The notes under the pieces: model-generated
The model's input: the letters and a program-made list of their open reading frames with translations, nothing else
Told to the model about the DNA's origin: nothing
The model's database searches: none
Assembly (NCBI RefSeq): GCF_964355755.1
Contig: NC_092676.1
Span: 30,026,871 to 30,090,870 of the forward strand
Direction: 5' to 3'
Length of the DNA stretch: 64,000 nt
Source of the DNA: Antedon mediterranea
Lineage: Eukaryota > Animalia > Echinodermata
Made by a program: the position numbers and the translations under genes
Part shown: in pieces, positions 1-64,000 of the stretch
How the letters are laid out: every line of letters starts with the position of its first letter
Numbering within the stretch: the first letter of the stretch is position 1

Positions 1-607
1 AGAAATAATCCCAAACAAACAGCATACGGTATTATACGTGGGCATACAGGACACCACGTATCCCACTATTTTTTGGGCGGTTATATAATTTTCCCCTTGA
101 AATATGAATGGATAAATAAAGTCTTTTGTTCAGTACTACTAAAACTTGTCAACATCTGACTGTACAGCTAATTTACTCTCATCGGTGCTAAAGTAGTGTA
201 CTGTAATAATATATACCTCAGCATATTAATGACGGTTGTCTGATGAGCTATTGCAGAGTATAAAAGATATCCGCTTGATAACTATTATTGCATGACATTT
301 CGTGCTCGGAATCACGTGACCAATGAAGACTGAGATCAAACGCTAATAAATTCAACCCTTTATTTCTTCTAAATTACAAATTCCCATGAACAGAAAGTGT
401 GTCTGTTGACGCGAGTGCACGCATTATGATTGGCCGACTACATGGAAACATATTTTTGTTTGAGAAATGAAATCTACGATGTGGTTTTGAATGTCAGTTT
501 TCAATATTTTTGTATTTGAATAATTTATTTTTGTTTTTTTAGTTTAGATTTGTGTAATGAATAAACGTATTAAAAAAGATCAATTGATATAAAAGATAAA
601 TTATATG

Positions 608-850
608 AAGTATGATAGACTTGCCCCAAGTATGATAGACTTTCCCCAAGTATGATAGACTTGCCCCAAGTATGATAGACTTGCCCCAAGTATGATAGAC
701 TTGCCCCAAGTATGATAGACTTGCCCCAAGTATGATAGACTTGCCCCAAGTATGATAGACTTGCCCCAAGTATGATAGACTTGCCCCAAGTATGATAGAC
801 TTGCCCCAAGTATGATAGACTTGCCCCAAGTATGATAGACTTGCCCCAAG
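608..850. repeat. 20-bp tandem repeat (aagtatgatagacttgcccc), ~12 copies
   Basis: Near-perfect array read directly; its 3' part (tagacttgccccaag) is the start of a dispersed repeat also seen at ~49030 and ~51180. Confidence 0.95.
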
Positions 851-952
851 TCTGTATTTATTTACAGTATTTTTGTATGTTAGTCCAAAAGTCGACGTTT
901 CGATTTTTGTCTGAAAATACAAGCTCAAAACTCCGTCTGGAATCCAGACTAG
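836..952. mobile_element. short dispersed repeat, unclassified (related copies ~49030-49185, ~51180-51322)
   Basis: Shared blocks tagacttgccc..., ...caagctcaa... and ctccgtctggaa(t/g)ccagactag at three loci. Confidence 0.55.
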
Positions 953-2362
953 AATATGACTATGTGGCTGCTATCGCGTTATTTATTCATAATAATGTTG
1001 CCTGCTATCGCGTTTTAATGAACCTTGACCTTTCATTATTAATCCGTGTTCACACCCATCTTTGCGATTGCTCCGACATTCCTAATAGGCATAGTTGCTT
1101 CCCATTTTAATCAGTCTGGAGAATTGATACGTATGATTAGTACAGCAAAGTTCAATTTGCATCCAGGTCGGATATCTCGAGCTTTTTTTTTACAAATATA
1201 ATCCGCATGGACTACATCATCGATCCACGGATTAAATAAATCCCTTGGTATTTAATATTTTAACTTTTTAATTTAAATATTAAAAGCTCTACCCTGCGAA
1301 CCCCCTTTGTTAAATCGTTGAGGTATTATTATGGTTAAATGGTTCGACTTAATTAGGCCCACAATGCAACTTGAACCGAATGTTGGCTTCATGACGTAGG
1401 CCCTAGTTGTCATCGATATAAGAATTGGTTATTACCCTGTTAGTGTTAGTTAGTGTTAGTTAAAACGGATTAAGCATGCTTGTCGTTAAATTGTGGGTTT
1501 TTGGTGTAAGTAAACCCCTGTATTGAATTAAGAAGAGCATGTTTTAAAGTAATATTTGAGTGGTTTTTTACAGAATCTGTAAACACCAAGTGGGCTTTTC
1601 CATTAAAAGATTAAGCCTGATTAGCTAACATGATTTCACACTAGGCGATTTGTGTGTTGATGTATTTTGCTGTCATCCATTCTGTGTGACCGTGCTCATA
1701 ATCTATGTCGATTCCCATTTCACACTAGGCGATTTGTGTGTTGATGCATGTGTAACGGCCGACTGTCATCCATTCGCAGTGTGAACGCGCTGTCGTTTCA
1801 CAATCAATGTCGAGACCAATTTCCAATCTCATTTATCTTCAATAATTCATTTAATAACAAAATGATATTAACTTTATTTGCTGAAAATTGTTAATATTCC
1901 TACTGTAGGCCCTACCTATACTGTTAATAATCTGTTTAAATTTAACTAGTGACATTATAGGCCTATATTATTTATTTTGGATCAACCTATGTTTTTATTC
2001 GCATTCAAATTAATATTAAATTACCAAATCTTACGAATTTAAATAAACAAAATGTACATATATTAAATGAATAGATGACAAATCGAAGCTAAATGAAATT
2101 CTTTCAAGATTAAATGAATAGTTTAAACGTTCTTAGCTTCGCTGTGTGGCTATATGCCGTGATACATTATAGGCCTACATGTACGTCCTACATACGAACA
2201 ATGAGAACTAGACCACTTTCAATTATAAAATAATATGAAAATATATCGTGATTGATTAACAGCGAACATGGTGATAATGTATCCGTAATGATTTGATGTA
2301 ACCATCCAATGGTGTATCATACACGTGCTCTCAATTCAAGACTAATTAAAAGTAACCGGCTA

Positions 2363-2731
2363 AAGGCAAATTTACACAGACGAGCGGTAACGGTAATAAA
2401 AATATAGAATCTATATTGTTCCTTATGACGTCGACCCTTAAGCTTGGTTCCCACTAGAACGTAACGCAAGGACGTAAACGCAACGCAAGCGTTTTAACCA
2501 ATGGCAAGCGAAGATATAGACAGTTAGCAATAATAAGCCATCGCTTGTGATTGGTCAATTCACTTGCGTTGTGTTACGTCCTTGCGTTGCGTCGCTAGTG
2601 GGAACCACGCTTTACACAAAACGCGGAGCGGACGGGCGGTTTCCGCTCAGGATAGATACAGATTCTACGTGGAACAAGCTACGCGGTTTTCCACTTACCG
2701 CTTTACCGCGTCTGCTGTGTAAATTGGCCTT
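2363..2731. mobile_element. MITE family C (Harbinger-like) with a family A MITE nested inside
   Basis: Ends aggc(a/c)aatttacacag...ctgtgtaaattggcct; a copy without the nested insert lies in opposite orientation at ~58122-58295. Confidence 0.7.
2441..2611. mobile_element. MITE family A (PIF/Harbinger, Tourist-like)
   Basis: Palindromic agcttggttcccactag...ctagtgggaaccacgct flanked by TTA on both sides. Further copies at ~12810-12920, 13722-13850, 21103-21285, 41969-42147, 47030-47225, 52977-53134, 53843-54001, 57225-57500, 59095-59245. Confidence 0.85.
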
Positions 2732-4706
2732 AAGGATCACTTCTAAAATCCGCAGTACACTAAATCTAATTAATAGGACTGGTTTGTATTTTGATTCATT
2801 CAATCAATATTTTCAGAGATACGAAACCCGTTTCCAGCTAATATTTCTTCCGTTTACTCGTTACAATTCACACATATCATTAATAATTTGTTTGCATAGA
2901 AAAACTATAAAGATTGTTTTGAATTGTCAAAAAAAAAAAGTACAAGAATGGCAAAAAAATGTATATATACAGAAACAACCGCGGCCTCGCGTTAATTAAA
3001 GGCATGGTTGTTACAATTATTTCATGTTTTAATGGACAGGTTTTTTTACCAAACCGTTGTCGAATACTAACCGATCACTACGTATACTCATCAGCATATT
3101 GAATCTCATTCTTAATAAATCTAAACTGAGGATGAGGTACAATACCATTTTAAATTGATAATTTAAATTGAACATTAATGTGAATGAAAGCAGCAAAAAA
3201 CATTAATCGCGTCAAAACTATACAATTTGACCATCCCAACTGTCAAAACAAATCTTGAAAATTAAAAAAAAAACTAAATTATTTATAATATAGCTGAATA
3301 AATGAACAATAATATGATAGCAACACTTACCATTTTAAAAGTTTAGAATCTCGCAATGTTACGTTATGAAATGGAAGCAAGATGTAAGGCGTTGCCTTCT
3401 CCAATGTGATGCGTGGAAAGAGCACGGTTAATATGCACGCCTGTTTCAATCTACAACCCGATAGCATCGATCTAAAGTCCACGATGCGCATGCGTTAGCT
3501 GATTTGCTAGAATACTCCATGCTAGAATTGAGGAATACAATTCAACTATAATTATATTGCCATTTCTGTGATATATATGAAAATGAATAATAAATCTGTC
3601 ACGTGTGTATCAATCAAATCAAATCAATCTTTTTATTCATCAAAAACAATACAATGCAATAGGGCTACTTATATTTAAATAAAATATTTTACATTATTTT
3701 GGCAAATATCTAATTTTGTCGGCAAACTTAGTGATACATGGTAACATTAACTAGTACATACATATTACTAGCAATTATTGTTTTACGATAATAGATTTTG
3801 TTATAATGTATATTTTAATTCCTAATGCTTTTAGAATTTATAATTAATATATGTGCGTTTTTGTCTCTGGAGGTTGAACTATTCTTCTAATATGACTCGA
3901 TGAGTCATCTGCTTGAAATATTCATTACGATCTATAGTCTGCGTTCACACAGTGATACAGAAGATTACGCGAGCGTGCAAACGATGTTATCATTGATACG
4001 CGACGTGCAACGCGGTGCTAGGTAAAACATGATGTTCACATTGAAATGAATCTCATCAATTACAGTACTGTACCTTACAATAATCATGTTGACAACAAAT
4101 GCGATCCATTTCGCACTGCAGTTGAACTGTAATTAACATATTGTACCGTATGTAGTTTATAGTTAAAGCTATTATGTGGGAAGCGCGGGGTGAAGCGATT
4201 ACAAAGATGAGCAACCAGATCAGAAACAAGATAATATTAATGTACTATGTTATATAGGCATACACACACACATTCAGCGCGGTATCTGTATGCCATGTGT
4301 TAAAGTACTCATGTCATTGTATACATTATGTTGGAATGCATAAACGAAGTTCATTTTAAATGTCACAATGAAGCGTCGAATGAAGTTACTCATTTCAATG
4401 TTGAAGGAATTATTTTAAAAAAAATTCCTCCATGATTAAACTGATTAACTTAACGATTAAATCATCAATGCTAAACACAAAATAATTCTCATAAAAACAT
4501 TTATTATGGCCTAAACATTAATAAAACCGAGTTCCAAAAATGTTATTATAAACAAATCTATAAATATTGAATGTTCTCAAATTTATTAATTTGCTTTCAC
4601 ACACATACATTATTAATTCCTATAAATGGTCAACAATACAATTATTTACATAGATTGCAGAGTACTACATGAATTTAAAAATATTGATAGCATAATTATT
4701 AATAAG

Positions 4707-7700
4707 CTAAAATTGTTCTTCACTACTTGATTCATCAGTGTCCATCATAATTTCTTGGTAATCTTTTTCTAAGCACGCCATGTCATATCGAGCATCAGTA
4801 AACTCGCCTTCTTCCATTCCTTCGCCAACATACCAATGGATAAACGCGCGCTTCGCGTACATCAGGTCGAACTTGTGGTCAAGACGCGCCCAGGACTCGG
4901 AAATGGCGGTATTATTGCTGATCATGCAGACGGCACGTTGCATTTTTGCTTGGTCGTCATTTGGAAAGTTTGTCGGAGTTTGGTGGTTTATACTAACTTT
5001 AAAACCAGTTGGACACCAGTCAACAAACTGAATGTTCTTGTTGTGTCTTAAGTTCGAAACTGCAATATTAACGTCCGTTGGTACTACGTCACCGCGGTAG
5101 AGCAGGCAACATGACATGTAGTGACCATTCTGATGATTACATTTGACCATTTGACTACCTTTTTCAAAACAGTAGCTGGTAATTTCTGGGATTGAACACG
5201 TTTGGTGAAAAGATTTCTCTGAAGATAATGTTGGTGCAAAAGCTGACGAAACGAAGTGGATTCTCGGAAAAGGAACTAAGTTTGTTTGGAGCTCACTCAT
5301 GTCAAAGTTCAAAACTCCTTGGTATCTTAACGAAGCGGTTATTGACGATATTGTCTGTACAATTAGACGATTTAAGTTCAAGTAGGATGGACGCTCAATG
5401 TCAAGATCTCGCCTGCAGATCTCGTAAATTGCTTCGTTGTCAAATACAAAAGAACAATCACTCTCATCTACGGCCGATTTCATCGCAAATACTGCATTAT
5501 ATGGCTCTACAACAGCAGTTGAAACGAGAGGTGACGGATGAATGGAAAACATAAACTTATTTATCTTGGAAAATTCTTTAGAAAGCTCGTCCATTAGTAA
5601 GGACGTGAAGCCGGAACCTGTCCCTCCTCCTAAACTGTTGAATATTAGACATCCTTGTAAACTGCTGCACTGGTCGGCCTAAAAGATAATAAACATAAAA
5701 ATAGAATTAAGATGTAGACTATGGAGAGACTACAGAGATCCATCATTCGCTAGAAACTCTGATCAAGGCAATCTAACACAGGATGCTGAGATCAAAGCGT
5801 TTATCTGTGGCTGCGACACGATCAGTTCCATACTTTAGCAGAACACCGCGCGCCGACGACGATGAGAATGCGCACAAGTACCGTAAAGATTGCAGTGCAC
5901 CACTTGTATAGTTCTGAAGAGAACTGTTAAGTTTCTCAACGTTTCGATCATTATACTATATGATCTTCATAGGAGTGAGAAGCAAAATGTCAAGGAAATT
6001 TTTTTTTAGTTTCCAGAAAATACGTTTAAGCAGCAGCAAAGAGTGAAGAAACTTACCAATTTTCTAACTTGTTCCATGACGTTATCGATAACGCGTTTTC
6101 CCACCGAGTAACGCCCTCTTGCGAAGTTGTTGGCAGCATCTTCTTTGTCGTTAATCATTTGACGTGGACTGAAAAGACGTTTATAACGTCCGGTTCGAAT
6201 CTCATCTATTTCAAAATAAAAGAAAACGAAAATTATTATTTTTTTACTTACGATTAAATTAAGAACCATGGTTACCCGGATTCAAATTATTCAATTTCTT
6301 CCAAAAAAATAGCAAACGTTGTAAGAAGCTTCTTAATTGATTATATATACAAATAAAGAAACTAAAAAAGGACTAAATTCAAGAAAGAAATACCAATTAA
6401 ACAGTCAGGGGATTTCCTGGTACAAGTATTCAAGTGGCACTTGTTTGCAGTATGGAAGGAAAAATATGTTTACCTCCATGTTTGCAGTAAGCCCAAACTA
6501 AACTTTAGAAACATTTTAAAGAGAATATTTTGTAATACAGCATCTCATTTATATAATTTCTTCGGAAATAGATTCAGTACCGAGAAAAACACACTTATTA
6601 AAATATTAGTTGAATTAAAATAATGTTACCTATAGCAGTTGGCTCTAAATCAACGAAGATTGCTCGTGGGACGTGTTTTCCAGACTCTAGTTCGTTAAAG
6701 AACGTTTTACAAGATGAGTCGTCGAGTTCTATAGTCGTTGATTTGCGTCCATTTGCGTCTATACCGTGCTCAAGACAATACAATTCCCAGCATGCATTGC
6801 CTGTCTGTACCCCGGCTTGCCCAATGTGAATAGATAGACAATCACGTTGAACCTATCAAATAAAACAAAATTTACAATTTTGTTGTTTTTTAAAATTTAT
6901 TTATATTTTTATTTTTTATATGAAGCCAGTGTTCAGTACTATACTACACAATCTATATTACTACCTATATACTGTTCTTCCACCGTGCCTAGTAAAACCA
7001 TGGAGGTAAAAAAATTAATTTTTTTACCTCCATGGTAAAACCATGGAGGAAATATGGTATAACGTACCAATATCAATCAGCAATAAAAAGAACAATGAAA
7101 AAGTCGAACACGTGTAACATTTGAATAGAACTAGTAAAAAGTAGTACATATAATATATATGATTTCCTCATCTTTATCGTTTCAAATTAATTAACTTAAT
7201 AACTTATATAATTACTTATATAATAATTATATAATACTTATAATTATATAATACTTATAATTATATAATGCTTATATAATAATTATATAATACTTATAAT
7301 TATATAATTATATAATACTTATATAATACTTATATAATAATTACTTATATAATACTTATATAATAACTTATATAATAACTTATATAATTACAATAAATAG
7401 CTAAGATAATAATAATAAAAACAAACACGTATCAAATGAATACATTTTTAATTCCTTTTATATACATATATATATATACTCAGGTTGAAATTATCAGACC
7501 GTTAGGATAGAGTGCTCAATACCAAGGTAGAGCATATATAGTTTTATAACATTTTATCGTACAAGTTGTTTCATATTTTAATGTAATTTTATATTGTAAT
7601 ATTTACTTGTGTTTTATCTTATTTATTTTTGAATTGTAAATTTAACAATGTTTACTTTGTTGCAATGAATGGATTTGATTTGATTTAATTCAATTTCAGT

Positions 7701-8083
7701 ATATCACCGGGCGGTTTAGAATTAATGTTCTATGCCTGATGTGTTTATATATTATTATTAATTATTTATTATACAAATTTGATAACATTTAAAAACAACT
7801 TAAACAATACAATAAATAATTGTTTGTTGAAAGAAATAAGTCAATTTACTTTAAGAGAGTGTACGTGCAAGTCAGTACATGTTAACCCCTTACATACAAA
7901 AATGTTTTTATGCTACCGCAAACCATGCGCAAACCTGACCTAAACCATCGATGGATAAGCTGTAATTAAATACTGTACTGTATAATACTGTATGAAGTAC
8001 TGCGTTAAATACTGTATTAAGTACTGCATAAGTACTGTATTAAGTACTGTACTGTATAAGTAAAATTATTGCATACATACCAT
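4707..8083 (-). CDS. divergent alpha-tubulin, 4 exons (8083-8081, 6852-6630, 6205-6057, 5678-4707), 448 aa
   Basis: Motifs [87 protein letters not shown]-only exon 1 followed by GTATGT; exon phases add up to 1347 nt; intron positions match the usual 4-exon alpha-tubulin layout. Confidence 0.95.
6444..6487. mobile_element. 30-bp imperfect palindrome with 7-bp TSD (probable P-superfamily excision footprint)
   Basis: tttgcag|tatggaaggaaaaatatgtttacctccatg|tttgcag. Confidence 0.6.
6992..7041. mobile_element. 36-bp palindrome with 7-bp TSD (probable P-superfamily excision footprint)
   Basis: gtaaaac|catggaggtaaaaaaattaatttttttacctccatg|gtaaaac. Confidence 0.65.
7190..7395. repeat. degenerate AT-rich repeat (acttatataat-like)
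   Basis: Low-complexity array in tubulin intron 1. Confidence 0.8.
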
Positions 8084-8999
8084 TTTGTATTGAAGAAACG
8101 TTTCTGTACCAATCTCAATATAATGTGTCTACTTCATAAAGTACACGATCATAATAACGAAATGCTATGTAAGCCTGCAATATATCCAATATTGCTATCT
8201 ACTTCCTGTTAGTTTTAAATAAAGTTTACTTGTTCAATTATGTAACACATAGACGGTCTTTATTATACTGTTACAAATTGTTAATTTACTTGTCAATCAA
8301 ATAAATGATATCGTATCCGGTCGTTTAATTCATGGTTCAATCACGAAATTTAATTATAATAATAATTATAATATATTGGTTTACAACAATTTAAAATAAA
8401 TTAAAATAAATACGAACATAGAAATATAAATTAAAAGGAATTTTACACCTTTTGTCAGGAAAAAGAATTGACTGATTATTTTATTTTAAAGGACACTAAC
8501 AAACAACCCGGAATTGTCCCCCTTCATAAGGGCTTTTGCGTGTAAAAAATAAATAAAATACAAATATATACCAAAAAGAAATAATAACTCAAGAAATTGA
8601 GCACTAAGGGATTGAAATTTTGGAAAAGACAAAAAAAAAAATATTATAATAATGTAAATTACCTTCTTTACACGTTTTTTTAGATGACAACATTTATCTA
8701 TACTATAAGAGATATAATTATTAAGTGTGAAGAAATTGTTAAAAAAACAAAAAAACCAATCAAGCAACATACTCTCAGATTTGTAGCGTCTAGTTACGTT
8801 TGTCAGGCCCATGGTCATACCACGAAGGAGCCTCTAATGATATTATAACCATGGAGTAAAGAACCGCTTATTTTATTCGTATGTATTGTCAAACCCTGAT
8901 TCAACCATGGACCCTATGTTTAAATTTAAACGATACGGTACGTAACCATTGTCGTGGTTTTTGAATAGCTATTGAATCGATGAATCGATGAATCTGAAG

Positions 9000-9849
9000 G
9001 GTTTCGATCCAAGTCGGCCCTAAACCGTCTCGGCCAAAGTCAAGTCGGCCCCAAGTCAAGTCGGCCTCAAGTCAACTCGGCCTCAAGTCAACTCGGCCTC
9101 AAATCAACTCGGCCTCACGTCAACTCGGCCAAAAAATAATCGGTCAACTCGGCCCCGTTAAAGTATGGAACGCAAAAAGTGCAAATGAAGGGGATTGATA
9201 AAATAATATTTCTTCTTTTTTAACTATGAATAATTCTGACTTTTAATGAATATTATTATTTAGACAATATGGCCTAATATATTTAGCAAAAAAATAGGAA
9301 TGATTTCACCAACTTTCCTTTTATTATTTACGTTTAATAAAATTTCGTAGCTGAGCCTCCCTGCGCGTTTGCCAGCTTTTTCGATATCTACAACTACTAC
9401 GTGTTTTCGTTGACCGGGGGATTCCCCTTTTTTAAAAACGCAAATCATGCACAAAAACGATGTACGATCATTTTTTCTATGGCCAAATGGTGGAACGTAG
9501 GCCTCCGTCTTCGATTTCCTAAAATACGGTACCTGCACGTGTTTTTTTGTAACACGCGGGTACTTCTATTCATATCGGCAATGAGTTCATTTTTTTATAT
9601 GATATTATATTTTTTATTTCTTCATTTTTTTTAAAACGTGGATAGTAAGAATCGTAATAATATTAAGCACTTTTTGCGTTGCATACTTTATTGTGGCCGA
9701 GTTGACCGATTAGTTTTTGGCCGAGTTGACGTGAGGCCGAGTTGACTTGAGGCCGAGTTGACTTGAGGCCGAGTTGACTTGGGGCCGACTTGACGTGGGG
9801 CCGACTTGACTTTGGCCGAGACGGTTTGGGGCCGACTTGACCTGCACCC
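9000..9849. mobile_element. 850-bp non-autonomous foldback element with long TIRs built of 15-bp repeats (TU-like), 8-bp TSD
   Basis: ~180-bp inverted arms (9000-9182, 9667-9849) made of gtcaactcggcctcaa-type units; ATCTGAAG duplicated at 8992-8999 and 9850-9857. Confidence 0.9.
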
Positions 9850-9892
9850 ATCTGAAGACACTCTCATAGAAAGAAAAGTGCTTCTACACGAA

Positions 9893-12800
9893 ATGGACAA
9901 ACTATCAAAGATAGTAATTTTGTTGGTTATTTATAGCATTTTTATGAGCATCGGATATATCAAATATTACGGAGAACGACCAATCAACAAGCTTCCAACA
10001 ACATCATGTTGCCGCTCAGACTCTAATACGACGTCAGCTAAAAAAGGTAGACCTATAGGATTGTTTACGGTACGAGAGTAGAAGTTATGAAACATGGTTA
10101 TAGCATTGAGTACCGACTTACTAATCTTTCCTGGGTGATGGTAGTCATTACTACTTTATTATTACGTCACAGTATTGTTATTGGGAATCCCAACAAAGGG
10201 GTTTCCTAATCGTAATAAAATATAGTAATGTATGCGTACATTATCTTTTATGTATGTTTTTGTTTAACATTTAGCATTTTCCTAATATCAGAATTATTAG
10301 ATTGACTGTCAGGCTAGAGGTATTCCCAATCCCCCGAGTGATTTTCATTTTCTTGTTTTTTGTTTGCAGGCCTAATTTTCACCTTTATTATGGCAATTAG
10401 AGTTACGAGCATTTATTAACTTTACCTTTGATCCAGCCTCCCTAATAGTTTGCATACAACGTGTTTCTTATTTTTTATGATGGCGATCGATGTCCTGTAA
10501 TTGTACTTGACGTGAATAGCCATTCATTATAGCTTATTCAAATACATAGGCCTTGGTACCTCAATAGACACCATACCCTAAGCAAACAATTTGTAAAGAG
10601 AGATTTATTTTCATATACCGATTGGCAAACGTAGGCATAACAATGGTTAAGTGGCTTGTATTATAATTGTAAAGTGTACTGAAATGATATATGGTATTTG
10701 AATATGATTTTAATTTTACAGAGAAATTGTTTCTCGATAAGAAATCAAGTGACATGAACAAGTTTATTTTGCCAATCAAATCAGACTCGAAAAACAAGAG
10801 TGGGCCTAATAGTATGCCTATTATTAAATCAACGAATGGTCGACGAAAGTTTCCTAGGAGGAAAAAGAAGAGATTTTTTTATTGGGAAGAATTAAAACAG
10901 ACAATGCATTATCTACCTTTAGGCAGCACATTTGATACAAACACGGTGAGTTGTATGCATTATCTACCTTTAGGCAGCACATTTGATACAAACACGGTGA
11001 GTTGTATGCATTATCTACCTTTAGGCAGCACATTTGATACAAACACGGTGAGTTGTATATAAGAAAATATGTCATGATTACAAATTTGAATGTTATTACA
11101 TACTATATAATGAATTTAGGTATTACACCAAACGTTTTGAATGTTATTACATACTATATAATGAATTTAGGTATTACACCAAACGTTTTGAATGTTATTA
11201 CATACTATATAATGAATTTAGGTATTACACCAAACGTTTTGAATGTTATTACATACTATATAATGAATTTAGGTATTACACCAAACGTTTTGAATGTTAT
11301 TACATACTATAATGAATTTAGGTATTACACCAAACGTTTTGAATGTTATTACATACTATATAATGAATTTAGGTATTACACCAAACGTTTTGAATGTTAT
11401 TACATACTATAATGAATTTAGGTATTACACCAAACGTTTTGAATGTTATTACATACTATATAATGAATTTAGGTATTACACCAAACGTTTTGAATGTTAT
11501 TACATACTATAATGAATTTAGGTATTACACCAAACGTTTTGAATGTTATTACATACTATATAATGAATTTAGGTATTACACCAAACGTTTTGAATGTTAT
11601 TACATACTATATAATGAATTTAGGTATTACACCAAACGTTTTGAATGTTATTACATACTATATAATGAATTTAGGTATTACACCAAACGTTTTGAATGTT
11701 ATTACATACTATATAATGAATTTAGGTATTACACCAAACGTTTTGAATGTTTTAAAGAAATTGATGTCTGCCTTTGCAAGTTTCTTGCCGAGTCGTTCAA
11801 ACCTGCTACAATCTTGCTTGGTGACTGCACTGTGACGTCATTCACTGGCTGTCAAACTTCCGAGCAGAAATAAAACAAGAAAACAATGTATAGATATTAC
11901 AACACTATAATATTGTTAAATCGTTACATTTTGTGTATCTAGGAGGAACGAATAATCTTCAACCGGGTACCTAAGTGTGGAAGTCGAACTGTTTTAGATA
12001 TTTTCAAATATTTAGCGAACAGAAACCAGTATAATATGATAAGCTCTACAATATATGGCCCTCTTCATCTACCAGAAAATAAAAAGGTAATGTTTTAAAT
12101 TTGATTCAAAACAATGGTTCTTTTGTCTTTAAAAAAAAATTTCTGTGAAGTCATCTATATTGGCAAAAAATACGGTTTTCTTTTACGTTCACACCACCCC
12201 ATGGTAGGACTAATATAAGCCAGTCGTGATGGTATAGCGCTTTGATGTTGGATGATTATGATTCAACAACAATTGTTACAAGGGACGACAAAATATAGAG
12301 CACACGTATCATAGGTCATATTACAGTTAAAGTTATTTAATGTTGATTGATTTTTGTTTATCTATTTGTCACAATTTAGGCTTTGATAAAAGAATTAATT
12401 CTGGCGGCGGAACCTCCGGTTTTATTCCAGCGTCATATGCATTTTTTAAGTTTTCCAAAGTAAGTAGGTACTCTTCCCTGATACATAATTTAATCCGATA
12501 ATCAGCTGTGTCGTGTGTGCGTGCGTGCATGTTTTGGTTGGTTTTGGCTTAGGATGAGGGAAGTCAATAGCAAATGCACGACGCACAGTAATGTATCGAA
12601 AGTAGTCCTTAGCTAGAAAGAAAAAAAAAATTCATTATTACCTTATCCATAGCTCATCAAGAGTTAGATATATAAACATAATTCGAGATCCCATAGACAG
12701 GTTCATATCGGAGTACTACTTCATACGTTTTGGCGACGACAGAAATCCTATGAACTTTTCGGGTACAGATCAAGAGAAATATCAGGTAATTCTAATATTA

Positions 12801-14112
12801 TTTATTTGATTGGTTGTAATTTTGACCAATCACAACGCGATCGATTATCCGAACTGTGTGTAATTGGTCAATTAACCTGCGTTGCGCGTACGACATTGCG
12901 TTCTTAGTGAGTGGGAACTACGAAGTAGCTCAAGTAGTATGTTACGCCGTGTGTGTCAAAATATTTTACGAATATTAAGCCGAATTATGAACTTAAGAAG
13001 TAAAGTGTACTACTTACTTACAGACCATTAACGAATGTGTACTAAAACGACGCCCTGAATGCTCAGGGAATAGACTTCAGTATATAATTCCATTCTTTTG
13101 TGGACACAACCCTCAGTGCAGGTAAGATAGATAATTTTCAGTATTGTTTATTGAGTTGTGGTGAGGTTCAGGTTCTTTTTTATTCTTTTCTGTCTGTCTA
13201 CACTATCAAACTTTATGTGACAAAAAGGTGTGATGTGCCCATATATGGACATGATGATGTTATATCACTATCATATTTAGGCATATCACTACCATATTTA
13301 GTTGTCAAATTAGTTTGATAGTGTAGACAGAGCTTAAGACTAATTAAACAGTTGTCATTCCCTGCAGGGCAACGTTTGACATTTAGTACGGTATATATGA
13401 AGTGTTACTCCATGATTGGATTCTGCGTTTACGTTATTTCTGACTCGACGATTGTGATTTTTTTAAACAGTTTGTTAAATAGTTCAATTCCTTTGGAGAT
13501 GGCTAAAACTAACATACAACAAAGCTTCGTAACGTTAGGACTACTTGATGAAATTGAAGACACATTTGCTGTCCTAGAAAAAGCATTACCTCGATTATTT
13601 CAGGGGGCTACTGCTGAAATTGTTCGACGCCAAAGTATGTAATCTCAATTATATTATAGTTTAACAAGTATGATTATTTTAATGTATGAATGGTGAATAG
13701 GAGGATGGCACGCCTACTTAAAGCGTGGTTTCCACTAGAGACGTGACGCGCGCAAAGACTGTAAGCGCAACATAGTGATTTGACCAATCACAAGCGATGG
13801 ATCCGAACTGTCGCTTGCGATTGGTCAACTCGCTTGCGTTGCGTCTCTCTTGATAGTATAAGTACCGTCGTAATAGGTAACTTGTATAATATAATTATTT
13901 CTGTTCAGTTGCGTTCAACTGTTAAGTTGAGTTATTTTATAATTTTTTCAGAGCAAAAGAAAAACAAACAATTTCAAACGAAGTCTAAAGTGATGCCAAC
14001 AGAGGAAGTCAACAAAATTCTATTAAAAGAAATGTATTGGGAATATCAATTATACGATTATGTAAAAGAACGCTTAAAAAATCAGAAGAAAACTCTGGGT
14101 ATCAAAAGGTGA
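9893..14112 (+). CDS. uronyl/heparan-sulfate 2-O-sulfotransferase-like (UST/HS2ST family), 8 exons (9893-10046, 10722-10945, 11943-12086, 12380-12459, 12653-12785, 13024-13121, 13471-13634, 13952-14112), 385 aa
   Basis: Type II membrane anchor (IVILLVIYSIFMSIGYI), 5'-PSB FNRVPKCGSRT, 3'-PB YINIIRDPIDRFISEYYFIRFGD, IPFFCGH and EYQLYDYVKERL; all phases consistent (1158 nt). Confidence 0.9.
10903..11056 (+). repeat. 51-bp x3 tandem repeat containing the exon-2 3' end and GTGAGT donor
   Basis: Unit atgcattatctacctttaggcagcacatttgatacaaacacg|gtgagttgt; donors at 10946, 10997 and 11048. Confidence 0.95.
11085..11750. repeat. 51/49-bp intronic minisatellite, ~13 copies
   Basis: Unit tttgaatgttattacatactat(at)aatgaatttaggtattacaccaaacgt. 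Confidence 0.95.
13190..13335. mobile_element. MITE family B (Harbinger-like)
   Basis: TIR agctctgtctacactatcaaac...gtttgatagtgtagacagagct flanked by TAA/TTA. Other copies at ~23600-23862, 26290-26400, 30583-30680, 31445-31572, 35074-35170, 47702-47841, 48236-48374, 50700-50845, 53643-53797, 61346-61508, 61659-61750, 62540-62675, 62855-63012. Confidence 0.85.
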
Positions 14113-15088
14113 CTTTGGGGATATGGGTAATGCCTCATGTTAACGCATGCGCAGACTCTCTGAAGCGAATTTGATTTACCGGTTGCTGATCCTACTAATC
14201 AATAACTTCTACTACAAATATAAATGTGTTCTAATAATACAATGTTGTGTTTATATGCTTGTGGTGGGGCGTTTATTCGAGGAAATAAATAAAGGCCATG
14301 GATTCGGGAGGCGTTTTATTCAAATATGTTCTATTGTGGAGTTTATAAAGGTCGCCGTTCGTATTCAAATGAAAAGAGAAATCTTCAATGCAATTTCTCT
14401 GATTGTTAATGTTGATCTGAATTACGATTATAAAATTGTGCGGATTATAAAACTAATCTAAACATCATGTGTGAAATGGAGATACACCCAAAGAAGGTTC
14501 AGACAATGAACTTCCAGTTTTCTATTCTTTAAATAACCCAATTGCTTTTTATTATTGATTGATGGCGACCATATTTCCTGTATAACTTAACTTAAATAGT
14601 ATCAAAAGAAGACAGCGAAGTACCGCACCACCACCACCGCGCAACACAGCACCACCACCACGTGACGCTTTAATGATTTGGCGCCCTCTATATTAAGTAT
14701 CTACATAAACTTTCTACCGTATAAAAACAGCATGTGCAGCTAGCTAGCTAGCAGCAGCCGGCCAGACAGCAGGTATTCAGCAGCAGCGTGGGTACACGTA
14801 AAGGGGGCCTAAAACTAGGCTATAGGCTATACCTAGGGAAGGGTACTTAGATTATTATATTTTCTCAATTAGTATAATTATTATATATTGATTTTTATCA
14901 ATTAATGAATACAGCGTAGGCCTAGTTGGTAATATATGTTTCTGAATGACGAGATTGAAAAGGCATCGACTTTCTCTCACACAGTTGTTACACTCTAGAC
15001 TAGTAGTAGGCCTATCGATCATCTATCTAGGCCCTAGCCTAGTGTAGTAGGCTAGTCCTAGTTAAGCTAGGCATAAGCCTACACTGTA

Positions 15089-17626
15089 GGGGAGAGTGGG
15101 GTTGGTTGAATCGGAGGCAGGTTGAATCAGCCGTATTATTTCAGAAATTACAATTGGGTAAAAATTTGGTTGAACTACCTGGCAATTGGCTGACGTCACT
15201 CTACACGCTCACCAAAAATTATTCCGATACACGCTTGTTAACCTATTGTTCTAAAAATCCAGCTCGATTTGTGCCTGTAAGTACATTTTCCAATTTGTAA
15301 AGATTTTCGTTTTGTTTATTTATACTGATTGTTTTTCCTGAAATCTTTAGTAGTCTTATATAACACATATATTAGGGTAAAATATTATATGATAAGCTTC
15401 TTGGTTGAGCCACGTATTTTTTTTCTATGACACGAATTAATGCTGTCTGTGCCTATGGGGTTGGTTGAATCAGGTGATGCAACCTACCCCATCACGTGAT
15501 GCAACCAACCCCAAGATAATAATGTGCATTGTTTATGTTAATTTATGTAGTTTTAAACTTTTTCAACTCAATAATAGTAACTATAGAAATGTTCTTATAC
15601 AGAATAGAAATTTAAAGATGTAAATTGTAAGAAATTAAACTACAACTACACTAGGCCTAGCCTAAAATTACAGTATTATTATTATTAAGTATTGTAAAAA
15701 TATAAATAAACATCTTTCAAATAATTTACTGTATTACTATAGGCATAGTTATTAAAATTAAATGATGGAGGCTACTATAGCCTATAGGGCCTAGTATACG
15801 ACTGCCAGCGCTACCTATTTTTTTGTTAATTCTAATGATCTTTCGTTTGCATTTTTCAGTTATCAACATACAGTCATGCCTAGAACTCATAAGAGAAAAA
15901 CCGAACGGGGGAAAAACCCAGAAATGTTAAAACGAGCAGCACGAATTGTGATATTGGAGAACCTGTCTGTAAGATCAGTGGCAAAAGACTTTGATGTCAA
16001 TTACAGTACACTCCAAAGACTTGTCAACAAACTAAAGAAAGGTATGGATATTAAAATGTATGAAAATATAATAAGGTATTAAAATATTACTATTAGCTAA
16101 CTGTATACATTAAACTATATTTTCAGATGCCGATGGTGCTTTGAATTACCCTCTTGAAGTGACAAGAGCATTAACTGACACACACGTTGGATATGTCCGA
16201 AATCGACAGGTGTTTAGTGACAACCAAGAGGAAATGCTGGTTCAATATATATTGAGAGCTGCTGCTATGTATTTTGGTTTGACGCCGGATGATGTAAGGA
16301 AGTTTGCATATGAGCTAGCCATAGCATATGAAGTAGATTTGCCACAAAGTTGGACTGAAAACCAGAAAGCAGGGAAGGATTGGTTTTGTTCTTTTTTGAA
16401 GCGTCACCCAAATGTTAGTATAAGAGCTGCAGAAGCGACAACTGATCAACCAGAAGCAGAAGATGAGCCAATTGCAGAAAATGAGCCAGTGGCAGAAAAC
16501 GAGCCAGTAGCAGAAAATGAGCCATTGGCAGAAAACGAGCCAGTAGCAGAAAATGAGCCAGTGTCGGAAGATGATTTTGAAATTCCACCACCTATCAATG
16601 CAAGTCAACTATCAACACCCAATGAAATTTTAGAGGATGAACCGTCCACATCTGCTGCATGCCGAAGATTGCCATTTAGCCCGGAAACTATTCGGCCATT
16701 TCCAGTTGCTCCACCAAGAAAAAACAAAGGCCATGGCAGAAAAACTTTAAAATCTGCAATTCTGACCGACACCCCAGAAAAAGAGGCAATAATGAAAAGG
16801 AAATCTGCAAGTAAAAGTAAGGGTAAATCAAAATCGAAGTCGAAAACGCCAAACAACACTCAAAAAGAAAAACCAAGTAAGGAAACTGACTGGTATTGTG
16901 AAATTTGTGGAGAAAGCTACTCAAATAGCAAACAGGGAGAAAAGTGGGTAAAGTGTTTAGCGGAGGGTTGTGAAGAATGGTCACATGTGGAGTGCACCGA
17001 AAATGGACGCACATTCATTTGCTCGGTTTGCGAGTAACCAGTTTTTCATGTAAACATAAACATTTACTGTATATACTTAATTACATTTTTTGTTGTGCCA
17101 AGTTTGTTCCTGTAATTCTAATATATTATTTTAAACAACTCAAATAAACAACTTAGGCTAGTTAAAAAGCCTAACTCTTTAAACAATTCATATTTATGTT
17201 ATGGTGCTTTTTACGTGTAATAATAACTAACATTTTAAAAACATAATAGTGCAGCAGCTTTATATATCAGGAAATAGTTTTTTTAATAGTAGTTTATTAA
17301 TTAATATATATTTGTTATAATGTGGTTTTCATCTTAATAAATAAATATTAAAGATATCATTGTATTTATTACATATTATTTCATGATTCAACCAACCCCA
17401 CTATGTGATTCAACCTACCCCGATGAAGGGGTTGGTTGAATCGGTCGACTCATCTTGGTAATTTGCTTCTAACTTCTAAATATGTTTTCTGATGTCCATA
17501 TAATTCACTGTGTTGCCTGAAGGAATGTTAGTGAACATACACTGTTAATTACAGCTTAACCAATGCAACCAAAAAAAAATTATGGTCAAAAATAGAAAAT
17601 TTGATTCAACCAACCCCACTCTCCCC
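15089..17626 (+). mobile_element. pogo/Tigger-type (Tc1-mariner superfamily) DNA transposon, internally deleted
   Basis: Perfect 24-bp TIRs ggggagagtggggttggttgaatc flanked by TA on both sides; subterminal copies of the TIR core at ~15457-15512 and ~17385-17442; transposase-derived ORF inside. Confidence 0.9.
15876..17037 (+). CDS. transposase-derived protein, HTH_psq + CENP-B HTH + acidic repeat + PHD-like finger, no DDE domain; exons 15876-16041 and 16127-17037, 358 aa
   Basis: MPRTHKRKT...SVRSVAKDFDVNYSTLQR; VFSDNQEEMLVQYI...AGKDWFCSFLKRHP; (AENEPV)n; C-terminal CEIC...WVKC...C..WSH..C...FICSVC; phase-1 GT-AG intron. Confidence 0.85.
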
Positions 17627-18033
17627 TACTCTAAGTGCTGCTTAGGTAGGTATCTATTTACAGCAAGTCAAATGGCTGAGCGGTTAAGGCAGGGACACCA
17701 GGCCTTATTAGAGCTGTACATATTAAATAGCTAATATAGTTAGTATCGAGAATTATTAATATTATTACGTTAAATAATGTAGGCCTCCTATTTAGGCCTA
17801 GCTAAGCTAGGCCTACAGCTAGCTAGGCCTATTTTAATAAGGTTTTGATTTAGACTAGGCTACACCTAGTCTATCTAGCTAGTCTAGCCTAGGCCTTTCT
17901 AGCTAAATAGGCCTATAATAATATTATACTATTTATTAAGGGACAAGTCTTACTAATGGTGTAGCCATGGGTGGGCCATATTTCTATATTTGACATTTAT
18001 TAACATTTCTTTTCTTACATAGGTACATAAATC

Positions 18034-21000
18034 ATGGGAATAGATGCAGCAATTGCAGTGTTTTTTGCTGGATTCATAACATTAACAATAATAAATACAG
18101 TCGTATATCCGTCATCTGTTAATGGTAGGTATTTATTATGGTTGTAATTTTTGTTTACTTGATCAAATAATCTTTCTTTTTTATTTCAGAATCAAATATA
18201 ACATTCCATTTAAACAATTTAAAACCATTACTTATTACACATTTTATTTATATGACAGCCCTCAATAATAAAAAAATACTGAAATCAAAGAAGTGTAGCT
18301 TCCAAATTATCACTGTCAGTCTAGGGCAGTAATTTAATTTCATTCTCTCTGGCACAAGGAGACACAAATCTGTTTGGAGCTCCTTTCGTTGGTACAGGTA
18401 CATGACAACAGAATATTATAACAATTAACAGACAAATTAGTTTTATGCTTCAATCTTTGTACCCAAACTGTTGTCTTTTCAGAAACAACTAAAGATTTAA
18501 AACAAGAAACTAGCTTTAAAAGTAGACATTTATTGAGTGTTGAAGAAGATTGGGTTGAAGAAACTCCTATTCCTCAGGTAATAGTGACTGACTTACTTTT
18601 TAATAACAATCTTACAGCACATGGACTGTTTTACACAGTCAACTGATCAGTGGAAAGCAAACTGTGAGTGATAACATTTGCAATGGATTTTTTGACAGAG
18701 GTGAAATCTTGTCTTGTGTATTATACCACGTCCATACTTCTATGATATCACATACCTGGTCACAAATTTGTTTCTTTTCTTTGTCCATGTTAAGTTGACT
18801 TATGAAATATCAGGTGATACTTATCCAGAGGCGGTGGATGGTGGTAGTATACTTGAGTACACATGCTTACTTGTCTACAAAGTGGAACCAGAACATACTG
18901 CAATCAATATCTCATTTGAGGTAATGTTTTTTCATTTATAAGACTTAATTTTTGTTTGCAATTTTTTTATACATAAAAGTACACTAAACTTCATTAAACG
19001 ATCCAAATCTGTAACTACAGATTTTTTTCTGGTCAATTTGTTTATTAGGGTTTTTTTTTACACTTGTTTTAAACAGTGCATAGAGATATGTATTTTGCAC
19101 TATACATTTAAAACCATTAACTATCCATGGCACTTTTAGTTGAGCTGTAATTTGGTGGTTGGCAATGCTTTCCTTCCAATCCTAAGGTCCAGGGTTCAAA
19201 TCCTGACCATCACCATATCACTCATTCCAAGTTTTATCAACTCATGACTCTTTGAAAAAGAAAGAGATACAGATGAGACTGGCTACAGTATAATGTTATC
19301 AGTAATGTAATGCTGTCTTGTAAATGTGAATTATGAGCATATTTACTGTTAATATTCTTATAGCAATTTTCTTAAATGCTGGTGTACTTGAGATCTACGT
19401 TTATACCATGCTATACACTTTATTTTAATTATTGATATATACAACATTGAGAATAAGAGACTTATTTATTAAAATATTTAATATAATAATAATCAATATT
19501 GTTTCAGGTTGATCTACCATTCAGTTCATTTCATGAGGATTCTTTCAATGTCACACTTTATAGTGAAGCTCTAGGTATTTTACCCCACCAGACTATTGAT
19601 GAAAATGTAGATGATGAAAAGTCCAAAGCTGCTGTGAAGATTCTTCACTTGTTTCACGATCCCATTGTACAAAAGGTAGTACAGTACTATATTTAATTTT
19701 GTATGATTTATTTACTATTTATAAATGCCAATTAGTCTTACATTCATCTGAATTATAAATTAAACTAAGCCAGGACCTTGTCATTTTTATCATTGATCAA
19801 GGGCTTCTCTCGTCCAGACAAAAGACATAAGCCAATACGTTTGGGGTAGGTACTAGTTGCACAGGGCTGCCATAAGAGTCGGCAGTGCTGTGTTTCAAAT
19901 GCCTGATGGAAACCAAGCGTACATTTTTGCAACAACATATTATTTTTAGAATGAATTACTAAAATAAAATCCTTGTTTTGTTTAACTCAGGTATATGTGA
20001 AAGTGGATATATCAGAATCAATGTGGGTTAACTTAACTGAGCCATGGAAGCGGCCAGATTGCTGGTGGGTGCCTGCCTTTCCAGACTGCTATCAAACTCT
20101 ATATTCCGGTAAATAATAATAATAATATGTAGCAATTGGCAATTTAGAAGATACTTGATACTTTCTTGATGTTGATGGATGTTGATGCATGTTGATGGTT
20201 AACAAGCTAAACAGCTTATATGACCCTTCCTTTTCTTTCTTCTTTTACACTATGCTATAATTAATGTATAGATGTTTGAGAGATACGGGTATGAACAATG
20301 TTTGTATTAAAAAGATAACTGTAAGTAATGAAAATATTTGAGTTTAGGTGTTAAAGAGGATGTGCTAATAAGTGCGAAAGAGTAAACTTGCAGTCAAGAG
20401 ATGTTCTAACTCATTGGTCTTTTCTTAAAGATTTATATACTCATTTTGACCACCATCCACATTTATATATACTTAATGATTTATAAAGAAATGTAAGTAT
20501 TATTTGTGGAAAATTAATAAACAACAAATTATTTTCAAACTATAAAACAATTAAATTGATTAAATTGAGTTTTATTTCCTCAGAATGTGTGTTCTATGAT
20601 AAATCTCCAGAACAAACGTGGGACCCAGCTTATTGCTATCAGTTTAAAGTATCGGACTGTCTTCCATTTAACACTACCACTGAATGTTACTACATCAATA
20701 CAACATCATGTCTCATGGCCTTGATCGCAGATGCAGAGCGCCCTCAGGATATGCTATGTCCAACGGATGTCAACGAGACTGATTGTATCCAGATTAACGA
20801 TCGCGGATTGTTCTTTACTCAGTATGACTTCAGTGTTCCAACTGTTGCTCCAATCCCTGAAACATACGAGAAAGATTTTTGTGGCATGTCTATGGAAAGC
20901 ATTTGGAGTATGTAACATATTTCATAATGAATTTGGATTTTTGGATACTCTCTAATCATTAATTGATATGTTTGCAGTATATTTTTTAAATTTTTTTTAT

Positions 21001-24000
21001 TACATATGCATTCAACAACAGCCAGCACAAACTCTCCAATTACAGGATGGATAAACTATTACGAATTATCATGCTTATAAACTAAGTCTCATTTGAAGCT
21101 TAAGCTTGGTTCCCACTAGAACGTAACGCAAGGACGTAAACGCAACGCAATCGTTTTAACCAATGACAAGCGAAGTTATAGACAGTTAGCAATCACAAGC
21201 GAATAAGCCATCGCTTGTGATTGGTCAATTCACTTGCGTTGCATTACGTCCTTGTGTTGCGTCGCTAGTGGGAAGGAACCACGCTTCAGGGAGTGGAGTT
21301 GAAAAAGGTGTGAGTTAGCTACAGCTCCACTATTTGGCAGAATATTTTAAATAAAATTCAATGTGGTGTTTTTAAGCTTTACATTTACTGTCCATTGTTA
21401 TGATCTTTTAACATTTCTACCTTAATTATAATTTTTTCAATTTAGTGACAGAGGAAACAGCATATGAGCGGCAGTATACATACGACAGTACGATCGAGGA
21501 AGATGAAAACGGTTGTGTGCGTGTACTCATGCGTATCAAACCAATTATTACAACACCGCCACCAACGTACAATCCATACAAAGCTTTACGTAAGACAGAA
21601 AAGTACATAAATGCGAAGACTTGTATGAATGCAAACACTACAGGATTCTACACACAACCTATTCAGCCAATTAATTGGAAAGATTTCAATATTACAATTT
21701 TGTTCACTGGTAGGCACATTTATTCTGCAATATATAAATATTTACCAATTATTTACATTGTTACAGGGATCTTACAGAGAAAAGTAATTTTCTGTAGTCG
21801 CAAGACCCTTTGAAAAAATCGTATTATCTTAACTTGAGAAAAAAGTGTCTGTTTGACATGAATATAAATAATAAAATCAAATTATTTGCATTTTTTGTTT
21901 ACAAATATCATAATTGATCTTGTTTTAACTTTAAATTTGTAGGTGAAATTTTCAACTATGTTGAAGTAAATCAAGTTTTAGTTTCAGAAGTTTATGTAAA
22001 CATAACACAAAGTACTAAACTCATTAACCAAATAAGACGTGTATTTGGTAAGTAAAGTTTTTAAACTTCTTTATCTCTTCTTTAATAAATAAGTTCAGTT
22101 TTAGGATAGAATTGTTTTGATATTTGATTTTCCGTTAATTTGTTATCTTTCTATGAGACAGGCACCATTATTTCCACTTGTTTTGTGAATGAAATAAAGT
22201 TAACTTATCTTAGAAATATAATTTCTTAATGTTTTTAAATTTTTAGCCATTCAAAAAATACCAATAAAAAGACCAGGTTACTGGGTATACAACAATCCAA
22301 CATTTTCCGATCGTAATTTCACCCTGAAACATGAACAAATACTTCACCACGGTGTTTTGATCCACCCCGAAGCGTTCAACCGCGGTTTCACCATGACGAT
22401 TGATGTTCCAAAGGTTGATGATGTATACTTGGCCAAATTTGAAAACATCACACCATGGTGGAAGACGGGAAAACATTTTGCAGCGATATCAGATTACCAT
22501 ATGTTTAATTCAACCTATAATACAAATGGCGACGAATTAACTTTGGAAACTGTAATAGATAAGATGGAAGGTTATTATGATGGGGATAGCAGATTGCCAG
22601 ATATCACTTCTGAATGGGTTGTCGAACAAAATGATTACGGAGAAGAAATAATTGTTCAGTGTATATTTTCCGTCACACCATTTCTCAATATTAAAGATGT
22701 TGTTTGGCGCGACCACGGAAGATTAAATTTTTATTTGTATTCTCGAGTTCTTTCATCAGTGGTGGCTGATAATGAGCTTAAATTTTCTATCACAGCCGAT
22801 TTTAAGTTCCCACCAGGAGATGAACTAATTCTGTATGCGTCTAGGACGAGCACCGTGACTGTTCAACCGTTTGTGCCACGTATTCCGCCAGTCAATGCCA
22901 CTCAGGAACCAGACTGTCAAGATGACATCACATATACTTTTGAATTATTCAACATTCTGGAATTTTCTATCAAGGATATCTGGATGAACGTGACTTGTCC
23001 CGATTTAGTTATCATACCGTCGACGCTTGAAGTTGAAATTATTCACCATGTTAATGTCACAAGTGATAGCAACGCTGATATCATGCTTACTACAGATCAA
23101 ACATATCACATACATTACACAGAGTTGGCTCCTCAAGTACTTGCAAGAGGGCAGCAGACATTTCGACTGGTCAACAACGGTATTGCGCCGCATTACTCCA
23201 TTGTTTGCAAAGTTTATCTTTCATTTCGCAAGGATAATAAGGCGTTAGTCCTTCCATATTTGGCAGGTGTCAGTAATGAACTGTTTACACCTGGCATTGA
23301 GTATATTTTATATGGGCGTGATTTAATTGAGAAGGAGGAGGAAGTTATGATATTGACAACACCAATGAGTAGGACTACTGTGTTGTTAGGAAATGCCACA
23401 GCTGAAATTCCTATTATGGTGGATGAAGAAGTAAGTTATGGCGTGGAAGAAGAGACAACACCTCTAATGTACTCGATGCCTGTTGGGTCAAATGCAACAT
23501 TCATTATAAATATAACAGTACCAGAAATAACCACAGAGGTCAGTGGTAAATAGTAGTAGTACTGTAAGATCTATTTTCCAATGATGCACATGTCTAAAAA
23601 GCTCTGTCAAATCAAATTAGTTTGTGTGCCCAAATATGCTAGTGATATGCTTAAATATGGTAGTGATATGCCCAAATATGCTAGTGATATGCTTAAATAT
23701 GGTAGTGATCAGATTGCATTAACATTTATTTGGAACAGTCCTAGAAAAAAGGTAAAAAACAAGCATATATTTACAATAAGTTAAATGAGTTACATCATAA
23801 TATCCATATATGGACACATCTCATTTTTCTTGTCAAACTGGTTTGATAGTGTAGACAGAGCTCAATTGTTAAAATGTACTTTTTAAATGTTGATCTTGAT
23901 TTTATTTTGTGTATATTAATTATACAGTAGTAGTTTTTAATTATGCAAAAATGTGTCATTATTCCTTCTATTCAATAAGATTTCATCTTTTTTTAGATTG

Positions 24001-27000
24001 AAATTTATTTTGGTATGCCAGCAGCAGTGTTAGCTGTCTATTATTCCAGAATCATATTTATTGGTGGAAATATAATAAACCTGGATATGGTTGATCTTGA
24101 GAAAGGAAGCGATATCATGGGTAAGAATGGACACAGTGCTTGACTGTTAGGAGCAGAACAGTCCTTCAGGCCACCCATATTAAAAGGACACCCCTATTAA
24201 AGGGACACATGTTCCCACATTGCTGCAGGTCTTTCTGAATTACTGTATATGAGCCTCCCCCACATGATTATTTCATTGTATTTATCCTGTATGTTATTAT
24301 ATTGTGGTAATAAAATTAAATTGAAATATTGATTGGTAAAAATCACAGAAGCCTGATGTTAAACTATAATTAGAACCCTGAAAATTGAACCCCATTTATT
24401 TTGTATTATTTGAATGTATTTCTTTAAAGAATCATGGGACATGACTACCAGAACAAACTTAAAACAGAAACTGGGAAACTTAACCAATATTGCAGATAAT
24501 TTAAGAAACGAAAGTGGTAAGTTTCCTTAATATTCTTAATACAGCTACATCATATCATGTTATGATGCTTGGCTACCAATCCAAGGGTCCTGGGTTTAAG
24601 TCATATATGTTAGGATTTTTTCTAATGACAAATTACAACTCCACTCCCAAAGACTTGTAATAAGACTTATGTCTATACTTAGATTAGTATATTCTTTATT
24701 TTCTCATAGATAACATTGTTCTTGAGTTTAATGTTGTACTCCTGGATGAAAAAGAAACAGTTGTAAAAGATACAGAACATGAGTTTAAGACAACTGTGAT
24801 TTACACAAATGGACAAGACTTAGTACAGCAACAGAGTGTAGCAGTATTAGAACCTGACATCCAAGTGTATTTGAGAGTAGCCAATGAAAGCACAAATGCA
24901 GATCCAGGTAATGTACTGACATTACTAATATGTACTCACTTTTCCAGCTCACATACATGTTAGCATTCTATCATTACTAATAAGTACTCACTTTTCCAGC
25001 TCACATACATGTTAGCATTCTATCATTACTAATACGTACTCACTTTTCCAGCTCACATACATGTTAGCATTCTATCATTACTAATACGTACTCACTTTTC
25101 CAGCTCACATACATGTTAGCATTCTATCATTACTAATAAGTACTCACTTTTCCAGCTCACATACATGTTAGCATTCTATCATTACTAATACGTACTCACT
25201 TTTCCAGCTCACATACATGTTAGCATTCTATCATTACTAATACGTACTCACTTTTCCAGCTCACATACATGTTAGCATTCTATCATTACTAATACGTACT
25301 CACTTTTCCAGCTCACATACATGTTAGCATTCTATCATTACTAATACGTACTCACTTTTCCAGCTCACATACATGTTAGCATTCTATCATTACTAATAAG
25401 TACTCACTTTTCCAGCTCACATACATGTTAGCATTCTCTGCATGTTGTCATAAACAAACACTTGAATATTCAAGAGTTTTAGGTGAACAAAATTATTATT
25501 AGTGAAATATTTCAATTTTTAAAATGTTCTGTTTTGTTTATTACTGATAATTGTTAATAAATAAAAAAAATATGTTTTAAATGCTGTATCAAATCTGTAA
25601 CTTTTTATATAGGTTTAAGTTGGCTTGTGAGCCATAGACCTTTCTTGTTCAAACATCATTATTGAGCACCTTTAAGTCACTCTACTCAAAACTCACATTT
25701 TCTGATGTTTTTGGCTGCTCCAGGAGCAATGACTGGAATGGATTGATTGATGGAAAAAAATAAGTGAATGAAAATGATTTTGACTTTTTTGTACTAGGTG
25801 AAATCTTCCAGTATTATATAAAAGTAAATCACACGTCAGTATCGCAGTCACCAGCCCACCACATAAATGTTACCATCCATCTACCATATATGATCATAAA
25901 CAAACACTTTCTGCCTTATGAATATTCAAGAGTTCCAGTCAGAGGTAAAAAATTTGAACCAGGCTTTGAATATGAAAATGATGAGATTTTGCTACTGTAC
26001 CTCTATAAACTAGATTTGGATGAAGTCATCGAAGGAACATTTCTTGTGCAGATAACAACGAAACTTATGGAAGGTAAACTTAAAATTTGTGAATATGTTA
26101 TGAAAAAAAGAGAAAAAAAAGAGATATTAAACTTTTTAAATTGTATGATGTCAATCATGACGTAATTTTGTACTTTATACTAAGTAAGTATGGGGGAATC
26201 AAGCCCATCCTCTACCTCTATACCACCAAGCCTGCCCTGATGGCTAGGGGTTAGATTTTCGAATCAAAGTATAAGCAGCGTTTTGTTTAAACTGTCTACA
26301 CTATCAAACCAGTTTTACAAAAAAAGTGTAATGTGCCCAAATATGGTAGTGATGTGACACCACCATGTCCATATATGTACATTTTTTTGTCACATTTTGC
26401 AGGTATTTGTTTACAAGCTCAAGTTAAATACGAAATGTCTAGTTTCTACCAGTGGGGGCGGTACTACCCTTACACAACAGTAAGTGAAAATGTCCTCAAC
26501 ATTCGCAATGCAACTCTTAAATTTATTGGAACTTCTCTTCACGATACTCCTGACAAATTGGTTGCCATCCATGAGCAAGTTACATACAGAATTACCATAC
26601 CTCTGCCTCCAATATCCAGCAACCTAACCATAGAGATATTCCTACCTACACGAAATGTAACACGAAAGATCTGGGAAGTCTTACAAATACAAGAGGAGAT
26701 TCCAGAGGTCCTGCCAATCGAAGAAACTTTTTTTGATAATGGCTGCTATACTGTGATGAGACCATGCTTTTGTTATGGAGCTGGAAATATGTCTTTCGAT
26801 GCCAGCTGGTTTATTTCGCGATTTACTTGTAAATTGAAAACTGACCAGATGTGTACCAACTCGACAGATTTGGACACCGGAGAAAGCAACATAACAAATT
26901 GTGATTACTCACCAGATGTGTACAGCAAATGTCGAAATTTATCTAAAGAGATGTGTTTCCAAAATGAAAATGTGACCACTTATCTACAAACTCCAATATC

Positions 27001-30000
27001 ACACTTTCAACAGATGGCTTGTAATATGTCAAACAGTACTATGAATAACAACGGTACAGCATTTAACCATTCATCCTCCTTTCCCTGGAATTGCACAGTT
27101 CATCGAACAGAGGCAGACTTATGTCACGAGTTCTCCACCAGTTTCTGTGAAAATGCACTATTTACTGAGTGCAGTTATTCTGGGGTTCCTCATCATCACA
27201 ACGAAAGTGAGAGTATGAATGTTACAAAACTTCATCTTGACGATTATATCGGCAACTGGAGTTGTGCTTGTTTAAAAGAAACTGAAGAAGGTAATCTAAT
27301 TTTGTTTCATTTAGATTTAAACCCAGGGGCACAGAGCATGAGCAATATAATGTAACTACCCAGTAAGGCCTCTTAGGAGTGCTAAACCAGGGGCCTTAAT
27401 TGCCCCATGTTTTAAGCCACTGTTATTAGTAATCTGATATTGATGATGATTCATGGTATATTAATTCACTCAACAATTAAAATCATACACGACTGACAAT
27501 CATTATGTAATAATTATTTCCAATCAATTCTTAATCTTGAAGTAGTCATGTCTCGGGACTATTCTATAGCCACCACGGATAGACTTTCTTCATCACATGC
27601 TTCTATGAATGGATGACTTTTGGGTGCAGGAACTCTAGTCAATCAAACTCAGTACCATTTTGATTTCATGATCATTAAAAAAATTTCCTCATCTAATTAT
27701 TTCTAATAAATTCTTAATCTAGAGATTCAAGATGTAAAAGATCCATTTGAAGGTTTAAATTTAACAGCCATATTGGAAGGACACTACAACGCATCCAAGA
27801 AGCCATATCAGGTTTGCTCCTCATTACTTGCCAACAAATCGTTGCTAGCAAAACCCATCAAGCCTTCTGATGAACAACCTTACCAGAATCTATCGTCATC
27901 AGATCATCAGAATCTAACAGAAGATGAAGGATTTTATCCGATTCCAGATTTCTGCTTTGAAGAAACTATTATTGAGCTAGGAATGGCAAAGGTTGTTAAT
28001 ACTTCAATTGTAACAACAAGAGAGGGAGTTATTTGCACTTTTACAGGTGGAAATAATCACAATCCTCACCAACCAGGTGAGAATAAGTCTGTTAACTTAA
28101 TTCAAACCACTTTATATTAAGTTCTGTGGAATACTAAATGCATACCTTAAATGTGTTTCTATGTAATACCCATAACTAAGCACCTGAATGTCTAGGTACT
28201 CCTCATGAAACCGCCTGTAGTGCATTATAACGTTCAAGTTATATTACAACCTTTGACTATTTCTACCTAAAATTTTTATAGCTGCTTTTTCTTGAATTTT
28301 TCGTTAAAATATAAATCTTTTATATTTGTAGGTGTTAAATATAAGGCTATGAACCTACCAGGCTTTGGGTTAGGAGGCGATTCGGTATCAGTATATGTTA
28401 CCATGGTGATATCTGACGAGGTAGAGAATGTCCGAGATGAGACTCTGTTTATCAATGCTTCATCTACTTTCATGTACTTGAACATACCAATACCGCCACC
28501 ATTGAGGTACGAAGAAAACTGCACATGCTCAAAGCCGCTTACACACTATTTTGACGTTGACTACCCACTTGACTGTGGATGTGAGTCGATGTATCTCGTA
28601 GGTCATAAACGCGACCTTTGTAACTGTACAACAACATTTCACGAAATCGAAGAGTCATATTTTAGTGCGCCCTCATGTGATTGCGTTAATTTCTGCGAGA
28701 ATAATGTACAATACTTCTTCAATCAACCAATGGTTAAGAACCTGGCAGACTTTGATAATGCAACATGTGATTGTGGATCGTATAAGGACTTTTCAAATTC
28801 ACAGAATAACTTTGATTATTTATCAGAATGTCGAGAGATGTATTTTAGAAATTACACTTGTCAAAATGTCAATCATACTGTTAAGAAAACTGTGGAGGAA
28901 TGTCGGAATATTACAAGCAAGAACTGCTTAGAGGTCAATGAACTACAAGATATAAATGTTGCCTGGTTGTGTCAATGCTCATCTGACGGTCTAAACTGTT
29001 CCTGTGAATTTGACAGTTTTCCGTTGTCACCAAACTTTGCAAATTACTCCATTGTTGAATGCCAGAATATGCCATGGGTTAAAACCAATGACGGTTATAA
29101 CGGTGACATTTCATTGTGTGATTGTCACATTACAAATGGGTCTCCTGCAAAATCTTGTCACTGTTCTGGAGTTTGTTCAATACATATTACAAATTCATGT
29201 ACTGCATACAATCACACATTTTGTGAAGATGTCACACATTTAAGAGAATATCTCGTTAATGATGGACTCTGTATTTGTGAAAAATTCTATGGGTCAAATC
29301 ATACCATTCAAGACGCTTTAAGATTATATAAATACCATAATAATACCAAAATAATTTTGAAAAATCAAACCATGAACGGCATTGAAGATAGTCAGTTTAA
29401 AAATGGAACGTTTTTAAATGTCACAATGTCAAATTCCACAGCTACTAATGCCAATGAAACCACTCAAGTTTTGTATAAAGATCAATTGAGCTTGGATGAC
29501 TTTGTCTTGTACTGTAATTGTTCAGATGTAGATATAATCATTCCAGATATCAAACCAGTACAATGTAAAGAGATCGCACCAAAAGAAGTCTTTGTCTGCC
29601 AGTGCTTCGTGCCGGCAGATAACGAAACTCAACTAATTTTAGACAATTGGGATTATAACTTGACAATTGTTGACGAAGCTGTAACTTACCTTGGCGACGA
29701 GTTTGTTGTTATTGAACCCGAGTTAGAGATATCATTTGTACGTATTGAACCGAATCCGGTTGATATCGTTGATAGTTTAGACTTTGTGAAGTTTGGATAT
29801 AAGATCCAGCACACTGATTCATCCAATTCACCAGCGTACAACTTGACCCTATTCCTTGATGCTGTTAACTTTACCATTACAAACGGCAGCGGTAAAGTCT
29901 TACCGACTGATATTTTATCCAGCCGTTCCTGCTCCGATGAAACTCTTTGCGAAATCTCTTACGATAATGAGGTCGGACATTTCCATTTAGGATTTCTTCC

Positions 30001-33000
30001 AGTAGATGTAGACGGTGCTTCCTTTGAAGGCACGTTCTCTTTAGCTCTCCGAGATGATGTTGATTTCGTTGCCAACAGTATCATCAGCGGAACAGGAATC
30101 CTATGGTATGATAGCTGTGTTGTAGACTTTCCTGGTCGTCTGTATGGTCCAATCAATTCCTCAGACATCTGCCATATCTATGCACCAAACATCACTGCCA
30201 AACTAGAATTCACCACTGCGTATGCATATATGTATCAAAATGAAGAGTATGGCATACCAAACACTTTCTCCATTGGTGACTATGTTGACATTCGTGCACA
30301 TCTGTGGGTTCCTGAAATCACGTTAAATGTTGCTAATTACAGCATCAGTGGAGATAACATGTTCTCTTTCACACCAGTGATGGCGGTGATGTTGTTGACG
30401 GACAGGATCTACGTAAGAAATGACACTGCCACATTCTTTCTAGATCAGCGTCACAATCCGCATGATAATGAATTCCACATTCTCTATCCTGATGAACAGT
30501 ATGACACAGCGGAATTCACAGACAAGGGAATTGCGTTTATACCAGGTAAACAGATTATGAGTTTAATTTTAGAGTATATTAAGCTCTTTCTGCACACTAT
30601 CAAACTATTTTGACAAAGAAAAGTGTGATGTGCCCAAATAATATGCCCTAATAATATGGTAGTGGTGTGACATCAGACTTTGTTTCCTTGTACTAGTCCC
30701 ATATCCCTTTATAACGTTACACCATATAACTCTTTTAAACATTTATGACTGTTTTTGTTTTAGGTGTTCTAGTAAACCAAGCAGATAATATAGCATCACC
30801 TGAAGATTATCTCCTGTTAAAGTTCATATTTACTTTAAAAGATGACCCACTCTGGAAACAAGATGACATCATACCCTTCACAGTATCTGTTGTATACTAC
30901 AGTGATTATGACGGACAACTTTTGACATTGATTGACAAGAATGTTGAATTAAAGGTCGTTGAACCCAGACTGACACTTAGAGTTGAGGTAAAGTCTAATG
31001 TGCAGTTAAAAATGCTACTGAAGTTCATTATATACTGTGCCATCATCAAAAACATTCACCTACCTTTTTTGTGTTTTAAAATTTAAAAAAAAAAAAAAAT
31101 ACAGTGGCTTAAAAGCTATAAGCAATCACTATGGCTAAACCCAGAAACCCTAAAGGTTAAGTGCTCCCAGAGTATGAGCAGCCCAATGTAACTACCCAGC
31201 GTTTGGGGTCTTCTCCATGGCTGTTCTTAATCTTTACTATTTGACTTTCAGATTCTTGATTATAAGTGGCAGGTTGAACAAGTACAGAACACAACAGGTT
31301 ACACTTGTGTAGAGAACACTTGTTGTGAAGATGGTGAGCCTTGTGATACAGGCCGTGTGTGTGTTACAGACTCTTCTGATATGGACAATTGTGAGACTCA
31401 CAGGTACTCCTGCACCACATACTCCTAATACAATAATTTGTCTAAAGCTCTCTCTACACTATCAAACTTTATGTGACAAAAAATATATGGACACATTTGA
31501 TGTCATATCACTACCATATTTGTGCACATCACACTTTTTTTATCAAACTAGTTAGATAGTGTACATAGAGTTAAAATGTATTCTGCAAATATGTCTTGTT
31601 TAACCCTTTTGCATAAAAATGTATATCTGCTGTTTAAAAAAATATCAACACTATTCCATTCCAGGTGTTTATGCTATTCTGGATTTGCATTGAATGCTGA
31701 ATCCACCTGTACTGCTGTGGGACGTACTGCTGGTGATATACTCGTGTTTGGACTGACTGTATTTCACAGCCAAGAATATACTGGTTAGTAGGCCTAAATA
31801 GTGAATTGAATAGATTGCAAACGAATTCAGTTGATTTTAAATAAATATTTTCATTTCAGGTAATGCATTTGATCTTTACATAACGTTATACAGTGACCTC
31901 AAGTCTGACCTTCTACCAGATACTGACACAATGGGTCACATCCCTACAGATGGTTACCTTGGTAATGTAAGGAAACCACGATTAACACAAATAAGTGACC
32001 ACGAATTTCAACTTTATGTTCATCGTTTTGATCATGTAGTGAGCTGCGAACGTTTTACAGTGCCATTCAGGATTAAGCCTTCTTTACATGTGTTTGCAGG
32101 GCAAACTTGGGAAGTGGAGGTAAGATTTTTGGCACCAGTCTACCTATCTAAGCTTGTGCTTATTTACCAGCCTACTAGATCTCTTAGATCAGGTGGCTAA
32201 TGTCTGCTAGTAGACTAGTACATCTACTATGGTGGACAAGCTTTTGGTAGCAGCTCCAATGTGGAATTCCTTACCAATTTAAATCAGACAGTGTGCTACT
32301 TTAAACTTTTAGACCCAGTTGAAGTCTTTCTTTTTCAAGTTATTGCCATCTATTTTAATTTATGTACAGCGCATTGAGAGCTTGCTATATGCGCTACAAT
32401 ATATAAGAATGAACTATTATTTATAATAAGTTGTCTAGATTGTGAGGACCAACATTTACATGTAATGAAATATTCTTTTTTTTGTAGGCAACAATGAATT
32501 ACCGTTCTTCTAAGCCGTATGACACGCCATTCAACATTAAATCACGACTGTATGACATGAAAGACATGAATGATACAATCCGATTCCCATTATTCGCTCC
32601 AGCCCCAAGTGTTCGCTTCAAAATGTTACCATCAAGTGGTCAATCTAGCCCAATAAATTTTGAAGTTTTCTCTTCTTCTATGGCTCAAAATGAAGTCATG
32701 GTGAATGTACGAGAAGAAGATAAAATTGTGTTTCAGGCCGAAGTTGTTATACCAAAGATTAAGTGCAGTATGACTTTTAAATTAAATCTACCAGAAGGTA
32801 AAAGATTACTTGATTACTTCTTAAGTCTGGAACCATAATCCATATTTAAGACTACATTGATACATTAAGTATAATAAAGAAAATCAAATCAGTTCATTGA
32901 GTTCTTCATTTTTATCCATTTCTTAGGGAGTGGCATTACACTGGAAAATGTTACCATGGTTTCCATGGGTACTGCAATAGATTTTCCGGAAACTAATTTT

Positions 33001-36000
33001 GGTGAACCACAAGTGACAGAAAGCATTGATGGACAAAAGTTCTTTTTTGCCTATTTTCCTGATATACACAGTAAAGCAAACACATTGAATACTCCACGGG
33101 TAATGTTATTTTAATTTTTTTTTAAATATTTCTTTTCAAAATTTTCATTTTCAAAATATATATGTACTGTATATTCGGCAATAAGTGTTGACAAATTTTA
33201 CCCTTTTCTGTACTATATGCTGTAGTTTTTTTCCGAAAAATATGTTAAAAGTTGTTAATTTATATACTGATATCAAATATTACAAAACAAAAATTTGTGT
33301 TTTTAAGTCTTTAGATTCCACCAAGCAGCAAATGTTCAAGTCAATGAACGGAGAACAGCAGCCGTACCCAACAAACCCAGAATGCAATGCTCTCAATTCC
33401 AGTTTATACGAGCAGACAATTCTTCTAGGGTGTTACCATAATAAAATGTCTTACTTTGGCGGTTTTATAACAGACATGCACCCATCTTTACCTTTCTACA
33501 ATCTATCTCAAGTGATGACAAGGCAGTTGTGTTTGGATCATTGCAGGTAATGATTCTCATAGACTATATTTCCAACTTCTTCATTGTCATACTATCAACA
33601 ATTGATTATTGATTGACAGAACTATGAGGCCCACTAGCTAGCCTACTGTAAAGTAGTGGCTGCGTGTGTGACAGTGGCTGAACTAGTACACCGGGGTAAC
33701 CTCCTACTCGTCTTGAAAAATGTACTGGGTTCTTTAAAGTGCACATGAGTTAGATGTGTACACTGGACCTATGGTTTATAGTTCCTTATCCGAGAAGACT
33801 CTACTCTACCACCAGAACCATGGAGCGAGTGAGCCTCGAATGTGTTTTAATCTCTCTGCCAGGTCACTCGCTCAACATACATACATGCTATCAAGAATCT
33901 ACCAATAAAACTCCTTTTTCAATCAATAAAATCAATCAATCAATGTCTTGATGAACTTTCAAATCAGTAATAGTGTGTATTTATACTTCCTAGTGATAGA
34001 AGATATGATTATGCAGGCCTGCTGAAGGGTGCTATCTGTTTGTGTGGGACTGAAGAGCAATTCATGCAATACTATCAAAATAGAACATTTGAATTGAATG
34101 GCACTTTACATCATGCAACCCTTGATCATTGTAGTACACTCTGTACAGGTACATAAAGCTCTGTCTACACTACAACCCTTGATCATTGTAGTACACTCTG
34201 TACAGGTACATAAAGCTCTGTCTACACTACAACCCTTGATCATTGTAGTACACTCTGTACAGGTACATACAGCTCTGTCTACACTACAAACTAGTTTGAT
34301 GCAACCCTTGATCATTGTAGTACACTCTGTACAGGTACATAAATCTCTGTCTACACTACAACCCTTGATCATTGTAGTACACTCTGTACAGGTACATAAA
34401 GCTCTGTCTACACTACAACCCTTGATCATTGTAGTACACTCTGTACAGGTACATACAGCTCTGTCTACACTACAAACTAGTTTGATGCAACCCTTGATCA
34501 TTGTAGTACACTCTGTACAGGTACATAAAGCTCTGTCTACACTACAAACTAGTTTGATGCAACCCTTGATCATTGTAGTACACTCTGTACAGGTACATAA
34601 AGCTCTGTCTACACTACAAACTAGTTTGATGCAACCCTTGATCATTGTAGTACACTCTGTACAGGTACATAAAGCTCTGTCTACACTACAACCCTTGATC
34701 ATTGTAGTACACTCTGTACAGGTACATAAAGCTCTGTCTACACTACAACCCTTGATCATTGTAGTACACTCTGTACAGGTACATACAGCTCTGTCTACAC
34801 TACAAACTAGTTTGATGCAACCCTTGATCATTGTAGTACACTCTGTACAGGTACATAAAGCTCTGTCTACACTACAAACTAGTTTGATGCAACCCTTGAT
34901 CATTGTAGTACACTCTGTACAGGTACATAAAGCTCTGCCTACACTACAAACTAGTTTGATGCAACCCTTGATCATTGTAGTACACTCTGTACAGGTACAT
35001 AAAGCTCTGTCTACACTACAAACTAGTTTGATGCAACCCTTGATCATTGTAGTACACTCTGTACAGGTACATAAAGCTCTGTCTACACTACAAACTAGTT
35101 TGATGTGTCTACTGTATATATGAGCACATTGCATTTTTGTGTCATAAAAAGTTTAGTGTAGACAGAGCTTTAGACCAGGGAGTTGTAAAATTATTTTACA
35201 ACTCCCTGTTTAGAAATACTTAGTTTTATATGTTAATTTGACCAGGGAGTTGTAAAATTTTACCACTCCCTGATTTGACATCCTAGATTTTTTTCATGTT
35301 ATATATTTCAAAGTAAAAGTTTCTCTCTTTATTATTATTTTTTTTAAATTTCTTTTTTATAGTTCTATTATCAATTTATAATATTTTAGAGGACATAAAT
35401 ATTGATTGTTTTATTGAATTTCGTTCTTTTTTTAAAATGTATGTATCACTATGATACATTCTGTTTGGATTATCTTTTTACGTAACCAATTACATTGTGA
35501 ATGTGTGTGTCTTTTAGGTGAAAATGCCTCTTGTGGGTCGATGGAATTTGCTTTACTGTATGGTCCAATACCTGGATCTGTTCCTAAACAACAATGTGAC
35601 TGGTATTCAGGATTGTATGATGAAACTGAGGTATAGCAATTGTCTAATCTGTAAATTTGATTATATCATTATAACATAATATAACATTGATAACAGCACA
35701 GGTATTTAATTATATTAATATTCGATAAATTTAATTTTTAGGATGTGTTTGTGGTAGAATTCAGTTTATCAATTCATTCATTGGCTACTAAGGGTATAGA
35801 GGAATACCTACACTTACAAGTAACATACGATCATGGAGAAAACAAAACAAGCACACTTCTACCGTTAGCCCCCTATAAAATAGAGGTATGCACATTTATA
35901 CTTTCACTGAGGACGATCGAAGCATATTGATAGAATTTAACTTTTCAGAACTGCATACGTGGTGTACTGCATACGTGGTGTACTGCATACGTGGTGTACT

Positions 36001-39000
36001 GCATACGTGGTGTACTGCATACGTGGTGTACTGCATACGTGGTGTACTGCATACGTGGTGTACTGCAAACGTGGTGTACTACATACGTGGTGTACTGCAT
36101 ACGTGGTGTACTGCATACGTGGTGTACTGCAAACGTGATATTACATTTATATATATCTTGGTATCTTTATTTATATACACATAATAAAATGCATTTTTTG
36201 CATTTTTTACAATAAAATTACAACAATATTAAAATGACATAAAAAACTTAAAATTTATGTATTTATACTGTCTTTGATAGTGAAATTGTTTATGTTGATA
36301 GATCTGATTAGACTTGAACTTGAACTACATTCATAATAAAATGTCTTTATTTGTAGACTGGAATAGTTAAACTTTTGATGAATGTTTATGTATCTCCAAA
36401 AATGAGTGGCTATGTTCCAGGGTATGTTATTTTACATTATTAATACAAACATTTATAATGTGTTCTGCCTTCAATATACTGGAGGTATACAACAACATTA
36501 AAAAACACTTCTATTTTAAAGTACTATTTATTTTATAAAACAAAAACAAAAATTCCATTTTTTATTTTATTTTGAGACAAGTTTTTTACTTCGTAACCAA
36601 TGATGGCATTCCTTTCTCTTATTTAGCTTTTCTTGTTTTTGTATTGTATTACTGTTTCTTATTGTTTATTATTCTTGTATTATTTGTCTTACCATTATAG
36701 AATATAATATATATATATAGTTTAAAATTTTACCAAATAATATATTTTAATTTTTTCAGCGATTATTTAGAATATTATACAGAGGTTCGTCATGCTGCTC
36801 ATTCAACCGTGACTGCGAGGGATGTTTACATTTTGTGGATGTTGCCTAGTTACATAGAGTATGTAAATGTAACCAATCACCCATCACTACCATTTACATA
36901 TAGACACATTGAAGATGTTGAGAATGTTGAAACTGACCCTAGAGTTGGAATCAAGTTTTATGTAAGTGTAATAAAATTGAAAATAGAGCATGAATACAAA
37001 TTTATGTGTTACAAGAATGTATTTTGTACTGTATATATTTGTACTGTCTTTCTTTTCTATTGGACAAAGTTGCAGTAACTATAATATACTATGCCTTAAT
37101 AATACTACACTTATCTACTTTTGTTACTGAGAAGTTAGTTATCTTAAAAATGTTTCAATTAACTGTACCTTATTTTAATAAACTGCACAATTTGTCAATA
37201 AACTGTACAATTTTTCAATTAACTGTACAATTTTTCAATTAACTGTACAATTTTTCAATTAACTGTACAATGTTTCAATTAACTTACCTTCTTTTAATAA
37301 ACTGCACAATTTGTCAATAAACTGTACAATTTTATAATTCACACTACAATTTTTCAATTAACTGTACAATTTTTCAATTAACTGTACAATTTTTCAATTA
37401 ACTGTACAATTTTGAAATTTTTTGAAAATTTAAAAATGTTTAAGTAACTGTACACTTTTTCAATTAACTGTACAATGTTTCAATTTTAACTGTGTTGTAT
37501 ATTCCTCTTCAGTTAAAATTAATCTAATTTGTTTTTGTGACAGGTGAAAACCTTATTCCATGATGACGTGATAGGCTTTCACTTTATGGTGAGACTGGAC
37601 CCACTTCACACCCTTCCACAGGGAGAGTACCATTTGATGTCAATGACACAGGTGTATTATGACTCTTGGGGGATACACAACCATTTTGAGGAAGACTACA
37701 CGTTTGATGTTGTACCCCATGCTCATCCTGTTGTACCTATTAAAATTACATTTGAAGGTAAATTCATTCCATGTCTTTAAGTTGAAAGGGAGCTTGTTTA
37801 GATAAGTTAACATTTGCTGTTGGAACAATCAATAATGTGTTATTTTGGTTCTATTATAGTTCCATCTAAGTATTCAGGACGTGAACAATTGGATGGTGAG
37901 AAAGATTTTTTTATAAATTTCTTGTTTGTTATAGGATATTACATATATACAGTTTTCTTGTTGAATATATTTTTTTTTTTTTTTTTACAGATATTAAATT
38001 ATCAACCTATAATGTTCTGTATGATGAGATTAACAACATTGTGTATGCTTGTTTCTTCAACAATACCATTAATGTGTAAGTTGATCTATATTAATTGAAA
38101 TGTAATCTAATTCAGAAATTTAATGTGCTATACTACTTTGCTTTAATACAATAATACAGTTATACTTATGCTATAGTATAATAATACAGTTATGCTATAG
38201 TATAATAATACAGCTATGCTATAGTATAATAATACAGTTATGCTATAGTATAATAATACAGTTAAGCTATAGTATAATAATACAGTTATGCTATAGTATA
38301 ATAATACAGTTATGCTATAGTATAATAATAAAGCTATGCTATAGTATAATAATACAGTTATGCTATAGTATAATAATACAGCTATGCTATAGTATAATAA
38401 TACAGTTATGCTATAGTATAATAATACAGCTATGCTATAGTATAATAATACAGTTATGCTATAGTATAATAATACAGCTATGCTATAGTATAATAATACA
38501 GTTATGCTATAGTATAATAATACAGTTAAGCTATAGTATAATAATACAGCTATGCTATAGTATAATAATACAGTTATGCTATAGTATAATAATACAGCTA
38601 TGCTATAGTATAATAATACAGCTATGCTATAGTATAATAATACAGCTATGCTATAGTATAATAATACAGTTATGCTATAGTATAATAATACAGTTATGCT
38701 ATAGTATAATAATACAGTTATGCTATAGTATAATAATACAGTTATGCTATAGTATAATAATACAGTTATGCTATAGTATAATAATACAGTTATGCTATAG
38801 TATAATAATACAGCTATGCTATAGTATAATAATACAGCTATGCTATAGTATAATAATACAGCTATGCTATAGTATAATAATACAGTTATGCTATAGTATA
38901 ATAATACAGCTATGCTATAGTATAATAATACAGTTATGCTATATTACTGCTAAAGCTATGCTAAAAAACTTATAGTTTTTTTTTTCAGTTATAAAGGTGG

Positions 39001-42000
39001 TTGTTTCATGACTGGAGATCTTCCATCCTATCTCACAGAGACACCTCACACATGTGAAGATTACTGTAACTGCACTTACTTAGAAAATCATCTGACTTTT
39101 GATAACTGTTCGAATTACGAACCACGACCTTCTAACTGCACTTGTGGTTGCGTACCAGATTGTATTGAAGATATGATGTCTTGTGAAATAGACTGCTTAA
39201 ATAATACATTCAGTAACGCTGATTTAAGCTCATGCTTAGCTGGTTGTAAGCGTGTTCAGGTAAACTGCACACAAGGATGCTGTATAGACACATGTGACAA
39301 AGATTTAGACTTGTGTCTGCTGAATAACTGTGTTGAGTGCAATTATTTTGCAAACTGTTCTGTTGAGTTGAAATGTGCAGAACAGTGTATTTCAAAGAAT
39401 GACGGCTGCAGTCAGACCTGCATTAGATCACCAGTAACATGCCACGAGAACTGTTCGAGTGCATCATGGGATTGTTTATTAAATTGTAACCAACTTTGTG
39501 GAGAATCTACAAATACCAACTGCAAGGAGTATTGCTATTCAGACTGCCTAGCTGATGAAAACCGATGTCTTAGCGATTGCTGTTACACAGATTGCAATGT
39601 GAATGCAACTCTTTGTACTCAACAGTGTTCCACTGATTGTAGGCTTGATGGTAACTGCATTATATCATGTTTATCTAACTGTAATTCAACTGGATTTACT
39701 TGCAATGAAACATGCGCTGCTCAAGTTTATGATTGTCAAGATAACTGTAACCAGAATTGTTCAGTAACCAGTTGTACAGTTATTATAGAAACGGATTGTG
39801 CTGAGGAAGAGGTCAATGACCTTGTGGAGAACATCTTAACAAACTATAGTTTAACAAATCTACATAATAATGGAATTATTGGTCTTGAAAAAGCTTCTTT
39901 GATGTTGACATCTGTAAATTGTTCCGGAAACTCTTGCACAACAGAGTTCCAGGTGACAAATACAAGCAGTAGTTGTTCTGCCACAGCTACAGAATACTGC
40001 CAAACAGATCTGGATTCATCTTGTGCTATCAACTGCGTTGGTCTTTGTGAAGCAACGTCATCATGTATTGGGGAATATCTTAATTGTTTGGACACGTGTG
40101 GCAGTGACCCCACTGGGACTTGTGATGTAGTCTTATTAAGAAACGTTTCAATCGATTTCTGTTTAATTGATGCATTGAATTGTATTCTGATGATGAGTAA
40201 CTGTTATTTAAGTTGTAATTCATCAGAATCGTGTTTAAAATGTGATGACGTGTACTGTGCCAGTAATTACACCCAGTGCGTGGAAATAGTTACCATGGAC
40301 AACAGAACATATTCAGCAGACAATGTCTTACATCAGACTTTAAATTTAACTGATGGTAATTCATGCTTGTCTGAATGTAATCGCAACTTAACCAAGTGTC
40401 AGCAAGTTTGCAGACAACATAATAACGTATCATATATCTGTCATTCTACCTGTTTAAGAGGGCATTATGGCTGTGCGTCACAATGCTTGACGTACATCAA
40501 CGAACAATCTATCTGTGGTATTGCTGATTCTACTACAAATACCAATGAAACAAACTTAATACATAACAGTGAATGCAACAGACAATGTGAAGATGACTTA
40601 GTTATCTGTAAGCAGTTATTCTCGCACATAATGAACAGAACAGTTAATAATATTACAACTGAACACTATTCTATTGCTGTTAACTGCTCGAGTTATAAAG
40701 AATGTGGCGATATCTGTAGCAACCTCTGCGCCAACACGCCCAGCTGCAGTATGTTTTCTTGCCAAGCACAATGTGTTCAGGATGCAACACATGGCGTATG
40801 TCACTCCGAAGTGAATTGTACCATTCTGAAGATGTGCGTAGAACATTCCCGGCGTAGGCGCAGAGATGCTGATCTCTTCCCAGCAGATGTAACTTTTGGT
40901 AGCTCATATACGACATCTAGAAGATTAAACCAAGAACCACTTAATCATACCTTATTGGTTGAAAGTAGAAAAAGACGGGAAGCATTTATTGCTAAAGAAA
41001 ACTCATTCAAAACTGTTTCAAGTGAATCCGATCTTGGTAATGTATGGAGTAATACTTTTGATATGAGGCACAACATCCAGCGGATCCGAAGGAGTTTACA
41101 CGACGCTGATATGAATAATACATATTTGAATATTAGTATCCAAGATGGCGGCGGGTTTGTAGAATCACAATGCACCACTAGGAATCAGCACTTAGAGTAT
41201 ATAAAATGCCTTGATACTTGTCTCGTTTATCCTAATGTATCAACAAATAATGTTAGCGGGGGTGATGTTATGAATAATGCCTCGCTCCAGAACACCTCTT
41301 CAAGTATTGGATGTGATAACTGCCAGAACATACAGCCGTCGTCACATGCAAGATGTTACACATTGTGCAACCAAACGGATGCATTTTGTTCCGCTAACTG
41401 CAGCAGTAACTGTACTACGTCTAATAACTGTAGTTGCAGTGAGTTCTGTAACAGACCTCTTGCAGAATGTTTGGCAATTTGCGATAAGACTTCTCTTAAC
41501 AGTTGTAATTGGTGTCGGTCGCTCTCTTGTGAAGAAGACTCATTCTGCTTGTGTGACAGAGTTTGTGTAAACATGACATTTATCGAAGTAAATAACAGCA
41601 AATGTGTTAGCGAATCCTATTGTACTATTTTACAAGAGATGTGCTTCTACGACTGTGAATGCAAGTTGCCACAGTATATATTCCGACATTGGAGAGGTAA
41701 GTGTATTTACCTTTTATTTAATTTGTAACAAGTAAGCAAAGCCATTCACACTTTGGCTAATGGAAATATTAATAAACATTTCAAAATAATATATAATAAT
41801 AAAAGGAAAATCTGTAATACTTATTGACTATGATTAGTTGATTAGTGAATATTAAAGGAAACAACAACAATTAGAAAAATTGCCTTATCAGCTAAGGACG
41901 GAGTAAGTGACGTGAATTATTTAAGAAAAGTGTCTCGGTAAATGTGATGGTGAATACGGGCACTGTTAAGCTTGGTTCCCACTAGAACGTAACGCAAGGA

Positions 42001-42821
42001 CGTAAATGCAACGCAAGCGTTTTAACCAATGACAAGCGAAGTTATAGACAGTTAGCAATCACAAGCGAATAAGCCATCGCTTGTGATTGGTCAATTCACT
42101 TGCGTTGCGTTACGTCCTTGCGTTGCGTCGCTAGTGGGAACCACGCTTTAGTCCCTACCTCACAATAATACAATGTAGGCCTACATGTTTAAGTACACTT
42201 TAGTTACTTAAAGTAAATTGAAATATCGCAGGTTTAAGTCAAATAAGACGCATATGAGGTTAACAGTACAGCATTCTATATCTATGCTTTTTCTTTATTT
42301 CAATTGTTTAATAGGATTGGATTCGAACGTTGGTAACCTCCTAGGTTTACTACCAGAGCCATACACTCTGTACGGCCTCGCACACGATGGACGAGCAATC
42401 ATGCAAAGCTTTGATTTTGGTGCCACGTGGGCGGCGATATTGAAAAGTGTATGGCTGGAAGCTAAAGATAAAGAACAATATATTGAAGCTACTAACTTGG
42501 AAGAGATTTTGAATTTAGAGCCAAATCTTGTATTTCAATCGGAATTTCAAAATGACACTTTTGGTGGTAAGTTCTCATTCTTATCTCATGTCAAAAATTT
42601 CATTCTGCGCACAAAATTGGCAGAATGACCCTTAGACTCAATAGCTGGTACTTCACGAAAACGAAAAAACTCTTTAATTCTTTTGCCTTCTTTCTGTATA
42701 GTGTCGTCGTTCCATATAGCACGTTTTAAATTTTCCTTTTTCAGTGTCTGGTGTTGGAATCCATTTCTTGAAGACGGTCTACGAATGGAAAGTAGATGGA
42801 ACTTGGAACTGTTGTAAATGA
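18034..42821 (+). CDS. giant uncharacterised secreted Cys-rich multidomain protein, ~4,071 aa, 33 coding exons
   Basis: Exons 18034-18124, 18483-18577, 18795-18920, 19508-19675, 19991-20108, 20584-20907, 21446-21709, 21943-22047, 22247-23538, 23997-24120, 24430-24516, 24710-24907, 25798-26073, 26403-27290, 27723-28076, 28332-30545, 30764-30987, 31252-31403, 31665-31783, 31860-32119, 32488-32797, 32927-33099, 33308-33546, 33994-34148, 35518-35630, 35742-35885, 36357-36421, 36760-36961, 37544-37757, 37991-38075, 38989-41696, 42315-42566, 42745-42821. All GT-AG with matching phases, total 12,216 nt. Hydrophobic N-terminus, many N-x-S/T sites, no obvious TM helix, ends WNCCK*. Confidence 0.85.
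19150..19212 (+). mobile_element. tRNA-derived SINE head fragment
   Basis: B-box-like ggttcaaatcc after an A-box-like stretch; similar fragments at ~17668-17700 and ~24560-24602. Confidence 0.4.
24920..25437. repeat. 52-bp intronic minisatellite, ~10 copies, each with an acceptor-like motif
   Basis: Unit cattactaat(ac/aa)gtactcacttttccagctcacatacatgttagcattctat, starting 13 nt after the exon-12 donor. Confidence 0.95.
32150..32425 (+). mobile_element. 3' end fragment of an L2/CR1-type LINE
   Basis: Degenerate RT-tail-like stretch (agctccaatgtggaattccttacc) followed by the gtacagcgcattgag...gcgcta...tattatt tail typical of L2 3' ends. Confidence 0.45.
33650..33860. mobile_element. SINE with Deu/Nin-like conserved domain (second, inverted copy ~51440-51650)
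   Basis: tgtacactggacctatggtttatagttccttatccgagaagact resembles the DeuSINE core as I recall it; the reverse-complement homolog at ~51445-51555 is seen directly. Confidence 0.5.
34113..35104 (+). repeat. 57/72-bp tandem array x15 made of exon-24 end + splice donor + left TIR of a family B MITE
   Basis: Unit caacccttgatcattgtagtacactctgtacag|gtacataaagctctgtctacacta[caaactagtttgatg]; 6 short and 9 long units; the MITE completes only after the last unit. Confidence 0.95.
35169..35279. mobile_element. two short palindromes with 7-bp TSDs (probable P-superfamily excision footprints)
   Basis: tttagac|cagggagttgtaaaattattttacaactccctg|tttagaa (35176-35208) and atttgac|cagggagttgtaaaattttaccactccctg|atttgac (35243-35272). 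Confidence 0.65.
35950..36137. repeat. 16-bp tandem repeat (actgcatacgtggtgt), ~11.5 copies
   Basis: Read directly. Confidence 0.95.
37150..37492. repeat. degenerate 20-bp tandem repeat (aactgtacaatttttcaatt)
   Basis: Read directly. Confidence 0.85.
38150..38943. repeat. 24-bp tandem repeat (tatgctatagtataataatacag[t/c]), ~32 copies
   Basis: Read directly; fills most of intron 30 of the giant gene. Confidence 0.95.
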
Positions 42822-44576
42822 ACCCAGAGATAAAGCTGAATGAGACGTCTATTGAATGTTGTATATAGAATTAAGACAAATGTTGTCCTAACATTTCACG
42901 AAAGACAACTTGAATGTTGAATGTTGATTTTATATAGAATTATGAATAACACATTTGTTCTTTCACGAATAACATGTTTTATAATTCAATAACAATGTCT
43001 TTATAACACATTACCATGATTAAATTGTTTGTACATCATAGAGTAAAATCTTGTAAATTTGTATTTTAAATCGATTTTTATTATTAAATTTAACGTTTTT
43101 GTTTCATTTTAAGTGTTTGTGAAGTGTTTCCTTGAGTAATGTGTCTACAAACGACGTAATAGAACAACGTAAATAGAATTTGACGCAAAACCATAGCAAT
43201 ATTAATTGCCAAACAGTGTGGTATGAGAAAATTCTCATTTACCGCGACCGAAGGCGTGGCCATAATATTATCGGTTTTGGAGGTAGGCCTACATCACATC
43301 TGAAATTTAAAACGGAGCAACTTTGTTAATCTTTTCTGTTTTGAAAAATCTTTCTCTTCCTTTTATTATCTCGTTACAAAATCAAATTACAATTCGAGAC
43401 CGGTGGCCGCCATTACGATTTGAAATCGTCTTCAAAATCAATAGGCTATTATAACTCCCTTTGGCCAGCTGGTGCTTTATTTCTTGTATCAGTGATGTAA
43501 CTTCTCTATCCGTATAGCCTACTAACCTTCCTACTTTCTAAAGATCTAGTTAATAGTTGCTGGAGTATTGTAGTCGAAGAAATTGCAATACAAGGCCATC
43601 ACATGATAGATAATTTGCCATAAACGATGATATAAAACTTTTATCTCAAAACAAAAGCAGAGAAATTTCAGGAGTTTAATATGTAATTTGAGAGGCTGTT
43701 TGATATCTGTTTGTAATTACTGATGTTAATAATTGGAAATACAGAACATACTGCTTCAAAAGATGATGATGATGTTTTGTGTTTTGAAGTAGGCCAAATT
43801 ATTATTAGAGAAATTCATTAGTTTATAATCAATGCTCATTTATTGTATAATATTATGAACTTTGTACCTTTATTTATAAAAAAAAATGACTTTAATTTGG
43901 CGTTTAGTCACCGCCAAATATTGAGTAAATATTTACTTTGTAAAACAGATATGCAATGCTCAATTTATTTATTTATTTAATATTTGTTTTTGTCAATATT
44001 ATATAGTTTTTAGTTTTCTTGTCATGTGGACAACTGCTTAAAGTAATTCGTACTTATTTTGATCTTCTTTCCCATATTGTCCTCTTTGAATCTTTACAAT
44101 TTACAATGAAAAAAAGAAGATACACTATTAAAGTAGTAAAGAACTGTCCAGAAGGAGGCCAAAATAAGTAACATCTTGAAATTACATTTTCTTAAATTCC
44201 GTGCGTTATATTACACTTTTCGTACCAAAATTATCTGATATTTCCACTTACAGTGTAAACCATTTCTATATAAGGGGCTTTCATACAGGTAATTGGAAGA
44301 GTCAATCAGTGTCAGTTTTCAAATCACGAAGGAACGTGTATTGTCGAATGAGATTTGTTGTATCTTGTAAACGAACTAAACAAAAGCAGCCGCATAAATA
44401 TTGTCAGACAGTTAAATATTCGTTATATTGGAATCGATCGAATTGAAGGTAATTATAAGCACACACACAGAGTTAAATGTTATTTAAGTTCGTCAGTGTT
44501 GAATAGCCTCATTATAGAATGTATATGTTCGCTGGATGACAGTAATATTGTTACTCTAATACGAGGTATTCGCTAG

Positions 44577-47500
44577 ATGACGAGGATGTTTTTATTTATG
44601 AGATTGATGTTTTGGTTTTATTTTTTAGAACAAAGTAAAACAGGTAAGATATTTTCATTTTCACTTCATGCATTTGTTTTATGTTAGCATTTGATTACCA
44701 TAAGACCATCCATTCAACAATATATTTAAAATATAATAATAAAAAAGGAAAAAAATGGGATTTAAAAATGTATAAAACCAAAGTGAATGAATGCAAGGAC
44801 GACCCATAAAATCGACAAGTGAATTTATTTCCAATGGTGGGGTCCATTGCAAGAAGAAAACTGAGATGTGAAAAGTGAACAAGGATCATAAGAAGGACAT
44901 GGAATTAAGTGTGAAGGACATAATTAAAATATTACATTAAAAATGTAAATAGGCCTAAAGGTAATATAAAAAAGTACAGATTATGTTTCGATTCAAATGA
45001 TTATTTTTCTTTTCAGTTTCGGCAGATTCTTACAGATTGAAAGATGGTGATAGTTGGTTGCAAGGAAGACTAGAAGTCGAACATTCTTCGGAGTGGGGCA
45101 CAGTATGTGAAGATTTATTTGACTTGAATGCCGCGCACGTTGCTTGTAATTCTATAACACGTGGTAAAGCATCAAGTTTTAATACATGTGGTGGTGGCAG
45201 CGGTCGTATTTGGCTTAGCCAGTTACAGTGCAACGGTGACGAAGCAAGTCTGGAAGAATGTACTCACAATGGTTGGGGGAACGAGCCGCACGGCTGTCAT
45301 CATTCGCAAGACATATGTGTTGTTTGCGGTAAGTAAATGGAAATATCTTTAAAAAAGTTGTGTAAGATCGTGCGCGTATCTAGTCGATAGATAGACAGTA
45401 AATATATATATGCTAAAACTGTCGGCTTACCAATTTTTAAGATATGCATAGAATCACGCAAGACGATTGGGTTATTTATTCTATAGATAAAAACCAACGT
45501 TTTTAGATGATATTTTAAAAACAGGCCTAGCAGCACAGTTAAACAGAAATGAAAGCATTTTTTCTATTGAAAATTTATTTTAACAAATTGGCCTATATGT
45601 AAAATTTATACAATATATTTTAAAGTTGGTGTATTTTTACGTACAATTACATAATCCCAATTATTGTAACCAAAATAATATTTTGAATATTGTAGTAAGC
45701 TGTTCTGATCCGCTAGGCATGGAAAATGGGTCAATTCCGAACGCTGCCATAAGCGCCACGTCTGGTGATGACCCTCAATCCGGTAGACTTAATGATCCGA
45801 GTGGCTGGCTTGTAACATTTCCATCGGTTGGGTCAGAATGGATCCAAGTCGACCTCGGTGTTGTTAAACTGGTAACGGGGATTATTGTACAAGGTTGCAA
45901 CGTTGGGAATTGGGTAGAACATTACAGTGTACGACATAGTGTGATTGACGACGATGTTTCGTTTCAAAACACGGTTGTCGGTGGAGAAGGAGAAAGTAGT
46001 TATTTGTTAAGGGTACGTAGCGTAATAATTAGTTTTATTAGATAATGATTGTGCTGTTGAAAAATACACTTTTTCAATTTAGTTTATCATAAAAACTTCA
46101 GTTTTCATTTTGAAATGTATAATCATTATGCATCACATACAAAAACAATTGACATCAGAAATAAAATTTGTATACATGCTGGCATCATGGAGATATCAAA
46201 TAAACGGTATACCTCCATGATTCTAGTAACAAACGGATATACAGTACGTTTTACGCTCTGTTTGAAATTAGACAACTTCTTGCCATTATTAATTTTTCTA
46301 ATTACATTATCAGAAAAATACTAATATACATAATATTTATATTATTATCCTCTGCAGTTTACCGGAAATACAGATCGTCACACGCCAGTTAAGACATCTT
46401 TTTACAATCCAGTCGAAGCACGTTTTATCCGTATCGAAGTGTTGATGAGCAATATCTTCTGCATGCGATTCGAAATTCTAGGCTGTCAAGGTAAGCTGGG
46501 CAATCGCATATTATAAACGATAAACGAATGATAAAATACTTTTATTGCAACTTTTGGGTTGAATTATACAAAAATATATAGGCTAATTATACTTAAATGT
46601 CAAATTACACAAAACATTATAACTGATTGAATTTATACTACTCTATGTTTGTTTGTTCTTATTTCGAATTCATACAAAATTATTTAAAAAACAGGTCGAT
46701 ACATAACATAACAGTCAAATGATAAAACTTCAGGAAAAAAAGAAAGTAATAACATATGGTGATGAATATATCAAGACAATCCAATTAATGATTAATTTTA
46801 GTAGAAATTTACTCTGTTTTGCTTTAATTTACTTATTAATGAATGATCATATTCTGATATGTAACATGTTTTACTAGAAATTGACTGGTGCCAGTCATCC
46901 CCTTGTATACATGGACTGTGTGTGAACCAGGGATTACAATACAACTGTCAGTGTAACCACGGATACGAAGGAACCAATTGCGACATAGGTAAGGAGGCGG
47001 CGTAAGTATTGACCAATCATGACGTGATGGATCATCCTAACCTTTGCGTCGTGATTGGTCAACAACTCACTTGCGTGTGCGCGTACATTGTTACGTTGCG
47101 TTTCTAAAGCTTGGCTCTCACTAGCCGACTAGACGTGACGCAAGGACGTACACGCAACGCAAGTGAGTTGACCAGTTCGAATAATTCATCGCGTGTGATT
47201 GGTCAAATCAATAACGTTGCGTTCTGTCGTGTTTGAAAGTTATGTTTTAAATGTGTATTTAAAAGAAATAATGTCGAACGTTTTGTTTCTTCTTTTTTTT
47301 TCCAGTTGTGCCTACTGTTTCAATGCTAATAATAGGCCACACTTTTTATAATACTTTAACTAAAGCTAACTACACAGACGCTGTTGAACTGTGTGAAAAG
47401 TCATACAATGCCAGACTGCCAGTGTTCAGAACAAGATCATCAACCAGCAGGAGAACGTTCATACCAGTAGAACGATTTTGGTTGTCCCTGAATGACAGAG

Positions 47501-49882
47501 AAAACGAGGGAGTATTTGTCTGGAGTACATCCAATGCAAACTATCCATTGGAATATGAAAGTAATGATAAATAATATGATTTTTAAAGCCTGGTCTATGC
47601 ATGGCTAATGTTTACAATTGTTGTTACCTATGCAGAATTTATAACGATGGAGGGGCATACTGTCATCACACCGGCCCAATGGTGAATGAGCTGCGACGTT
47701 TAAGCTCTACACTATCAAAGTTTATGTGACAAAAAAAAATGCGATGTGCCCATATATGAACATTATGATGTCATATCACTACCATATAATAGGTATATCA
47801 CACTATTTTTTGTCAAACTAGTTTGACAGTGTAGACAGCTTAACGTTAATTGCTGCGTCACTCATATTTTTATTGAAAATATTCAATCAGGCCAAACGTT
47901 TGACGTCACATCTTGCGTCTTACAGGAGGGAAGAGTGAAATTATTGTATTGATCGGTTGATGTCTACTATTTCAGTTATCTGTTAAGTTAATAGCCTATA
48001 GTTAACCATCATAAGTTTGTATACTACAAACACGATGAAATAACTCTATGTATTCACTTTTCCCTGGTTATATAATAAATCAATATAACTTTTAGTGTGG
48101 AAGACGCATGAACCTATTAACGCTGGAGATGAAGACTGTGTTACGTTTGACGAAACAGCATGGAATGATATTCCTTGTAAGCAGAACATTTCTGTCATTT
48201 GCCAAGCAGGTATGAAATGAATAAACCAGTTCTAAAGCTCTGTCTACACTATCAAACTAGTTGGACAAAAAAGTGTAATGTGCCCAAATATGGTATTGAT
48301 ATGACGTCACCATATCCATGTATGGGCACATCACATTTTTTTGTCACATAAAGTTTGGTAGTGTAGACAGAGCTTTAAGCGTAGTCTACACTACTAACAT
48401 TAGCAAACTTAATAATAACTAGATGGTACGCTCGCTTCGCTCGCGTACCATCTAGTTATTGGAATGTTCCATTCATCGGAAATCAATACATTTGTATAAA
48501 TGTATATTAAATCTATCAAAATAGTATGTTTTTAAGAAAATAGGTCTGTCTTCAACATTATGATGCTGTACTCGAGCTGTTCATCCGGTTTTCATCCATT
48601 AAAAACAATTATCGTATATTATTGTGTGCGGGTATTTTTCAAGTTGGACATCCATTGGACAGTGTATACCACGACCGGAAAACACCCCTATTTGGGGCAA
48701 ATCGTTGAACCTAAATTCGTTTTAATCGTCAATAACTAATTATCTAACTCAATTTAATTAGTAAACAGGGTTACATCAGGTGGTTAAAATCAGTACCGAA
48801 AGTACGAACCAACTTTATATACCATCGAGTAAAAATTCTAGAAGTAAGGCGCGATTTACTGAATTTTGCCCTTACGTAAATATATATATAGATACCAATA
48901 CTCACGCCGGACGTCTCCAATTTGTATTAGTGTTATGTTTTAAGGCGGTTGATACTGTATAAAAAGTTTAGAAACCCTCCTTCAAATAGCCGCCATTGGT
49001 ATTTACTGTCTCTTCTTAAAGAAACTAATCTAGACGTGCCCCAATTAAGTTTGTATTGTCTTTTTTATGTTAGTGCACAGCCCACGTTTTGATTTACAAG
49101 CTCAAGTAGTATATGTATGAAACGCCATATGTGTCAAAATATGTATCTTTTTACTAATATTAAGTCAAAATTCCGTCTCCGACTACAACCAATCCAATTA
49201 TATATTTTTTAGATGCACTTATACCGTACTTGGGAAACTTCCATTACGTGTTGGTTGGTGACATGACATTTAACGAAGCTTTCTCAGCTTGTGAGGGTCT
49301 AGGATTAAGTTTGCCAGTCATCACAACACAAAGAAAACATAACAGCTATCGTTTGCTTAATATTTCGTTTTGGCTAGCGTTGAATGACAAAGATGCGGAG
49401 GACAAATTTGTTTGGTCAATGCGTGAAAGAGACAAAGGTCAAGGTTCGTGATCACTAACATGGCGTTTCTTTTCTATTGATTCATCTTATCTGGGTTTGT
49501 ACAGGTTTTAGAAAGTTAGTAAAATATTGGGAAATTCAATTCCGTGTTTTCAATACCCTTGAAAGTCCTAGAAAATGACGATTTTTTTTATTTAAAAATG
49601 GGTACTTGTGTATGAATTTTGATTTGGAAATTTTTATTTTTGGCTCTTGGAAAGTCTCAGAAGACTTATTGAATTTGATCCAGTTATTTTCGGTTGTCGT
49701 TTGTTAATTTTTTGTTAAATTTCATTTTTTCTAGTCGGCTGGAATTTACTGTCATATTCTGATAATGCTGTAGATAGAGACTGTACTGTGTATGTTGATG
49801 GCATATGGAACATTGTGAATTGCGACGACAAGTACAGCGTATTGTGTGAAAAAGGTATGCTTTTCTTAGTACTATCTATCTA

Positions 49883-49962
<80 letters not shown>

Positions 49963-52900
49963 TCTAAGTTTTTATATGGCGCCCTTTTTTAGCATTATTA
50001 ATTAAAAAGAAAAGTTCAGATAGAGGTACCAAATCCGCTCCTCTTAAATCGACAGGTAGTACTCAAACATTTACAATAATATAATTGTTTTCAATTATCT
50101 GTTTCGGTGCATTTCTATGATTTTATTTCATTTATTTGTTTAAAAAATAATGGAGGTTATAATGAAACACGACAAGTTTGAGCTAAGGTGTACCATGGGT
50201 GTATGAGTTACTGTTTTCTTTGTTAAGACCTTTGTAGAAATGCTATTGGTATGGAAGATGGCTCGATTCCTAATAGCAACATCTTGACGTCCACCAATCA
50301 AGAGGCTGCGCGCTATAGTAGACTTAATCAACAGACGTCAGAAGGTGTATGGAACGTTTCTACCCCTCGTGAATTCGAATGGATTCAAGTCGATCTTGGT
50401 GTTGTTGACATCATAACTGGGGTGATGGTGCAAGGTTGTGGCCACCACAACATGTGGGTGACAAGTTATCAAGTAAACCACAGTAAAGATGGTGTTCACT
50501 TTGAATATGCGATGAACGAAGGCAATGACACCTTAATCAATTTGGTATTTAAACAAAAACTAAATTATTTACTAGTTAAGGTAACAATTAACTGTCAAAA
50601 ACATCTTTGTTCTCTATAAAGTAAAAACATCAAATATTGGAATTATTGTTGTGTTTTAATATTGTAATATAATTGTGGAGACACAACTGCGTCAACGTCT
50701 AACTGTCTACACTATCAAACTAGTTTTACAAAAATAGTGTGATGTGCCCACAACTACGGTAGTAATATGACATCATCATATCCATATATGGGCAGCACAT
50801 CACATTTTGTAGTCACATAAAGTTTGACAGTGAGACCGACCCTTTAGGTAAGTGTTCCTAGGGCGAAGTGAACTGTTATATTTGTCATTTGTATATTTAT
50901 ATATAGGCCCTATAGTATATATTCGTTATTTTTTTCAATTATGTAATATTGTTGAGATTATATAACTACTTTACATTACAATATTTACCACTTTTGACAA
51001 TTTAACATTTTTTGTTTTTAAATTGTTTAAAGTTTAAAGGAAACAACGATAGCGATTCAATTGTGACAAATCTGTTTTATAATTCGATCAAGGCTCGTTT
51101 TATACGCATTGTTGCTGTCAACTGGCAAGCCGCTGTTTGTATTCGATTTGAACCTATTGGATGCAAAAGTACGTCTAAGTTAGACTTGCCCAAAGTCTCT
51201 AGTTATTTCGAGGCTTTTCGATGTTTGTCTGAAATACACAAGTAGTATACGTATGAAACGCCATAAGTGCCAAAATATTTATCTTTTTACTAATAGTAAA
51301 CTCCGTCTGGAAGCCAGACTAGTACTGATCCATTATTTAAACTTGTTTCCACACTAGGCAAATTTAATCCAATGAACGAGAGCGCGTTAGTTTATGTTCA
51401 AATTGCCATATACTTTTTGCGAAGTGTTTAAATCTACCCAAACATTCTCGGATAAGCACTAAACCGTAGGTCCAGTGTACACATCTGGCTCAGGTGCACT
51501 TTAAATAACCTAGTACATCCTTTGAGACGAGTGGTGTTACTCCAGTGTACTAGTACATCACAGCCACAGCCACATACTCATCATACAGTATATATACACT
51601 TGGCCCTCTGGGAGAACAGTCTCTGACTGAAGAGGCTACCCAGTATAAAGAATAAAATAATAATAATATTAATAATATTAACATTTTACTTTTTTAGATA
51701 AAACGTACTGTGTTTATTACTCACCGTGCCAGAATGGAGGCAAGTGCTCAGGTGATAAGTACACGTATAGCTGTGAATGTTTGGATGGATATTTTGGCAA
51801 GAACTGCGAACATGGTAAGAACGTACAGCACGCTACAGAAGCAGATCTTAAGAGTTCGTATATAATAGAAAGGGATATAGAAACAAATATTTATATTTAT
51901 ATATGCTTGTAATATTAAGATTTATCATTTTATGTTTTTATTTTATTTCATCATCAGCCTACAGTAACCATACGTCACCATTAACAGGGTTGAAAGACAT
52001 AACATATAATATACATGCAAAAATCAACAAAAAAACAAGAAAACATTTAGATATTACTGACAAAACCTTATGACGGAAATAAGCAAGCGAATCCAAAAAA
52101 AATATCAACAGAACCATCAACTTTACACAGTGTGTGGTATGCACGGCGCTCTGGTCTTTTCTTCTTTTTTTTTCAAAGGACGCCTTATAAATACCATATT
52201 ATTATTATTATTATGTTATCTTGCGTACTCATCTTTCTATTAATAGTTCTTTGTATTTAGTCAAACAGAATTACCTCGCAATAACAGCAGTGGCTGGGAA
52301 AATGTACTATACAGCTACAAAGATAGCCAACAACTCGGCTGCAATGCAGTTGTGTGACACTCTATATGATGCGCATTTGCCTGTGTTTAAAACAAAAGAA
52401 GAAAGCGAACGTATAAAGGATATTCCACATGATTTATACGAATGGACTTGGTTGGCTTTGAACGATCGTGTTACCAATCGTGATTATTTCTGGACGACAT
52501 ATACCGATAACTACCCACTAACGTATGATGGTAATGCTTTTATAGACATTTTTTTTTCATTGATATAATGATGTCAAAATAAAAACAAAAGCTTGAGGTA
52601 CAGCCTCCTGATCTTAATGATTATTGTTATTATCGCATCGCATATAGCCATCATGCTCAAAGAAGGTCCGCACTTCTGTTCATCGGGGCTGTCAGTCGAT
52701 TTGTATATATTTGCGTATATCTCTATACCAATTCATGCTTTCAATTGACACAAATTACAATCCGTCGCGCATTTAACCGAATTTCAATATTCATCAAAAC
52801 CACTAACTAGTTCATAAGAAGCTTTATTCACGAATTAACATAAATGCATTACACCAAGTGCACCTGATAAACTGAATTGCGGAATGTGTGCACACAAAAA

Positions 52901-55900
52901 GCTGCCCATCAAACAGTAATAATGGGAAATGCAAGATGTAATCTTACGGATAGAATTGGCTTTTCATTATTTCTGAAGCTCGGTTCCCGCTATGACGCAA
53001 CGTAAGTACGTAGACGCAAAGCAAGCCTGTTGACCAATGACAAGCAACTGTTCGAATAATCCATCGCTTGTCATTGGTCAAATCACTTACGTTGCGTTAC
53101 GTCGTTGCGTTGCGTCTCTAGTGGGAACCAAGCTTAAGCCTCGCTTTTTGGTTTTGACATTCCGATGTTCATGCTAACACCAATCAGTGCAAACTACTGG
53201 ATTAAACATACGTTATGACAATTTAGAGTCACCATAACTTAAGTATGGCGGGCCAGACTGTCATTTAATCATTAACAAGATATCTTAGTTTTAAATAGAG
53301 ATATCTTTATTAAAAACTAAGATATCTTATTTTTAAATGAGATATTTTCGTTATAGATACTAAGCATTAAGTCTAGTTAGTGCGATTAACATTGAGTCTT
53401 TATGTCGTTGACACAATGTTGACCGTCTTCGTCGATATTTCTATTGCTACTCGTTTTGATTATTTCTGCTATACCTACTATCTTTTTAGCGTGGGAAGTG
53501 GGTGAGCCAAATGATTATGGAAATGGCGAAGAATGTTGCTTTGCTTTGCCGACAGCCACATTCGTTGATGTTCCATGTAACTGGAATTTGAGTATCGTTT
53601 GTGAAAAAGGTAAAGCGTAATAGTATTATTGTTTTGATCTGTAAGGCTCTGTCTATACTATCAAATAAGTTTGAAAAAAAAAGGTGTGATTTGCCAAAAT
53701 ATGGTGGTTATATGCCCAACTATGGTAGTGATCATCATGTCCATGTATGGGCACATCACATTTTTTTGTCAAATGAAGTTTGATACGGTAGACAGAACAG
53801 ATGTGAATCAAATCGTATTAATGTTCATGATGTAGTCTGTAAGGCGTGGTTGTCACTGGAGACACAACGCAAGGACGTACGCGCAACGCAAGCAAGTTGA
53901 CCAATGACAAGCCACTGTTCGAATAATCCATCGCTTATGATTGGTCAAATCACTTACGTTGCGCTACGTCCTTGCGTTGCGTCGCTAGTAGGGACCAAGC
54001 TCACAATCAATACTATATAGGTGGTCATTGTAAATAATCACTGTATACTGTTAGGAGTGTAGGTTGGTTTAGGCGGAGTAGAAGTAGTATCACTTTGAGA
54101 ACTAGCATTAGGCTGGACTTTGTTTCCAGAAGACATGACTGACTGTGACTGGGGCTTTTGAATGAATGCTTGTTTATGTGTTAAGGCATAGTCATCAGCC
54201 AGTCGAGCAGCTTGACTTAAGGTCTCAGCTTTTTGCTCATCTAGATAAGTCCTCACATCAGGAGTAATACATGATTTAAACTCTTCTATCAAAATTAGTT
54301 GTCTAAGCCTATCATAATCTTTATTTGTTTGCTTAGATGCACACCAACGATCAAATAACCGTTCTTTGGTTTGTGCTAATTCAAGGTGTGTTTGGTTAGT
54401 TTGCCGTTGTTTATTTCGGAATTGTTGCCTATAGGCCTCTGGGACTAATTCATACCCCTTTAAGATGAGTTCTTTAACTACATCATATGATGAACTTTGC
54501 TCAATTGATAAATCAGTATAAATTTCTCTAGCTTTACCAGTTAGTACACTTTGTAAAAGCAAGGTCCAGTGTTCTTTAGGCCATTTAAGATTTTCGGCAA
54601 TTTTCTCGAAATGTAAAAAGAATTTATCTACTTCCTTCTCCTGAAAAGGTGGCACTAGTCTAATATGTTTAGTTACATCAAATTTTGGATTGGAAGTAGG
54701 TTGACTAATTCCACTAGCTAGCTCTAATTCGCGTAATTTTAATTTAAAATCTCTTTCCTCTCTTTCAAATTCCAATTCCATTCTTCGAATTTCAATTTCT
54801 TTCATATTTTGTAATTCAATTTCTCTTAATTTAGCATCAATGCTTGAATCAACTTGGGAAGACATAACACTACTATCAAAAATGTCTTCCTCAACCAAAT
54901 AAGTTAATAAACGACTCTTAATATCATTCTTTCGCATAGAGGATTCAACGTCCTTTAGACCTAGGTGCGTAGCTAGTTTAAGCAAATCATCTTTTTTCAA
55001 ACTATTAAATACCTCTTGGGTAGGGTCGGCAAAAAATGTTTCTGGTTCAAAGACCATTGTAACAGTTACTAATTTCACAAACAAATGTTTGAAAATAAAA
55101 CAAATTTAACTAGGTATAAAACTATAAACCTATCGATTTAAGTTAGAGTTAAATTTAAAGTTTTTCCCGGATGACCCCCCACTTTCTGTTACATGCAAGG
55201 CACAAACAGAAGATAGGCAATACAATGGATAAGTTTTATACTCTAAACTACGTTTTATTCTTCAAACAGAAAAGCAAAAGATAACAAAATCAATTAAAAT
55301 GATTATAAAGATAAAGATTAATTAACAATATAAAATAATTATCAAAGTATAAGATGGTGGTAACTATGATCTTAATGCTGAGAGTTGTTTGAGACTTCAA
55401 CATTCTGAGGTCCTTGCTAATTTGGATGCTAAGTTTGTTCATTTAACAGATGCTGAAAGGATAGAACTAACAAAATTGGTGCTTGGACATAACAGTTCAT
55501 TTCCTGATGTACCTGTACAAATCAATAATGATGATGATGCTAAGCTGCTTAAAGAACATCCTTATCATCTTAAAATAATACAGCAGAACTATCTAAAACA
55601 AGAGATGTATATGCTCCAAACCGATATTATAGAACCAAGTTTTAGTCAGTGGAGTTCACCATGTGTGCTGGTTTTAAAGCCTGATGGTTCTTACCGATTA
55701 TGTACAGACTTTCGAAAGGTCAATGTAGTTCCAAAGGCGGATTCATACCCATTGACACGCATTAATGATTGTCTCTACAAATTGGGCAAATTTGATCTAC
55801 TCAAAGGATATTGGCAAGTTTCTCTCATCGAACGTGTGAAGGAGATATCAGCCTTTGTCACCAATGACGGACTCTACCAATACAAGCGAATGCCGTTGGG

Positions 55901-58900
55901 AATGCGGAATGCACCAGCCACGTTTCAACGCCTCCTGAATAGTGTGATTGCAGACATCAATGGCTGCGAGGGCTACATAGATGATGTTATTGTCTACAGT
56001 GATACTTAGCAAGATCATGTTGAGAACATTTTTCAAGGAGCTTTAAAAAATAAACAATTAACAAAATGTGAATTCAGCAGAGGAACTGTGAACTTGATAT
56101 TATAATGTTGTACACAGGTGTTTTTAAAGAATAAAATATTGTTCTGTGATTTTATATACAATTATTACATTTTACTGTAATGTATATAAAAAGTTTGTAT
56201 GCAAACTTTTCTTTAAGGAGGGGTGTGTTAGGAGATACATTTATACTATTATATTATTATCACTTTACCATAGTATTGTACTGTATATATTATATTGGTT
56301 GTAGACTAGACCAAAGTTCAGTAACCAGGTTGTTAGTAATTGTACCTATGAGATTGCTCATAACTCAAGTTGTCAGAGACACTTGTTTGATATTCCATAT
56401 AAGGAAATTGTTACAACAACTTCATACTAAGATGATGATGTCATTTGAATTTCATCTTAAAACCAATTTCATCATCTTTAAGTTATTTGATGAGATCATT
56501 ATGATCACCCCACATATCCTGCATAAGAATATAAATAGTGGTACATTAACCATATTTAATCAGTCCTAATACGAATACTGACATAGCTAAACTAAATGCT
56601 GTTAAAGTCTATTGAAGTATCTAGAAGTCTGTTTGACTGTTTTGAACAACTGAAGTAAAGCTTTATATTAGCCTTGGGCTCAGCTATATTTGTAAGTCTT
56701 GAATTTCTTTATGTATTTTGATTGTGTGTTACCACCATCTTATACTTTGATAATTATTTTATATTGTTAATTAATCTTTATCTTTATAATCATTTTAATT
56801 GATTTTGTTATCTTTTGCTTTTCTGTTTGAAGAATAAAACGTAGTTTAGAGTATAAAACTTATCCATTGTATTGCCTATCTTCTGTTTGTGCCTTGCATG
56901 TAACAATACCGATATATCTTATTACATTTGTAATACGGGATCCATAATTCAGTACTACTACAATGTTTTGTTTGTTTTTTTTAGTTGGAAACCTTCCATT
57001 CAGCGATAAGCTGTATTACATCCTACCAGACATTGTACCGTTATCCAACGCTTCTGCACTGTGTAAAGATCTTGACGCCGATCTTCCAGTTATTAAGACA
57101 CAACAGGAAAATGAGGCGTTTCGTTCGATTGGACTTTCGTTTTGGTTGGCGTTAAACGATAACGATACAGAAGAGGAGTTTGTGTGGTCAACACGTATAG
57201 ATGGAGATCAACAATTACGTAAGCGTTGGTTTTGATTACTTAACGCAACGCAAAGTGATTCGATCAATCTCAAACGATGGATTATTCGAACAGTCGCGTG
57301 TGATTGGTCAGCTCGTTTTGCGTTGCGTCTACGTCCTTGTGTTACGTCCTAGTGGGAACCAAGCTTTAGGCGCAATGCAAGAACGTAGGCGCAACGCAAG
57401 CGAATTGACCAATCACAAGCGAAATTATGTTCACGTCACCGTCCTGCGCGTCCTAGTGAGAACCAAGGAAGAGTTAAACTCTCTTACCTGGTGGGAACCA
57501 AGTTTTAGAAGACACAGTTTTTCGTGCGTGTAATGGTTTTTTCCATGAGATTTTTTTTTATGCTTAAGTGCTGTTCGTATTGCTAGACCGTGTGTATAGG
57601 CTTTGGACATAGAGTAGCCTAACTTGATAATTTAGAATTAAAGAAATGATTATTCTTTATTCAGTGGGATGGAACTTGCTACCAGTTTCCGGTAATGGTA
57701 TAGATAGAGACTGTACGGCGTATGTTGATGGACACTGGGAAATTGTCAATTGTGATGAACAATATACGGTATTTTGTGAAAAGGGTGAGTTAAAGTTTTA
57801 GTACTATGCCAACAAATGACTGTAAACAAGAAAGGCCAATGCAGACAGCGTCGTACGACGACGAGGATTAAAGATGTTTAAAGTTCTCCGAACGACCTAA
57901 AAACTACGCCCGACGCTATCTGAAGACGACTCGTCTCGTCGGAATTCAACTCAGACAGCACCGACGAGTCTAGTCAAAACGTTTCTTTCGTACCTCGTCG
58001 CATGACGCTGTCTGAGATGCCTTAATACGATAACTTCAAAACATCTTTGTTTTATTGAGGTACATGCACTCTAGGCTATAAATACTCTTTTGAATCAAAA
58101 GTCAAATAGTAGTTTCCCGTAAAGGCCAATTTACACAGACGAGCGGTAACGGTAAGCGGAAATCCGCGTAGCTTGTCCCACGTAGAATCTGTATCTATCC
58201 TGAGCGGAAACCGCCCGTCCGCTCTGCGTTGTGTGTAAATGGTCATAAGGAATAACATAGATTTTGTATTTGTGACGTTACCGCTAAATTGGCCTGTACA
58301 TTTCTCTTGATGTTTCGAATACACCGTATCTTAATTTTTTTACTTTCTTTATATTGTTAATACAAATATTTTATCTTACGTCATTTGAACACCAGCGGTC
58401 TGTCGTAGTTTCCTTGGGATGGAAGATAGCACGATACCGGATGAAAATATCTTGGTATCTAGTAACCCTGAACAAGCCATTCATAGTAGGCTACACAAAA
58501 GCGATGTAGGTTGGCGTGGTGCCAACTCTTCTTCGCAGGAGTGGATTCAAGCTGATCTTGGCGCTGAGAAACTTGTCACCGGGACGATTCTACAAGGTTG
58601 TGACAACATGGAGTGGGTGACCAGTTACCATGTCAACCACAGTTCAGATGGTGTTCACTTTGAATATGCGATGAACGAACGAAATGCAAAACTAAGTATT
58701 CTGGTAAAATCTTATGTAGATGATATGTGATATTATATAACACCTATATAAATTCCTGTCATTTGATTGGACGAATGTGGGTCACATGGCGTGCAATAGT
58801 ACGCACTATTCAACGATCGTTAAATAGTACTTTTTGAAACATTTTTGTGTACGAAAAAAAACCGTCTAGATGTTATATAAAACAAATAATAAATGTTTTG

Positions 58901-61900
58901 TATTCGTGTAATGGTACAAATAATGGCACTTGGTGAATGATGAAAGGTTATATCAACTCGGCTTTGCCTCGTTGATATAACCTTTCATCATTCACCTCGT
59001 GCCATTATTTGTACCATTGCACTCATAAACATTCATTATTTGTATACTAATGTATTATTGTTTTATGCATCTATTAAAAAAAAAGTAGGCCTTGCGCGTG
59101 GTTCCCACTAGAGACGCGTCACAACGATGTACGCGCAACGCAACAGAGTTGACCAATGACAAGCCACTGTTCGAATAATCCATCGCTTGTGATTGGTCAA
59201 ATCAATTACGTTGCGTTACGTCCTCGCGTTGCGTCGGTAGTGGAAAAATGAAATGCGAGCAACGTGAATACTGTAGTTTAATGCTGATTTTGATTATTGA
59301 ACTCTTAATCAAATTGACCCATTGTGGTTTCCTGTTGGGTGAGAAAAAGCAATGAAAAAAATAGATTAATAAATACTGTAATATTTTACGGTTTAAATTG
59401 TTTAAAGTTTGATGGAAATGTTGATCGTAACACGCCGGTGACGAATCTGTTTTATTACTCGGTCGTTGCTCGTTTTATACGTATAATTGCTGTGGACTGG
59501 CAGACTCAAGTCTGTATTCGATTTGAACTTATTGGATGCAAAGGTAAGTTGTTATAATAATCAAAATAATGACTGTGTATCTAATTGCGAAGAAGAATAT
59601 TAAAAAATCCTGGATCATAGTAATTTAATTACTTAAACGTAATACGGTACGTTAATTTATTTTATAAATATATTTGCTTTGCTAATACAATATTAGAAAT
59701 GGATTACTGTAGTTACTACTCGCCTTGTGAAAATGGTGCTGAGTGTGTTAATATGGAAAACACTTACAACTGTACCTGTCTGGATGGCAATTATGGGAGA
59801 AATTGTGAAATTGGTAAAAACAATCTTATTTGCATGTGCCAATTAAACTATTATTAAAAACCAACAAAAAAAAAAATAGAATTTAAATAGAAATCGACTT
59901 TTTGTTGTGCGTTATAAAGTAATATTGTGCTTTCATTTATTTTGTTTTGGTAGTTGAGTCTACGACCACGTCTTTGACCACAGGTCAGTCTACGACCACG
60001 TATTTGACCACAGGTCAGTCTATGACCACGTCTTTGACCACAGGTCAGTCAACGACCACGTCTTTGAACACAGGTGAGTCTATGACCACGTCTTTGACCA
60101 CAGGTCAGTCTACGACCACGTCTTTGATCACAGGTCAGTCTACGACCACGTCTTTGACCACACGATTCTAAGAAGTGTACAGCCTTTGAGTTTTTCCTTT
60201 GTGTGTACAAACCCAATTAGGAAAACCCCAATTTTCAGTGGAAAGATTTTAATTGATAACCTTTTAATAATTTTGTAGTATCATAACAATTACCACACCA
60301 AACATTATTTTATTATAGGCCCATTTTCTTTGAATATTACTATACAACTTTCTTTTATATTTTAGATGAACTAGAAGATCGTTCTACGTTATCGGTACGA
60401 ATACCCTACATAATATTATTATAATATCGGGTGCTGTATATTGAGCTGGGGTCCCATTAGGCATTTGAAATCAGCACTTCTGACTCTTATGGCAGCCCCT
60501 GCATCTAGTAGTAGTATCTGCCTCAGACGTATTGGCCCATGCCTTTCCTCTAGTCAAGATGTGCACTGGACGAGAGAAGCCCTTGATCAATATTGGGACC
60601 AACCAAGGTGCTTTAAACAGTACATCCATCATTCAGATAAATGTAAAACTAATTAGCATTGTCATTCGTGACCGACGTCGGCCATACACACACTGTAATG
60701 CCAATGTCATATTCTTTGTTTATAGTGGTCTACTAGTGACTACACTTTCGTGTACATACCAAACGAGGTAGTTAGGATGTTTTCTGCGAAGGCAGCCCAA
60801 TTACAAAGTCTTCACAGTTTGGATCAAATGCTGGTGCAAGTGAAACACAACGCAACATACGAAAATATCTTCAATTTTGTGAAAGTATGATATTTAAACA
60901 ATTATATTAAGAAAACAATATAATAGTATAACAAAATAGAAAACAAATATTGTTAATTTTTATCTCCCAAATATCTATTGGACACTATAGGAAACAATTT
61001 TTTACTCGTTATCCGGAAATAGATATCTGTCTTTTCGTAATATTTTGCCAAATGCTAAATAAATAGATGTTTGTCCAATGAAGAACACGCAATTACATTA
61101 GGCCTATATTTAGATTTGGTGTGTTTGTAAACTCTCGAAATGACTTTCGTTTTTTACTTTAGAGTAAGGTCTCTACGAATGCTTTATCATTATTCAATTA
61201 TAAACTAACAGATATTAACTTGATTATAATGTTTCATTATGTTCTTATATTTCTATTATTTGATTTTTATAGAATGTTTTGACTGTTACGTCGACGTTTT
61301 TGCCATCTATCAAGGTAAGCATTAACCTGTGCAGTGGCACACTTAAGCTCTGTCTACACTATCAAACTAGTTTGACAATAAAAAGTGTGATGTGCCCAAA
61401 TATGGTAGTGATATGCCCAAATATGGTAGTGATATGACATCATCATGTCCATACATGGGCACATCACATTTTGTTGTCACATAAAGTTTGATAGTGTAGA
61501 CAGATCTTAACATTACATATTTCGTGAGTGATTGTTTTGATTGTATTGTGGGTTTTCTAATTGAATGGTTGCATTATATTACAACCCTTAATTCATTATT
61601 ACAAAATCTGTAAATTGTCTACAGTCTGCAAAGTTAATTTCTGATTTGTGCCATGTCTAAAGCTCTGTCTACACTATCAAACTTTATGTAACAAACAAGT
61701 ATGATGTGCCCATATGGACATGATGATGTCGAATCACTACTATACTTGGACATTTCTACTGATGTAATTCCGTGTCCGTGTTTTTTTGTTTGTTTTCTTT
61801 TAGAAAGAAGACGATAAGTTTAAAATAGTTTCAATGAATGAGGTTTTATATAAAATCGCAGCTTCGCTTTTGCCTGAAGATGATATAATTGAGATCGACT

Positions 61901-64000
61901 CTGAGTACCAATGTACGTACATCTATATACTTAATAATGATAATATTTATCTGTAAGAACAGGCCCAAATAAAGTGTGCACTTAATATATCAAAGCAACC
62001 ATTTTTTAATTTAAGCAATCTTAACACAATATAACAGAAGAACACATAGTTTATTACAATTTACATTGACATGTTCTCGTTTTTTTCAGTTGTGAATATC
62101 AGAAAGATGTCATCGTCCTCATCATACGATGTTGAATTAGACTTAGACAGAGTGAATGAAGGGGAAGGATGTAGTGTTTCGATGTCTATTTCACTATCAC
62201 TGATTCCGGGTTAGTACAGCTTAGGGTATACCTTAACAATTAAGCACGTGCTTTAATGCGCTTTGAGCACTCTTGAGTGGTATGTACGGTATAAAAATCC
62301 TGTTATTATTTTTATTATTAACTGTATCTATTTTACCAATCTAAAATGAAGAAATCACTCTTTAATATTCTTTAGATGACTTTTTAATTCTCGTCATTTT
62401 CTATCAAAACCGGCCATTGTTTTATGGGACAACTGACTTAGAGTAAGTAATAACTTAAAATGAACTTGTAAAAAGTAGTATTGGACTACACACTAATACC
62501 TGCCTATCATACTGTATGTTCCTCGCTTATTCTTGGCTCTATCTATTTTACACTATCAAACTTTCTATGAAAAAATGTATATCCATATATGGACATGATG
62601 CTGTATTTGAGCATATCACCACCATAATTTGAGCACATCACACTTTTTTTTGTCAAACTTGATAGTATAGACAAAGTTTACACATGATACTTTAAAAATG
62701 TTTTGTTCAAGGTTTGTGAGTAAAGAAAAGTTCATTGGTTCAGGAGTAGTTACCATCAGCTTGTTCAATTCATTACTAAACAAGATACCGCTCCCTGTTA
62801 ATATTACCATGAGACATCTAAAGGTATTTTTCTTTTAAAGGAAATATTCTCTAAAGCTCTGTCTACACTATCATCTGTATGTGGCAAAAAATGTGATCTG
62901 CCCATATATTGATATGATGATGTCATATCACTACCATATTTGGGCATATCACTACCATATTTGGGCACATCACACTTTTTGTCAAACTAGGTTGATAGTG
63001 TAGACAGAGCTTTATGTATTGTTTTCAATTGTGTTTTTAATCACATTATTTTAAGTTTAAGTCATAACAACTATAAATGTATTGGATATGTTTTGCAGAA
63101 TGTAACTGAACGAATATTAGCAGATGACTTAATAACGGAATGCGTTTTTTGGAATGTTACATACAAGTAAGTGTATTGTTAGTTAGCCAAGTAAAGTGAC
63201 TTTACATAACTTGACATGACGTGACTTAACTAGACGTGACGTGGCTTGACTAGACGTCCGACTTGACGTGACTTGACTTGAAGTGACTTGACTTGAAGTG
63301 ACTTGACTTGAAGTGACTTGACTTGAGTAGACGTGGGAATTGACACGACATGACTAGACGTGACTTAACTTGATTGACTTGACGTGACTTGACTAGACGT
63401 TCGAAGTGACGTGACTAGACGTGGCTTGACGTAGAACTTGACTAGACGTGATTTTTGACTATAGACTTGACGTGAGACGTGTGACTTGACTAGTAAACAA
63501 CAGTTTACTAATAATATACGATAATGTGGTCCCATAATACAAACATTAATGTACTCACTGTATGTGTATTATTCTGTCATAGAGAGTGGTTTGATAATGA
63601 TTGTAAACATTAATGTACTCCCTGTATGTGTATTATTCTGTCATAGAAAGTGGTTTGATAATGATTGTAAACATTAATGTACTCCCTGTATGTGTATTAT
63701 TCTGTCATAGAAAGTGGTTTGATAATGATTGTAAACATTAATGTACTCCCTGTATGTGTATTATTCTGTCATAGAAAGTGGTTTGATAATGATTGTAAAC
63801 ATTAATGTACACCCTGTATGTGTATTATTCTGTCATAGAGAGTGGTTTGATAATGATTGTATGACTTTCCACGAATCACAAAAGTCGACCACCTGTATTT
63901 GTGATCACACAACAAGTTATGCAATACTAGTCGGAAGTGACGTAGACTCTGGCGCTCAAGAGGCACTGTCAATGATAACCACAATCCTGTGCGTTTCGTC
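44577..64000 (+). CDS. adhesion GPCR, 3'-incomplete: SP-SRCR-[F5/8C-EGF-CTL-CTL]x2-F5/8C-EGF-Thr stalk-GAIN/GPS-TM1
   Basis: SP 44577-44643; SRCR 45017-45328; F5/8C 45696-46490, 50228-51168, 58396-59543; EGF 46878-46988, 51699-51814, 59697-59813; C-type lectins 47305-48209, 49213-49854, 52261-53609, 56985-57784; Thr repeat from 59954; small GAIN exons 60366-63166 (PVNITMRH, ECVFWN); GPS EWFDNDC...TTCICDHTTSYAILV then ALSMITTILCVS from 63839. Phases are consistent; the GAIN-A exons are the least certain. Confidence 0.85.
48419..48892 (-). mobile_element. non-autonomous Helitron, 474 bp
   Basis: On the minus strand it starts A|TCtatatata and ends with a GC hairpin (ggtacgcgagcgaagcgagcgtacc) + CTAG|T; no TSD. 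Confidence 0.75.
49873..49966. repeat. (TCTA)n(TCTG)n(TCTA)n microsatellite
   Basis: Read directly. Confidence 0.95.
54038..55057 (-). pseudogene. Gypsy gag (SCAN-like capsid region), 3'-truncated
   Basis: LVPPFQEKEVDKFFLHFEKIA..WPKEHWTLLLQSVLTGKA..YELVPEAYRQQFR..LILIEEFK; stops before any zinc knuckle or protease. Confidence 0.8.
55165..55181 (-). promoter_or_regulatory. primer-binding site, tRNA-Pro type
   Basis: TGGGGGGTCATCCGGGA lies 5 nt after the LTR end TGTAACA; the tRNA-Pro PBS is TGGGGGCTCGTCCGGGAT. Confidence 0.7.
55365..56090 (+). pseudogene. Gypsy reverse-transcriptase fragment, decayed
   Basis: SQWSSPCVLVLKPDGSYRLCTDFRKVN, DLLKGYWQV, MPLGMRNAPATFQR, YIDD, then a TAG stop; several small deletions; RNase H and integrase absent. 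Confidence 0.85.
56226..56905 (+). mobile_element. LTR, 680 bp
   Basis: TGTTA...TAACA ends, PPT directly upstream, AATAAA at ~56833. Confidence 0.8.
57832..58023. mobile_element. MITE with imperfect TIRs (Harbinger-like)
   Basis: aggccaatgcagacagcgtcgtacgacg...cgtcgcatgacgctgtctgagatgcct. Confidence 0.55.
58730..59047. mobile_element. non-autonomous element with a ~165-bp terminal hairpin (Crypton-like, tentative)
   Basis: Long inverted repeat 58880-59045 centred on ctcggctttgcctcg; the family label is from memory only. Confidence 0.45.
59955..60163 (+). repeat. 30-bp coding tandem repeat x7 (STTTSLTTGQ) carrying six splice donors
   Basis: cacag|gtcagt at 59984, 60014, 60044, 60104, 60134 and cag|gtgagt at 60074; read-through ends at TAA 60169-60171. 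Confidence 0.9.
63208..63492. repeat. degenerate (gactt/gacgt)n simple repeat
   Basis: Read directly. Confidence 0.85.
63541..63860 (+). repeat. 64-bp tandem repeat x5 containing the GPS-exon splice acceptor and first 22 exon nt
   Basis: Units start at 63541, 63605, 63669, 63733, 63797; each has ttattctgtcatag|a(g/a)agtggtttgataatgattgt. Confidence 0.95.

What the first reader, a model, noticed from the sequence alone, without database searches (positions are those of the whole stretch)
10903..63860. Recurrent tandem arrays that multiply real splice sites in three adjacent genes
Seen: four arrays have a unit spanning an exon-intron junction: 10903-11056 (donor x3, in frame), 34113-35104 (donor x15), 59955-60163 (donor x6, in frame) and 63541-63860 (acceptor x5). 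A fifth array (24920-25437) is made of acceptor-like units. All have unrelated sequences and are nearly homogeneous, hence young. Inference: a local-amplification process acts on arbitrary sequence in this genome and produces copy-number-variable splice choices. These either tune protein length or add decoy sites that lead to truncation or NMD.
Basis: partly seen in the sequence, partly recalled or inferred. Interest (0 to 1): 0.7.

Follow-up and report, generated by a model that had tools for sequence, protein, structure and literature searches.

The report
Splice-junction "mirage" repeats in feather star
In three neighbouring genes of a feather star, short pieces spanning an exon edge have been copied head to tail 3 to 15 times, but the RNA and gene annotation seen here show only one splice signal per repeat, so these are likely tolerated repeats of a kind already known from lancelets and a few human genes rather than splicing switches.

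Summary
Four tandem arrays repeat a real splice site (donor x3, x15, x6; acceptor x5) in three genes of the crinoid Antedon mediterranea. The fifth array is intronic with weak acceptor-like units. No use of several sites was seen. The annotated proteins match donor 1 of the first array, donor 4 of the 30-bp array and the last acceptor of the 64-bp array. RNA contigs from a second sample list one joint out of the 30-bp array, at that same donor 4, its strongest. The x15 array has no RNA or annotation test; its extra donors and the extra acceptors all lead to early stops. The 30-bp array is not young: a 91%-identical paralogue-like protein and a related organism carry it too. Four of nine arrays span a junction against 0.8-1.6 expected (P 0.005-0.055), in one window picked after the fact; no genome was held. 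This is the architecture of amphioxus "mirage" minisatellites and the human F7, CBS and 6-16 VNTRs. The scan has noted it before on other DNA (urchins, annelids, sharks). Minor use of extra sites is not excluded, because contigs drop rare forms.

The parts
9944..14111 (+). Gene 1, uronyl 2-sulfotransferase-like, 8 coding exons
   Evidence: Model translates to P0001 letter for letter; Sulfotransfer_2 E 1e-17; NCBI name
10904..11058 (+). Array 1: 51 bp x3 (42 nt exon + 9 nt intron); donors ACG|GTGAGT after 10945, 10996, 11047, all in frame (+17 aa each); annotation uses 10945
11085..11751 (+).
18023..42822 (+). Gene 2, large cysteine-rich protein; 33 exons from 18483 give 4052 aa open; the two 5' exons are uncertain
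   Evidence: weak WSC hit on exon 33994-34148, E 0.019, below cutoff
24920..25437 (+). Array 5: intronic 52 bp x10, begins 13 nt after donor 24907; weak acceptor-like AG per unit; 4 of 10 tested, all lead to a stop; no junction spanned
34113..35105 (+). Array 2: 15 units of 57 or 72 bp = exon end + CAG|GTACAT + left end of a MITE; in-frame TAA 4 nt into the intron, so only donor 34148 keeps the frame; block structure 57,57,72 / 57,57,72,72,72 / 57,57,72,72,72,72
35074..35172 (+). Internally deleted MITE whose left terminus is part of the array-2 unit
   Evidence: alignment to three other copies in the window; terminal motif list
44629..64000 (+). Gene 3, adhesion-type GPCR (SRCR, F5/8, EGF, C-type lectin, GPS; 7tm_2 beyond the window)
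   Evidence: model from exon 58396 on equals the first 508 aa of P0002
59954..60163 (+). Array 3: 30 bp x7 coding Ser/Thr-rich decamers; donors after 59983, 60013, 60043, 60073, 60103, 60133; used donor 60073 (the only GTGAGT), so 4 units are exonic and 3 intronic; read-through ends in a stop
   Evidence: RNA joint 60073->60366 GT..AG; P0002; scores
63541..63861 (+). Array 4: 64 bp x5 (42 nt intron + 22 nt GPS exon); acceptors before 63583, 63647, 63711, 63775, 63839; only 63839 keeps the frame
   Evidence: P0002 uses 63839; an RNA contig starts exactly at 63839 (weak hint)

Best explanation
These are junction-spanning minisatellites ('mirages'): short pieces across an exon edge were copied head to tail, likely by ordinary local duplication followed by unequal exchange or slippage, and splicing likely uses one site per array almost all the time. 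Shown: the arrays, their frames, and one site per array in the annotation (3 arrays) and in RNA contigs (1 array directly). Inferred: a first duplication at 1-4 nt of microhomology (array 2 at the end of a MITE sitting about 6 nt inside the intron, with two separate 3-nt breakpoints), then further expansion. Survival follows from geometry: the first donor copy and the last acceptor copy keep their original exon context, and the extra copies are removed with the intron. In the 30-bp array the strongest donor wins over position, so four units stay in the exon as a Ser/Thr spacer. Any leak to out-of-frame copies would give early stops and would probably be cleared by NMD (not tested).
For: P0001 equals the window model with donor 10945, and its 90% cluster has 1 member. 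P0002 equals the model with donor 60073 and acceptor 63839 over 508 aa; 1 member. Run X5 (RNA by its spliced joints; different sample and study from X1-X4) lists 3 GT..AG joints in 59300-60420, of which 1 leaves the array, at 60073. That donor scores 9.4 bits against 8.1 for the other five. An X5 contig begins exactly at 63839. 4 of 4 downstream donors tested in array 2 and 4 of 4 upstream acceptors in array 4 give stops. 4 of 138 junctions have an echo of 21 or more of 24 nt, and none a decayed one. Junctions are dense: 138 in 44.6 kb, median intron 317 nt after collapsing arrays. Published mirages and the F7, LMNB2 and PDGF repeats splice at one site (PMC3087553, PMC3902484 passages; PMC1557585 introduction).
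Against: The RNA is one shallow run of contigs (depth about 3-15), which drop rare forms; 62 pieces were not shown. A 33-nt X5 piece at depth 3 covers 60081-60113, past the used donor; it may be unspliced RNA, the paralogue, another allele or minor use of donor 6. Arrays 1, 2 and 5 have no RNA test, and array 2 has no annotated protein (searched only up to 2000 aa). Whether the NCBI models rest on reads at these junctions is unknown. The X5 contig at 63839 carries a 9-letter gap that matches the paralogue's 3-aa insertion, so its origin is not clean. In human 6-16 and CBS two pseudo-sites are used. Four of nine spanning arrays is above chance in this window. Microhomologies of 1-4 nt are not diagnostic in AT-rich DNA.
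Confidence: 0.72

Rival explanations
1. A mutational or repair process in this lineage is biased towards exon-intron junctions (for example coupled to transcription or splicing), so mirages arise there more often than DNA length predicts, even if each is spliced out. This is compatible with the best explanation on splicing and differs on origin.
For: 4 of 9 arrays span a junction against 0.81-1.60 expected, P 0.005-0.055 over six null settings; with 4 MITE-internal duplications added, 4 of 13, P 0.009-0.037. PMC3087553 calls mirages possibly general in cephalochordates, with unclear mechanism.
Against: The window was flagged because of this pattern, among some 250,000 windows. Counting the older coding array as exonic leaves 3, with P(>=3) 0.04-0.20. 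Five of nine arrays, and the 20-bp array at 608-851, span no junction. No decayed echoes at 134 other junctions. No genome to test.
Confidence: 0.3
2. The in-frame donor ladders (arrays 1 and 3) are used alternatively and tune the length of the sulfotransferase stem and of the receptor's Ser/Thr spacer.
For: 3 of 3 and 6 of 6 donors are in frame. The three donors of array 1 are identical; those of array 3 differ by 1.3 bits. X5 piece 60081-60113. The paralogue-like P0003 codes 3 units against 4. Human 6-16 and CBS use extra sites.
Against: One joint out of array 3 in X5; single-member protein clusters without longer or shorter isoforms; two in-frame arrays among four is what unit lengths divisible by 3 plus purging would give.
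Confidence: 0.15
3. Some arrays are assembly artefacts (over-expanded copies).
Against: Units differ by patterned substitutions, and array 2 has a higher-order block structure. Units 1-4 of array 3 are read letter for letter in another sample and multi-unit pieces occur in organism B.
Confidence: 0.05

Closest known systems
Amphioxus 'mirage' minisatellites (Adh3, troponin C, globins BflGb6/BflGb9, PGBD5); PMC3087553 and PMC3902484, passages found by term search
   Same: Tandem copies of an exon-intron boundary, both donor-side and acceptor-side; units of 10-160 bp; several per locus; reported not to disturb splicing.
   Different: Here in a crinoid. One array carries a MITE end. One array keeps four units in the exon and uses an inner donor. 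Allelic and somatic length instability, reported for Adh3 and BflGb6, was not tested here.
Human F7 intron 7 37-bp VNTR, with CBS intron 13, interferon-inducible 6-16, LMNB2 and PDGF as cited there; PMC1557585 abstract, introduction and discussion read
   Same: First unit spans the donor, identical pseudo-donors follow; F7, LMNB2 and PDGF use only the first. Arrays 1 and 2 fit this (array 1 by annotation, array 2 by frame only).
   Different: Array 3 does not follow the most-upstream rule: the fourth and strongest donor is used. Array 4 is an acceptor array. 6-16 and CBS use two extra sites, which was not seen here.
Variable internal tandem repeats in human segmental-duplication paralogues; De Grassi and Ciccarelli 2009, PMC2812944, passages
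   Same: Units of about 30 bp at exon-intron boundaries that differ in number between recent paralogues and change amino-acid repeats, as between P0002 (4 units) and P0003 (3 units).
   Different: There many boundary repeats have transcript support for alternative forms and new introns; none was seen here.

Membership tests
Mirage / junction-spanning minisatellite | Head-to-tail units that contain a real exon-intron boundary | tested here: met
   4 of 5 arrays; array 24920-25437 does not
Mirage / junction-spanning minisatellite | Extra copies keep GT or AG signals | tested here: met
   Copies score at the 31st, 45th, 45th-81st and 34th percentile of the window's own sites
Mirage / junction-spanning minisatellite | Normal splicing at one site, no aberrant mRNA | tested here: inconclusive
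   One joint for array 3, annotation for arrays 1, 3, 4; shallow contigs; nothing for array 2
Mirage / junction-spanning minisatellite | Copy-number polymorphism between alleles or cells | not testable with these tools
   Only k-mer contigs are served; a 3 versus 4 unit difference is seen between paralogue-like proteins only
F7-type donor VNTR | Most upstream donor is the one used | tested here: not met
   Not met for array 3 (fourth donor); met by annotation for array 1; untested for array 2
Splicing-modulating tandem repeat (spl-TR, PMC10078293, abstract and outline seen) | Repeat length is associated with splice outcome across individuals | not testable with these tools
   Needs matched genotypes and RNA reads
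Intron gain by tandem duplication (Rogers model; search listing only, and passages) | A new intron spliced between a donor and an acceptor inside the array | tested here: not met
   Array 3 units meet at AG|GT, but X5 contigs read units 1-4 without a skip and list no joint inside the array; not tested for arrays 1, 2

The most novel reading that the evidence does not exclude
Crinoids, like amphioxus, have a duplication process that preferentially copies exon-intron junctions, and it feeds protein evolution: an in-frame donor ladder lets a single base change in one copy reset how many Ser/Thr units stay in the receptor's spacer (4 here, 3 in the paralogue-like protein), a ratchet for exon length that needs no regulated splicing.
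Probability: 0.25. Interest if true: 0.55.

Novelty: new member of a known kind. Interest (0 to 1): 0.24.

Why it matters
As it stands the finding is a crinoid example of a described repeat type. Its use is as a natural test bed: identical donors (array 1), donors of unequal strength (array 3) and identical acceptors (array 4) in neighbouring genes let position and strength rules of splice-site choice be compared outside mammals. If a genome-wide junction bias were real, it would point to a link between splicing or transcription and where tandem duplications arise, which PMC3087553 leaves open.

Tried and rejected
No whole genome is held, so no genome-wide test was possible. The run search listed no holder on record as RNA; X5 was taken as RNA because its contigs join exons at GT..AG. 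(56900-64000) was swamped by MITE matches: its joint table shows only repeat joints (3291 rows not shown), so it gave no direct joint for array 4. X6 and X7 have little or no cover over array 4; a hole proves nothing, so no age is claimed for it. Contig depth over array 4 cannot tell copy number. No full-length gene 2 protein was found (length limit 2000 aa). Two literature searches returned 0 papers. A search for echinoderm + minisatellite + splice site + intron-exon boundary listed 15 of 19 papers, none by title or abstract start on an echinoderm mirage. The Antedon search listed 15 papers, none on this. Zhuo et al. 2007 is not held (known only from a reference list). No supplements were opened. 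No earlier notes exist for this genome. Rejected: array 24920-25437 as a splice-site multiplier (no junction, weak scores); a shared mobile unit behind all arrays (units unrelated); the first donor as the functional one in array 3 (my first model, corrected). Rows dropped before the enrichment count: of 56 TRF rows I kept 9 non-redundant arrays inside the three gene bodies (13 with MITE-internal 21-bp duplications), and left out rows outside these genes, two microsatellite-type tracts (49875, 63197) and short low-score rows (20168, 24168, 33124, 38134, 53278, 55289-56803).
Full report
Setting. The window is animal DNA. An 8-exon model of the first gene translates letter for letter to P0001, named by NCBI as uronyl 2-sulfotransferase-like of Antedon mediterranea. 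Gene 2 gives 4052 open codons over 33 exons and has only a sub-threshold WSC hit next to array 2. Gene 3 is an adhesion-type GPCR with SRCR, F5/8, EGF, C-type lectin, GPS and 7tm_2 domains; from exon 58396 on, the model equals the first 508 residues of P0002. No whole genome was available.

Observation. TRF finds all five arrays. Four contain a real splice site in each unit: 3 donors at 10904-11058, 15 at 34113-35105, 6 at 59954-60163 and 5 acceptors at 63541-63861. Against a matrix built from the window's other 62 donors and 64 acceptors the copies score as ordinary sites (31st to 81st percentile). The fifth array starts 13 nt into an intron and spans no junction; its AGs score at or below the 9th percentile, a level passed by 140 other AGs in 22,915 bp of intron.

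Consequences of each site. Array 1: all three donors are in frame, giving 368, 385 or 402 aa. Array 3: all six are in frame, and reading through all units ends in a stop. Array 2: a stop codon lies directly behind donor 1, so every later donor truncates the protein at residue 2756 of 4052 (4 of 14 later donors computed). Array 4: 4 of 4 upstream acceptors stop at residue 1440, before the GPS motif is complete.

Which sites are used. The annotated proteins use one site each: donor 1 in array 1, donor 4 in array 3 and acceptor 5 in array 4. Each cluster has 1 member, and whether the models rest on reads at these junctions is unknown. Ten runs hold part of 56900-63150, none on record as RNA. X5, another sample and study of the same coded organism, has contigs that join exons. 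In 59300-60420 it lists three GT..AG joints, 59543->59697, 59813->59954 and 60073->60366, and a loose end that is the next exon. So units 1-4 are exonic, read letter for letter, and the only joint out of the array is at the one GTGAGT donor (9.4 bits against 8.1). This departs from the most-upstream rule of F7; donor strength or avoidance of a 30-nt exon could explain it (inference). Against a clean reading: a 33-nt X5 piece at depth 3 lies at 60081-60113, X5 also holds intronic pieces, contigs drop rare forms, and 62 pieces were not shown. For array 4, an X5 contig starts exactly at 63839, as a branch between spliced and unspliced RNA would give, but it carries a 9-letter gap like the paralogue's insertion, so it is only a hint. 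Arrays 1, 2 and 5 have no RNA test.

Age and origin. P0003, 91% identical to P0002 and on a contig of the same length, codes three of the same units (a tandem paralogue is my inference), and organism B, with 16 differences in 193 letters nearby, holds multi-unit pieces in 2 of 2 runs laid. The other arrays are 98-100% homogeneous per unit type, which fits youth or ongoing homogenisation. Edges overlap by 1-4 nt. Array 2 has two breakpoints, each with 3 shared letters, both inside the left end of a MITE that sits about 6 nt into the intron, and a higher-order block pattern that implies several rounds. The six units compared share no real similarity. Slippage or microhomology-mediated repair followed by unequal exchange is the likely route; it is inferred, not shown.

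More than chance? With arrays collapsed to one unit, the three genes have 138 junctions in 44.6 kb. Four of nine arrays span one, against 0.81-1.60 expected (P 0.005-0.055 over six settings; 4 of 13 with MITE-internal duplications, P 0.009-0.037). Treating array 3 as a coding repeat leaves three, P(>=3) 0.04-0.20. Four of 138 junctions have a near copy within 400 nt and none has a decayed one. Since the window was flagged for this very pattern, the excess is suggestive only.

Comparison with what is known. Tandem copies of exon-intron boundaries are described in amphioxus as mirages, on donor and acceptor sides, polymorphic and reported not to disturb splicing (PMC3087553, PMC3902484; passages). 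Human F7, LMNB2 and PDGF use only the first donor, while 6-16 and CBS use two more (PMC1557585; abstract, introduction, discussion). Boundary repeats that differ between recent paralogues are catalogued in PMC2812944 (passages), and length-splicing associations in PMC10078293 (abstract and outline). My searches listed no echinoderm case by title or abstract start (empty), which is weak evidence of absence. The term mirage reached me through earlier notes of this scan, which report the same pattern in urchins, annelids and sharks; these are unchecked AI notes and are not counted as support.

Verdict. Real, correctly seen, and a new member of a known kind. The best reading is tolerated junction-spanning minisatellites with one dominant site each (0.72). 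A junction bias in origin (0.3, compatible with that reading) and alternative use of in-frame ladders (0.15) stay open. Interest 0.24.

Noticed in passing
window 4707-6852, minus strand: Divergent tubulin gene, alpha-like by reading; Tubulin and Tubulin_C hits on the last exon.
   Followed up: partly
window 9010-9839: Element with 173-nt inverted arms (95%), each holding a 16-bp tandem array x6.
   Followed up: partly
window about 15860-17037: Spliced open gene with a Tc5 transposase DNA-binding domain, an 18-bp coding repeat x6 and a C-terminal PHD-like finger, with no catalytic domain hit, between genes 1 and 2.
   Followed up: partly
window 54038-56905: Rearranged retrotransposon remnant in the 3.4-kb intron of gene 3: gag-like frame (SCAN hit) on minus, RT fragment on plus, and a perfect 178-nt inverted pair at 55187-55364 / 56728-56905.
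   Followed up: partly
window 11085-11751: Second array of the same 51-bp period but unrelated sequence only 27 nt behind array 1, with some 49-bp units; two arrays side by side may mark a local hotspot.
   Followed up: partly
window 13191-63014: One MITE family with terminal inverted repeats occurs in many introns of all three genes, often with internal 21-bp duplications; very high copy in all four runs laid.
   Followed up: partly
window 18023-42822: Gene 2 encodes a protein of over 4000 aa; its three largest exons (430, 737, 902 aa) have no Pfam hit at E 0.01, and the last carries long cysteine-rich stretches and several polybasic motifs.
   Followed up: no
P0003 versus window 58396-64000: A 91%-identical second receptor protein on a contig of the same length; the annotation starts both at the last F5/8 domain, whereas the window's frame stays open back to exon 45017, so the annotated gene may be split or truncated.
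   Followed up: partly

Follow-up and report, generated by a model that had tools for sequence, protein, structure and literature searches.

The 64,000-nucleotide stretch of Antedon mediterranea DNA analysed here (the window) contains one predicted gene that, in the reading we prefer at a probability of roughly 0.5, encodes a secreted, glycosylated rod of 11 CnaA-type modules homologous to bacterial DUF11/CLIPPER stalks, which would display Cys-rich knobs from its loops in mucus or a surface coat. All features described lie on the forward strand, and positions are those of the window.

Gene model and predicted protein

The gene (18034..42821) is defined by our hand-built model and its RefSeq match, with the order SP-B0(ins1)-A1-B1-A2-B2-A3(ins2,ins3)-B3-A4-B4(EGF-like)-A5(WSC-like)-B5-C-terminal domain(ins6). 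The model runs from an ATG at 18034 to a TGA at 42819-42821 and comprises 34 exons and 12,249 nt that encode 4,083 aa with no internal stop, in line with the single gene of ~4,070 aa and 12.2 kb that an earlier note had read from the letters; the ten motifs quoted there all occur in the spliced translation. Each of the 33 introns is of the GT-AG type, and the donors follow the consensus (30/33 have G at -1, 29/33 have A at +3); GC content is 38.4% in exons versus 30.2% in introns. The RefSeq model XP_071957041.1 (Antedon mediterranea) matches the hand-built protein with 3,783 residues. Residues 797-833, a 37-aa part of exon 9, are absent from the RefSeq model and gapped in the alignment with the acorn worm Ptychodera flava; they may thus correspond to an intron or represent an insertion specific to the lineage. 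As contigs from four sequencing runs, which cover the gene up to its 3' part, read through introns and contain no splice joints, they represent DNA reads and are uninformative on expression.

Exon 1 (18034..18124) is the sole strongly hydrophobic stretch in a hydropathy scan and a predicted signal peptide; the Ptychodera homologue likewise starts hydrophobic. The same scan revealed no transmembrane or GPI-type hydrophobic tail as a membrane anchor or sorting signal, and the C terminus reads Cys-Cys-Lys. The predicted protein is likely secreted, as had been proposed, and, with 125 N-glycosylation sequons, likely heavily N-glycosylated. Its 215 Cys are unevenly spread (16 in the 2,004 aa of the scaffold part), and the chain splits about half and half into the 11 alternating A/B modules plus C-terminal domain and six Cys-rich stretches. 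The gene is single-copy within the 64-kb window. The adjacent downstream gene encodes SRCR, F5/8C and C-type lectin domains.

The two-module scaffold and its bacterial relatives

A profile from 10 non-animal A+B units gave 67.7 bits with the model (best domain 45.5), compared with a maximum of 2.3 bits (best domain 1.7) for 200 locally shuffled copies, although a domain was reported in 122 of these; the A/B repeat exceeds chance. Profiles built from bacteria only detect 5 of the 11 modules, namely A2, B2, B3, B4 and B5. In a six-sequence search, E values were 1.1e-7 for A2 and 9e-7 for B2 (A2 and B2, aa 781-1123, 23296..26503, carry no Cys-rich insert and are 42% and 51% identical to Ptychodera), and B5 (aa 2872-3030, 36357..37753) was matched by the bacterial B profile at E 4.4e-4. 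On B0 (aa 60-437, 18569..22266, interrupted by insert 1), that profile matched Ptychodera at E 0.0012 and, weakly, the crinoid at E 0.42. Crinoid A1, B0, B1 and A4 were individually non-significant with bacterial profiles; the divergent A1 and B1 (aa 438-780, 22267..23295) are placed by position and motif only.

Strict (A-B)n arrays also make up the bacterial homologues, 28 of 31 of which are annotated as DUF11 and many of which end in a sortase domain. Across three consecutive modules they stay in register with the animal array in the order and lengths of A and B modules and in their motifs. ESM Atlas also listed DUF11 clusters first (0.87), which we treat as a lead only. The library models DUF11, TIGR01451 and TIGR04226 found no match on single exons or on the proteins P0001-P0004, whereas the bacterial P0010 clears the DUF11-family cut-off (70.1 vs 24 bits); bacterial queries in locus searches gave no match. 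Together, these data support homology of the scaffold to bacterial DUF11/TIGR01451 and TIGR04226 repeats, even though animal and bacterial modules are only 15-19% identical, and place it below library thresholds and hence outside formal membership of these families. The likeness to DUF11 and pilin D2 repeats that the earlier note pointed to therefore holds for a homologous two-module beta-sandwich scaffold, seen in profiles and predicted folds, but does not extend to formal membership, and of the searches it had suggested, those with PF01345, TIGR01451 and TIGR04226 library models gave no match where bacteria-only profiles matched A2 and B2-B5. As in the tandem repeats that make up the middle of long DUF11/CLIPPER proteins behind a signal peptide, the modules (11 here, four assigned weakly) follow an N-terminal hydrophobic stretch.

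AlphaFold modelling of the B3-A4 block (aa 1964-2306, 29711..30957), with an alignment guided by bacterial homologues, reached a pLDDT of mostly 70-94. The B3 model matched CLIPPER/DUF11 9IFR (Z 12.1, rmsd 2.3, 118 of 123 residues aligned) and RrgB D2 (Z 11.1, rmsd 3.1), and the A4 model matched SpaD 4HSS (Z 10.5, rmsd 3.0, 131 aligned), with unrelated beta-sandwiches scoring only slightly lower (a BBSome chain at Z 10.1, cohesin at 9.9) and integrin legs also high in the Foldseek ranking. As 27 of the 31 alignment rows are bacterial, this fold match is partly circular, and a single-sequence model reached a pLDDT of only 34. The structure comparison proposed earlier thus connects B3 and A4 with 9IFR and pilin CnaA domains when the alignment is supplied, but not from the sequence by itself. 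Both modules, which the comparison covers while hardly sampling B4, are predicted CnaA-like Ig beta-sandwiches within the expected 7-9 strands.

The Lys-Asp-Asn isopeptide triad is complete in 0 of 20 animal modules, compared with 72 of 104 A modules and 98 of 156 B modules from bacteria, and in the best-aligned animal modules (A2, A3, B2 and B3) the triad positions hold mostly hydrophobic or small residues. The animal modules are thus predicted not to form isopeptide bonds, so that this part of the pilin likeness was not borne out, and the former bond positions would have become ordinary core residues. Assuming the usual span of 4-4.5 nm per domain, 11 alternating modules would form a rod of ~45-50 nm.

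It is improbable that the scaffold is instead a generic animal Ig-like repeat resembling adhesins by convergence, or that a separate gene makes up the 3' third. Convergence would be in keeping with the low identity to bacterial modules, the absence of DUF11, TIGR01451 and TIGR04226 model matches on the animal proteins and the rank of integrin legs, but leaves unexplained why order, lengths and motifs of A-B modules stay in register over three consecutive modules and why shuffled copies reach at most 2.3 bits against 67.7. A separate 3' gene is suggested by the Ptychodera record, which terminates at residue 2490; however, A5 and B5 prolong the period beyond that residue, and the point at which the record stops coincides with an exon boundary of the crinoid gene, which is what truncation of the gene model would produce.

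Cysteine-rich inserts and their predicted mid-domain positions

The limits of the six inserts as given in the earlier note agree with ours within about 50 nt. For the modules B0, A3, B4 and A5, the inserts were excised, the flanking pieces joined and the profile score compared with that of the native module or best piece. Rejoining gave 7.7 bits for B0 (best half 7.0), 25.0 for the three pieces of A3 (aa 1124-1963, 26504..29710, around inserts 2 and 3; best piece 15.4, native 7.6), 19.3 for B4 (aa 2307-2527, 30958..32589; native 14.4) and 12.5 for A5 (aa 2528-2871, 32590..35885; against 7.7). In B4, the EGF-like insert (31270..31716, between strands 1 and 2) is a clean gap when the module is aligned to bacterial homologues. 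In a restart scan, the first A3 junction ranked second in the crinoid and first in Ptychodera, the second A3 junction was weak, and the true A5 restart ranked second; the true junction never ranked first in the crinoid, and that of Ptychodera B0 fell outside the top six. These joined scores and scan ranks support a predicted mid-domain position of the EGF-like, WSC-like and second inserts, and weakly indicate one for inserts 1 and 3, which narrows the earlier claim that the scaffold is interrupted inside its domains throughout.

Insert 1 (20039..21672, ~207 aa) shares 45% identity and all 12 of its Cys with Ptychodera. Insert 2 (26651..27973, ~297 aa, 19 sequons) is 21% identical with 12 of 17 Cys kept, and insert 3 (28481..29662, ~394 aa, 12 C-x-C pairs), which precedes the last A3 strand, is 27% identical and has 32 of its 34 Cys conserved. 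The names EGF-like and WSC-like derive from the Cys pattern and from single-exon Pfam matches below threshold: the EGF-like insert has nine Cys (six in the EGF pattern), all nine of them kept in Ptychodera, and matched cEGF in exon 19 (14.9 vs cut-off 26.6 bits, E 0.025), and the WSC-like insert (33308..35630, exons 23-25) matched PF01822 in one of three exons (15.6 vs cut-off 27.8 bits, E 0.019), with no match for whole P0001. Insert 2 (part scanned), insert 3 and insert 6 had no Pfam match, and no insert matched any family above cut-off. Intron positions are mostly not equivalent from one repeat to the next, and a symmetric exon cassette (phase 0-0) is seen for the WSC-like insert alone, so that exon shuffling accounts for one of the six inserts.

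The C-terminal region (aa 3031-4083, 37754..42821) consists of a short leader, insert 6, which may split a single domain here, and an end piece of 118 aa whose one Asp-box-like motif lies at aa 4006 and whose last residues are Cys-Cys-Lys. Insert 6 (38996..41668, ~891 aa) contains 117 Cys, spaced C-x3-C 42 times and C-x6-C 20 times, 39 sequons, and furin-type R-x-R/K-R sites at aa 3693-3694, 3732 and 3770 (near 40850, 40967 and 41081). Furin would trim this last insert, with disulfides keeping the pieces together, and terminal or unpaired cysteines may join chains into a network. The inserts would sit in loops and project sideways, much as D3 projects from the CnaA-type D2 of RrgB and BP-2a in the portion of PMC4420484 consulted. 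In mucus or a surface coat, Cys-rich modules would then act as sticky or cross-linking knobs; this extracellular role is the least supported step of our proposal.

Among the 40 best-supported of 65 differences between sequenced copies, 18 sites are coding, of which 10 are silent (27% expected, p 0.01). The scaffold has 7 silent and 1 replacing differences vs 3 silent and 7 replacing in the inserts (Fisher p 0.025, among the same best 40). The more rapid divergence of inserts 2 and 3 is as compatible with recognition as with a structural role.

WSC modules bind carbohydrate, and the same architecture could belong to an innate-immune or microbe-binding protein, a rod whose variable Cys-rich and WSC-like modules agglutinate microbes or particles. 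We consider this unlikely. The divergence of inserts 2 and 3 from Ptychodera (21% and 27% vs 31-65% in the scaffold), the concentration of replacing differences in inserts (7 vs 1, p 0.025, within the best 40 of 65) and the SRCR, F5/8C and C-type lectin domains of the downstream neighbour speak for it, but relaxed constraint accounts equally for the variation, which rests on 18 sites from those 40 differences, and the gene is single-copy in the window with insert positions and cysteines kept between phyla.

At similarly low odds, the same architecture could serve in reproduction or development, as a coat protein of the egg jelly or fertilisation envelope or in larval attachment glue, or else in the matrix of skeleton or connective tissue. 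Large, secreted, furin-site-bearing, Cys-rich proteins are typical of such coats; however, Pfam detected no vWD, C8, FA58C or other known footprint-protein domains, and by inspection the protein is not notably acidic or low-complexity, unlike typical spicule matrix proteins. Sea star Sfp1, cut into subunits according to the part of PMC9382459 consulted, is comparable in size (3,853 aa).

Homologues and possible origin

The acorn worm protein XP_070564843.1 (P0003) is 36.6% identical over residues 10-2490 and has four inserts and the nine leading modules in common with the crinoid. Scaffold segments are 31-65% identical, inserts 2 and 3 being most divergent (21% and 27%), and the predicted layout and most insert cysteines are conserved from feather star to acorn worm. 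The record's terminus coincides with a crinoid exon boundary (residue 2490), as would be expected of a truncated gene model. A sensitive homologue search found no homologue of the last 1,590 residues. A word-based search found no match among 96 candidates when queried with the last 117 aa, nor among 3,284 when queried with the B3-A4 exon; it also missed P0002 and P0004 and hence has low sensitivity. These two proteins match exon 16, stop at its boundary and both have insert 3. P0005 is an A-B array of near-identical tandem units without Cys-rich inserts, and P0008 (eukaryote-like) is an A-B array with an SRCR domain (E 5.8e-9) between two B-module halves, which indicates that the scaffold accepts inserts at other places as well. 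By inspection, P0008 has SRCR inserts and a membrane-type tail. XP_070564843.1, P0002, P0004, P0005 and P0008 carry no function or family name. Three of the ten sensitive-search matches (P0006, P0007 and P0009) reflect low-complexity sequence, and we discarded them as due to chance. Similar uncharacterised proteins presumably occur in coral and mollusc.

In a quick tree of 66 B modules, which included a random sample of 45 from the 156 bacterial ones, crinoid modules pair with Ptychodera modules and all eukaryotic modules lie apart from the sampled bacteria (SH-aLRT 98). Branches are long and nothing is nested, so the tree points to no donor and is not evidence of transfer; the animal scaffold could stem from transfer or ancient inheritance. 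Tentatively, and at somewhat worse than even odds, we propose an unrecognised eukaryotic and animal family derived from a bacterial alternating CLIPPER/pilin-D2 stalk, the array having been acquired ready-made before the echinoderm-hemichordate split, with cross-links lost and loops displaying EGF, WSC, SRCR and new Cys-rich folds. An intron-rich animal gene in two phyla provides a direct test of the source of animal pilin-like stalks, its inserts would amount to a natural map of loops able to take up large insertions, and at least four of its Cys-rich modules have no family match.

Comparison with known systems

A 2025 survey (PMC12617251) reports DUF11 from bacteria and archaea and judged eukaryotic isopeptide hits to be false positives or contamination; six taxon terms are absent from the part of its supplement text consulted, and its large tables could list animal entries. 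As the animal gene keeps the bacterial A-B array and not the bond, the fold family would extend to animals with the survey's view on bonds uncontradicted. DUF11/CLIPPER and TIGR04226 stalks (9IFR) are alike in their tandem CnaA-like beta-sandwiches after a signal peptide, and strict A-B alternation and motifs are common to the crinoid protein and 32 bacterial proteins. In contrast to these stalks, the crinoid gene is intron-rich, lacks triad, sortase and anchor, scores below library thresholds and devotes half of its chain to Cys-rich inserts. In the backbone pilins RrgB and BP-2a (four-domain; portion of PMC4420484 consulted), D3 is likewise placed laterally within a CnaA-type D2, but this insert is an Ig-like domain on sortase-polymerised subunits, whereas the crinoid protein has six disulfide-rich inserts on one chain. 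Sea star Sfp1 (3,853 aa, subunits produced by cleavage) and Sfp2 are, in the part of PMC9382459 consulted, likewise very large secreted multidomain echinoderm proteins with cleaved subunits in an extracellular meshwork; their vWF-type and lectin domains and autocatalytic cleavage were not detected in the crinoid protein, which had no Pfam match to vWD-C8-TIL assemblies (Sfp1/gel-forming mucin type) or FA58C, and the analogy is functional only. The crinoid architecture is absent from the parts of the literature searched, with subscription journals outside their coverage. Overall, the protein is apparently an undescribed animal variant of the fibrillar-adhesin stalk, one that dispenses with cross-links and carries disulfide-rich knobs.

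Gene model and genomic context

We read the gene (18034..42821, forward strand) as 34 exons running from the ATG at 18034 to the TGA at 42819-42821, a stop-free frame in three-frame reading of 12,249 nt and 4,083 aa, with GT-AG limits in 33 of 33 introns and consensus donors. All motifs quoted in the earlier note were found in the spliced model, and the insert limits it gave lie within about 50 nt of those in the model. The surrounding DNA is animal, with a tubulin open frame (4707-5678, reverse strand; Tubulin and Tubulin_C above cut-off), a Tc5/pogo-type transposase remnant 1 kb upstream of the start codon (16114-17037, forward; HTH_Tnp_Tc5 E 3.5e-7, PHD weak) and one or more downstream multi-exon, lectin-domain genes (45001-58730, forward; exons for SRCR, three F5/8 type C and two C-type lectin domains) interrupted by SCAN-like and reverse-transcriptase remnants (54038-56009).

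For homologues, we used the B3-A4 part of exon 16, two of the 11 alternating A and B modules of the scaffold, as query in a profile-free search (cut-off E 0.001) of 1.84 billion representatives, one per 50% cluster, a sampling that bounds the range of homologues in animals. This gave 10 matches at E ≤ 0.001. The top match, RefSeq XP_071957041.1 of Antedon mediterranea, agrees with the gene model at 3,783 of its 3,801 residues and lacks model residues 1-62 (approximately), 797-833, 862-930 and 1307-1445; all of these save 797-833 have counterparts in XP_070564843.1 of the acorn worm Ptychodera flava, which shows 36.6% identity over residues 10-2490. Two further database records align to exon 16 and stop at its boundary. 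Among the best 40 of 65 differences between DNA runs (31 used, nine high-depth repeat rows excluded), 10 of 18 coding differences were silent vs 27% expected (p 0.01).

Exon 9 holds, near 23340-23455, an in-frame open stretch of 37-42 aa that is missing in the RefSeq model and in Ptychodera and resembles either a retained intron or a short internal duplication. An intronic tandem repeat (34113-35105) carries many copies of the exon 24 end with its donor site, one of which the RefSeq model takes in as an extra 18-aa exon; the repeat could be a source of variable splicing or an annotation artefact.

Relation of the scaffold to bacterial arrays

The same search returned two eukaryote-like proteins with tandem units and, from bacteria, P0010, which both TIGR01451 and TIGR04226 recognise. 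From P0010 we reached 31 more bacterial proteins, 28 of them annotated DUF11, and nearly all proteins reached in this way alternate strictly between A and B. In a six-sequence search, bacteria-only profiles matched crinoid A2 (E 1.1e-7), B2 (9e-7), B3 (2e-4), B4 (6e-4) and B5 (4e-4); A1, B0, B1 and A4 were individually non-significant. A mixed non-animal profile scored 67.7 bits on the gene model vs at most 2.3 in 200 shuffles, the bacterial alignment retrieved the CLIPPER structure 9IFR (E 6.5e-4), and DUF11 clusters ranked top in the ESM Atlas (0.87), which serves as a lead only. The DUF11/pilin-like repeats proposed earlier stand as homology and not as formal family membership, as the DUF11, TIGR01451 and TIGR04226 models gave no match on the animal proteins. 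By analogy, the protein likely works like a DUF11-type stalk outside the formal family. Among the 31, many Chloroflexota proteins carry an (A-B)n array followed at the C-terminus by a sortase domain (PF04203, 12 of 31 rows), and eukaryote-like P0005 carries its array as about eight near-identical 392-aa units.

AlphaFold modelled B3-A4-B4 from 31 sequences, 27 of them bacterial, at pLDDT 73.5 and pTM 0.64, with B3 and A4 confident and the EGF-like insert low. The B3 model matched 9IFR and BcpA (Z 12.1) and the A4 model SpaD (Z 10.5). Because cohesins and a BBSome chain come next at about Z 10, and because the alignment biases the model, the homology claim leans on sequence order and motifs over fold. 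The likeness to isopeptide pilin repeats stops short of the bond-forming residues. Lys, Asp and Asn of the triad occur together in 72 of 104 A modules and 98 of 156 B modules from bacteria but in none of 20 animal modules, and the animal scaffold is therefore predicted to lack the isopeptide bond.

In tree and alignment, crinoid and acorn worm modules pair one by one, so the array, together with four or more inserts, is older than the split between the two lineages. The module tree named no donor; as eukaryote-like homologues exist, ancient inheritance appears as plausible as transfer. No published description of this animal protein was found in the literature searched; PMC5536039 is cited for general background.

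Cysteine-rich inserts within modules

The six inserts total 2,020 aa and hold nearly all of the 215 Cys, the 2,004-aa scaffold having 16. We removed the inserts in silico and ran bacteria-only profiles over the joined sequence. Joined scores exceeded those of the best piece in crinoid A3 (25.0 vs 15.4 bits), B4 (19.3 vs 14.4), A5 (12.5 vs 7.7) and B0 (7.7 vs 7.0), and in Ptychodera A3 (11.8 vs 3.5) and B4 (23.5 vs 17.0); Ptychodera B0 scored lower when joined (13.8 vs 14.0). When every possible restart point was scored, the true junction ranked second for crinoid A3, B4, A5 and B0. For A3 and B4 the top rank went to the corresponding site in a different repeat, for A5 and B0 to Cys-rich chance sites. 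In Ptychodera the true junction ranked first for A3 and B4. Neither the Ptychodera B0 junction nor the second junction of A3 was singled out. The EGF-like insert also lies opposite a clean gap in bacterial homologues. Taken together, the mid-domain insertion put forward in the earlier note is well supported for three inserts and weakly for two. Insert 6 appears, by eye, to interrupt an Asp-box-like motif, and no homologues of its flanks were found.

The four inserts within Ptychodera coverage occupy the same positions and keep 12/12, 12/17, 32/34 and 9/9 Cys. Eukaryote-like P0008, with an A-B array, has a B module whose halves are separated by an SRCR domain (residues 1072-1163); its SRCR inserts sit within B modules.

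Proposed architecture and role

The protein has a predicted signal peptide and 125 sequons, lacks an anchor and carries furin-type sites within insert 6, features that point to a secreted, processed glycoprotein. In exon 2, near 18524, an R-H-L-L motif kept in Ptychodera follows the signal peptide and may mark a propeptide cut of the site-1-protease type. If the DUF11 stalks (PMC12617251) are a guide, a rod would be built from the 11 modules, with inserts projecting sideways as in RrgB and BP-2a (PMC4420484). The sole conserved Cys of B4 could be the partner of the ninth Cys in the EGF-like insert, and the terminal Cys-Cys could join chains.

Both known owners, Antedon and Ptychodera, are mucus-using suspension or deposit feeders, and for this reason we prefer, at roughly even odds, a role in mucus or a surface coat, either structural or adhesive. 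An immune role, which we rate as less likely, would fit the faster change of the inserts (among the best 40 of 65 differences, 7 of 10 coding differences in inserts are replacing vs 1 of 8 in scaffold, p 0.025) and the lectin domains of a neighbour gene. A reproductive or skeletal role is about as likely as the immune one. Sea star Sfp1 (PMC9382459) is an analogy to the crinoid protein in size and processing only.

What the first reader, a model, noticed from the sequence alone, without database searches (positions are those of the whole stretch)
38989..41696. Single 2.7-kb exon inserts a ~890-aa CX3C-rich, furin-cleavable module into the C-terminal domain
Seen: the low-Cys C-terminal region reads LYDEINNIVYAC..KGGCFMTGD, then about 890 aa dominated by CxxxC-x6-CxxxC motifs (e.g. 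CIDTCDKDLDLCLLNNC, CHENCSSASWDCLLNC, CLSECNRNLTKCQQVC), then resumes HWRGLDSNVGNLLG...QSFDFGATW (Asp-box/BNR-like S-x-D-x-G-x-T-W). Inside the insert is a Cys-free ~110-aa segment with RRRRR (40850-40864), RKRR (~40967-40978) and RIRR (~41081-41092). Established: R-x-K/R-R is the furin consensus, and CX3C pairs form disulfide-stapled helical hairpins. Inference: the insert is cut to release propeptides while the two halves stay disulfide-linked, and the flanks form one beta-propeller-like domain.
Basis: partly seen in the sequence, partly recalled or inferred. Interest (0 to 1): 0.7.

Follow-up and report, generated by a model that had tools for sequence, protein, structure and literature searches.

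The report
Furin-cut cysteine stalk in giant protein
A feather-star gene encodes a roughly 4,000-residue, likely secreted protein that carries a 900-residue cysteine-rich stretch near its tail, also present in another feather star and an acorn worm; a cysteine-free spacer in that stretch holds the protein's only furin-type cutting signals and is likely cut, which would leave a two-chain protein, probably a building block of matrix or mucus.

Summary
Window 38989-41696 is one 2,708-nt exon (902 codons, 117 Cys, 43 CX3C against 15 expected). It carries a 111-aa Cys-free stretch with three R-x-K/R-R sites at the stated places. The exon is part of an uncharacterised 3,801-aa Antedon mediterranea model (XP_071957041.1). 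Orthologs in Anneissia japonica and the hemichordate Ptychodera flava carry the same module between the same flanks (921 and 1,556 aa). In all three, every R-x-K/R-R of the whole protein lies in the Cys-free stretch (3, 3 and 1 sites), so processing is likely but not shown. Cys spacing of 4, 7, 11 and 15 suggests long disulfide-zipped helices rather than one small hairpin per motif. The flanks (~165 aa, one intact Asp-box) are too short for a closed propeller. No homolog lacking the insert was found; a split Asp-box has only moderate support. Best reading: a large secreted glycoprotein matured into two chains by spacer removal, as in proinsulin. New variant of a known kind; interest 0.45.

The parts
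18034..18123 (+). Likely first coding exon: hydrophobic N-terminus (signal peptide or signal anchor); missing from the RefSeq model P0002
   Evidence: Translation. Anneissia ortholog begins with a similar hydrophobic stretch, Kyte-Doolittle 2.2 over aa 1-19. No signal-peptide predictor was run.
18795..37756 (+). Body of the gene: many exons for repeated ~150-aa beta-rich modules with further Cys-rich loop insertions
   Evidence: P0002 aa 7-2749 maps here in 27 exact pieces. Internal similarity seen in alignment A4. No Pfam, NCBIfam or PDB sequence hit. Fold model unusable, pLDDT 30.
33308..35630 (+). WSC-like domain over three exons; in Ptychodera the same domain carries a ~310-aa Cys-rich insert
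   Evidence: PF01822 E 0.0043, 17.7 bits, below the cutoff of 27.8. Distance from CxCG to the next CxxxC[ST]G is 28 aa in Anneissia and 336 aa in Ptychodera.
37859..38075 (+). N-flank: small exon 37859-37894 and exon 37990-38075
   Evidence: P0002 aa 2750-2790. The N-flank is 88% identical to Anneissia and 71% to Ptychodera.
38989..41696 (+). The 2,708-nt exon, phase 2 in, phase 1 out; encodes the end of the N-flank, the whole Cys-rich module and the start of the C-flank
   Evidence: One DNA contig spans it in runs X2 and X3, which are one sample.
38990..39019 (+). YKGGCFMTGD: likely strand 3 and first half of a split Asp-box
   Evidence: PSSM rank 7 of 3,793 in Antedon, 11 of 4,125 in Anneissia, 194 of 2,559 in Ptychodera; inference.
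39053..40837 (+). Cys-rich arm A, with two ~100-aa super-repeats (cores at 39245 and 39545); predicted long helices with Cys on one face
   Evidence: Cys autocorrelation peaks at 4, 7-8, 11 and 15. Super-repeat core found 2, 2 and 3 times in the three orthologs. AlphaFold helices at pLDDT mostly under 50.
40838..41170 (+). Cys-free spacer, 111 aa
   Evidence: 124 aa in Anneissia and 179 aa in Ptychodera; identity 47% and 24%.
40850..40864 (+). Furin-type site 1, RRRRR; an R-x-K/R-R lies just after the last Cys of arm A in all three orthologs
40967..40978 (+). Furin-type site 2, RKRR; kept in Anneissia, absent in Ptychodera
41081..41092 (+). Furin-type site 3, RIRR; kept in Anneissia; only a non-canonical dibasic RR aligns here in Ptychodera
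41171..41662 (+). Cys-rich arm B: predicted helix pair plus a long beta-hairpin with CxC motifs
   Evidence: helices 829-848 and 869-882; strands 897-911 and 923-937; pLDDT about 40-67.
41687..41696 (+). HWR(G): likely Trp and strand 4 of the split Asp-box
   Evidence: PSSM rank 11 of 3,795, 10 of 4,127 and 3 of 2,561; inference.
42315..42566 (+). C-flank exon with one intact Asp-box (42407-42430)
   Evidence: Bacterial blade profile hits it at E 1.3e-8 in a three-sequence search. PDB hits are GH74 xyloglucanases and other BNR proteins. pLDDT 78-89. Six short database fragments align over this exon and appear to begin and end near its borders.
42745..42821 (+). Last coding exon, ending W-x-C-C near the terminus in all three orthologs; stop codon
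   Evidence: Spliced joint 42565 to 42744 in one contig of run X1.

Best explanation
The exon is part of a ~4,000-aa, likely secreted, likely heavily N-glycosylated ambulacrarian protein, and its Cys-rich module likely forms a disulfide-zipped helical stalk grown out of a hairpin loop of the small C-terminal Asp-box domain, whose Cys-free spacer is likely cut out by a furin-type convertase. Shown: the reading frame, the Cys pattern, the spacer and the sites, and their conservation in two crinoids and a hemichordate. Inferred, step by step: (1) the chain enters the secretory pathway; (2) CX3C-X6-CX3C runs fold as long helices with Cys on one face, and neighbouring helices are stapled by disulfides; (3) the spacer tethers arm A to arm B during folding, as the C-peptide does in proinsulin; (4) the convertase cuts after arm A, and in crinoids twice more, dropping peptides of 38 and 38-50 aa; (5) the 310-aa C-terminal chain stays bound to the ~3,400-aa N-terminal chain through the shared beta-sheet at the base of the stalk, perhaps also through disulfides; (6) cutting frees the arm ends and is the maturation step for assembly into matrix, mucus or cuticle.
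For: Sites: every R-x-K/R-R in three whole proteins lies in a stretch that is 3-7% of the length (p about 3e-5 for each crinoid, 0.07 for Ptychodera; 0.1-0.25 sites expected in a whole shuffled protein). The spacer is Cys-free in 3 of 3 orthologs and poorly conserved (47% and 24%), while 113 of 117 Cys are kept in Anneissia. The 108 of 117 counted for Ptychodera rest on a gappy alignment. Helix face: Cys autocorrelation of 2.0-3.2 at lags 4 and 11, 1.7-2.4 at lag 15, and under 0.5 at lags 1-3 in all three. AlphaFold places motifs at model residues 504-519, 834-849 and 861-876 each within one helix, and helix pairs match generic two-helix hairpins. Loop insertion: the flanks are the best-conserved part (88%/71% and 68%/52%), the module varies from 892 to 1,556 aa between fixed flanks, and the split Asp-box halves rank in the top 0.3% in both crinoids. 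The same family shows a presence/absence insert of ~310 aa inside its WSC-like domain. Secretion: hydrophobic N-terminus and no strongly hydrophobic segment later; 39 NxS/T in the exon against 17.7 expected. Expression: a contig of run X1 is spliced at the last intron, and X1 contigs cover 1,040 of 2,708 nt of the exon, including sites 1 and 2 without a joint.
Against: No homolog without the insert was found, so 'insertion' and 'contiguous flanks' are not shown. The N-flank did not score as a blade by profile-profile comparison: 9 of 50 and 5 of 50 control slices scored as high. The N-half of the Asp-box is degenerate in Ptychodera (rank 194 of 2,559), and the positions were chosen by eye. In the AlphaFold model of aa 2746-3801 (mean pLDDT 40.5, pTM 0.26) the N-flank has pLDDT under 50, so no pairing of the flanks is shown. 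Gly/Pro are not depleted in the X6 segments (15 of 288 against a 6.3% background, p 0.27), so composition does not favour a helix over a turn. Ptychodera has only one canonical site, so it may be nicked rather than lose a spacer. Cys parity does not require interchain bonds. X1 is RNA only by the tool's guess, has depth of about 4, and one of its contigs runs across an intron/exon border (37475-37663). Steps 3, 5 and 6 have no direct evidence.
Confidence: 0.5

Rival explanations
1. Cleavage releases the 310-aa C-terminal chain (arm B plus the Asp-box piece) as a separate product, as with a TGF-beta mature domain or a shed propeptide; the N-flank and C-flank are then two independent small domains and the Cys-rich stretch is an ordinary in-line region, not an insert.
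For: The C-flank folds on its own at pLDDT 78-89 while the N-flank does not join it. The N-flank fails the blade test. Even Cys numbers on both sides in Antedon allow all-intrachain bonding. No insert-less homolog was found.
Against: Both halves of an Asp-box rank high exactly at the module's borders in crinoids. The family demonstrably tolerates large Cys-rich inserts inside a domain. Three strands and a helix are small for a free domain.
Confidence: 0.25
2. The point of cleavage is the released 38-50-aa peptides, acting as antimicrobial or signalling peptides from a giant precursor.
For: Two peptides are bounded by canonical sites in both crinoids; the Anneissia pair is cationic, net +6 and +7 with the basic sites included.
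Against: The spacer is the least conserved part (47% and 24%). The Antedon peptides have net charge +1. Ptychodera has a 131-aa acidic stretch with one canonical site.
Confidence: 0.08
3. The basic motifs are not cut; the spacer is a flexible, basic hinge (for example for binding sulfated glycans) in a single-chain protein.
For: No cleavage data exist here. Ptychodera keeps only one canonical site.
Against: The motifs are R-x-K/R-R in register, are confined to the spacer, and occur nowhere else in about 10,500 residues of three proteins.
Confidence: 0.1
4. The long exon is a gene-model artefact, or is spliced into smaller pieces that omit the basic sites.
For: Three GT[AG]AG-type donors and one fair acceptor lie inside the exon. 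RNA-like cover is partial and shallow.
Against: The frame is open for 902 codons. The whole length aligns to Anneissia in one tblastn piece (47.6% over 948 columns). Three species' models agree. X1 shows no joint inside the exon and covers 40613-41069 continuously.
Confidence: 0.03

Closest known systems
Furin-processed two-chain secreted proteins (proinsulin/relaxin C-peptide logic; pro-vWF, fibrillin and ZP-protein propeptides); recalled, not from a call
   Same: A Cys-free, poorly conserved spacer bounded by basic sites between Cys-rich parts; cleavage as a maturation step.
   Different: No sequence or domain relation found. The spacer lies inside a 900-1,550-aa helical Cys module near the tail of a ~4,000-aa chain, and cleavage here is not shown.
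Asp-box/BNR proteins (GH74 xyloglucanases, GH33 sialidases, Vps10 domain; singlets in reelin, chitobiase, sulfite oxidase); PMC2716378, passages read
   Same: One exact Asp-box after two strands, matching blade profiles and GH74 chains.
   Different: One intact box per chain and about 165 aa of flank, not 5-10 blades. A second box appears to be split by the module.
Plant alpha-hairpinins / vicilin-buried peptides; PMC7191063, passages read
   Same: CX3C pairs on helices.
   Different: There the two CX3C of a motif lie on different helices joined by a loop, in short released peptides. Here spacing runs on in steps of 4/7/11 over 30-40 residues, and no R-x-K/R-R sites separate the motifs.
Sea star adhesive protein Sfp1 (3,853 aa); PMC9382459, passages read
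   Same: Giant, Cys-rich, secreted echinoderm protein cut into subunits.
   Different: Sfp1 is cut autocatalytically, and Sfps carry domains such as vWF, EGF, FAMeT and FA58C; no such Pfam family was hit here.

Membership tests
Asp-box beta-propeller | Asp-box S/T-x-D/N-x-G-x-T/S-W between strands 3 and 4 of a blade | tested here: met
   One intact box in 3 of 3 orthologs, ranked first on both halves; blade profile E 1e-9 to 6e-7 in a three-sequence search.
Asp-box beta-propeller | Five or more blades in one chain, enough to close a propeller | tested here: not met
   One blade hit per protein; the two flanks total about 165 aa.
Asp-box beta-propeller | N-flank and C-flank share one sheet or fold | tested here: inconclusive
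   Split-box ranks favourable in crinoids; profile test negative; model low-confidence; fold searches gave no clear match.
Alpha-hairpinin | CX3C-Xn-CX3C cysteine motif | tested here: met
   13, 9 and 29 CX3CX6CX3C matches in the three inserts.
Alpha-hairpinin | The two CX3C on different helices, bonded C1-C4 and C2-C3 | tested here: inconclusive
   The model puts each motif in one helix, but at pLDDT mostly under 55; the Gly/Pro test was neutral.
Alpha-hairpinin | Short peptides released one by one from a plant precursor | tested here: not met
   Animal protein; all R-x-K/R-R sites lie in the spacer, none between motifs.
Furin/proprotein-convertase substrate | Enters the secretory pathway | tested here: inconclusive
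   Hydrophobic N-terminus and excess NxS/T; no signal-peptide predictor was run.
Furin/proprotein-convertase substrate | R-x-K/R-R in an exposed, non-disulfide-bonded stretch, conserved (consensus recalled) | tested here: met
Furin/proprotein-convertase substrate | Cleavage products observed | not testable with these tools
   Needs protein work.
Sfp1 / gel-forming mucin / vWF-type proteins | vWD, C8, TIL, FA58C or FAMeT domains | tested here: not met
   No Pfam family at E up to 1 for the three whole proteins. The same whole-protein scans also missed the weak WSC hit, so divergent copies are not excluded.
WSC domain (PF01822) | Score above the Pfam cutoff | tested here: inconclusive
   E 0.0043, 17.7 bits against 27.8, on one exon only.

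The most novel reading that the evidence does not exclude
An unrecognised, >500-million-year-old class of ambulacrarian matrix or mucus polymer. The two or three Asp-box blades at each chain's tail would close into a full propeller only by oligomerising. Each blade pair would carry a disulfide-zipped helical arm that furin opens as the switch for network assembly, and the family would grow new Cys-rich arms of different periodicity (11 here, 8 in the Ptychodera WSC loop) out of domain loops.
Probability: 0.15. Interest if true: 0.72.

Novelty: new variant of a known kind. Interest (0 to 1): 0.45.

Why it matters
Furin maturation of secreted proteins is common, so that part alone is ordinary. 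Less ordinary is an uncharacterised ~4,000-aa protein, conserved between crinoids and a hemichordate and without a domain call above cutoff. Its Cys pattern points to long disulfide-zipped helical arms, a building block for which no family was hit here. If the arms sit in hairpin loops and are opened by a convertase, the gene offers a named, testable candidate for a structural component of echinoderm and hemichordate secretions. It would also be a clear case of domains growing 300-1,500-residue modules out of a loop.

Tried and rejected
Search for an insert-less homolog, all without one: C-flank against 147-2,000-aa proteins (0 of 67 candidates); phmmer of 1.84 billion representatives (22 hits: the protein itself, 6 single-exon-sized fragments, 15 multi-repeat BNR-type proteins); aa 2080-2800 against 2,090-6,652-aa proteins (3 of 2,009, all with the insert); C-flank profile against 290-2,000-aa proteins (2 of 7,995, both BNR-type); two metagenome scans (0 of 409 and 0 of 223). 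These searches need shared 5-mers or are length-bound, so the blank is weak. Family scans: no hit above cutoff for exons, pieces or whole orthologs in Pfam or NCBIfam; no PDB sequence hit for arm A or the upstream repeats. Fold searches with the low-confidence 1,056-aa model: best VIA Z 5.0 (rmsd 3.7, 54 aligned), generic helical hairpins; Foldseek none at E up to 0.001. A model of an upstream repeat had pLDDT 30 and was not searched. Complex prediction for the two flanks and the protein atlas were not available, so the pairing of the flanks and the wider family remain open. No whole genome is held. No RNA holder is listed on record. X1 does not cover the two junctions of the big exon. blastp found no internal repeats in the inserts; the super-repeat rests on the Cys pattern only. 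Rejected: exon shuffling of a cassette (phase 2/1, flank residues inside the exon); bioactive spacer peptides as the main purpose (poor conservation). Earlier scan notes: none found. Literature: 0 papers hold the Antedon protein accession, its UniParc id or the Anneissia locus id (the Ptychodera accession was not searched). The listings were read as titles and abstract starts only, and none described this protein. Supplements were not read; proteome tables there could list it.
Full report
Setting. The window is eukaryotic DNA with no genome held. A phmmer search with the exon downstream of the finding returned a 3,801-aa protein, 99% identical over the 83-residue query. The database names it XP_071957041.1, uncharacterized protein, Antedon mediterranea. 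Mapped back by exact matches, it covers 18795-42818 in 32 pieces. A hydrophobic ATG-led exon at 18034-18123, missing from that model, is the likely start; the Anneissia ortholog starts the same way, and no strongly hydrophobic segment follows in any of the three proteins.

Observation. The exon runs from 38989 to 41696 between a polypyrimidine-AG and a GTAAGT. It is 2,708 nt with 902 codons and 117 Cys. CX3C occurs 43 times (15.0 expected) and CX3CX6CX3C 13 times (0.26 expected). The Cys-free stretch is 111 aa (shuffles: mean 38, maximum 99), and R-x-K/R-R occurs at 40850/40853, 40967 and 41081 (0.06 expected). One DNA contig spans the exon in runs X2 and X3, which are one sample. Run X1, RNA only by the tool's guess, has a contig spliced across the last intron and four contigs covering 1,040 of the exon's 2,708 nt, among them 40613-41069 without a joint. 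Another X1 contig crosses an intron/exon border upstream, so unspliced material is present, and neither junction of the big exon is covered.

Orthologs. Searching aa 2080-2800 gave 3 hits among 2,009 candidates: the protein itself, Anneissia japonica XP_033113002.1 (4,133 aa) and Ptychodera flava XP_070564845.1 (2,567 aa). Both carry the module between the same flanks: 921 and 1,556 aa, about 13% Cys, with 39 and 85 CX3C. The flanks are the best-conserved part (N-flank 88% and 71%, C-flank 68% and 52%); the spacer is the least (47% and 24%). The module therefore predates the echinoderm-hemichordate split and is not a crinoid accident. All R-x-K/R-R motifs of the three whole proteins fall in the spacer: 3 of 3, 3 of 3 and 1 of 1 distinct sites, in 3-7% of the length. 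Site 1 follows the last Cys of arm A by a few residues in all three. Ptychodera has only a non-canonical RR where the crinoids have site 3. Cuts would give an N-chain of ~3,400 aa, spacer peptides of 38+38 aa (38+50 in Anneissia) and a 310-aa C-chain with 28 Cys. The furin consensus is recalled knowledge; cleavage is inferred.

The Cys module. Cys autocorrelation peaks at lags 4, 7-8, 11 and 15 and is depleted at 1-3 in all three species. This is the pattern of residues on one face of an alpha-helix. A super-repeat with the core C-x6-C-x3-CC-x3-C-x6-C, followed by a long 11-periodic run, occurs 2, 2 and 3 times at 100-144-aa spacing. AlphaFold on aa 2746-3801 (10 sequences, mean pLDDT 40.5) places several motifs each within one helix and pairs such helices as hairpins. 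The confidence is low, and the Gly/Pro test did not discriminate. In plant alpha-hairpinins the two CX3C lie on different helices (PMC7191063, passages). Here the unit is more likely a pair of longer helices zipped by several disulfides. No family or structure was matched.

The flanks. The C-flank holds one exact Asp-box (consensus from PMC2716378, passages). It matches GH74 and other BNR chains and is the only confident part of the model (pLDDT 78-89). A PSSM from 126 bacterial Asp-boxes ranks the sequence just before the module 7 of 3,793 as a first half and the sequence just after it 11 of 3,795 as a second half; Anneissia is similar (11 and 10), while Ptychodera has lost the first half (194 of 2,559) and kept the second (3 of 2,561). 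These positions were picked by eye, so this is moderate support for a box split at its hairpin loop. Against it, the N-flank did not beat control slices in profile-profile tests, the model does not show the flanks paired, and six searches found no insert-less homolog. Indirect support comes from the same family: the WSC-like domain has 28 residues between two Cys motifs in Anneissia and 336 in Ptychodera, filled with Cys at period 8. The flanks total about 165 aa with one detected blade, too little for a closed propeller in one chain. Asp-boxes also occur singly in other folds. The exon encodes flank residues at both ends and is phase 2/1, so it cannot be skipped in frame and is not a shuffled cassette.

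Mechanism. Most likely (0.5): a secreted glycoprotein whose tail domain carries a disulfide-zipped helical stalk; the spacer tethers the two arms during folding and is removed by a furin-type convertase, leaving two associated chains ready for assembly. Cleavage as such I put near 0.85, and the loop-insert reading near 0.65; the role in matrix or mucus is a guess from size, glycosylation sites and Cys content. Rivals: release of a free C-terminal chain with independent flanks (0.25), an uncut basic hinge (0.1), bioactive spacer peptides (0.08), artefact (0.03).

Comparison and novelty. It would work like proinsulin-type spacer removal (recalled analogy) and resembles Sfp1 in size and in being cut (PMC9382459, passages). 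It fails membership of alpha-hairpinins, single-chain Asp-box propellers and vWD-type adhesives. No paper in the held library names the Antedon or Anneissia identifiers; supplements were not read. Verdict: real, conserved, uncharacterised; a new variant of a known kind; interest 0.45.

Noticed in passing
P0028 aa ~256-586 (homologous to window 33992-35630): Ptychodera carries a second Cys-rich insert inside the WSC-like domain, absent in both crinoids, with Cys at period 8 (21 CX7C; autocorrelation 6.8, 6.5 and 5.2 at lags 8, 16, 24).
   Followed up: partly
window 26405-27290, 28334-29680, 31252-31785, 19994-21711: Further Cys-rich stretches (CxC-rich, one EGF-like by eye) interrupt the beta-rich backbone of the same protein; these lack the CX3C pattern.
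   Followed up: partly
window 18034-18123, 23998-24120, 24430-24517, 34100-35100: The RefSeq model lacks the likely signal-peptide exon and at least one exon that Anneissia supports (24432-24515), and includes ~19 aa drawn from a tandem repeat that copies the end of the WSC exon.
   Followed up: partly
window 41965-42150 and about 21085-21290: Palindromic, very high-copy element in two introns (depth 1e5-1e6 in three runs); looks like a MITE.
   Followed up: no
window 38124-38945, 35940-36140, 24900-25440, 37170-37480, 11038-11870: Minisatellite-like tandem repeats; the 21-bp array just upstream of the big exon gives spurious long ORFs on both strands.
   Followed up: no
window 45001-64000 (+): By eye (labels recalled, not tested): a downstream gene with an SRCR domain, repeated F5/8-type C, EGF and C-type lectin exons, a Thr-rich repeat and a GPS-like motif near 63735-63998, suggesting an adhesion-GPCR or polycystin-like receptor.
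   Followed up: no
window 11943-14109 (+): By eye (label recalled): exons of a heparan/uronyl 2-O-sulfotransferase-like gene.
   Followed up: no
window 15795-17034 (+); 55353-56009 (+); 54038-55105 (-); 4707-5678 (-): By eye (labels recalled): a pogo-like transposon remnant with a PHD-type finger, a gypsy-type reverse transcriptase fragment, and two long minus-strand ORFs that were not examined.
   Followed up: no
window 39193 and 39254: Run X1 differs from the window at two places in one shallow contig, giving conservative D>E and V>I changes; allele or error.
   Followed up: yes
window 42807-42821: All three orthologs end with a W-x-C-C motif near the C-terminus, a candidate for interchain bonding.
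   Followed up: no
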